NCBI GenBank assembly: GCA_016794735.1
Contig: JAEUJK010000195.1
Location: 1 to 30,400 of the forward strand
DNA length: 30,400 nt
DNA from: Gemmatimonadota bacterium
GTDB taxonomy: Bacteria; Gemmatimonadota; Gemmatimonadetes; Gemmatimonadales; Gemmatimonadaceae
Direction: 5' to 3'
Shown here: positions 1 through 30,400 of the stretch, in pieces
Layout: every line of letters starts with the position of its first letter
How positions within the stretch are numbered: the first letter of the stretch is position 1
The notes under the pieces: generated by a model
What the model saw: only the letters and a program-made list of their open reading frames with translations
Databases searched by the model: none
What the model was told of the DNA's origin: nothing
Translations under genes and position numbers: made by a program

Positions 1-252
1 CAGGCGCGGCAGGTCCACATGGCCGTTCGCGTGCCGGTCGTTGAGGTCCCGCGGCCAAAGCAACGCGTCGGCGTGCAGGTCCACGACCGTCGCCGATGTG
101 TGCAAGGCCGCCGCCTCGGTCGAGACCGGCACTCCCGGTCCCGGGATGACGGTATTCATCCGGCGATCGACGATGGGGGCCACGGCGGTGACGAACACCC
201 CGACCGCAACTCCAACGATGGCAAGCGTGATGACCAGTGGTCGTCGTTTCAT
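1..252 (-). CDS. Membrane dipeptidase, peptidase M19 family (5' part only; runs off the window edge)
   Basis: Not in the ORF track; translated by hand from ATG 252: MKRRPLVITLAIVGVAVGVFVTAVAPIVDRRMNTVIPGPGVPVSTEAAALHTSATVVDLHADALLWPRDLNDRHANGHVDLPRL. It has an N-terminal hydrophobic anchor, a DLHAD metal-ligand motif and GHVDLPRL, typical of renal-dipeptidase-like proteins. ATGA overlap with the xerD stop. Confidence 0.8.
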   Translation of the reverse strand, partial: MKRRPLVITLAIVGVAVGVFVTAVAPIVDRRMNTVIPGPGVPVSTEAAALHTSATVVDLHADALLWPRDLNDRHANGHVDLPRL

Positions 253-1175
253 CCGCGGGGATGGTGCTGGCGGTGGACCGCGTGGAGGTAGTCCCGATCC
301 AGGTGCGTGTAGATCTGCGTGGTGGAGATGTCGGCATGACCAAGCATCTCCTGCACCGCGCGCAGGTCCGCCCCACCCTCGAGCAGGTGGGTGGCGAACG
401 AGTGTCGCAGGGTGTGCGGCGAGACGTGTTTGGTGATGCCCGCGCGCTTGACCCAGGTGCGCAACACCTGCCACGCGCCCATGCGACTCAGCGGTGTTCC
501 GCGCGCATTGAGGAAGAGCCGCCCCTTCCCGCTGCCGCGGTCGAGGCGCGGCCGCCCCTCACGCAAGTAAATCGACACCGCCGTGATCGCGCCGCGGCCG
601 ATCGGCACGAGGCGCTCCTTTCCTCCCTTCCCGAACACCCGCACGACGCCCTCGACGAAGTCCACGTCCTTCACCTCGACGCCAATCCACTCGGAGACGC
701 GGAGGCCGGCGCTGTAGGCCAGCTCGAGCATGGCCCGATCGCGAAAGAAGAACGGGTGCGCCTGGTCTCCCCCGTCGAGCAACTTCTCGACCTCGGTGGC
801 ACTCAACACGTCCGGGAGTTCGCGGGTGCGGCGCGGCACCTCGAGTCGGTCGCTGGGATCGGTGCGGATGATCCCCTCGGACAGCAGGAACCGGCACCAC
901 GTGCGCACGCCCGCGATGGTCCGCCGGATGGAGGGTGACGACAGCCCGCTGTCCTTGAGGTGCCAGGTGAACTCGCGCAGCAGCGTGTGGTCGACGGCGG
1001 AGGGCGTCGCCACGCCGCGTCCCCTGCAGAAGGTCACCAGGCGGGCGACGTCGCGTCCGTACGCCTCGCGGGTACGCGGGGACGCCCCCTCCTCCAGCGA
1101 GAGGAAGTCATCGAAGCGCTCGAGCGCGAAGGCCCGGGCCCACTCGTCAGGCAGGGTGTTACGACGCTGGGGCAT
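249..1175 (-). CDS. xerD: Site-specific tyrosine recombinase XerD
   Basis: 308 aa with an intact catalytic set: RDRAMLELAYSAGLRVSE (R), VFGKGGKER (K), SPHTLRHSFATHLL (HxxR), LGHADISTTQIYTH (H, Y). The xerD rather than xerC call rests on overall resemblance. Confidence 0.88.
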   Translation of the reverse strand: MPQRRNTLPDEWARAFALERFDDFLSLEEGASPRTREAYGRDVARLVTFCRGRGVATPSAVDHTLLREFTWHLKDSGLSSPSIRRTIAGVRTWCRFLLSEGIIRTDPSDRLEVPRRTRELPDVLSATEVEKLLDGGDQAHPFFFRDRAMLELAYSAGLRVSEWIGVEVKDVDFVEGVVRVFGKGGKERLVPIGRGAITAVSIYLREGRPRLDRGSGKGRLFLNARGTPLSRMGAWQVLRTWVKRAGITKHVSPHTLRHSFATHLLEGGADLRAVQEMLGHADISTTQIYTHLDRDYLHAVHRQHHPRG

Positions 1176-1782
1176 GGGCGCGGCGACGCCTCCACCAGAC
1201 GAGGGCTACCACCACCGCGACGGCCACCGCCCCGCCGGCCGACCACGAGCCGAGCCGGCCGATGGCGGCCCGCAGCCCTTCCCAATTGGCACCCGCCCGG
1301 AACGCCAGCCAGGTGATCGCGCCGTACCACATGCCGCTGGCCAGGCCCATGGCGCCGAGTACCCCAAACGGTGGAATGCGCAACGCGCCCGCGATCGGCG
1401 GGACGACGGCGCGCACGCCCGGGATGAACCGCGTGAAGAAGAAGGCGACGGTCCCATAGCGGCGGTGCCAGTCGAGGACCCGCGCGTCAGCCCCGCCGGT
1501 CCGGTCGAGGTGGTACCGCTGCTCGACGCGCGCCGCCCCGAACCGCCTGCCCAGCATGTACATGAACCAGGCGCCGAGCATGTTGCCCCCCCACACGGCG
1601 AGGAAGGCGGGCCACGCCGGTTGCTGCGCCCGGGCGGCGAGGAATCCCCCAAAGGCGACCAGGACGTCGGCCGGGATCGGTGGAAAGAGGTTCTCCACCG
1701 CCGCCAGCGCGGCCATCAGGGCGAGGAGCGCTCCGGTCGGGAGGGTCGCAAGCCAGGCCAGCGCGGCATCGAGCGATTCCAT
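1159..1782 (-). CDS. DedA family membrane protein
   Basis: 207 aa hydrophobic protein with ENLFPPIPADVLVAFGG and FFTRFIPGVR motifs characteristic of DedA/SNARE-associated proteins. Overlaps the xerD start by 17 bp. Confidence 0.88.
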   Translation of the reverse strand: MESLDAALAWLATLPTGALLALMAALAAVENLFPPIPADVLVAFGGFLAARAQQPAWPAFLAVWGGNMLGAWFMYMLGRRFGAARVEQRYHLDRTGGADARVLDWHRRYGTVAFFFTRFIPGVRAVVPPIAGALRIPPFGVLGAMGLASGMWYGAITWLAFRAGANWEGLRAAIGRLGSWSAGGAVAVAVVVALVWWRRRRAHAPAS

Positions 1783-1783
1783 C

Positions 1784-2269
1784 TCACGGGATCAGCGTCG
1801 CGGTCGCGATACACGCGAGTCCCTCGCCGCGACCGACCCAGCCCATCCCCTCGTTGGTCTTGGCCTTCACGTTCACGTGCCCCGCCGGGATGCCTAACGC
1901 GCCGGCGACGCGCGCGGCGATCGCATCGCGGTGCGGCCCGATCTTCGGCGACTCGGCGATCACCGTCACGTCGACATGGTCCACCCGCAGCCGTTGCTCG
2001 TGCCGCACGCGGTGCACCGCCTGCTCGAGCATGTCGATGGAGTCGCGCCCCTTGTTGGCCGCGTCGGTATCCGGGAACATCGACCCAATGTCGCCAAGGC
2101 ACGCCGCACCCAGGATGGCGTCGGTGATGGCATGGCAGATCGCGTCGGCATCGGAATGCCCCACGAGGTGCCGTTCACTCGGGATTTCCACGCCACCCAG
2201 GCGCAGGGGACCGCCCGCGGCAAATCGATGGGAGTCGTACCCGATGCCGGTGCGTGGATAGAGGGTCAT
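1784..2269 (-). CDS. ispF: 2-C-methyl-D-erythritol 2,4-cyclodiphosphate synthase
   Basis: RTGIGYDSHRF, GHSDADAICHAITDAILGA, GDIGSMFPDTD and VNVKAKTNEGMG motifs; 161 aa. Confidence 0.96.
   Translation of the reverse strand: MTLYPRTGIGYDSHRFAAGGPLRLGGVEIPSERHLVGHSDADAICHAITDAILGAACLGDIGSMFPDTDAANKGRDSIDMLEQAVHRVRHEQRLRVDHVDVTVIAESPKIGPHRDAIAARVAGALGIPAGHVNVKAKTNEGMGWVGRGEGLACIATATLIP
1892..1899 (-). repeat. Iterated octamer CGTTAGGC, copy 1 (inside ispF, GCG TTA GGC)
   Basis: Plus strand reads gcctaacg at 1892-1899. Confidence 0.7.
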
Positions 2270-2270
2270 G

Positions 2271-3308
2271 TCAGGCCGCCGCGGGGTGTTCGATGGGGAT
2301 GATCGAGTAGTCCTGCCGACGACGCGCGGGGGTGAACCCGGCGTCGCGGATGAGTCGTTCCAGCTCTTCCGTGGTCGTGCGGTGCGTGGTGTTGGCCGCG
2401 CTCACGACGTTCTCCTCGATCATGAGCGAGCCGAAGTCGTTGCAGCCAAACCGGAGCGCCAGCTGGCCGACCTTCATGCCCATGGTCACCCAGCTGCTCT
2501 GGAGGTTCGGCACGTTGTCGAGCACGATGCGCGAGATCGCGACCGTGCGGAGGTAGTCGGTCGACCCGGTCTTCTCCATGTGGGAGAACTCCGGCGTGTT
2601 CTCGGGCTGGAGGGGCCACGTGATGAAGGCGGTGAAGCCCCCGGTCCGCGCCTGCACGTCGCGCACCCGCTGCAGGTGCTCGATCCGTTCGGCCAGCGTC
2701 TCGCCGAGGCCGTACATCATCGTGACGGAGGTCTTCATCCCGGCCTGGTGCGCCAGCTCCATGATCTCGAGCCAGCGATCGGCCCCCGCCTTCTTGGGGG
2801 CGGCGATGTCGCGCACCCGCTGGACGAGGATCTCACCGCCGCCGCCGGGGATCGAGTCGAGTCCCGCCGCCTTGAGCTCGCGGATCACGTCGACCGCGTC
2901 CATCCGGAAGACCTGGGAGAAGAAGTCGACCTCGCTGGGGCTGAACCCGTGGATGTGGATCGGGTGGTTCCGCTTGATGTAGCGCAGCAGGTCGAGGTAC
3001 CACTCGAACGGGATGTACGGATTGTGCCCGCCCTGGATCAGGATCTGCACGCCGCCTAACGCCTTGGTCTCCTCGATCTTCTGGCCGATCTGCTCGAACG
3101 ACAGCGTGTACCCCTCGGTGTGCTTGGGGCGACGGTAGAAGGCGCAGAACCCGCAATCCGCCACACAGACGTTCGTGTAGTTGATGTTGCGGTCGACGAT
3201 GTAGGTGACGGTGTTGTGCGGGTGCTTCGCGGCGCGCACGCGGTCCGCCTCGAGACCGAGCTCGAGGAGCGGGGCGTTGGCGTAGAAGTCGAGCAGGTCG
3301 CGGTTCAT
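2271..3308 (-). CDS. mqnC: Cyclic dehypoxanthinyl futalosine synthase (radical SAM)
   Basis: NINYTNVCVADCGFCAFYR (CxxxCxxC), GGVQILIQGGHNP, DSIPGGGGEIL, QSSWVTMG and NDFGSLMIEENVVSAA; adjacent to mqnA and mqnE. Confidence 0.92.
   Translation of the reverse strand: MNRDLLDFYANAPLLELGLEADRVRAAKHPHNTVTYIVDRNINYTNVCVADCGFCAFYRRPKHTEGYTLSFEQIGQKIEETKALGGVQILIQGGHNPYIPFEWYLDLLRYIKRNHPIHIHGFSPSEVDFFSQVFRMDAVDVIRELKAAGLDSIPGGGGEILVQRVRDIAAPKKAGADRWLEIMELAHQAGMKTSVTMMYGLGETLAERIEHLQRVRDVQARTGGFTAFITWPLQPENTPEFSHMEKTGSTDYLRTVAISRIVLDNVPNLQSSWVTMGMKVGQLALRFGCNDFGSLMIEENVVSAANTTHRTTTEELERLIRDAGFTPARRRQDYSIIPIEHPAAA
3054..3061 (-). repeat. Iterated octamer CGTTAGGC, copy 2 (inside mqnC, GCG TTA GGC)
   Basis: Plus strand reads gcctaacg at 3054-3061. 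Confidence 0.7.
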
Positions 3309-3375
3309 GGGACGGGAAGCTCCGCGGAAGTCACGTCGAAAGGTAGTCGTTGTCGCGCTGGTGATGCCGACGCAT
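3305..3375 (-). other. Two chained putative mini-ORFs bridging mqnA and mqnC (3375-3331 MRRHHQRDNDYLST; 3334-3305 VTSAELPVP)
   Basis: TGATG overlap with the mqnA stop, GTGA overlap between the two mini-ORFs, and ATGA overlap with the mqnC start. No evidence that they are translated. Confidence 0.2.
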
Positions 3376-4211
3376 CACGCCGCGAGGAACTGCAACGTCG
3401 TCGAGGGCACCTTGCCGGCGGCGCTCAGGCGTCCGAAGAACTCCGACAGCCCGGCCAGGTACGGCAGGCCAAGGCCGTAGTCGAGTCCCTCGAAGTAGCG
3501 TCGGCATTCGCTCGCAGGGACGCCCGTCTGCGCGGCCGCCTGCTCGCTGAGCTCCTCCAGGTGCTGCAATCCCCAGTCACGGGAGGTGAGCAGGGCGGCA
3601 TGCGTGGTGAGCGCCTCGCGGGGTGGCGTGGTGCGCTGCGCGACCCAGACGGCAAAGACGAAGGGGTGACCGGTCCAGCGTCGCCACTCCTCGCCGAGGT
3701 CATAGACGTAAGGGTATGCCGGGCGTCCGTCAGCCCCGCCGCGCGATTGCAGCAGGAGGGCGGCGTCGCCGATCACGAGCCGCGCGTCGTGTTCGTCGCG
3801 GGCAAAGGCATCGAGGTCCGCCATCTCGGCATCGCCCGGGGAGAATTCGGGACGTGCCTTCCACACCTCGTCGAACAGCAGCTCGAGGAGCGCGACGCTG
3901 GTCATCGACGAACGGCTGAGCATCACGCGGCGGCCACCAAGCTCCGACGCCGGGCGACGCGAGAAGAGCATCACCGAACGCACCGGGCCGTTGCACGAGA
4001 TGGCGAGGTCCGGCAGCAGGAGGTATCGCGCCGCGTCCCGCGCGTACTCGACGGCGGACACCACCGAGATGTCGAGCTGGCCGGCGGCCATGCGGGCATT
4101 GAGCAGGCTCGGGATCCCGGTGACCAGCTCGCCCTCCAACGACACGATGCCGCGATCGATCGCCCCGTAGACCGGGAAGCAATTGATGTAGGGAATGCGG
4201 CCGACGCGCAC
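3375..4211 (-). CDS. mqnA: Chorismate dehydratase (futalosine pathway)
   Basis: GTG start; MRVGRIPYINCFP, GPVRSVMLFS, SSMTSVALL, ARLVIGDAAL and YDLGEEWRRWTGHPFVFAVW motifs. Confidence 0.92.
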   Translation of the reverse strand: MRVGRIPYINCFPVYGAIDRGIVSLEGELVTGIPSLLNARMAAGQLDISVVSAVEYARDAARYLLLPDLAISCNGPVRSVMLFSRRPASELGGRRVMLSRSSMTSVALLELLFDEVWKARPEFSPGDAEMADLDAFARDEHDARLVIGDAALLLQSRGGADGRPAYPYVYDLGEEWRRWTGHPFVFAVWVAQRTTPPREALTTHAALLTSRDWGLQHLEELSEQAAAQTGVPASECRRYFEGLDYGLGLPYLAGLSEFFGRLSAAGKVPSTTLQFLAA

Positions 4212-4214
4212 CGG

Positions 4215-5375
4215 TCAGTCCGCGGCGACCCGCGGGAGGTCGTCGTCGAAGTGGCGGATCACCTGGTAGAACGCATCGCGTTCGGCCGGGATGCGCTGGG
4301 CGCCGCGAATGAGCTTGAGGATCTCGGCGAGCGGCAGCCCCTGCGGCGTGGTGGCACCCACCGCGTGGTAGACCTTCTCGCGCACCACTGTGCCTTCCAT
4401 GTCGTTCACGCCAAAGGCGAGCGCGACCTGCGACAGGAACGGCGTGACCATGATCCAGTGCGACTTGATGTGCCGGAAGTTGTCGAGGAACAGGCGCCCC
4501 ACGGCGAGGACACGCAGGTCGTCGAACCCCGTCGTCGCCCTGCCCTCGCGTTGCAGCCGCTTGCCCAGCTCGTTGTCGTCCGGATGGTACGCCAGCGGGA
4601 TGAACGCCAGGTAGCCGCCCGTCTCGTCCTGCAGGTCGCGCAGCATGGACAGGTGGGCGACGCGATCCTCCATCGTCTCGACGTGCCCGTACAGCATCGT
4701 GCAGTTGGAGCGGATGCCCAGCTCGTGTGCGGCGCGATGGACGGCGATGTAGTCGGCGCCGCCGAGCTTGCGGTCGGCGATCTGTTCGCGCACGGCCGCG
4801 CTGAACGTCTCGGCGCCGCCCCCGGGCATCGTATCGAGCCCGGCCTCACGCAACGCCGTGAGCACTTCCTTCCACGACAACTTCTCGATGCGCGCGAGGT
4901 GCGCGATCTCCACCGCCGTGAGGGCCTTGATGTGCACGTGCGGGAACTCGCGCTTGAGCGCGCGGAACATCGTCGTGTAGTACTCCAGCCCCGCCTGCAT
5001 GTCGAGGCCGCCCACGATGTGGAACTCGCGCGTCAGCCCGGTGCGCGCAGGCTCCGCCTCGGCGAGGACCTGGTCCAGCGTGTACCGATAGGCGCCGTCT
5101 TCCTTGGGCAACCGGGCGTAGCCGCAGAAGACGCAGGTCTTCCGCAGCACGCAGATGTTCGTGGGGTTGATGTGCTGGTTGGCCGCGAAGGTGACCACGC
5201 GGCCGTTCTTCGCCTGGTTGACGGCGTCCGCGAGGTGTCCGAGGCCCAGCAGGTCCGGCGTCCGGAACAGCGCCAGGGCGTCCGCGGTGTCGAGCCGCGT
5301 GCCCTGCGCCACCTTCTCGGCGATCGGGAGGAGGCTCGCGTCCCGGATGCGGTCGACATCCACCGCCGGTTTCAC
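4215..5375 (-). CDS. mqnE: Aminofutalosine synthase (radical SAM)
   Basis: HINPTNIC, REFHIVGG, HIKALTAVEI, MPGGGAE, SNCTMLYGH and HIKSHWIM motifs. Start placed at GTG 5375, just after the fabF stop; the ORF-track start at 5429 lies inside fabF. The Cys motif is Cx5Cx2C. Confidence 0.88.
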   Translation of the reverse strand: MKPAVDVDRIRDASLLPIAEKVAQGTRLDTADALALFRTPDLLGLGHLADAVNQAKNGRVVTFAANQHINPTNICVLRKTCVFCGYARLPKEDGAYRYTLDQVLAEAEPARTGLTREFHIVGGLDMQAGLEYYTTMFRALKREFPHVHIKALTAVEIAHLARIEKLSWKEVLTALREAGLDTMPGGGAETFSAAVREQIADRKLGGADYIAVHRAAHELGIRSNCTMLYGHVETMEDRVAHLSMLRDLQDETGGYLAFIPLAYHPDDNELGKRLQREGRATTGFDDLRVLAVGRLFLDNFRHIKSHWIMVTPFLSQVALAFGVNDMEGTVVREKVYHAVGATTPQGLPLAEILKLIRGAQRIPAERDAFYQVIRHFDDDLPRVAAD

Positions 5376-5382
5376 GGGCGCC

Positions 5383-6627
5383 TCAGGCGACAAACTGGCG
5401 AATGACGAGCGACACGTTGTGCCCGCCAAAGCCGGCGCTGTTCGACAACGCCGCCCGGATCACCCGCGACTTCGGCGTGTTGGGCGTGAAGTCGAGCGGA
5501 CCGCAGTCCGGATCGGGCGTCGCGTAGTTGATCGTCGGCGGCACCACCTGGTCGCGCAGCGCGAGGATGCAGGCGATGGCCTCGATGGCGCCGGCCGCCC
5601 CCAGCATGTGCCCCGTCGCCGACTTGGTGGACGACACGCTGAGCCGCGCCGCGTCATCACCGAACACCCGCATGATCGCCTTCGCCTCATTCGGGTCGTT
5701 CATCGGCGTCGACGTGCCGTGGGCATTCACGTAGTCGATGTCGGCCGTGGTGAGGCCCGCGTCCTTGAGCGCGCGCCGCATCGACCGCTGGAGTCCCTCG
5801 TGTTCCTCCGGCTGGCCGGTGAGGTGGTACGCGTCGCCAGTGGCGCCGTAGCCCACGACCTCGCCGTAGATGCGCGCGCCGCGCGCCTGCGCATGCTCCA
5901 GCGCCTCGAGGATGAGGATCCCTGCCCCTTCACCCATCACGAACCCGTCCCGGTCCTTGTCGAATGGACGCGAGGCACGGGCGGGATCGTCGTTGCGTTC
6001 CGACAGCGCCTTCATGTTCGCGAAGCCGCCGATCGCCATCGGCGTGACCGAGGCTTCCGCGCCACCACAGACCATCACGTCCGCGTCGCCGTACTGGATC
6101 GTGCGCATCGCGTCGCCGATGGCGTGCGCGCTCGTCGAGCAGGCGGAGATGGTGGCGTAATTTGGTCCCTTGGCCCCCACGCGCATCGACACCACGCCCG
6201 ACGCGATGTCCGCGATGAAGGTGGGGATGAAGAACGGGGAAATCTTGGACGGGCCCAGCTCGCGATAGACGTCGTGCTGTTCCTCGAAGCTCTTCAGGCC
6301 ACCTACGCCCGATCCGACGATGACGCCCGTCATCTCGGGGTCGAAGGAGCCGGCGCTGAGGCCGGCGTCGGCCATGGCCTGGAGCGACGCCGCGACCGCG
6401 TACTGCGTGTACGCGTCGGAGCGCTTGGCCTCCTTGCGGTCCATGTACTGCAGCGGATCGAATCCCTTCACCTCGCACGCGAAGCGCACCGGGAACCGGG
6501 CGGCGTCGAACTTGGTGATCGGTCCGCCGCCCGAGGCTCCGTCCAGCAGGGCGCGCCACGTCGACGCCACGTCGAGTCCCACCGACGTGACGGCTCCGAG
6601 GCCCGTAATGACGACGCGGCGCTTCAT
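5383..6627 (-). CDS. fabF: 3-oxoacyl-ACP synthase II
   Basis: MKRRVVITGLG; catalytic C-H-H triad in SACSTSAHA, NAHGTST and GHMLGAAG. Confidence 0.97.
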   Translation of the reverse strand: MKRRVVITGLGAVTSVGLDVASTWRALLDGASGGGPITKFDAARFPVRFACEVKGFDPLQYMDRKEAKRSDAYTQYAVAASLQAMADAGLSAGSFDPEMTGVIVGSGVGGLKSFEEQHDVYRELGPSKISPFFIPTFIADIASGVVSMRVGAKGPNYATISACSTSAHAIGDAMRTIQYGDADVMVCGGAEASVTPMAIGGFANMKALSERNDDPARASRPFDKDRDGFVMGEGAGILILEALEHAQARGARIYGEVVGYGATGDAYHLTGQPEEHEGLQRSMRRALKDAGLTTADIDYVNAHGTSTPMNDPNEAKAIMRVFGDDAARLSVSSTKSATGHMLGAAGAIEAIACILALRDQVVPPTINYATPDPDCGPLDFTPNTPKSRVIRAALSNSAGFGGHNVSLVIRQFVA

Positions 6628-6628
6628 C

Positions 6629-6871
6629 TTAGGCGGACGGCCCCTTCTCCTTGAGGTACTTCAACGCATCGCCCACGGTGCGGAGTTTCTCCGCGTCTTC
6701 GTCCGGGATGTCGATGTTGAACTGCTTCTCGAACTCCATGACCAGTTCGACGATGTCGAGGCTGTCAGCGCCAAGGTCTTCGATGAAGCTGGCCTCGTCC
6801 GTGAGCTTCTCGCGCTCGACGCCCAGCTCCTTTTCGATGATGTCCTTGACCTTCTCGCTCATGTCCGCCAT
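6629..6871 (-). CDS. acpP: Acyl carrier protein
   Basis: [13 protein letters not shown] phosphopantetheine site. Start placed at ATG 6871, which has an upstream GGAG Shine-Dalgarno and gives 80 aa; the ORF-track extension to 6991 overlaps fabG. Confidence 0.96.
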
Positions 6872-6924
6872 GTCGTGCTCCGTTGGGGCAAAGGGGTGGT
6901 TCGAAGATAATGGAATATCGCGAC

Positions 6925-7662
6925 TTACATCACCATGCCGCCGTCCACCACCAGGACCTGACCGGTGATGTAGGACGCCAGGTCTGAACACAGGAACAAC
7001 ACCATCCCGCCGATGTCTTCGGGGCTGCCGAGCCGCTCCAGCGGGATCTGCGATTGGAGGGCCGCGCGCGCCTCGGGGGTGAGCTTGGCGGTCATGTCGG
7101 TTTCGATGAAGCCGGGAGCAATCGCGTTCACCAGGATCCCCCGGCTCGCGAACTCCTTGGCCACCGACTTGGTGAGGCCGATCAGGCCCGCCTTCGACGC
7201 CGCATAGTTGGTCTGGCCCTTGTTCCCGATCAGCCCGACCACGCTCGTGATGTTGATGATCCGGCCCGACCGCCGCTTCATCATGCCGCGCGTCGCCGTG
7301 CGGATGGCCACGAAGGCAGAGCGAAGGTTGGCATCGATGACGGCATTCCAGTCATCGTCCTTGAGCCGGAGCATGATGTTGTCACGCGTCAGTCCGGCGT
7401 TGTTCACCAGGATGTCAATCGACCCGAGCTGTCGCTCGGCATCTTCCACCAGCGCAACAACTTGGGCCGGGTCGCTCACGTCGCATCCGAAGCCGATCGC
7501 GCCGCCACCCACCTCGGCGGCGACCTCGGCGGCGCGCGCCGCATCGCGGCCAACGATCCCCACGCGCGCACCACTCGCGGCGAGCATGGTGGCGATCACC
7601 CGGCCGATCCCTCGCGTGCTCCCGGTGACCAGCGCGTTCTTTCCCGTCAGGTCGATGTTCAT
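6925..7662 (-). CDS. fabG: 3-oxoacyl-ACP reductase
   Basis: [14 protein letters not shown] and YAASKAG short-chain dehydrogenase motifs. Start ATG 7662 has an ATGA overlap with the fabD stop. Confidence 0.96.
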
Positions 7663-8606
7663 GCGAACCTCTCGAGCAAGGCGTTCACCTCGGCGGAGGT
7701 CCCGCACGTCGCGGTGGCAACACCGGGCGCAATCTTCTTCACGAGCCCCGTCAGCACGGCCCCCGGTCCCATCTCGACGAAGAGCGCATCGGGGAACCGC
7801 TCGGCCAGCGCCGTGACAACCTGCGTCCAGCGCACCGGTGATGTGAGCTGTTCGACGAGCAGGGACCGGCCCACGCTCGGATCAGTGACCATCGTGGCCG
7901 ACACGTTCACACACACGGGCACCCGTGGCGCCGCGAAGGTGACCGCTTCCAGGGCCGCCGCCAAACCGGCTGACGCCGGCGCCATGAGCGGCGAATGGAA
8001 CGCCCCGCTCACCGGGAGTTCGACCGCGCGCTTGGCGCCGGCCGCCTTGAGCAGCTCGATGGCCTTGCGCACGCCGGCCACTTCCCCGGAGATCACCACC
8101 TGCCCGGGCGAGTTGTAGTTCGCCGCCACCACGAGGCCGCCCTCGGGATCGGACGAGGCGCGTGCGCAGATCTGGTCGATCGGCTCGGACGGATCACCCA
8201 GGATCGCCGCCATCGCGCCAGGGCGCTCGACGCCTGTGGCGTACATCAGTTCGCCACGCCGCCTGACGAGTCGCACCGCGTCCTCGAGGGACAGCGATCC
8301 GGCCGCATGCCACGCCGTGAATTCGCCGAGCGAATGCCCGGCGGTCGCGACGAGGTGTGGTGCGATGGCGCCCGACACCGCGGCCCACACGGCCGCACCA
8401 TGCGTGAGCAGCGCCGGTTGGGCGTTGTGCGTGAGGGTGAGGGTGTCCGCCGGCCCCTCGAAGCAGAGGGTCGAGAGGGCTTCGCCGAGTGCGGCGTCGG
8501 CCCGCTCGAAGATGCTGCGCGCCATCGCCGAACCCTCGGCGAGGTCCTTGCCCATCCCAGGCTTTTGCGACCCCTGGCCGGGGAACAGCGCCACGACCGG
8601 CGGCAT
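7659..8606 (-). CDS. fabD: Malonyl-CoA:ACP transacylase
   Basis: FPGQGSQ, GHSLGEF, ANYNSPGQVVISG and VSGAFHSPLM motifs. Confidence 0.96.
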   Translation of the reverse strand: MPPVVALFPGQGSQKPGMGKDLAEGSAMARSIFERADAALGEALSTLCFEGPADTLTLTHNAQPALLTHGAAVWAAVSGAIAPHLVATAGHSLGEFTAWHAAGSLSLEDAVRLVRRRGELMYATGVERPGAMAAILGDPSEPIDQICARASSDPEGGLVVAANYNSPGQVVISGEVAGVRKAIELLKAAGAKRAVELPVSGAFHSPLMAPASAGLAAALEAVTFAAPRVPVCVNVSATMVTDPSVGRSLLVEQLTSPVRWTQVVTALAERFPDALFVEMGPGAVLTGLVKKIAPGVATATCGTSAEVNALLERFA

Positions 8607-8607
8607 G

Positions 8608-9597
8608 CTAGAACCGGACGATCAACGACGCCCAGGTGTAGCCGGCGCCAAAGGCGACCAGCATCACCGTCGAGCCTTCCTTCACGCGTCCTGCAGCGAT
8701 CGCTTCCTCCAGCGCGAGCCCGATCGACGCCGATGAGGTGTTCCCGTAGCGGTCCACGTTCACGTAGACCTTGTCCATGGGAACCTCGGCATGACGCGCG
8801 GTCGCCTCGATGATCCGGATGTTGGCCTGGTGCGGAATCATCAGGTCGAGGTCCTGCCCGGTCAGGCCGGCGCGTGCGAGCGCGTGATCTGCCGCTTCGG
8901 ACATGGAACGCACCGCGTACTTGAACGTCTCGCGGCCTTCCATCTTCACGAAGTACGACCGGTCGTCGAGCACCTGCTGGCTGAACGGGTGCGCGGCGCC
9001 ACCCGCGGGACGATACAGCAGCTCCGCCAGGTTGCCGTCACTGCGCATGAAGGTGGAGAGGATTCCCTTCCCACCTTCGGATCGTTTGAGGACCGCGGCA
9101 CCCGCCCCGTCGCCGAACAACACGCAGGTCGAGCGGTCCTGCCAGTCCACGATGCTGGTGAGCTTCTCGCTGCCGACCACAAGGGCCGTCTCGGCGTTGC
9201 CGCTCGCCATGAGTCCCTCGGCCACGATGAGCCCGTAGAGCCACGAGGAACACGCCGCCATCACGTCGAACGCTGCAGCGCGCGAGGCCCCGATCTCGGC
9301 CTGCAGGTCAACCGCGGTGGACGGCAGGAGGCGATCCGGCGATGCGGTGCCCAGCACGATCAGGTCGAGGTCACCGGCGACCACACCGGCACGCTCCATC
9401 GCCATGCGTGCGGCGGCGGCCGACATGGTGCGGTTGGTCTCGTCCGGCTCGGCGATATGGCGTTCGCGAATGCCGGTGCGCTGGACGATCCATTCGTCGT
9501 TGGTATCGAGCCCGAGCGCGGCAAACTCCGCGTTGCGCATGATGCGCTTGGGCGCGTACGAGCCCACGCCCGCGAGGGCGGCGATGGGGCGCTTCAT
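8608..9597 (-). CDS. fabH: 3-oxoacyl-ACP synthase III
   Basis: RTGIRERH; catalytic C-H-N triad in AACSSW, PHQAN and YGNTSSAS; GAGYTW. Confidence 0.96.
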   Translation of the reverse strand: MKRPIAALAGVGSYAPKRIMRNAEFAALGLDTNDEWIVQRTGIRERHIAEPDETNRTMSAAAARMAMERAGVVAGDLDLIVLGTASPDRLLPSTAVDLQAEIGASRAAAFDVMAACSSWLYGLIVAEGLMASGNAETALVVGSEKLTSIVDWQDRSTCVLFGDGAGAAVLKRSEGGKGILSTFMRSDGNLAELLYRPAGGAAHPFSQQVLDDRSYFVKMEGRETFKYAVRSMSEAADHALARAGLTGQDLDLMIPHQANIRIIEATARHAEVPMDKVYVNVDRYGNTSSASIGLALEEAIAAGRVKEGSTVMLVAFGAGYTWASLIVRF

Positions 9598-10604
9598 GCG
9601 GCCTCCGTGAGGCGGCGTCCCATGTGTTCGCTCATGCGCGAGTCCACGGCACGCACCGCGAGCTTCACCGCGTTCTTGAGCGCCCGCGGACCCGACTTGC
9701 CGTGGCAGATGATGCTGACGCCCTTCACCCCGAGGAGCGGCGCACCGCCGTGCTCCGAGTAGTCGAGCTCCTTGAACGCGCCAGCGAGTTGTTCCCGGGA
9801 GAGCCCCGCGTGGCGGGCCACCAGGCCAAAGAGGAATGGGGCGACGGACTCGTAGAACTTGAGGACGACGTTCCCGACGAAGCCATCGCAGACCACGACG
9901 TCGAACGGTCCGCGATCGCTCGCGCCGTTCGGCAGGTCACGCCCTTCGACGTTCCCCTGGAAGTTGAGCCCGGATGCCACGAGCAGCTGGTGCGCGGCCT
10001 TCACGGCGGCGTTGCCCTTCTCCGCCTCCTCACCGATCGACAGCAGGGCGACGACCGGGTTCTCCCGGCCGAGCAGGTCTTCGGCATAGACGGCGCCGAG
10101 GCGCGCGAACTGGACCAGCTCCTCCGGGGAGCAGTCGACGTTGGCGCCGGAATCCAGGACCACCACCGGCTTGCGCGCGGTGGGAAAAAACGTGCTGATC
10201 GCGGGACGGGTCAGCCCTTCGTGCAGCCGGAGGACGAGCGACGAGACGGCCATCTGCGCGCCCGTGTTGCCGGCGGAGACGAACCCGTCCGAGCGCCCAT
10301 CGACCTGCATGCGCAGCCCGACGTGCATGGAACTGTTCGGCTTGCCGCGGAGCACGGCGGACGGCTTCTCCGCCATGTCGATGACGTCCGTTGCCGGGAC
10401 GATCTCGATCCGCTGGGCTGCCGCGGCGTGCTCGCGATACTCCCCGGACAGCGCGCCATCGAGCGCGCGCTGGATCGTGTCCGGCTGTCCGACGAGCTGC
10501 ACCCGGTGTTCCTGGGGCAACTCTGCGAGGGCGAGGAGGGCACCAGCCACCGGCGCACCGGGTGCATGGTCCCCTCCCATGGCGTCGAGCGCGATGCGCG
10601 CCAA
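9594..10604 (-). CDS. plsX: Phosphate acyltransferase
   Basis: TTG start; IALDAMGGDHAP, VSAGNTGA, LDSGANVDC, DVVVCDGFVGNVVLK and GGAPLLGVKG motifs. Confidence 0.96.
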   Translation of the reverse strand: MARIALDAMGGDHAPGAPVAGALLALAELPQEHRVQLVGQPDTIQRALDGALSGEYREHAAAAQRIEIVPATDVIDMAEKPSAVLRGKPNSSMHVGLRMQVDGRSDGFVSAGNTGAQMAVSSLVLRLHEGLTRPAISTFFPTARKPVVVLDSGANVDCSPEELVQFARLGAVYAEDLLGRENPVVALLSIGEEAEKGNAAVKAAHQLLVASGLNFQGNVEGRDLPNGASDRGPFDVVVCDGFVGNVVLKFYESVAPFLFGLVARHAGLSREQLAGAFKELDYSEHGGAPLLGVKGVSIICHGKSGPRALKNAVKLAVRAVDSRMSEHMGRRLTEAA

Positions 10605-10607
10605 GCG

Positions 10608-10790
10608 TCAGGCCTCGGCGGGAGCGACTCGCTGTTTGCCGGCGTAATAGCCGCACTCGCCGCAGACGCGATGCGGACGCTTGGGCGAGCCACACCGCGG
10701 GCACGACTGGATCACGACGGCGGCGGCCGTCTTGTGGGTGTTACGCGCGCGCTTCTTGCGCTTGGAGGTACGTCTTTTCGGGACAGCCAT
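10608..10790 (-). CDS. rpmF: 50S ribosomal protein L32 (zinc-binding type)
   Basis: MAVPKRRTSK...CPRCG...HRVCGECGYY. Confidence 0.97.
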   Translation of the reverse strand: MAVPKRRTSKRKKRARNTHKTAAAVVIQSCPRCGSPKRPHRVCGECGYYAGKQRVAPAEA

Positions 10791-10815
10791 GGTGGTGCCG
10801 GGAAAGGAAGTGGTC

Positions 10816-10823
10816 GCCTAACG
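10816..10823 (-). repeat. Iterated octamer CGTTAGGC, copy 3 (supplies the TAG stop of yceD)
   Basis: Plus strand reads gcctaacg at 10816-10823. Confidence 0.7.
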
Positions 10824-11327
10824 CGCGTCGCCGCCAACGGGCGACAAGGCGTGCCAGCGTGGATCAACTGCGGGGGTGCACCCGCAGGCGCCGAGGTTCT
10901 TGTTGGCGCCGCATGATGGACAGAGACCCAGGCAGGCGTCCGAGCACACCATGTAGGACGGGGCGGCCAGCAACCACTCTTCGCGGATGGCTGGCCGAAG
11001 GTCCAGTTCACGTTCGCGGGCGTCGATCAGGTAGACGTCCGCCTCGTCTGCTTCATCGGAGGAACCATCGACCAGCAACAGGTGCAGGTCGGCCTTCACC
11101 GGTTCTTCCACGGGCTCGAGGCAACGACGGCAGGATGCCGTGGCAACGCCCTCGAGATGTCCGCTGAAGTAGAAGCGTCCCGGCCCAGCCGCAGAGACAC
11201 GCCCCGTCACCCGGAGCGCCCCACGCGGGCGAGCATCACCTTCTTCCCAGATCGGATCGGACTCCGGGAGTTCGCCGTCGACCCGGGATGCCTGGGCCGC
11301 GAGGTCGCGAAGGTCAAAGGACAACAT
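10818..11327 (-). CDS. yceD: YceD/DUF177 family protein (large ribosomal subunit accumulation)
   Basis: CRRCLEP, ELDLRPAIREEWLLAAP and CSDACLGLCPSCGAN...DPRW motifs; conserved position directly upstream of rpmF. Confidence 0.88.
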   Translation of the reverse strand: MLSFDLRDLAAQASRVDGELPESDPIWEEGDARPRGALRVTGRVSAAGPGRFYFSGHLEGVATASCRRCLEPVEEPVKADLHLLLVDGSSDEADEADVYLIDARERELDLRPAIREEWLLAAPSYMVCSDACLGLCPSCGANKNLGACGCTPAVDPRWHALSPVGGDAR

Positions 11328-11354
11328 AGCCCAGCAATCTAGGCCGCTGGGCTA
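11327..11354. promoter_or_regulatory. 9-bp perfect inverted repeat TAGCCCAGC-N10-GCTGGGCTA flanking the putative -10 box; candidate operator
   Basis: Plus strand tagcccagc (11327-11335), aatctaggcc, gctgggcta (11346-11354). The function is inferred. Confidence 0.45.
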
Positions 11355-11364
11355 CGAGTTTCAA
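11336..11364 (-). promoter_or_regulatory. Putative sigma70-type promoter for the yceD-rpmF-plsX-fab run
   Basis: Minus strand TTGAAA (11364-11359), 17-nt spacer, TAGATT (11341-11336), then 8 nt to the yceD ATG, with no Shine-Dalgarno. Confidence 0.55.
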
Positions 11365-11404
11365 GTTACTGGCAATTACGGACTTACGGGCCGTCCGGGC
11401 CCGA

Positions 11405-11824
11405 TTACAGGGTTCCGGCTTCCGCGAAGAAGAAACGGGACTCCCGCGTGGCGTTTTCGTCCGAGTCGGAGGCGTGGATCGCGTTCCGCTCCTTCGACTC
11501 CGCGTACAGCTTGCGGACGGTCCCTTCGGCCGCCTCAGCCGGATCGGTCGAGCCGATGGCGCGGCGCAGCTCGGCCACGGCGTCGGCCTTCTCCAGGATC
11601 ATCGGCATGCACTTCCCCGAGGTCATGAAGGTCACCAGCGACCGGAAGAACGGGCGCTCACGGTGGACACCGTAGAACTCCTCGGCCTGGGCGGTCGAAA
11701 GGTGCATCACCCGCGCGGCCACGACGCGAAAGCCGCCGGCCTCGAGGTGGGCGATGATCTTCCCGGCCTTGCCGGCCCCGAAGGCGTCCGGCTTGATGAT
11801 CGTCAACGTCCGATTGCCTGCCAT
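11405..11824 (-). CDS. ndk: Nucleoside diphosphate kinase
   Basis: [31 protein letters not shown] and NAIHASDS (catalytic His) motifs. Confidence 0.97.
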
Positions 11825-11889
11825 ATCACGTCACCTGTACTGATGGTCGAAGAAGTGCCCGTGCACGCATGGGCGTTCACGGAAAGACA

Positions 11890-11917
11890 GGAAGCGCCCC
11901 GACGGCGGGGCGCTTCC
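11890..11917 (-). terminator. Probable intrinsic terminator after sucD
   Basis: 12-bp perfect stem GGAAGCGCCCCG-CCGT-CGGGGCGCTTCC, 9 nt after the TAG, followed by TGTCTTTCC (imperfect U-tract). Confidence 0.7.
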
Positions 11918-11926
11918 ACTGGGGTC

Positions 11927-12799
11927 CTAGCGCAAGCGCGCCCGGATCAACTCCACGAAATCGAGCGGGCGCTTGGCGACACCCATGCCGGCCGCCTCGA
12001 ACGCCGCCAGCTTTTCGGCGGCGGTGCCGGACGACCCCGAGATGATCGCGCCCGCGTGCCCCATGCGGCGACCCGGCGGTGCGGTCTGCCCGGCGATGAA
12101 GCCAACCACCGGCTTGGTCATCCTGGTGCGCACGAACTCCGCGGCCTCCTGCTCGTCGGTGCCGCCGATCTCGCCCATCATGCAGACCGCCTTCGTGGCG
12201 GGATCCGCTTCGAACGCCGCGAGGCAATCGATGAAGTTGGTCCCGTTGATCGGGTCGCCGCCGATCCCCACGCAGGTCGTCTGGCCGATGCCAGCGCGGG
12301 TGAGCTGGTAGACGACTTCGTAGGTCAGCGTACCGGAGCGCGAGACCACACCGACCGGTCCCGGCGTGCAGATGCGTCCCGGGATGATCCCGACCTTCGC
12401 GGCGCCCGGCGTGATGAGCCCCGGGCAGTTCGGCCCGATGAGCCGCACCCCGCGCTCCTTCACGAACGGGTGCACCCGCGTCATGTCGAGGACGGGGACA
12501 CCCTCGGTGATCGCGACGATGAGCTGCACACCGGCGTCTGCCGCTTCCATGATCGCGTCCGCGGCGAACATCGGCGGCACGTAGATCACGCTCGTGTTGG
12601 CCCCGGTGGCAGCGACGGCCGCCGCCACGGTATTGAAGATCGGGACGGTGCCCTCGAACATCTGGCCACCCTTCCCCGGCGTGACGCCACCCACGACCTG
12701 GGTGCCGTACTCCATCATCTGCTTGGCGTGGAACGAGCCATCGCGTCCCGTGATGCCCTGGACGATGAGGCGCGTCGACTTGTCGATGAAGATGCTCAC
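11927..12799 (-). CDS. sucD: Succinyl-CoA synthetase alpha subunit
   Basis: [34 protein letters not shown] and RRMGHAGAI (phospho-His) motifs. Confidence 0.97.
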
Positions 12800-13941
12800 G
12801 CGGCCTTCCCTCCCGTCGCGAGGGCCACGGCCTTCTGCACGGCCTCGTCCATGTCGCTCGAGGCGGCAAAGCCGTTCTCCGACAGGATCTTCATCGCGAT
12901 CTCCTCGTTGGTGCCCGTCAGGCGGATCACAATCGGCACCTTGAGCGGGTTCTGGCGGGTCGCCGTCACGATGCCGTTCGCCACGTCATCGGTGCGCGTG
13001 ATGCCGCCAAAGATGTTGAACAGGATGCACTTCACGTTGGGATCCGAGGTGATGATGCGCAGCGCATTCACCACCTTTTCCGGGTTGGAGGATCCGCCGA
13101 TGTCCAGGAAGTTCGCGGGGTCGCCCCCGTAGTACTTCACGAGGTCCATCGTCGCCATCGCGAGGCCCGCGCCGTTGACGCAGCAGCCCACGTTGCCGTC
13201 CAGCTTGATGAACGTGAGGTTGGCGTTGCGTGCCGCCACCTCGGACGGTTCCTCGGCCGTCTCGTCGCGCAGCGCGGCAATGGCCGGGCGGCGATCCAGT
13301 TCGTTGTCGTCGATCCCCATCTTCGCGTCGAGCGCGACGACGTTCCCGGCCGTGTCCACGATGAGCGGGTTGATCTCGGCGAGCGAGCAGCCGCTCTGCA
13401 TGAACGCGGTGTACAGCTGGCCCATGATCTTCGAGGCCGCCCGCGCCTTGGCGAGGTCGTCGTACAGGAAGAAGCCGAGTCGCATCGCCTGGTACGGCTG
13501 CAACCCGTAGCGGGTGTCGATCGGCAGCTTGAGGATCTTCTCCGGCGTGGTGGCCGCGACTTCCTCGATGTCGATGCCGCCCGCGGGGCTCACCATGAAG
13601 ACCGGCTTCCGGGTGGCGCGATCGAGGATGATCCCGACGTAGGCTTCGCTCGCGATGTCCGAGGCGGCGGTGACGAGCACCTTCTGCACCACGAGACCCT
13701 TGATCTGCATCCCCAGGATGGCCGCGGCCTTCTCACGCGCCTCCTCGGGGGTCTTGGCCAACTTCACTCCGCCGGCCTTGCCGCGTCCGCCCGCATGGAC
13801 CTGGGCCTTCACCACCACCTGGCTGCCAATGCGACGCGCAATGGCCTCGGCTTCATCGGCGGTGGTGGCAACTTCACCGGCAGGGATCGGTACCCCAAGG
13901 GCGCGAAGGATCTCCTTCGCCTGGTATTCGTGGATATTCAC
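12796..13941 (-). CDS. sucC: Succinyl-CoA synthetase beta subunit
   Basis: GTG start with an upstream GGAG; [37 protein letters not shown] and ANFLDIGG motifs. Confidence 0.97.
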
Positions 13942-14019
13942 GCGTTCTCCGTGGAAAAGCGGGTTGGCCAGGCGCGGGCGGGACGTCCCGGACTCGCAGC
14001 CTCTGCATGCCAGCCGCGC

Positions 14020-14048
14020 AAGCTATCGGAGGCCCAGACCCCCATCAA
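14020..14048 (-). promoter_or_regulatory. Possible sigma70-type promoter for sucCD
   Basis: Minus strand TTGATG (14048-14043), 17-nt spacer, TAGCTT (14025-14020). A weak consensus match. Confidence 0.3.
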
Positions 14049-16510
14049 GGCGCGCGCTGGGTCCCCCGCAACAGCTGCCCGAGGAGGCTCCAGCTCTCCC
14101 CAAATGCCACCATGTCACGACGACTGAGAGCGTCGTCCATGCGTGCATACAACTCGGCCACCCGTCGCCGGAATTCCTCCGGACCCAGCGGCCCATCGTT
14201 CGTCGCGGCCTCCGGAAAGCCCAGTGCGGCCTCCAGGGTTCGCCCGGCCCGGGCTCCACCGGGGCTCGCGACCGCCACGCTCCGGATCAGGGGGGCGCGG
14301 TCAGGGAGCCATTGGTACAACACCTGGACCGGGATCAGGGCGCCGTCGTGAAGCCCGAGGTGCACCGGGCCGCGGACGAGACGCCCGTTTTCGCCCCGAG
14401 CGGACGCCGCGACCGAGTCGAGTGAACGACGCAGCGACTCGACGACCTCGCGCCACCGGAGGTCGCTCCCGCTGAGCGATACCCACGCCGTGCGCACATC
14501 CGCCCCACCCGATCCCATCACCACGCCGCGCAAGCGATCCGTGGGATCCACGACCGGATACGCGACGGCGAGGCGCTGCCGCGGGCCATCGAGGAATGGC
14601 GCGAGCCCGGGGAATGCAAAGCCGGAATCGGCCCCGGTGTCGCGCGCGAGCTGCGACGCGGGCACGAGGGCATCCCCACGGCGACCAAACCGGGAAAAGG
14701 CGCGCGCCTGCGTGAGGACCGCATCGACCGGCGGCGGGAGCTGGCGCAGCAGGTCGTCAGGGGCTGCGCTCGCCTGGACGAACAACCGCGGAAAGCGTCG
14801 GTACCAGCTGCGCGCCATCGGGTCCGCATCGGGGGGCCGGATGGCGAAGACCCTCCCCGTATGCGCGTTCACGATCGCGACGCCCGCGTGCTTGAAGTAG
14901 CTCACGTCGTCCGATTCGAGGACGATGGGCTCGGCGAGCGGGTAGTGACTGGACGCGCTGTACAGGTGCACCGCCCACCACAGCGAGTCGCGTGCGACCA
15001 CCGGCAGGACGCGATTGCCCAGCACGAAGAACGGGAAGATCCGCTCCACGCGGCTGCGCACGTCGCGGATGCGGACCAATCGTGCCGGGCCAAAGGTCGA
15101 ACGTGCCTTGAGCAGCCGAGGGTTCTGCAACCCCCAGGCGTGGATGATGCGCGACGTCGCGGTCTCGAGCGATGGCGCGGCGATCTCGTTCACGGAGTCG
15201 GAGACGACACTTCCCTCCGGCAGGCTGTCGCCGACGGCCACGGGCGGCAGGTGGCGCGTGCGCTCGAGGAAGTCCGTCTGGTGCGGCAGCTGGCCGTCGC
15301 TTCCGCTGCGCATCGCCGCGAGCGCCACGTCCGGTCGATCCGCGACGGGTCCAACCGGGCGTTGCACCACGACCGCAAACAGCGCGCGATCGCGCTGCAG
15401 CCACCCGACACTCGCCGTGGGTTGGCCGGGCACGCCCCACGACGCGGCGGAGCGCCGGATCGCTTCCACGTCCCACACACTCAGTGCCGGCGGCGTGGCG
15501 GGTCGCGTGGTCGCCTGGATCGAGTCGCGCACATCGAGGCGCTCGACGTCAAAGGCCCGGCGCGAGAAAGCCGCGCGGGTGGCGCGATACGGCCGGTCAC
15601 GCAGTTCCGCGTCACTGGGTTGCAGGTAGCGGGCGGCAAGGACCGGAGCGAGTTGGCGCATGCCGAGTGAAGCGACCGCCCAGAGGATGAGCGCGGCCGC
15701 AACGACGCGCAGCTGGCCGACCCACCCTGCCCACGCGACGAGCATGGCGCAGACCACGCTCCCCAGCGCGAGGACGAGTCGCCCGGGGATTCCCACGCGA
15801 TGGTCCAGGGCCAGGAAGGCGCGCCCGGTTCCCTCGCCGTCGAGGAGCAGGCCGATCGCGTCCAGGCGATACCGCCAACCCATCAGGAGCAGGAGAAGGC
15901 TCAGCAGGAGCAGCAGGTGCCGGCGCACATGTCCCGTGGCGCGCAGCCGGCCCTCGGACCAGCGCAGGCTCGGCGTCAGGGCATACAGCAGGATGACCAC
16001 GGCGCCGATCAGCAGCAGCGCCAGCGTCGCCCACGAGTGGAACGCTTCCTCGATCGGGAGCCAGTAGACCCAGAAGGCGAGGTCGTAGCCGAAGTATGGC
16101 TCACTCTCGCGGAACGCCTCCCCGTGTCGCACCAGGTCGAGCGAGATCCAGTCTCCCTGTGGCAGCGCGAGCACCGCGCCTAACGCCACGGAGATCACGA
16201 GCACGACCAGGACGAGGGAGCGTCCCGGCAACTCCTCCGCGAACTCGTGCCCGCCGATGCGCCGCGGCAGGATCACCGAGACGATCGAAAACCGGACGGC
16301 GTAGAGGTTCAGGAAGCAGAGCGTGGCCCCGCCGAGGAACGCCGCGCCGCGGAGCAGCAACAGGTTGGACGCCGCGGCCCAGAACACCGGGGCGGCGTCG
16401 AGCGACTCATACCATCGGTACTCGACGAGCCAACCGGCCAGCACACGGCCCACCAGCAGACATGCGGCGACCGAGAGCCCGACGATGACCCCGATCCGTC
16501 GTCTGGTCAC
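14045..16510 (-). CDS. UPF0182 family membrane protein (divergent)
   Basis: 821 aa, GTG start. Multi-TM N-terminal third with EYRWYESL, EPYFGYDLAFWVYWLP and TRAAF; soluble C-terminal region with YSASSHYPLAEP. This resembles the UPF0182 architecture; no HMM was run. Confidence 0.72.
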   Translation of the reverse strand: MTRRRIGVIVGLSVAACLLVGRVLAGWLVEYRWYESLDAAPVFWAAASNLLLLRGAAFLGGATLCFLNLYAVRFSIVSVILPRRIGGHEFAEELPGRSLVLVVLVISVALGAVLALPQGDWISLDLVRHGEAFRESEPYFGYDLAFWVYWLPIEEAFHSWATLALLLIGAVVILLYALTPSLRWSEGRLRATGHVRRHLLLLLSLLLLLMGWRYRLDAIGLLLDGEGTGRAFLALDHRVGIPGRLVLALGSVVCAMLVAWAGWVGQLRVVAAALILWAVASLGMRQLAPVLAARYLQPSDAELRDRPYRATRAAFSRRAFDVERLDVRDSIQATTRPATPPALSVWDVEAIRRSAASWGVPGQPTASVGWLQRDRALFAVVVQRPVGPVADRPDVALAAMRSGSDGQLPHQTDFLERTRHLPPVAVGDSLPEGSVVSDSVNEIAAPSLETATSRIIHAWGLQNPRLLKARSTFGPARLVRIRDVRSRVERIFPFFVLGNRVLPVVARDSLWWAVHLYSASSHYPLAEPIVLESDDVSYFKHAGVAIVNAHTGRVFAIRPPDADPMARSWYRRFPRLFVQASAAPDDLLRQLPPPVDAVLTQARAFSRFGRRGDALVPASQLARDTGADSGFAFPGLAPFLDGPRQRLAVAYPVVDPTDRLRGVVMGSGGADVRTAWVSLSGSDLRWREVVESLRRSLDSVAASARGENGRLVRGPVHLGLHDGALIPVQVLYQWLPDRAPLIRSVAVASPGGARAGRTLEAALGFPEAATNDGPLGPEEFRRRVAELYARMDDALSRRDMVAFGESWSLLGQLLRGTQRAP
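16178..16185 (-). repeat. Iterated octamer CGTTAGGC, copy 4 (inside the UPF0182-like gene, GCG TTA GGC)
   Basis: Plus strand reads gcctaacg at 16178-16185. Confidence 0.7.
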
Positions 16511-16511
16511 G

Positions 16512-17879
16512 TCAGGGGGTGACGCCCTGCGAACGGAGCCAGCCTTCCATCTCGTCGCGAATCGCCTGCAACCGCGGCGCCGTCAACGCCTCGTAGCGCG
16601 TCACGAGCACGGGCTGCGTGTTGGAGGCGCGAATGAGGCCCCAGCCGTCCCCGAACAGCACGCGCACGCCGTCCACGTCGATCACGTCGTAGCGGCTGCG
16701 GAAATGGGCGGCCGCGTCGGCCACCAGCGCGAACTTCCGCTCTTCCGGACAGTCCACGCGGATTTCCGGCGTGGAGACAAACTTCGGAACGTCGGCCAGG
16801 AGCGCATCCACCGGGCGCCCGGCGTCGGCGACGATCCGCAGGAGGCGCGCACCGCCATACAAAGCGTCGTCGTGCCCGTAGAAGCCCTCGCCGAAGAACA
16901 TGTGGCCCGACATCTCACCGGCAATCGGCGCCTTGGCTTCCTTCATCTTGTCCTTGATGAGGGAGTGCCCCGTCTTCCACATCACCGGGACGCCACCAGC
17001 CTCGGTGATCGCATGCGGCAACGCCTGCGAACACTTCACGTCGAAGATGATCGACTGCCCCTTCCCCGTGCGCGCCAGCACGTCGCGGGCGTAGAGGATG
17101 AGGATGTGGTCGCCCCACACGATCCCGCCGTGCCCGTCGACCACGCCAATCCGGTCGGCGTCGCCATCGAAGGCTATGCCGAGGTCCGCCTTCTGGCGTG
17201 CGACCTCGGCGATGATGTCGTGCAGGTTCTCCACCACCGTGGGATCCGGGTGATGGTTCGGGAAGGTGCCGTCGCTCTCGCAGAAGATGTACGTGCCATC
17301 CACGCCAAGGCGGGAATAGAGCTTCTCCGCAACGAGCGAGCCCGCGCCGTTGCCGGCGTCGAAGACCACCTTCAGCCGCCGCGACAGCGGCCCGATGCGC
17401 GCGACGACGTCGTCCACGTAGCGATCGATCACTTCCTCGTGACGCACGGTGCCCGCCCCGTGCAGGCGCGTTCCCGCGTGATGCAGGCGGAGCAGCTCCT
17501 GGATGCCATCGCCGTGCAGCGATTCCCGCCCGACGGAGATCTTGAAGCCGTTGTACTCCGGCGGGTTGTGCGAACCCGTGATCTGGATGCCGCCGTCGAC
17601 CCCCACGTGATGGAGGCTCCAGTACAGCAGCGGTGTGGGCACGACACCCACGTCGACGACGTCGACGCCGCTTTCGGTGAGCCCGCGCACCAGGGCGTCC
17701 CGCAGCATCGGGCCGCTGGGGCGATTGTCACGCCCGACCGCCACCGCGCCCTTCCGGCCCGTGTTGCGCAGGTGGACCGCATACGCGCGTCCGATGGCCT
17801 CGGCCGCTTCCGTCGTCAGGTCCTGGTCGACGATGCCGCGAATGTCGTACTGACGAAAGATGCCTGGGGCGACTGCCAT
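16512..17879 (-). CDS. Phosphomannomutase/phosphoglucomutase (AlgC-like alpha-D-phosphohexomutase)
   Basis: IFRQYDIRG, ITGSHNPPEYNGFK (phospho-Ser), FDGDADR (metal site) and GEMSGH (sugar loop) motifs. Confidence 0.94.
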   Translation of the reverse strand: MAVAPGIFRQYDIRGIVDQDLTTEAAEAIGRAYAVHLRNTGRKGAVAVGRDNRPSGPMLRDALVRGLTESGVDVVDVGVVPTPLLYWSLHHVGVDGGIQITGSHNPPEYNGFKISVGRESLHGDGIQELLRLHHAGTRLHGAGTVRHEEVIDRYVDDVVARIGPLSRRLKVVFDAGNGAGSLVAEKLYSRLGVDGTYIFCESDGTFPNHHPDPTVVENLHDIIAEVARQKADLGIAFDGDADRIGVVDGHGGIVWGDHILILYARDVLARTGKGQSIIFDVKCSQALPHAITEAGGVPVMWKTGHSLIKDKMKEAKAPIAGEMSGHMFFGEGFYGHDDALYGGARLLRIVADAGRPVDALLADVPKFVSTPEIRVDCPEERKFALVADAAAHFRSRYDVIDVDGVRVLFGDGWGLIRASNTQPVLVTRYEALTAPRLQAIRDEMEGWLRSQGVTP

Positions 17880-17898
17880 GGGATTCTCTGGAAACGAG

Positions 17899-17924
17899 CC
17901 GGGGCCGCACGGTGGCGGCCCCGG
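17899..17924 (-). terminator. Probable terminator hairpin after nuoN
   Basis: 10-bp perfect stem CCGGGGCCGC-CACCGT-GCGGCCCCGG, 4 nt after the TGA, followed by CTCGTTTCC. Confidence 0.6.
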
Positions 17925-17928
17925 AGGT

Positions 17929-19455
17929 TCATGGAACGGCCGCGGTCTGGTTGGCCGGGGGCGTGGCGGTTACGGCGCCGCCTAACGTGGAGTGCTGCTT
18001 GACCAGTTTGACCAGCGGATCGGGCCACGCGCCGAAGAACAGGATCACCACGACCGAGGCCCCGATGACGAGGCGCGTCATGCCGGTGGCGGCCGGCAGC
18101 GGCGCGGCGCCCGCGGGGCGCGGCTTCATGAACATCGCGATGATCACACCGAGGTAGTAGCCCGCGGAGATCGTCGTGGTCAGGACGAGGATGACGGCGA
18201 GCCGCGCCTGGGGCGCCGGCGCCTGCATCGCCGCCTGCAGCACGTACCACTTGGCGAAGAAGCCCATCCCCCCGAAGATCGGGAAGCCGAGCAGCGCCAG
18301 CATGAAGACGGTCATCGCCACCGCGAGCCCCGGCCGCTCGTGCCAGAGGCCGTGGTAGTCCTCGATGTGCTCCCGCGGCTGTCCCGCCGAGCCTAACGCC
18401 AGCATCACGGCAAAGGCGCCCATGGTCGCCAGGGTGTAGGCGAGCAGGTAGAACACGAAGGCCGTGGCCGCCTGGGCCGTGCCCGCCGCAAGCGCCACCA
18501 GGATGAAGCCGGTGTGCGCAATGCTCGAGTAGGCCAGCATGCGCTTGAGGTTGCGCTGCTGCAGCGCCACCACGTTGCCCACGACCATCGTGAGCGCCGC
18601 GAGCCACCACACGGCCTTGTGCCACTCCGAGTACGCCCCGGGGAATGCCTCCAGCCAGACGCGCAGCAGGGCGGCAAACGCCCCGGCCTTCACCCCGGCC
18701 GCCATGTAGCCGGTGATCGGCGTCGGGGCACCTTCGTACACGTCAGGCGCCCACATGTGGAACGGAGCAGCCGCCACCTTGAACGCAAAGCCGACGAGCA
18801 GCAACGCGATGCCGACGAGCAACATCGGCGTCCGCGCCAGCTCATACGTGCCGATGCGCTCGGCGATCAGGGTGAGGTTCGTCGTGCCGGTCGCGCCGTA
18901 CACCAGGGCAATGCCGTACAGCAGGAACCCGGTCGAGAAGGCGCCGAGCAGGAAGTACTTCAGGGCAGACTCCGCACTCCGGTTGGAGCGGCGGTTCAAC
19001 CCGGCGAGCACATATACCGCAATCGACATCAGCTCGATGCCGAGGAACAGCACCATCAGGTCGCGCGCCGCCGCCATGAGCATCATGCCCGACGTCGCGA
19101 ACAGCAGGAGCACATGCGCTTCCGCCGTGTGGAGTCCCTCGCGGGCATTGTATTCCACCGCCAGCGCCAGCGTGATGAGCGTGGCCACGAGGAACACGAC
19201 GCTGCTGCCCCAGCGGAACGGATCGACCGCCACGACGCCCGGACCTGCCGTCGCGCCGCGTTGCGCCATCACGAGCACGTAGCCGAGGACACCGGCCGTC
19301 ACCAGCATGCTGCCCAGGCCCACGGTGCGCTGATGCTCCGCGCTTTCCGGGCGCCACGCAGACATCAGCATCAGGACCATCGCGCCGGTCATCAGCGCGA
19401 GCTCCGGCCCGATGGCGGCGGCGAGCTGGCCCGGCATGGAGAGATCGAACGTCAT
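17929..19455 (-). CDS. nuoN: NADH-quinone oxidoreductase subunit N
   Basis: LFLGIELMS, ESALKYFLLG, GFAFKVAAAPFHMWAPDVYEGAP and KRMLAYSSIAH motifs. Confidence 0.96.
   Translation of the reverse strand: MTFDLSMPGQLAAAIGPELALMTGAMVLMLMSAWRPESAEHQRTVGLGSMLVTAGVLGYVLVMAQRGATAGPGVVAVDPFRWGSSVVFLVATLITLALAVEYNAREGLHTAEAHVLLLFATSGMMLMAAARDLMVLFLGIELMSIAVYVLAGLNRRSNRSAESALKYFLLGAFSTGFLLYGIALVYGATGTTNLTLIAERIGTYELARTPMLLVGIALLLVGFAFKVAAAPFHMWAPDVYEGAPTPITGYMAAGVKAGAFAALLRVWLEAFPGAYSEWHKAVWWLAALTMVVGNVVALQQRNLKRMLAYSSIAHTGFILVALAAGTAQAATAFVFYLLAYTLATMGAFAVMLALGSAGQPREHIEDYHGLWHERPGLAVAMTVFMLALLGFPIFGGMGFFAKWYVLQAAMQAPAPQARLAVILVLTTTISAGYYLGVIIAMFMKPRPAGAAPLPAATGMTRLVIGASVVVILFFGAWPDPLVKLVKQHSTLGGAVTATPPANQTAAVP
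17980..17987 (-). repeat. Iterated octamer CGTTAGGC, copy 5 (nuoN 3' end, ACG TTA GGC)
   Basis: Plus strand reads gcctaacg at 17980-17987. Confidence 0.7.
18391..18398 (-). repeat. Iterated octamer CGTTAGGC, copy 6 (inside nuoN, GCG TTA GGC)
   Basis: Plus strand reads gcctaacg at 18391-18398. Confidence 0.7.
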
Positions 19456-19456
19456 C

Positions 19457-21052
19457 TCAGTTCCCTCCCCCCATCGTCAGGGTCACCGACTGCGCCGCGG
19501 CCTTGGCCTCGACCTGCTGCACGAAGTGGCCAACCGACGCCTCCATGCGGGAGAGCACCGGGGCGGGATAAATCCCCATCCACAGGATCATGAAGACCAG
19601 CGGCGCCATCAGCCCGATCTCGCGCCAGTTGAGGTCGGTGAGGTGCTCGTTCGCGGGCTTGTCGAGCGGGTTGTACAGGATGCGCTGCAGCGCCCACAGC
19701 AGGTACGCGGCGGCCAGGATCACGCCGAGCGCCGAGAACGTCGTGGCCACCGGGACGGTCTTGAACGAACCGACCATCACCAGGAACTCGGAGATGAAGC
19801 CGTTCGTGCCGGGGAGGCCGATCGAGCTCAGGGCCACCACGGTCAGCAAGGTCGCATAGATCGGGACTACCTTCGCGATGCCGCCGTAGTCGGCGATGAT
19901 GCGCGAGTGCTTGCGCTCGTAGATCATGCCGATGAGGAAGAACAGCGCGCCGGTCGAGACGCCGTGGCCGATCATCACCATCAACGCGCCCTGCACGCTT
20001 TCGCGCGTCATGGCGAAGATGCCGAGCATCACCATGCCGAGGTGGGCCACCGACGAATACGCCACCAGCTTCTTGAAGTCCGGCTGCACGAGCGCCACCA
20101 ATGATCCGTAGATCACGCCGATCACCGCGAGGCCGACGATCACCCCGCGTACCATCGGATGCAGCGCAATCGCCGGGAACAGCGGCACGGCGAGTCGCAG
20201 GAAGCCGTACGTCCCGAGCTTGAGGAGGACCCCGGCCAGGATCACCGAGCCGGCCGTCGGCGCCTCGACGTGCGCGTCGGGCAACCAGGTGTGGAACGGG
20301 AACATCGGCACCTTCACCGCGAACGCGATGAAGAAGGCGCAGAAGAGCCAGAACGAGACCATCGGCGTGAACTCGGGCAGCGCCATGATCGCGTCGTACG
20401 CGAAGTTGGGCTTCCCTTCGAGCAGGCCGGCCTGCCAGCCGAGGTACACGATGGCGATCAGCATGAGGAGCGAGCCGACCATCGTGTAGATGAAGAACTT
20501 GATGCTGGCGTAGATGCGGCGCTCGCCGCCCCACAACCCGACGATGAAGTACATCGGGATCAGCATCACTTCCCACATCACGTAGAACAGGAACAGGTCG
20601 CGCGCCACGAACACGCCGAGCATGCCGACGGTGAGGAGCAGCATGAGCACGTGATACGTGTGCACCTTGTGCCGCACGCTCGTCCAGCCGCCAAGGATGG
20701 CCAGCGGCATGAGGAACGTCGTGAGCAGCACCATCATCAGCGAGAGCCCGTCGATCCCGAGGGCGAACGTCACGCCCCACGAGTCGATCCACGGCCAGTC
20801 GACCGTGGCCTGGAAGGCGGCCGACGACGCGTCGAACGACCACCACAACCCGGCCGAGATGATGAACTCCAGGACGAGGATGCCGAACGTGAGACGACGC
20901 GCCATCATGGCGCCCGCCTCCATGTGGTCATCCGAGGCGCCCTTGAGCGAGCGGCCATGCGCCCAGACAACGAGGGCGCCGAGCGTGGGCAGGATCAGCA
21001 GCGCGGGCAGGACCCAGCTGTGGTACCCGATGGATTGAAGGAAAGACGCCAT
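19457..21052 (-). CDS. nuoM: NADH-quinone oxidoreductase subunit M
   Basis: LGIDGLS, FYVMWEVMLIPMY, AVKVPMFPFHTWLPDAHVEAPT and KKLVAYSSVAH motifs. Confidence 0.96.
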   Translation of the reverse strand: MASFLQSIGYHSWVLPALLILPTLGALVVWAHGRSLKGASDDHMEAGAMMARRLTFGILVLEFIISAGLWWSFDASSAAFQATVDWPWIDSWGVTFALGIDGLSLMMVLLTTFLMPLAILGGWTSVRHKVHTYHVLMLLLTVGMLGVFVARDLFLFYVMWEVMLIPMYFIVGLWGGERRIYASIKFFIYTMVGSLLMLIAIVYLGWQAGLLEGKPNFAYDAIMALPEFTPMVSFWLFCAFFIAFAVKVPMFPFHTWLPDAHVEAPTAGSVILAGVLLKLGTYGFLRLAVPLFPAIALHPMVRGVIVGLAVIGVIYGSLVALVQPDFKKLVAYSSVAHLGMVMLGIFAMTRESVQGALMVMIGHGVSTGALFFLIGMIYERKHSRIIADYGGIAKVVPIYATLLTVVALSSIGLPGTNGFISEFLVMVGSFKTVPVATTFSALGVILAAAYLLWALQRILYNPLDKPANEHLTDLNWREIGLMAPLVFMILWMGIYPAPVLSRMEASVGHFVQQVEAKAAAQSVTLTMGGGN

Positions 21053-21055
21053 GGG

Positions 21056-23236
21056 TTACCTCAGGGAGAAAGCGGAGAGGATGCCGAGCACCCCGAGGAT
21101 CAGCACCCAGGCGTAGGTCCCGACCAGGCCGGACTGCATCCGGGCGCCGAGCCAGCCGAACCCCTTCGCCAGGTACGCACTGCCATTCACGACGAGCCCG
21201 TCGATCAGGCCGGCGTCCATCCCGCGCCACAACACCGAGCGGGAAAGACCAACGACCGGCTGCACCACGGCCTTGTCGTACCCTTCGTCGACGAAGTACT
21301 TGTGCTCCAGCACGCGTTCGATCCCCTCGGATGCCGGCGACTGCGCCTTGGGCACCAGGGCGTCGGTCTTGAGCCGCGTCACCGCGATGGTGATGCCGAT
21401 GACCGCGATCGCAATCGCAATTCCCACCAGCATGTACTCGGTGGAGTGCTCGAGGTGGGCCTCGGTGCCGTTGGTGATCTGCAACGCCGCGCGACCGGTC
21501 ACCGGCTCGAGCCAGTGATGCAGCGCCTGCACCGGTCCGGCCGGGAAGAACGTCGGCAGGTTGAGCCAGCCACCCGCGAGGCTCAACACCCCGAGGACGA
21601 CGAGCGGGCCGGTCATCACCCACGGGGCTTCCTTGAGGTGCGGCCGCTCGGCGTCGCCGGTGCGGTTCGCGCCGTGGAAGGTGTAGAGCATCATCCGCGT
21701 CATGTAGATCGCGGTGAGGAGCGCGGCGGTGAGGCCGATCGCCCAGATCGCGTACAGCAGCGCGCTGCCGGGAATCCCCAGCCAGCTCGCGTCGGCGAGC
21801 GTCGATCCGTGCGTGCGCGCGAAGACGGCGCCGAGGATCTCGTCCTTGGAGAAGAAACCGGCAAACGGCGGGATGCCTGCGATCGCGAGGGTCGCGATCC
21901 ACATGAGGCCGAACGTCACCGGCATGTACTGCCGGAGGCCACCCATGTTGCGCATGTCCTGCGCGTCATCGTGGTTGTGCGTGTGGTGGTACGCCTGGTG
22001 CATGGCGTAGATCACCGAGCCCGACCCGAGGAAGAGCAACGCCTTGAAGAAGGCGTGGGTGACGAGGTGGAAGACCCCGGCCGCGTACGCCCCGACCCCC
22101 ACCCCGACGAACATGTAGCCGAGCTGCGAGACGGTCGAATAGGCGAGGACCTTCTTGATGTCCCACTGCTTGAGCCCGATCGTCGCCGCGAACAGTGCCG
22201 TCAGCGCGCCCACGAAGGCCACCGTGAGGCTCGCGACGGGCGACAGCGCGAATAACGCCGAGCTGCGCGCCACGAGGTAGACACCCGCCGTCACCATCGT
22301 CGCCGCGTGGATCAGGGCGGAGACCGGCGTCGGGCCGGCCATCGCGTCCGGGAGCCAGACATACAACGGGATCTGCGCGCTCTTGCCGGCGCAGCCGAGG
22401 AACATGAACAGGCACGCCGCCGTCGCCACGATGGGCGGCAGGGCGGACGCGTTGGCGTTCACGCCGGTGAACGACAGCGTCCCGAGGTGGCTGAACAGGA
22501 GGAACATCGCGACCAGGAACCCGAAGTCGCCGATGCGGTTGACGATGAACGCCTTCTTGCCCGCGTCGGCATTGGCCTTGTCGCTGAACCAGAAGCCGAT
22601 GAGGAGGTACGAGCAGAGCCCCACCCCTTCCCAGCCGACGAACAACATCGGATAGCTCGCCCCGAGCACCAGGATGAGCATGAAGAAGACGAACAGGTTG
22701 AGGTACGCGAAGTAGCGCGGGTACCCCGGGTCTTCCTTCATGTAACCGACGCTGAAGACGTGGATCAGCGAGCCGACCCCGGTGATCACCATCGTCATCA
22801 CCATCGACAGCTGGTCGACCTGGAAGGCGGCATCGAGCTGCAGGTTCCCGGTCGGCATCCAGCGGAACAGCGTCTTGACGAAGGGCTCTTCGGCATGGGC
22901 CCCGGCGAGGGCGAAGAAGATCGCGACGGTGACTGCGAACGCCGCGAACAACACCGCCGGTCCGACCAGGCTCACGATGCCGGCGTGCCGGTGTGCGGCC
23001 GGGTGGTGGCCGTGGTCGTCATGCCCGTGCCCGTGTCCGTGCGCATCGTCGTGCCCGTGGTGCGCATGGTGTGCCGTGGGGTCCGCGGGTCCGATCTTCG
23101 CGGCCGTGGAGAGCGACAACCACCCGTTGACGAGGAACCCGATCAGCGGAAGGACTGGCACCAGCCAGATCCACTCCGCCACCGACCCGGTGAGGGGATG
23201 CGCGCCCGCGGCTGCGGCTTCCTGGAGGAGGAGCAT
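21056..23236 (-). CDS. nuoL: NADH-quinone oxidoreductase subunit L
   Basis: Start ATG 23236 has a TGATG overlap with the nuoK stop (726 aa). FVGWEGVGLCSYLLIGF, GKSAQIPLYVWLPDAMAGPTPVSALIHAATMV and HAFFKALLFL motifs; His-rich loop after TM1. Confidence 0.96.
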   Translation of the reverse strand: MLLLQEAAAAGAHPLTGSVAEWIWLVPVLPLIGFLVNGWLSLSTAAKIGPADPTAHHAHHGHDDAHGHGHGHDDHGHHPAAHRHAGIVSLVGPAVLFAAFAVTVAIFFALAGAHAEEPFVKTLFRWMPTGNLQLDAAFQVDQLSMVMTMVITGVGSLIHVFSVGYMKEDPGYPRYFAYLNLFVFFMLILVLGASYPMLFVGWEGVGLCSYLLIGFWFSDKANADAGKKAFIVNRIGDFGFLVAMFLLFSHLGTLSFTGVNANASALPPIVATAACLFMFLGCAGKSAQIPLYVWLPDAMAGPTPVSALIHAATMVTAGVYLVARSSALFALSPVASLTVAFVGALTALFAATIGLKQWDIKKVLAYSTVSQLGYMFVGVGVGAYAAGVFHLVTHAFFKALLFLGSGSVIYAMHQAYHHTHNHDDAQDMRNMGGLRQYMPVTFGLMWIATLAIAGIPPFAGFFSKDEILGAVFARTHGSTLADASWLGIPGSALLYAIWAIGLTAALLTAIYMTRMMLYTFHGANRTGDAERPHLKEAPWVMTGPLVVLGVLSLAGGWLNLPTFFPAGPVQALHHWLEPVTGRAALQITNGTEAHLEHSTEYMLVGIAIAIAVIGITIAVTRLKTDALVPKAQSPASEGIERVLEHKYFVDEGYDKAVVQPVVGLSRSVLWRGMDAGLIDGLVVNGSAYLAKGFGWLGARMQSGLVGTYAWVLILGVLGILSAFSLR

Positions 23237-23529
23237 CAGCCCTTGAGGAGATTGATGTTCTGGAGGTCCACCGTCTGGCGGTGGCGGAAGATCGAGATGA
23301 TGATGGCCAGCCCGACGGCCGCTTCCGCGGCCGCGACGGTCATCACGAACACGACGAACACCTGGCCCGTCGCCCCGTACAACTTCGAGAGGGCGACAAA
23401 CGACAGGTTGACGGCGTTGAGCATCAGCTCGACGCACATGAAGATCACGATCGCGTTGCGGCGCGTGAGCACGCCAATGACGCCGATCGTGAACAGGACG
23501 GCCGACAGGGCCAGCGCTTCGGCGATCAT
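23236..23529 (-). CDS. nuoK: NADH-quinone oxidoreductase subunit K
   Basis: [19 protein letters not shown] and [11 protein letters not shown] motifs; 97 aa. Confidence 0.96.
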
Positions 23530-24059
23530 GACGCCCTCCGCTTGCCAAGGATCACCGCGCCCACGATGGCCACGAGCAACAGGATCGAGGTCAGTTCGAA
23601 CGCGAGCAGGTGCTCCTCGAAGAGCGGCTTGGCGATCGTGCCCACCGCATTCAACTCACGCAGCGATTCCGCCGCGGCACCGGCCGGCTGCACCAGGGCC
23701 TTCGGCGCGACCGATCCCGCCAGCGCCATCACCTGCGCGAGGATGGCGAGGCCGACAAACCCGGCGGCGACCCTCCCCCACGTGCCCCGGATGTCCGAGA
23801 TCTCGTTGGGGTGGCCGAGGTTGAGCAACATCAGCACGAACAGGAAGACCACCATGATCGCCCCGGCGTACACCAGCACCTGGATCGCCCCGATGAAGTG
23901 CGCGTCGAGCATGACATACAGGGCCGCCAGCGAGAACATCGTGTTCACGAGCCAGAGGGCCGCAGCGACCGGGCTCTTGCGCGTGACGAACGCCAGGGCC
24001 GACGCGATGGCGATCAGGCCGAACAGGTAGAAATGGACGCGATAGAAGAAGTCGGACAT
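23526..24059 (-). CDS. nuoJ: NADH-quinone oxidoreductase subunit J
   Basis: [21 protein letters not shown] and [16 protein letters not shown] motifs. Start is either ATG 24059 (TGATG overlap with nuoI) or GTG 24062. Confidence 0.94.
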
Positions 24060-24556
24060 CACTCCCCCTTCGGGTCAGCGGGGTCCCACATCTCCGTGAC
24101 GGGATGCGTCTGCGCCATCAAGCGCTCCAGGTCGTAGATGAACCCCTCGCGGTTGAACTCGGCGTTCTCGTAGTGCCGGCCGAGGTGGATCGCTTCCTCG
24201 GGGCACACTTCCTGGCAGTAGCCGCAGAAGATGCAGCGGAACTCGTCGATGTCGAAGACGAGCGGATACCGGTTCCCCTGCTCGTCCTCGCCAGGCACCA
24301 GCTTGATGCAGTTGGCCGGGCACACGGTCGGACACAGGCCGCAGGCGACACACTTCGCCTTGCCGTCCTCCGTGGTGAGCATGCGGTGCGTCCCGCGCCA
24401 GCGGCGCGAGATGGACTCGCGCTGCTCGGGATATTGGGTCGTGACTCGATGACCGCCGACGAGGTGCTTCAGCGTGTTCGCCATGCCCTTGAGCGTGGCG
24501 CGCACGTAGCTCGTCTCCTCGATCGGCCGCTCGACGACCTTGACGTTGATGGCCAT
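24059..24556 (-). CDS. nuoI: NADH-quinone oxidoreductase subunit I
   Basis: Start ATG 24556 has a TAATG overlap with nuoH. Two ferredoxin motifs, CVACGLCPTVCP and CIFCGYCQEVCP, plus TTQYPE. Confidence 0.96.
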   Translation of the reverse strand: MAINVKVVERPIEETSYVRATLKGMANTLKHLVGGHRVTTQYPEQRESISRRWRGTHRMLTTEDGKAKCVACGLCPTVCPANCIKLVPGEDEQGNRYPLVFDIDEFRCIFCGYCQEVCPEEAIHLGRHYENAEFNREGFIYDLERLMAQTHPVTEMWDPADPKGE

Positions 24557-25848
24557 TAGTCCCCTGACAGAGCAGACAGTCGCGCGCGCGACGCGGTGAT
24601 CCCGCGCAGCCGCTTGAGTTCTTCCGCGTGCAACGGCGCGTTCGCCGGGCTCACGATCTTGCCGCGATCGAGGAACACGAAGAACAAGCCGAGCAACACC
24701 GCGTTGACGCCGAGGAAGATCAGCCCGTACACCAGCCCACGGTCGATCCCCGCCGCGTCGAGCACGAGCATCAGCGTCGCCACGATGACGATGTACGCCA
24801 GCGCGAGGGGCAGCAGGACCTTCCACCCGAGCGACATCAGCTGGTCATACCGGAACCGCGGCAGCGTCCAGCGGATCCAGATGTAGAAGAAGAGGAAGAA
24901 CAGCGTCTTGGCCATCATGATGGCCATCGACAGCAGCACCAGCGGGAAGGACACGGCCCCGGTGTTGTCCGCCGTCATGAACGGGATGTCCCAGCCCCCG
25001 AAGAACAGCGTCGCGATCATCGCGGACTGCGTCGCCATGTTGGCGTACTCCGCAATGAAGAACAGCGAGAACTTCATCGCCGAGTATTCCGTGTGGTACC
25101 CGGTAATCAGTTCGGACTCGGCTTCGGGAAGGTCGAACGGCAGGCGGTTGGTTTCCGCGAACGCCGAGATGAGGTAGACGAGGAACGCGATCGACAGCGT
25201 CAGCACGTTCCACAGGTGCATCTGCGCCTGCTGGTCCACGATCGATCGCAAGGTGACGTTCCCGGCGAAGAGCAACACCGGGATCAACGCCATCCCCATC
25301 GAGATCTCGTACGACACCATCTGCGCGCTGGATCGCAGCCCGCCGAGGAGCGCGTACTTGTTGTTCGAGGCCCAGCCCGCGAGCACGATGCCGTAGACGC
25401 CGAGGGACGCCACCGCGATCGTGAACAGGAAGCCGATCGGCAGGTCCGCGAGCACCATGTCCACGCGACCCCACGGCGACGCCCACGACGCACCCCACGG
25501 GATCACGCACCAGATGGTGAGCGCCGGGATGAACGCCATCATCGGGGCGAGGATGAACATCGCCTTGTTCACGTACGGCGGGAGCGTCTCTTCCTTGAGG
25601 AAGTTCTTCACGCCGTCGGCCAGCGGCTGGAAGAAGCCGTTCGGACCCACGCGATTGGGACCGTGCCGGTGCTGGATCCACGCCGAGATCTTCCGCTCGG
25701 CCAGCGTGAGGTACGCCACGCCGAGCATGTAGATCGTGAAGAAGACCAGCAGCTTGACGCCCGTGAAGGCCAGCCAGGGCCAGAAGGCAATGGGGCCCTG
25801 CGGGTCGATCACGGCCTGCAGCAACAGGGAGTTGGTCACCATGCTCAT
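24556..25848 (-). CDS. nuoH: NADH-quinone oxidoreductase subunit H (long form)
   Basis: AERKISAWIQHRHGPNRVG, QPLADGVK, AQMVSYE, ETNRLPFDLPEAESEL and PRFRYDQLM motifs; 430 aa with a C-terminal extension. Confidence 0.96.
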   Translation of the reverse strand: MSMVTNSLLLQAVIDPQGPIAFWPWLAFTGVKLLVFFTIYMLGVAYLTLAERKISAWIQHRHGPNRVGPNGFFQPLADGVKNFLKEETLPPYVNKAMFILAPMMAFIPALTIWCVIPWGASWASPWGRVDMVLADLPIGFLFTIAVASLGVYGIVLAGWASNNKYALLGGLRSSAQMVSYEISMGMALIPVLLFAGNVTLRSIVDQQAQMHLWNVLTLSIAFLVYLISAFAETNRLPFDLPEAESELITGYHTEYSAMKFSLFFIAEYANMATQSAMIATLFFGGWDIPFMTADNTGAVSFPLVLLSMAIMMAKTLFFLFFYIWIRWTLPRFRYDQLMSLGWKVLLPLALAYIVIVATLMLVLDAAGIDRGLVYGLIFLGVNAVLLGLFFVFLDRGKIVSPANAPLHAEELKRLRGITASRARLSALSGD

Positions 25849-27407
25849 GACGCCACCCCCGCCGCCTGGCCGGCAATCGGCAGCCCACGCAACCCGAGCT
25901 GGTCGTAACTCAGGCCGGCGAACGCGGGGTTCGAGGTCGCGAGGTCCTGGAACACGTCGCGGGCGAGGAAGAAGGCCGTCGACTCACCCATGGCCTGCAA
26001 CACGTCGGCGAGCACGTACCAGCCGGGCCGTGCCAGCCCCGGCGCGGCCTTGGCCTGCAGGAACCGCTGGACGCGGCCGCGCAGGTTGGTGAACGATCCT
26101 TCTTCCTCCACCACCGTGCAGGTGGGGAGGACGACGTCGGCGCGCGCGAGCCCGGCCGGCATGGTGCTCGACAGCACGATGACCGCCGAGGCGCGTCCCG
26201 CCATCTCGAGGTCGGCGCGCGAGAGCGCATGGTCCGCAATGATCAGGGCGTCACCGGCCTGCAGCCCCGCCAGCGGGGTTTCATTGCGCGTGAACCCGAC
26301 GAGTTCCGCCCCGCGCCCGTTGGCGGCGCGATCCGCCCGCAGCGCGAGATCCGTGACCCCCGGCAGCGGTGCCTCGATGCCCTGGTCCACCCGGAACGAC
26401 CCGACCCCGTTGGTCTTCTTCACGAGGCGGGACAGGAGATGCAGTGTTTCGTTGGAGCAATTGGGTGACGCGAGCACGTACGCGCGCTTGCCCTTGAGCA
26501 CCCGGACGGCGGCGTCGATGGCCACTTCCCAGTCGACGGCCTCGTGTCCCCGGGGGCCGAGGATCGTGGGGACCTCGAGACGGTCCCGGCGGTTCAGGCC
26601 GCGGTAGTTCATGCGACCGTGGTCGCACATGAAGAACTCGTTCACCGCCTCGTTCGACCGCGGGCGGAAGCGCATGACGACGTTGTCGCGCGTCTCGACG
26701 ATGATGTTGCACCCCTGCGAGCACCCGGTGCACACCGACGCGGTGCGATCGAGTTCCCATGCGCGCGCCTTGTTGAGGAAGTCCTTCGACAGCAGCGCGC
26801 CCACCGGGCAGAGGTCGACGACGTTCGCGGCCCACGGGTGCGTGAGGTCCTTCCCCTCGAACTTCCCGATGTGGGCGCGGTCGCCGCGTTCCGTGACATT
26901 GAGGACGGTGTCCTTCGCGACGTCATCCATGAAGCGCACGCACCGGGTGCACAGGATGCACCGGTTGGGCACGTACATCACGTCGCCGCCGAAGTCCTCG
27001 ACCGGGTTGAAGCGCTTGGGTTCGCGATACCGCGAGTCCGCCCGCCCTTCCTGGTACGTGTAGTCCTGCAATTCGCACTCGCCGGACTGGTCGCAGATCG
27101 GGCAATCCAGCGGGTGGTTGATGAGCAGCATCTCGAGCACGCCCTTGCGGGCCTCGCGCGCCTTCTCCGAGTGCACGTGGACGACCTGCCCTTCGGCCAC
27201 GGCCGTGGCGCACGCTGGCGCGAGTTTGGGCGACTTCTCGACTTCGACGAGGCACATCCGGCACACGCCCGCCACCGGGAGTCCCGGGTGGTAGCAGTAG
27301 TGCGGGATCAGCACCCCGGCCTGCTTCGCGGCCTCGACGAGGTTCGTGCCGGGTGGCACCGCCACCGGGCGTCCCTCGATGGTGAGGTTGACCATCGGCG
27401 CCGTCAT
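25845..27407 (-). CDS. nuoG: NADH-quinone oxidoreductase subunit G (short form, 520 aa)
   Basis: Start ATG 27407 has an ATGA overlap with nuoF. Cluster ligands: N1b (IPHYCYH...GVCRMCLVE...PAC), N5 (HPLDCPICDQSGEC), N4 (CILCTRC...CPVG) and N7-like (CTGCSQGC...CDHG). Confidence 0.94.
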   Translation of the reverse strand: MTAPMVNLTIEGRPVAVPPGTNLVEAAKQAGVLIPHYCYHPGLPVAGVCRMCLVEVEKSPKLAPACATAVAEGQVVHVHSEKAREARKGVLEMLLINHPLDCPICDQSGECELQDYTYQEGRADSRYREPKRFNPVEDFGGDVMYVPNRCILCTRCVRFMDDVAKDTVLNVTERGDRAHIGKFEGKDLTHPWAANVVDLCPVGALLSKDFLNKARAWELDRTASVCTGCSQGCNIIVETRDNVVMRFRPRSNEAVNEFFMCDHGRMNYRGLNRRDRLEVPTILGPRGHEAVDWEVAIDAAVRVLKGKRAYVLASPNCSNETLHLLSRLVKKTNGVGSFRVDQGIEAPLPGVTDLALRADRAANGRGAELVGFTRNETPLAGLQAGDALIIADHALSRADLEMAGRASAVIVLSSTMPAGLARADVVLPTCTVVEEEGSFTNLRGRVQRFLQAKAAPGLARPGWYVLADVLQAMGESTAFFLARDVFQDLATSNPAFAGLSYDQLGLRGLPIAGQAAGVAS

Positions 27408-28723
27408 CGAGCCACCACCTGCGGCACGGCGTGGATCGTCGTGCGCTTGATCAACGCCTCGAACTCGGGGCGGAAGTACTGCAGCGCGGACGACACCACG
27501 GTGGCGCACGAGTCGGAGAGGACGCAGATCGTCTTTCCCGTCATGTTGTCGCCGATCGAGAGCAGCGTGTCCAGGTCCTCGGCCGTGCCGTCACCGGCGC
27601 AGATCCGCTCGAGGATCTTGGTCGTCCACGCGGTCCCTTCGCGGCACTGCGTGCACTGGGCGCAGGACTCATGCGCGTAGAAGCGCGCGAGGCGTGCGGC
27701 CTGCCGCGGGATCGACTGCGCATCGTCCATCACGATGCACCCGGCCGAGCCGAGCATCGTGCCGGCGGCCACCATGCCTTCGTAGTCCATCACGGCCGCG
27801 GCGGCCTGCTCCCACGGGATCACCGGCACCGACGACCCACCCGGGATCACCGCCTTGATCTTCCGTCCCTTGGGCGCGCCGCCACACACATCCTGCAGGA
27901 ACTCGCCAAACGGGAACCCCATCTCGACTTCGTAGTTGCCCGGGCGCGCGATGTTGCCGCACACGCTCCAGAGCTTGGTCCCGGTGGACTTGGGGTTGTC
28001 CGGCCGCGACATCTTCTTGTACCAGTCGGCCCCGCGATTGAGGATGTGCGGGACGGCGGTCAGCGTCTCGACGTTGTTGATCGTGGTCGGCTTGCCGAAC
28101 AGGCCGGCCACCGCCGGGAACGGGGGCTTGATGCGCGGGTTGCCGCGCTTGCCCTCGATCGAGTTCATCAGCGCGGTTTCTTCACCGCAGATGTAGGCAC
28201 CGGCGCCCTTGTGCACCCAGACGTTGACCGTCTTGCCGGAGCCCATGGCGTTCTTGCCGATGACGCCGGCCGCGCGCGCGTCCGCGCACGCGCGCTCCAT
28301 CACCTGCAGCGGCTCGGTGAACTCGCCGCGGATGTAGATGAAGCAGTCCTCGGCGCCGATCGCGTACGCGCCGATCGCGCAGCCCTCGATGAGGGCGTGC
28401 GGCGTCCAGCGCATGATCTCGCGATCCTTGAAGGTGCCCGGCTCGGACTCGTCGGCGTTGCAGCACAGGTAGTGCGGCTTGCCGTCGCCGAGCTTCATGA
28501 ACGACCACTTGAGCCCAGTCGGGAAGCCGGCACCGCCGCGACCCCGGAGCCCGGACTCCTTCACCACGTTCTGGATGGCGACCGGGTCCGTACCCAGGGC
28601 ATTGGCGAGGGCCTGGTACCCCCCGCGCTTCTTCCACCCGTCAACCGAACGCGCGTCCGCGTCGCCGAAATGCGTCGACAGGACCTGCGTCTCGCGCGGG
28701 TGGGGTGTGTGGGGAAATCCCAT
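27404..28723 (-). CDS. nuoF: NADH-quinone oxidoreductase subunit F
   Basis: GLRGRGGAGFPTGLKW, NADESEPGTFKDR, GAGAYICGEETAL and ESCAQCTQCREG...C motifs. Confidence 0.97.
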   Translation of the reverse strand: MGFPHTPHPRETQVLSTHFGDADARSVDGWKKRGGYQALANALGTDPVAIQNVVKESGLRGRGGAGFPTGLKWSFMKLGDGKPHYLCCNADESEPGTFKDREIMRWTPHALIEGCAIGAYAIGAEDCFIYIRGEFTEPLQVMERACADARAAGVIGKNAMGSGKTVNVWVHKGAGAYICGEETALMNSIEGKRGNPRIKPPFPAVAGLFGKPTTINNVETLTAVPHILNRGADWYKKMSRPDNPKSTGTKLWSVCGNIARPGNYEVEMGFPFGEFLQDVCGGAPKGRKIKAVIPGGSSVPVIPWEQAAAAVMDYEGMVAAGTMLGSAGCIVMDDAQSIPRQAARLARFYAHESCAQCTQCREGTAWTTKILERICAGDGTAEDLDTLLSIGDNMTGKTICVLSDSCATVVSSALQYFRPEFEALIKRTTIHAVPQVVAR

Positions 28724-28770
28724 TCTCTAGACGGCAGACGGTAGGCAGCGGGCGGCGGGTGCCGACGCAA

Positions 28771-28778
28771 CGTTAGGC
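28771..28778 (+). repeat. Iterated octamer CGTTAGGC, copy 7 (opposite orientation; supplies the TAA stop of nuoE)
   Basis: Plus strand reads cgttaggc at 28771-28778. Confidence 0.7.
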
Positions 28779-29315
28779 ATAGCGCTTCAGGACCTCCGGC
28801 ACGGTCTCGGGCGTGACCGACTCGAGGAAATCGGCGTTCACCATGACCGGCGTGGCAAACCCGCACGCGCCGAGGCACTCGACCTCGATCACGGTGTAAC
28901 GCCCATCCGCGGACGTCACCCCCAACTCGCCGCAGCCGGTCTTCTCCAGGAACGCCTTCACCACGTCCTCCGCGCCGCAGACGTGGCAGGGGGAGGTCGT
29001 GCACACCTGGATGAAGTACTTCCCGACCGGGTGCTGGTGGTACATGGTGTAGAAGGTCACCACCCCCTTCACGTACGCCGGGGTGACGCCGAGGACCGTG
29101 GCCACTTCGGCCATCCCTTCCTCGCTGACCCACCCGCGGGCTTCCTGCACCATCCAGAGCGCGGGCAGGAGGCCGGCCTGGCGCGTGGGATACCGACCGA
29201 GCAGGTCTTCGAGGCGCGCCTTCATCTCCCCGACAAACACGGGAGTGTAGGGCTCGCCGCCGTGGTGACCGGCCTTGATCGTCGCGCCGCCGCTGGCTGA
29301 GGGGCCGTGGCTCAT
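28773..29315 (-). CDS. nuoE: NADH-quinone oxidoreductase subunit E
   Basis: Start ATG 29315 has an upstream GGGGAG (180 aa). LLPALWMVQEARGW, VVTFYTMY, and [2Fe-2S] ligands CTTSPC...ECLGAC. Confidence 0.94.
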   Translation of the reverse strand: MSHGPSASGGATIKAGHHGGEPYTPVFVGEMKARLEDLLGRYPTRQAGLLPALWMVQEARGWVSEEGMAEVATVLGVTPAYVKGVVTFYTMYHQHPVGKYFIQVCTTSPCHVCGAEDVVKAFLEKTGCGELGVTSADGRYTVIEVECLGACGFATPVMVNADFLESVTPETVPEVLKRYA

Positions 29316-29415
29316 CGGTCGATCTCCCCGGTCCGGGCGGTCGTGCTCGCGCGATTCGCGCTGCTCATCGGTCGATCTCTCCCATGACGATGTCAATGCT
29401 CGCGTTGATCGCGAT
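29310..29415. repeat. Degenerate 53-bp tandem duplication of the nuoD 3' end / nuoE start junction
   Basis: Units 29415-29363 and 29362-29310 are identical at 36 of 53 positions in a hand-counted ungapped alignment. The terminal 17 bp (GAGATCGACCGATGAGC on the minus strand) are perfect. Confidence 0.85.
29312..29368 (-). CDS. Putative 18-aa relay mini-ORF, MSSANRASTTARTGEIDR
   Basis: Starts in an ATGA overlap with the nuoD stop and ends in an ATGA overlap with the nuoE start. Translation is unproven. Confidence 0.4.
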   Translation of the reverse strand: MSSANRASTTARTGEIDR

Positions 29416-30400
29416 GACGTCGGACAACAGGTGTCCTTCCACCATCTTCGGGATCGCGGACAGGTTCACGTAGGACGGCGGACGGATGCGCCAGCGTACC
29501 GGCTTGGAGCTGCCGTCGGACACCATGTAGTAGCCCTTCTCGCCCTTCGGGCTCTCCACGGCGACATACGCCTCACCGGCCGGCGGGCGCGGGCCTTCCA
29601 TCACCTGCTTGAAGTGATGGATCATCGACTCCATCTCGCTCGTCGCCTTGGACTTCGGCGGCAGGATGACGCGTGCGTCGTCCACGTTGATCGGGCCATC
29701 CGGCAACCGCTTCGCCGCCTGCTCGAGGATGCGCACCGACTGCCGCAACTCCTCCATGCGCACGAGGAAGCGATCGTACACGTCGCCCGCGCTGCCCACC
29801 GGGACCTCGAAGTCGTAGGTCTCGTAGTCGAGGTACGGGAAGTCCTTGCGCACGTCGTACGCGACGCCAGCCGCGCGCACCATCGGGCCCGACAAGCCGT
29901 AGTTCACGGCATCGGTCGCATTCAACGCCCCGATCCCGATCGTGCGGCCCACCCAGATCCCGTTGCGGGTGACCATCTTGTCGACTTCGGCGATGGTCCG
30001 CGGGAAGGTCTTGATGAACTCCGCGAGCTGGTCGGTCCACCCATCCGGGATGTCCGCCGCCATCCCGCCCACGCGAGTGAGCGACGTGGTCAGGCGTGCG
30101 CCGATCCAGGCCTCGAGCAGGTTGTACACGCGCTCGCGCTCCTGGAAGGCCCACAGGAACGGCGTGAAGGCGCCGATGTCGATGCAGGTCGTGCCCAGCC
30201 AGACCAGGTGCGAGATGATCCGCGACAGCTCCATCGCGATAACCCGGAGCACCGTGCACCGCGGCGTGATCTCGATCCCGAAGAGCCGCTCCGCGCCTAA
30301 CGCGAAGGCGACGTTGTTCCCGGGGGAGTTGAGGTAGTCCTCACGATCCGTCCACGGGATGATCTGGTTGTACTGGCGATACTCGCCGATCTTCTCGAAC
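29365..30400 (-). CDS. nuoD: NADH-quinone oxidoreductase subunit D (3' part only; 5' end lies outside the window)
   Basis: The frame is open to the window edge (FEKIGEYRQYNQIIPWTDREDYLN...). ELSRIISHL, ERERVYNLLE..IGARLT, VESPKGEKG and C-terminal IDIVMGEIDR motifs. Confidence 0.96.
   Translation of the reverse strand, partial: FEKIGEYRQYNQIIPWTDREDYLNSPGNNVAFALGAERLFGIEITPRCTVLRVIAMELSRIISHLVWLGTTCIDIGAFTPFLWAFQERERVYNLLEAWIGARLTTSLTRVGGMAADIPDGWTDQLAEFIKTFPRTIAEVDKMVTRNGIWVGRTIGIGALNATDAVNYGLSGPMVRAAGVAYDVRKDFPYLDYETYDFEVPVGSAGDVYDRFLVRMEELRQSVRILEQAAKRLPDGPINVDDARVILPPKSKATSEMESMIHHFKQVMEGPRPPAGEAYVAVESPKGEKGYYMVSDGSSKPVRWRIRPPSYVNLSAIPKMVEGHLLSDVIAINASIDIVMGEIDR
30295..30302 (-). repeat. 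Iterated octamer CGTTAGGC, copy 8 (inside nuoD, GCG TTA GGC)
   Basis: Plus strand reads gcctaacg at 30295-30302. Confidence 0.7.

Follow-up and report, generated by a model that had tools for sequence, protein, structure and literature searches.

The 30,400-nt window analysed here (the whole stretch, positions 1-30,400 of contig JAEUJK010000195.1, assembly GCA_016794735.1) comes from an uncultured soil bacterium of the Gemmatimonadaceae (Gemmatimonadota; genome code G000), and it raises the question of why one short word, CGTTAGGC, is written into its genes again and again. The window contains eight exact copies, compared to 0.38 expected from dinucleotide-preserving shuffles, and none of 100 shuffles attained eight. 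All eight had been located in an earlier note on this DNA and were recovered at the same coordinates, seven on the minus strand and one on the plus strand, namely:

1892..1899, minus strand: GCG-TTA-GGC (Ala-Leu-Gly), in frame in the IspF/YgbB gene (1784-2269, minus)
3054..3061, minus strand: GCG-TTA-GGC (Ala-Leu-Gly) in a radical-SAM MqnC/CofH-like gene (2271-3308, minus)
10816..10823, minus strand: CGT-TAG, the final Arg codon and TAG stop of the YceD gene (10818-11327, minus)
16178..16185, minus strand: GCG-TTA-GGC in a UPF0182 membrane-protein gene (14045-16510, minus)
17980..17987, minus strand: ACG-TTA-GGC (Thr-Leu-Gly) in a gene for a complex I antiporter-like (NuoN-like) subunit (17929-19455, minus)
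18391..18398, minus strand: GCG-TTA-GGC in the same NuoN-like subunit gene (17929-19455, minus)
28771..28778, plus strand, the sole plus copy: on the gene strand GCC-TAA, the final Ala codon and TAA stop of NuoE (28773-29396, minus)
30295..30302, minus strand: GCG-TTA-GGC in NuoD (29365-30399, minus)

As the earlier note had described, six copies lie in frame as NCG-TTA-GGC (IspF/YgbB, MqnC-like, UPF0182, NuoN-like twice, and NuoD), two supply stop codons (the YceD TAG at 10816 and the NuoE TAA at 28771), and each of the 8 GTTAGG hexamers in the window sits inside the full 8-mer. Its count of in-frame TTA codons needs a small correction: six are indeed within the word, but the ORF calls give a total of 8 rather than 7, with an extra TTA at 25908. 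The purine that it placed in front of the word is present at position -1 of all eight window copies; it is not a general extension, because just 60% of the copies in the genome have a purine there (G 46%, T 25%).

The excess extends to the genome as a whole. The 4.15-Mb genome G000 holds 1100 copies of CGTTAGGC, about 25 times chance, at a density of 1 per 3.8 kb, with relatives going up to 1 per 0.8 kb, and the word is by a wide margin the most over-represented octamer of this genome (z ~162). Expected counts were 153 at Markov order 0, 54 at order 1, 33 at order 2 and 42 at order 3, so that the genome-wide check proposed in the earlier note returned a strong excess (1100 vs. 33-54 for orders 1-3). 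It should be noted that the maximal-order Markov expectation masks the signal because every sub-word is equally enriched; it was therefore dropped and orders 0-3 were used.

The same conclusion is reached from codon usage. TTA makes up 21.2% of the Leu codons of G000 in [A/T/S/P]-Leu-Gly contexts vs. 0.38% elsewhere, a 55-fold difference, and 57% of all its TTA codons lie inside CGTTAGGC; the equal TTA rate in Ala-Leu-Gly and other contexts that had been proposed as a refuting outcome was not observed. Antisense copies within genes encode Pro-Asn. The word fills 19% of its possible contexts in sense and 22% in antisense, the latter figure being inflated and not absolute, because many Pro-Asn contexts arose from CGTTAGGC itself. 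It also makes 104 of the 914 TAG stops and 50 of the 380 TAA stops (11-13%), and 107 copies lie in spacers, with no concentration in spacers or terminators. Furthermore, the encoded residue differs from the orthologues of word-poor relatives at ~40% of sense sites and ~80% of antisense sites, and the word frequently imposes amino-acid changes. Its abundance is neither a codon effect nor a peptide effect; it originates at the level of DNA.

Copies of CGTTAGGC keep apart from one another. In G000, 8 gaps of less than 300 bp were seen vs. 46.7 expected from a random draw among possible contexts, and the shortage affects same-orientation and mixed-orientation pairs alike. The avoided range is ~100 bp in G032, ~150 bp in G033 and ~200 bp in G034, narrower with greater density, i.e. 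a spacing of diminishing returns. Individual sites turn over: when the orthologue check suggested in the earlier note was run on contexts conserved between two congeners, the probability of finding the word, given the word in the other genome, was 0.31 vs. 0.12, so that positions are poorly kept. One-mismatch variants are enriched 2-11 fold, in word-rich genomes only, and some enriched lineages have a CGTYAGGC dialect; CGTCAGGC equals CGTTAGGC in abundance in G421, G418 and G423 but stays at background level in G035. The base at -1 is looser in G033, and no AT-rich flanks surround the word in G000. Other words also came to our attention. TCGGCACC and TGATGCTC, seen in single loci, are further candidate lineage words, while TCGGGAAT, also taken from a single locus, reaches ~200 occurrences in each of the five genomes examined and is therefore merely a local effect.

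A worry expressed in the earlier note was that the strand of the word and the direction of the genes are inseparable. Genome-wide tests settle this matter: strand tracks gene direction alone. Per-contig residual third-position GC skew, tried as a stand-in for leading-strand identity, gave a weak association (58:42) and was judged unreliable; adjacency, majority/minority-orientation and long-contig tests were therefore used instead, and these found no replichore polarity of CGTTAGGC. Neighbouring copies lie on one strand in 70% of pairs in co-oriented genes (gene-only expectation 70%) and in 33% in opposed genes (expectation 30%), the remaining 67% of the latter being on opposite strands. Sense copies make up 82% of those in majority-orientation genes and 85% of those in minority-orientation genes. 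On a 356-kb congener contig with a terminus-like skew switch (G031:C7), 73% of the copies are on the leading strand, which equals the prediction from gene orientation, and possible sites are filled equally in the leading- and lagging-strand orientations. The strand of CGTTAGGC thus depends on gene direction and codon constraints alone. A strand skew flipping at dif regardless of gene direction, as in the KOPS/SRS guides of FtsK/SpoIIIE, was not found.

Among 401 Gemmatimonadota genomes, enrichment of CGTTAGGC is patchy and confined to one order, where it occurs in ~10 genera of the Gemmatimonadaceae and one genus of a second family, with one weakly enriched genome in a third family. Within a single genus, some genomes hold ~4000 copies vs. 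66 in another. One unpublished genome (G013) is counted only in tallies, namely those of distribution, ComEC, PilM, N4/N6, N6_Mtase, integrase, type IIG-like protein and AddAB, and it alone carries no claim. In a scan of viral-labelled contigs, most of the word-dense matches were integron cassette arrays; L159 and L211 alone combine a phage-like gene content (terminase, portal, holin) with dispersed copies, at 1.2-2 copies per kb. The central claim of the earlier note, that CGTTAGGC is a DNA-level, lineage-specific signal overriding codon choice, has held on enrichment, TTA and distribution tests. Our literature searches found neither a publication describing the word nor an account of natural transformation in any member of the Gemmatimonadota.

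We tentatively read CGTTAGGC as an orientation-free, putative "self" word resembling an uptake sequence; both uptake-sequence-like and HIP1-like behaviour, raised in the earlier note, fit the evidence. The word would be recognised on duplex DNA whichever way round it lies, with GTTAGG as its core (CGTYAGGC in some lineages), and its density, i.e. the coverage of each stretch of DNA, would be maintained rather than single sites. The likeliest mechanism would be that described for the uptake signals of Pasteurellaceae and Neisseriaceae, in which a component of DNA uptake or transformation prefers fragments bearing the word. An allele that gains a copy would then enter other cells of the lineage, and recombine there, at a higher rate, and through such biased transfer the word would spread wherever protein function allows. 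That uptake is the step at which the word is read, by a putative protein, is what we infer. The bolder form of this reading, which we advance with greater reserve, is that part of the Gemmatimonadaceae may have evolved a third uptake-sequence system, independent of those of Pasteurellaceae and Neisseriaceae and gained or lost within single genera, whose putative reader would favour exchange among kin.

Genes for the type IV pilus and for ComEC occur generally across the order Gemmatimonadales. Of 31 genomes examined, 30 have PilM, G000 among them, and 28 have ComEC; ComEC was not found in G000, a 95%-complete assembly of 906 contigs. Both are equally present in word-poor relatives, and these genes therefore account for feasibility, not specificity. 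Three of the six pilin-like ORFs of G000 were compared across word-rich and word-poor genomes, and none of them tracks CGTTAGGC.

The USS of Pasteurellaceae are enriched tens to hundreds of fold. They resemble CGTTAGGC in being short, non-palindromic, present in both orientations and mainly in genes, in few preferred frames, as well as in forcing amino-acid changes, in their even spacing, in their lineage dialects and in the enrichment of one-mismatch variants. The two differ in phylum and in the word itself, and CGTTAGGC is without AT-rich flanks and has a lower density in G000. USS also build up in the temperate phages of Pasteurellaceae (PMC6776037), and CGTTAGGC is carried on phage-like contigs; if the word-bearing phages are strictly lytic, their copies could not have been written by a transformation drive. 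The DUS of Neisseriaceae are likewise lineage-specific, form dialects and occur in hosts with type IV pili. They are 10-12 bases long, however, are concentrated in spacers and form inverted pairs in terminators, whereas CGTTAGGC avoids close pairs; they are read by the minor pilin ComP, while no ComP-like pilin of the three tested tracks CGTTAGGC.

An alternative that we consider unlikely, but the strongest of those weighed, is that CGTTAGGC is the site of an intracellular protein binding double-stranded DNA, its density being kept by selection within the cell rather than by biased transfer. Such a protein might serve nucleoid organisation, or the word might mark self against a DNA-scanning system, as discussed for HIP1. 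Indifference to orientation, regular spacing, maintained density with turnover of sites, and the phage-like contigs all fit this alternative, and a DNA-scanning machine would be at hand in a core gene pair, a 1050-aa type IIG-like methyltransferase and an SNF2 helicase, found in 30 of the 31 genomes. However, none of the proteins examined follows the distribution of the word. The type IIG-like protein, which contains the sole methyltransferase domain of G000, is found equally in word-poor genomes and has no region that is more similar among word-rich ones, and was rejected as the reader. The variation of the avoided spacing with density also argues against a fixed footprint. HIP1 (GCGATCGC) of cyanobacteria is a known parallel, being a hyper-abundant octamer in genes whose function was long obscure; its enrichment is comparable and its spacing quasi-regular (PMC5861425), and it has lately been tied to transformation (PMC5861425, PMC13756078). 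HIP1 is palindromic, has two known methyltransferases and occupies sites that are reported as conserved, whereas CGTTAGGC is asymmetric, no methyltransferase matching it was found, and its positions are poorly kept between congeners.

A by-product of sequence-specific mutation or repair bias, e.g. a methyltransferase with a very-short-patch-type nuclease converting near-matches, is improbable. Such a bias would account for the word in coding DNA, non-coding DNA and phage-like contigs alike, and for the modest enrichment of one-mismatch variants. It would act on each site independently and would not yield mutual avoidance of copies, and the change of CTC or CTG to TTA requires several different base changes. 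In addition, neither C5 methyltransferase nor Vsr was found in G000 or in most word-rich genomes; Vsr occurs in 4 of the 31 genomes and together with a C5 methyltransferase in only 3, unrelated to CGTTAGGC, which leaves Dcm/Vsr-type repair drive unsupported. G000 has no methyltransferase of the D12 class or the N4/N6 class, the latter is uncorrelated with the word among genomes, and the search for N6_Mtase as a reader gave no correlation or no match. The co-occurrence with a methyltransferase or RecBCD/AddAB that the earlier note had asked about was thus checked across genomes, and none matches the word.

We regard as quite improbable a Chi-like role, in which the word would restrain a helicase-nuclease acting on DNA ends and thereby shield self DNA and promote recombination. 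Like Chi, which is read by RecBCD or AddAB, CGTTAGGC is asymmetric, over-represented and of octamer scale; Chi is also carried by some phages, as the word is by the phage-like contigs, and 1 copy per ~3.8 kb is near the density of Chi in Escherichia coli (~1 per 4 kb). The ~73% of leading-strand copies on the long contig would point the same way, but gene orientation fully accounts for this share, and sites in the lagging orientation are filled as often. RecC was found in 0 of the 31 genomes and no PDDEXK_1 nuclease domain in G000, and AddAB-like gene pairs occur in word-poor genomes only, in none of the strongly word-rich ones. Chi-type and KOPS-type signals, both put forward in the earlier note, are unsupported, given that orientation is not under selection and that word-rich genomes yielded no RecBCD/AddAB.

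Finally, GTTAGGC/GCCTAAC is the classical attC core and inverse-core site (GTTRRRY / RYYYAAC). That the dispersed copies are read by an integron integrase or a derivative is highly improbable: GTTAGGC matches the 7-base core exactly, genuine cassette arrays of the order contain the 8-mer and account for the residual copies of word-poor genomes and of many viral-labelled contigs, and intact integrases are common (19 of the 31 genomes, including G000:C76, TIGR02249 above cut-off), but the integrase occurs in word-rich and word-poor genomes alike without correlation, is missing from G010 and present only as fragments in the densest genome (G014), the dispersed copies are single sites in housekeeping genes with no attC partner (~4 attC-like paired structures, 50-150 bp apart, among the 1100 copies of G000, where close pairs are depleted), and the equally favoured GTC dialect disrupts the conserved GTT of the core site.

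To our knowledge, sequence-specific DNA uptake is established in just two families of Proteobacteria, and what HIP1 does is only beginning to become clear. If the uptake-like reading is true, CGTTAGGC would be a third independent word, in an abundant and barely cultured soil phylum, and self-preferring DNA signals would be wider than thought. The contrast within one genus (~4000 vs. 66 copies) offers a natural route to the reader, and the word is an easy tag for linking phages, plasmids and contigs to these hosts. Analyses of codon usage, stop choice and protein evolution in these bacteria must allow for CGTTAGGC, which in G000 accounts for 57% of TTA codons and for over 10% of the TAG as well as the TAA stops. 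If the uptake reading holds, the system would have altered codons, stop codons and residues in their thousands.

The earlier note had described eight copies of CGTTAGGC in the window, and all eight were located, seven on the minus strand and one on the plus strand. The expected number is 0.38, and none of 100 dinucleotide-preserving shuffles reaches eight. As that note had read them, each GTTAGG in the window falls within the full octamer, six copies are in frame as NCG-TTA-GGC and two form stop codons. The purine at position -1 (RCGTTAGGC) is present in all eight window copies, but genome-wide it accompanies only 60%. The coding uses in the window, and a recombinase gene at its start, are:

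In frame as NCG-TTA-GGC: IspF; MqnC-like radical-SAM enzyme; UPF0182 protein; complex I antiporter-like subunit (2 copies); NuoD
10816: copy forming the TAG stop of YceD
28771, plus strand: copy forming the TAA stop of NuoE
249-1175, minus strand: XerC/D-like tyrosine recombinase (Phage_integrase and N-terminal SAM-like domain)

The enrichment holds genome-wide. The window is contig C126 of the source genome (G000), an assembly of 4.15 Mb in 906 contigs with 68.5% GC, in which the word occurs 1100 times (538 on one arbitrary strand, 562 on the other) against 153, 54, 33 and 42 expected under Markov models of order 0, 1, 2 and 3, respectively. No other octamer of G000 is nearly as over-represented as CGTTAGGC (z ~162), the runners-up being its overlapping neighbours. 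It has sharp boundaries: the flanks carry little information (G over T at -1, a purine at +1), and their three-base periodicity reflects one codon phase common to most copies. Other words were also seen. ACGGCAGA/TCTGCCGT is moderately over-represented in G000 (322 vs 146, maximal-order model), and the CTCAAGG/CCTTGAG family about 3.5-fold, which may be a codon-pair effect (Leu-Lys). Two loci of word-poor relatives (L046 and L015) have local excesses of TCGGCACC (20 kb; 13 copies, 1.5 expected) and TGATGCTC (16 kb; 11 copies, 0.9 expected); TCGGGAAT, a comparable local hit, was rejected as a lineage word since it is not lineage-specific.

Coding contexts in G000 were counted from simple GC3-based ORF calls covering 87% of the genome. 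Of the 1100 copies, 652 read xCG-TTA-GGC on the sense strand and 134 share that phase in antisense (xxG-CCT-AAC-Gxx); a further 46 lie in the remaining two open frames, 161 overlap gene ends and 107 lie in spacers. The word contains 57% of the 1150 TTA codons, and TTA makes up 21.2% of Leu codons in [A/T/S/P]-Leu-Gly against 0.38% elsewhere, the contrast in context that the earlier note had anticipated. It is carried by 19% of all [A/T/S/P]-Leu-Gly tripeptides and by 22% of compatible Pro-Asn contexts, the latter figure being an overestimate because the word itself replaces amino acids. It also forms 104 of the 914 TAG and 50 of the 380 TAA stops. The Leu codons found at orthologous positions of word-poor relatives are mostly CTC or CTG, and the amino acid differs from theirs at about 40% of sense and 80% of antisense sites (e.g. 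Ile or Met to Leu, His to Asn), which indicates that CGTTAGGC also drives protein change. The signal thus resides in the DNA, as had been proposed, and not in protein or codon usage.

The source organism is an uncultured member of the Gemmatimonadaceae. All six congeners are word-rich (700-2100 copies), while the rest of the family is patchy, most genomes being depleted below the reversed-word control. When 81 loci are placed on a NuoD tree, the word-rich ones are spread over three or more clades, and its well-supported branches require a minimum of six changes of state. Across 401 Gemmatimonadota genomes, enrichment is found in about 10 genera of Gemmatimonadaceae (up to 4469 copies), in genus g72 of a second family and, weakly, in one genome of a third (G030); none of the approximately 135 Gemmatimonadota genomes outside the order is enriched. 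State can differ even within a genus: in g39, G239, G296 and G400 each carry about 4000 copies, whereas G292 has 66. The word itself also varies. Its first C is relaxed in G033, and CGTCAGGC is as abundant as CGTTAGGC in G421, G418 and G423 (1568-1910, against controls near 300) and at background in one word-poor genome. One-mismatch variants are enriched 2-11 fold, in word-rich genomes only.

Copies avoid one another. In G000, gaps below 200 bp number 9 against 54 expected under a uniform null, and gaps below 300 bp number 8 against 46.7 under random choice among possible coding contexts. Under this context null, both same-type (4 vs 33.7) and mixed (4 vs 13.1) close pairs are depleted, and gaps of 400-1000 bp are in excess. 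The avoided range narrows with rising density, from at least 300 bp in G000 through 200 bp in G034 and 150 bp in G033 to about 100 bp in G032 (1 copy per 0.8 kb); the spacing is one of diminishing returns, not of a fixed footprint. Individual positions are only weakly kept in orthologues. Between G000 and its congener G031 (81% identical in amino acids and 47% at four-fold sites), a word in the context of one genome is matched by a word in the other in 31% of cases, versus 12% otherwise. Density is kept while sites turn over.

Among the kinds of signal considered in the earlier note, those resembling uptake sequences or HIP1 agree with this behaviour. An intracellular role of the HIP1 kind, in double-strand binding or self-marking, is conceivable but somewhat unlikely. 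That the copies are products of biased mutation or repair is improbable, since copies would not avoid one another if each site were acted upon independently. Furthermore, C5 methyltransferase and Vsr, each found in 4 of 31 genomes, are unrelated to the word. Several word-rich genomes lack N4/N6-class methyltransferases. G000 lacks a D12-class enzyme, and its sole methyltransferase domain is in a 1050-aa type IIG-like protein adjoining an SNF2 helicase (contig C378, examined as locus L257):

L257:3392-6544, minus strand: type IIG/DrmMI/PglX-like methyltransferase
L257:1272-4472, minus strand: SNF2 (DrmD-like) helicase

Of 31 genomes of the order, 30 have the methyltransferase as a single-copy core gene; its identity to the G000 protein tracks phylogeny, and no segment is more alike among word-rich genomes. 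Single-copy core status is unusual for a defence-type module such as this pair.

Seven of the eight window copies share a strand with the genes, a confounding that the earlier note had flagged; the two can now be separated, and strand tracks gene direction. Adjacent copies lie on the same strand in 176 of 251 pairs with co-oriented genes (70%; 70% under a model of gene direction only) and in 18 of 55 pairs with opposed genes (33%; model, 30%). On mixed-direction contigs, 82% of copies in majority-orientation genes are sense, as are 85% of those in minority-orientation genes. In five genomes, possible sites are filled alike for either strand; ORFs in the minority orientation differ only in being poorer in the word whichever way it points. 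In the congener, a contig of 356 kb (G031:C7; locus L083) has a point near 45 kb, resembling a replication terminus, at which both GC skew and gene direction reverse; about 80-85% of its genes run with the inferred direction of replication. The leading strand holds 73% of its copies, the share predicted when about 80% of genes are co-oriented and about 84% of copies are sense. There is thus a de facto leading-strand excess without selection for orientation, which argues against both Chi and KOPS. A Chi-like signal is also highly unlikely in view of the enzymes encoded: RecC is found in none of the 31 genomes, a PDDEXK_1 nuclease domain is lacking in G000, and AddAB-like pairs occur only in word-poor genomes. 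Each such pair consists of neighbouring ORFs of about 1050-1250 aa that both have a PDDEXK_1 domain; the pairs are present in 8 of 21 word-poor and no strongly word-rich genomes, an association that may be due to chance as the genomes are phylogenetically non-independent.

GTTAGGC and GCCTAAC are the classical attC core and inverse core, and an integron-related reading is nonetheless the least probable of all, as integrase presence is independent of word state (intact in 19 of 31 genomes) and only about 4 paired structures occur among the 1100 copies of G000. The dispersed copies were also rejected as attC sites because close pairs are depleted and because the GTC dialect (the C form of CGTYAGGC) breaks the conserved GTT. 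Integron integrase is absent from G010 and present only as fragments in the densest genome, G014. The full-length integrases (TIGR02249, above cut-off) of these 19 Gemmatimonadales genomes include G000:C76:2245-3189, and chromosomal integrons therefore appear common in the order. A viral-contig scan gave many word-dense matches, mostly cassette arrays, in which CGTTAGGC recurs every ~300-1100 bp at the ends of short ORFs, with a conserved attC-like sequence after it. Same-strand runs in word-poor genomes fit such arrays, e.g. G021:C80, which adjoins integrase fragments. Several IMG/VR contigs labelled viral are also cassette arrays. The same-strand runs identified as arrays are:

Genome contigs: G021:C80, G021:C95, G019:C3
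Other loci: L166, L206, L156, L131, L158, L164, L138

Dispersed copies are carried by two phage-like contigs:

L159: large terminase, portal protein and holin; 1.2 copies per kb
L211: large and small terminase subunits; 2.0 copies per kb

Their copies lie chiefly in antisense contexts or TAA stops and seldom in TTA codons. The Pasteurellaceae uptake signal sequence (USS) accumulates in temperate phages of that family and not in large lytic ones (PMC6776037), and the word on L159 and L211 would fit an uptake word if these phages are temperate. Among proteins of the uptake machinery, PilM (30 of 31 genomes) and ComEC (28 of 31; not found in G000) are widespread in the order, and none of three pilin-like proteins compared tracks the word. 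Among the papers listed by a full-text literature search, CGTTAGGC appeared only in primers and unrelated uses, and no competence data for Gemmatimonadota were found in the literature searched.

Taken together, the closest match is USS, which shares with CGTTAGGC the extreme enrichment of an exact short word in both orientations, few preferred reading frames, amino-acid replacement, enriched near-variants, dialects, patchy lineage distribution, phage carriage, even spacing with diminishing returns, and site turnover. On the strength of this USS-like behaviour, we tentatively suggest that CGTTAGGC may be a transformation-linked uptake word, one that would be read during DNA uptake.
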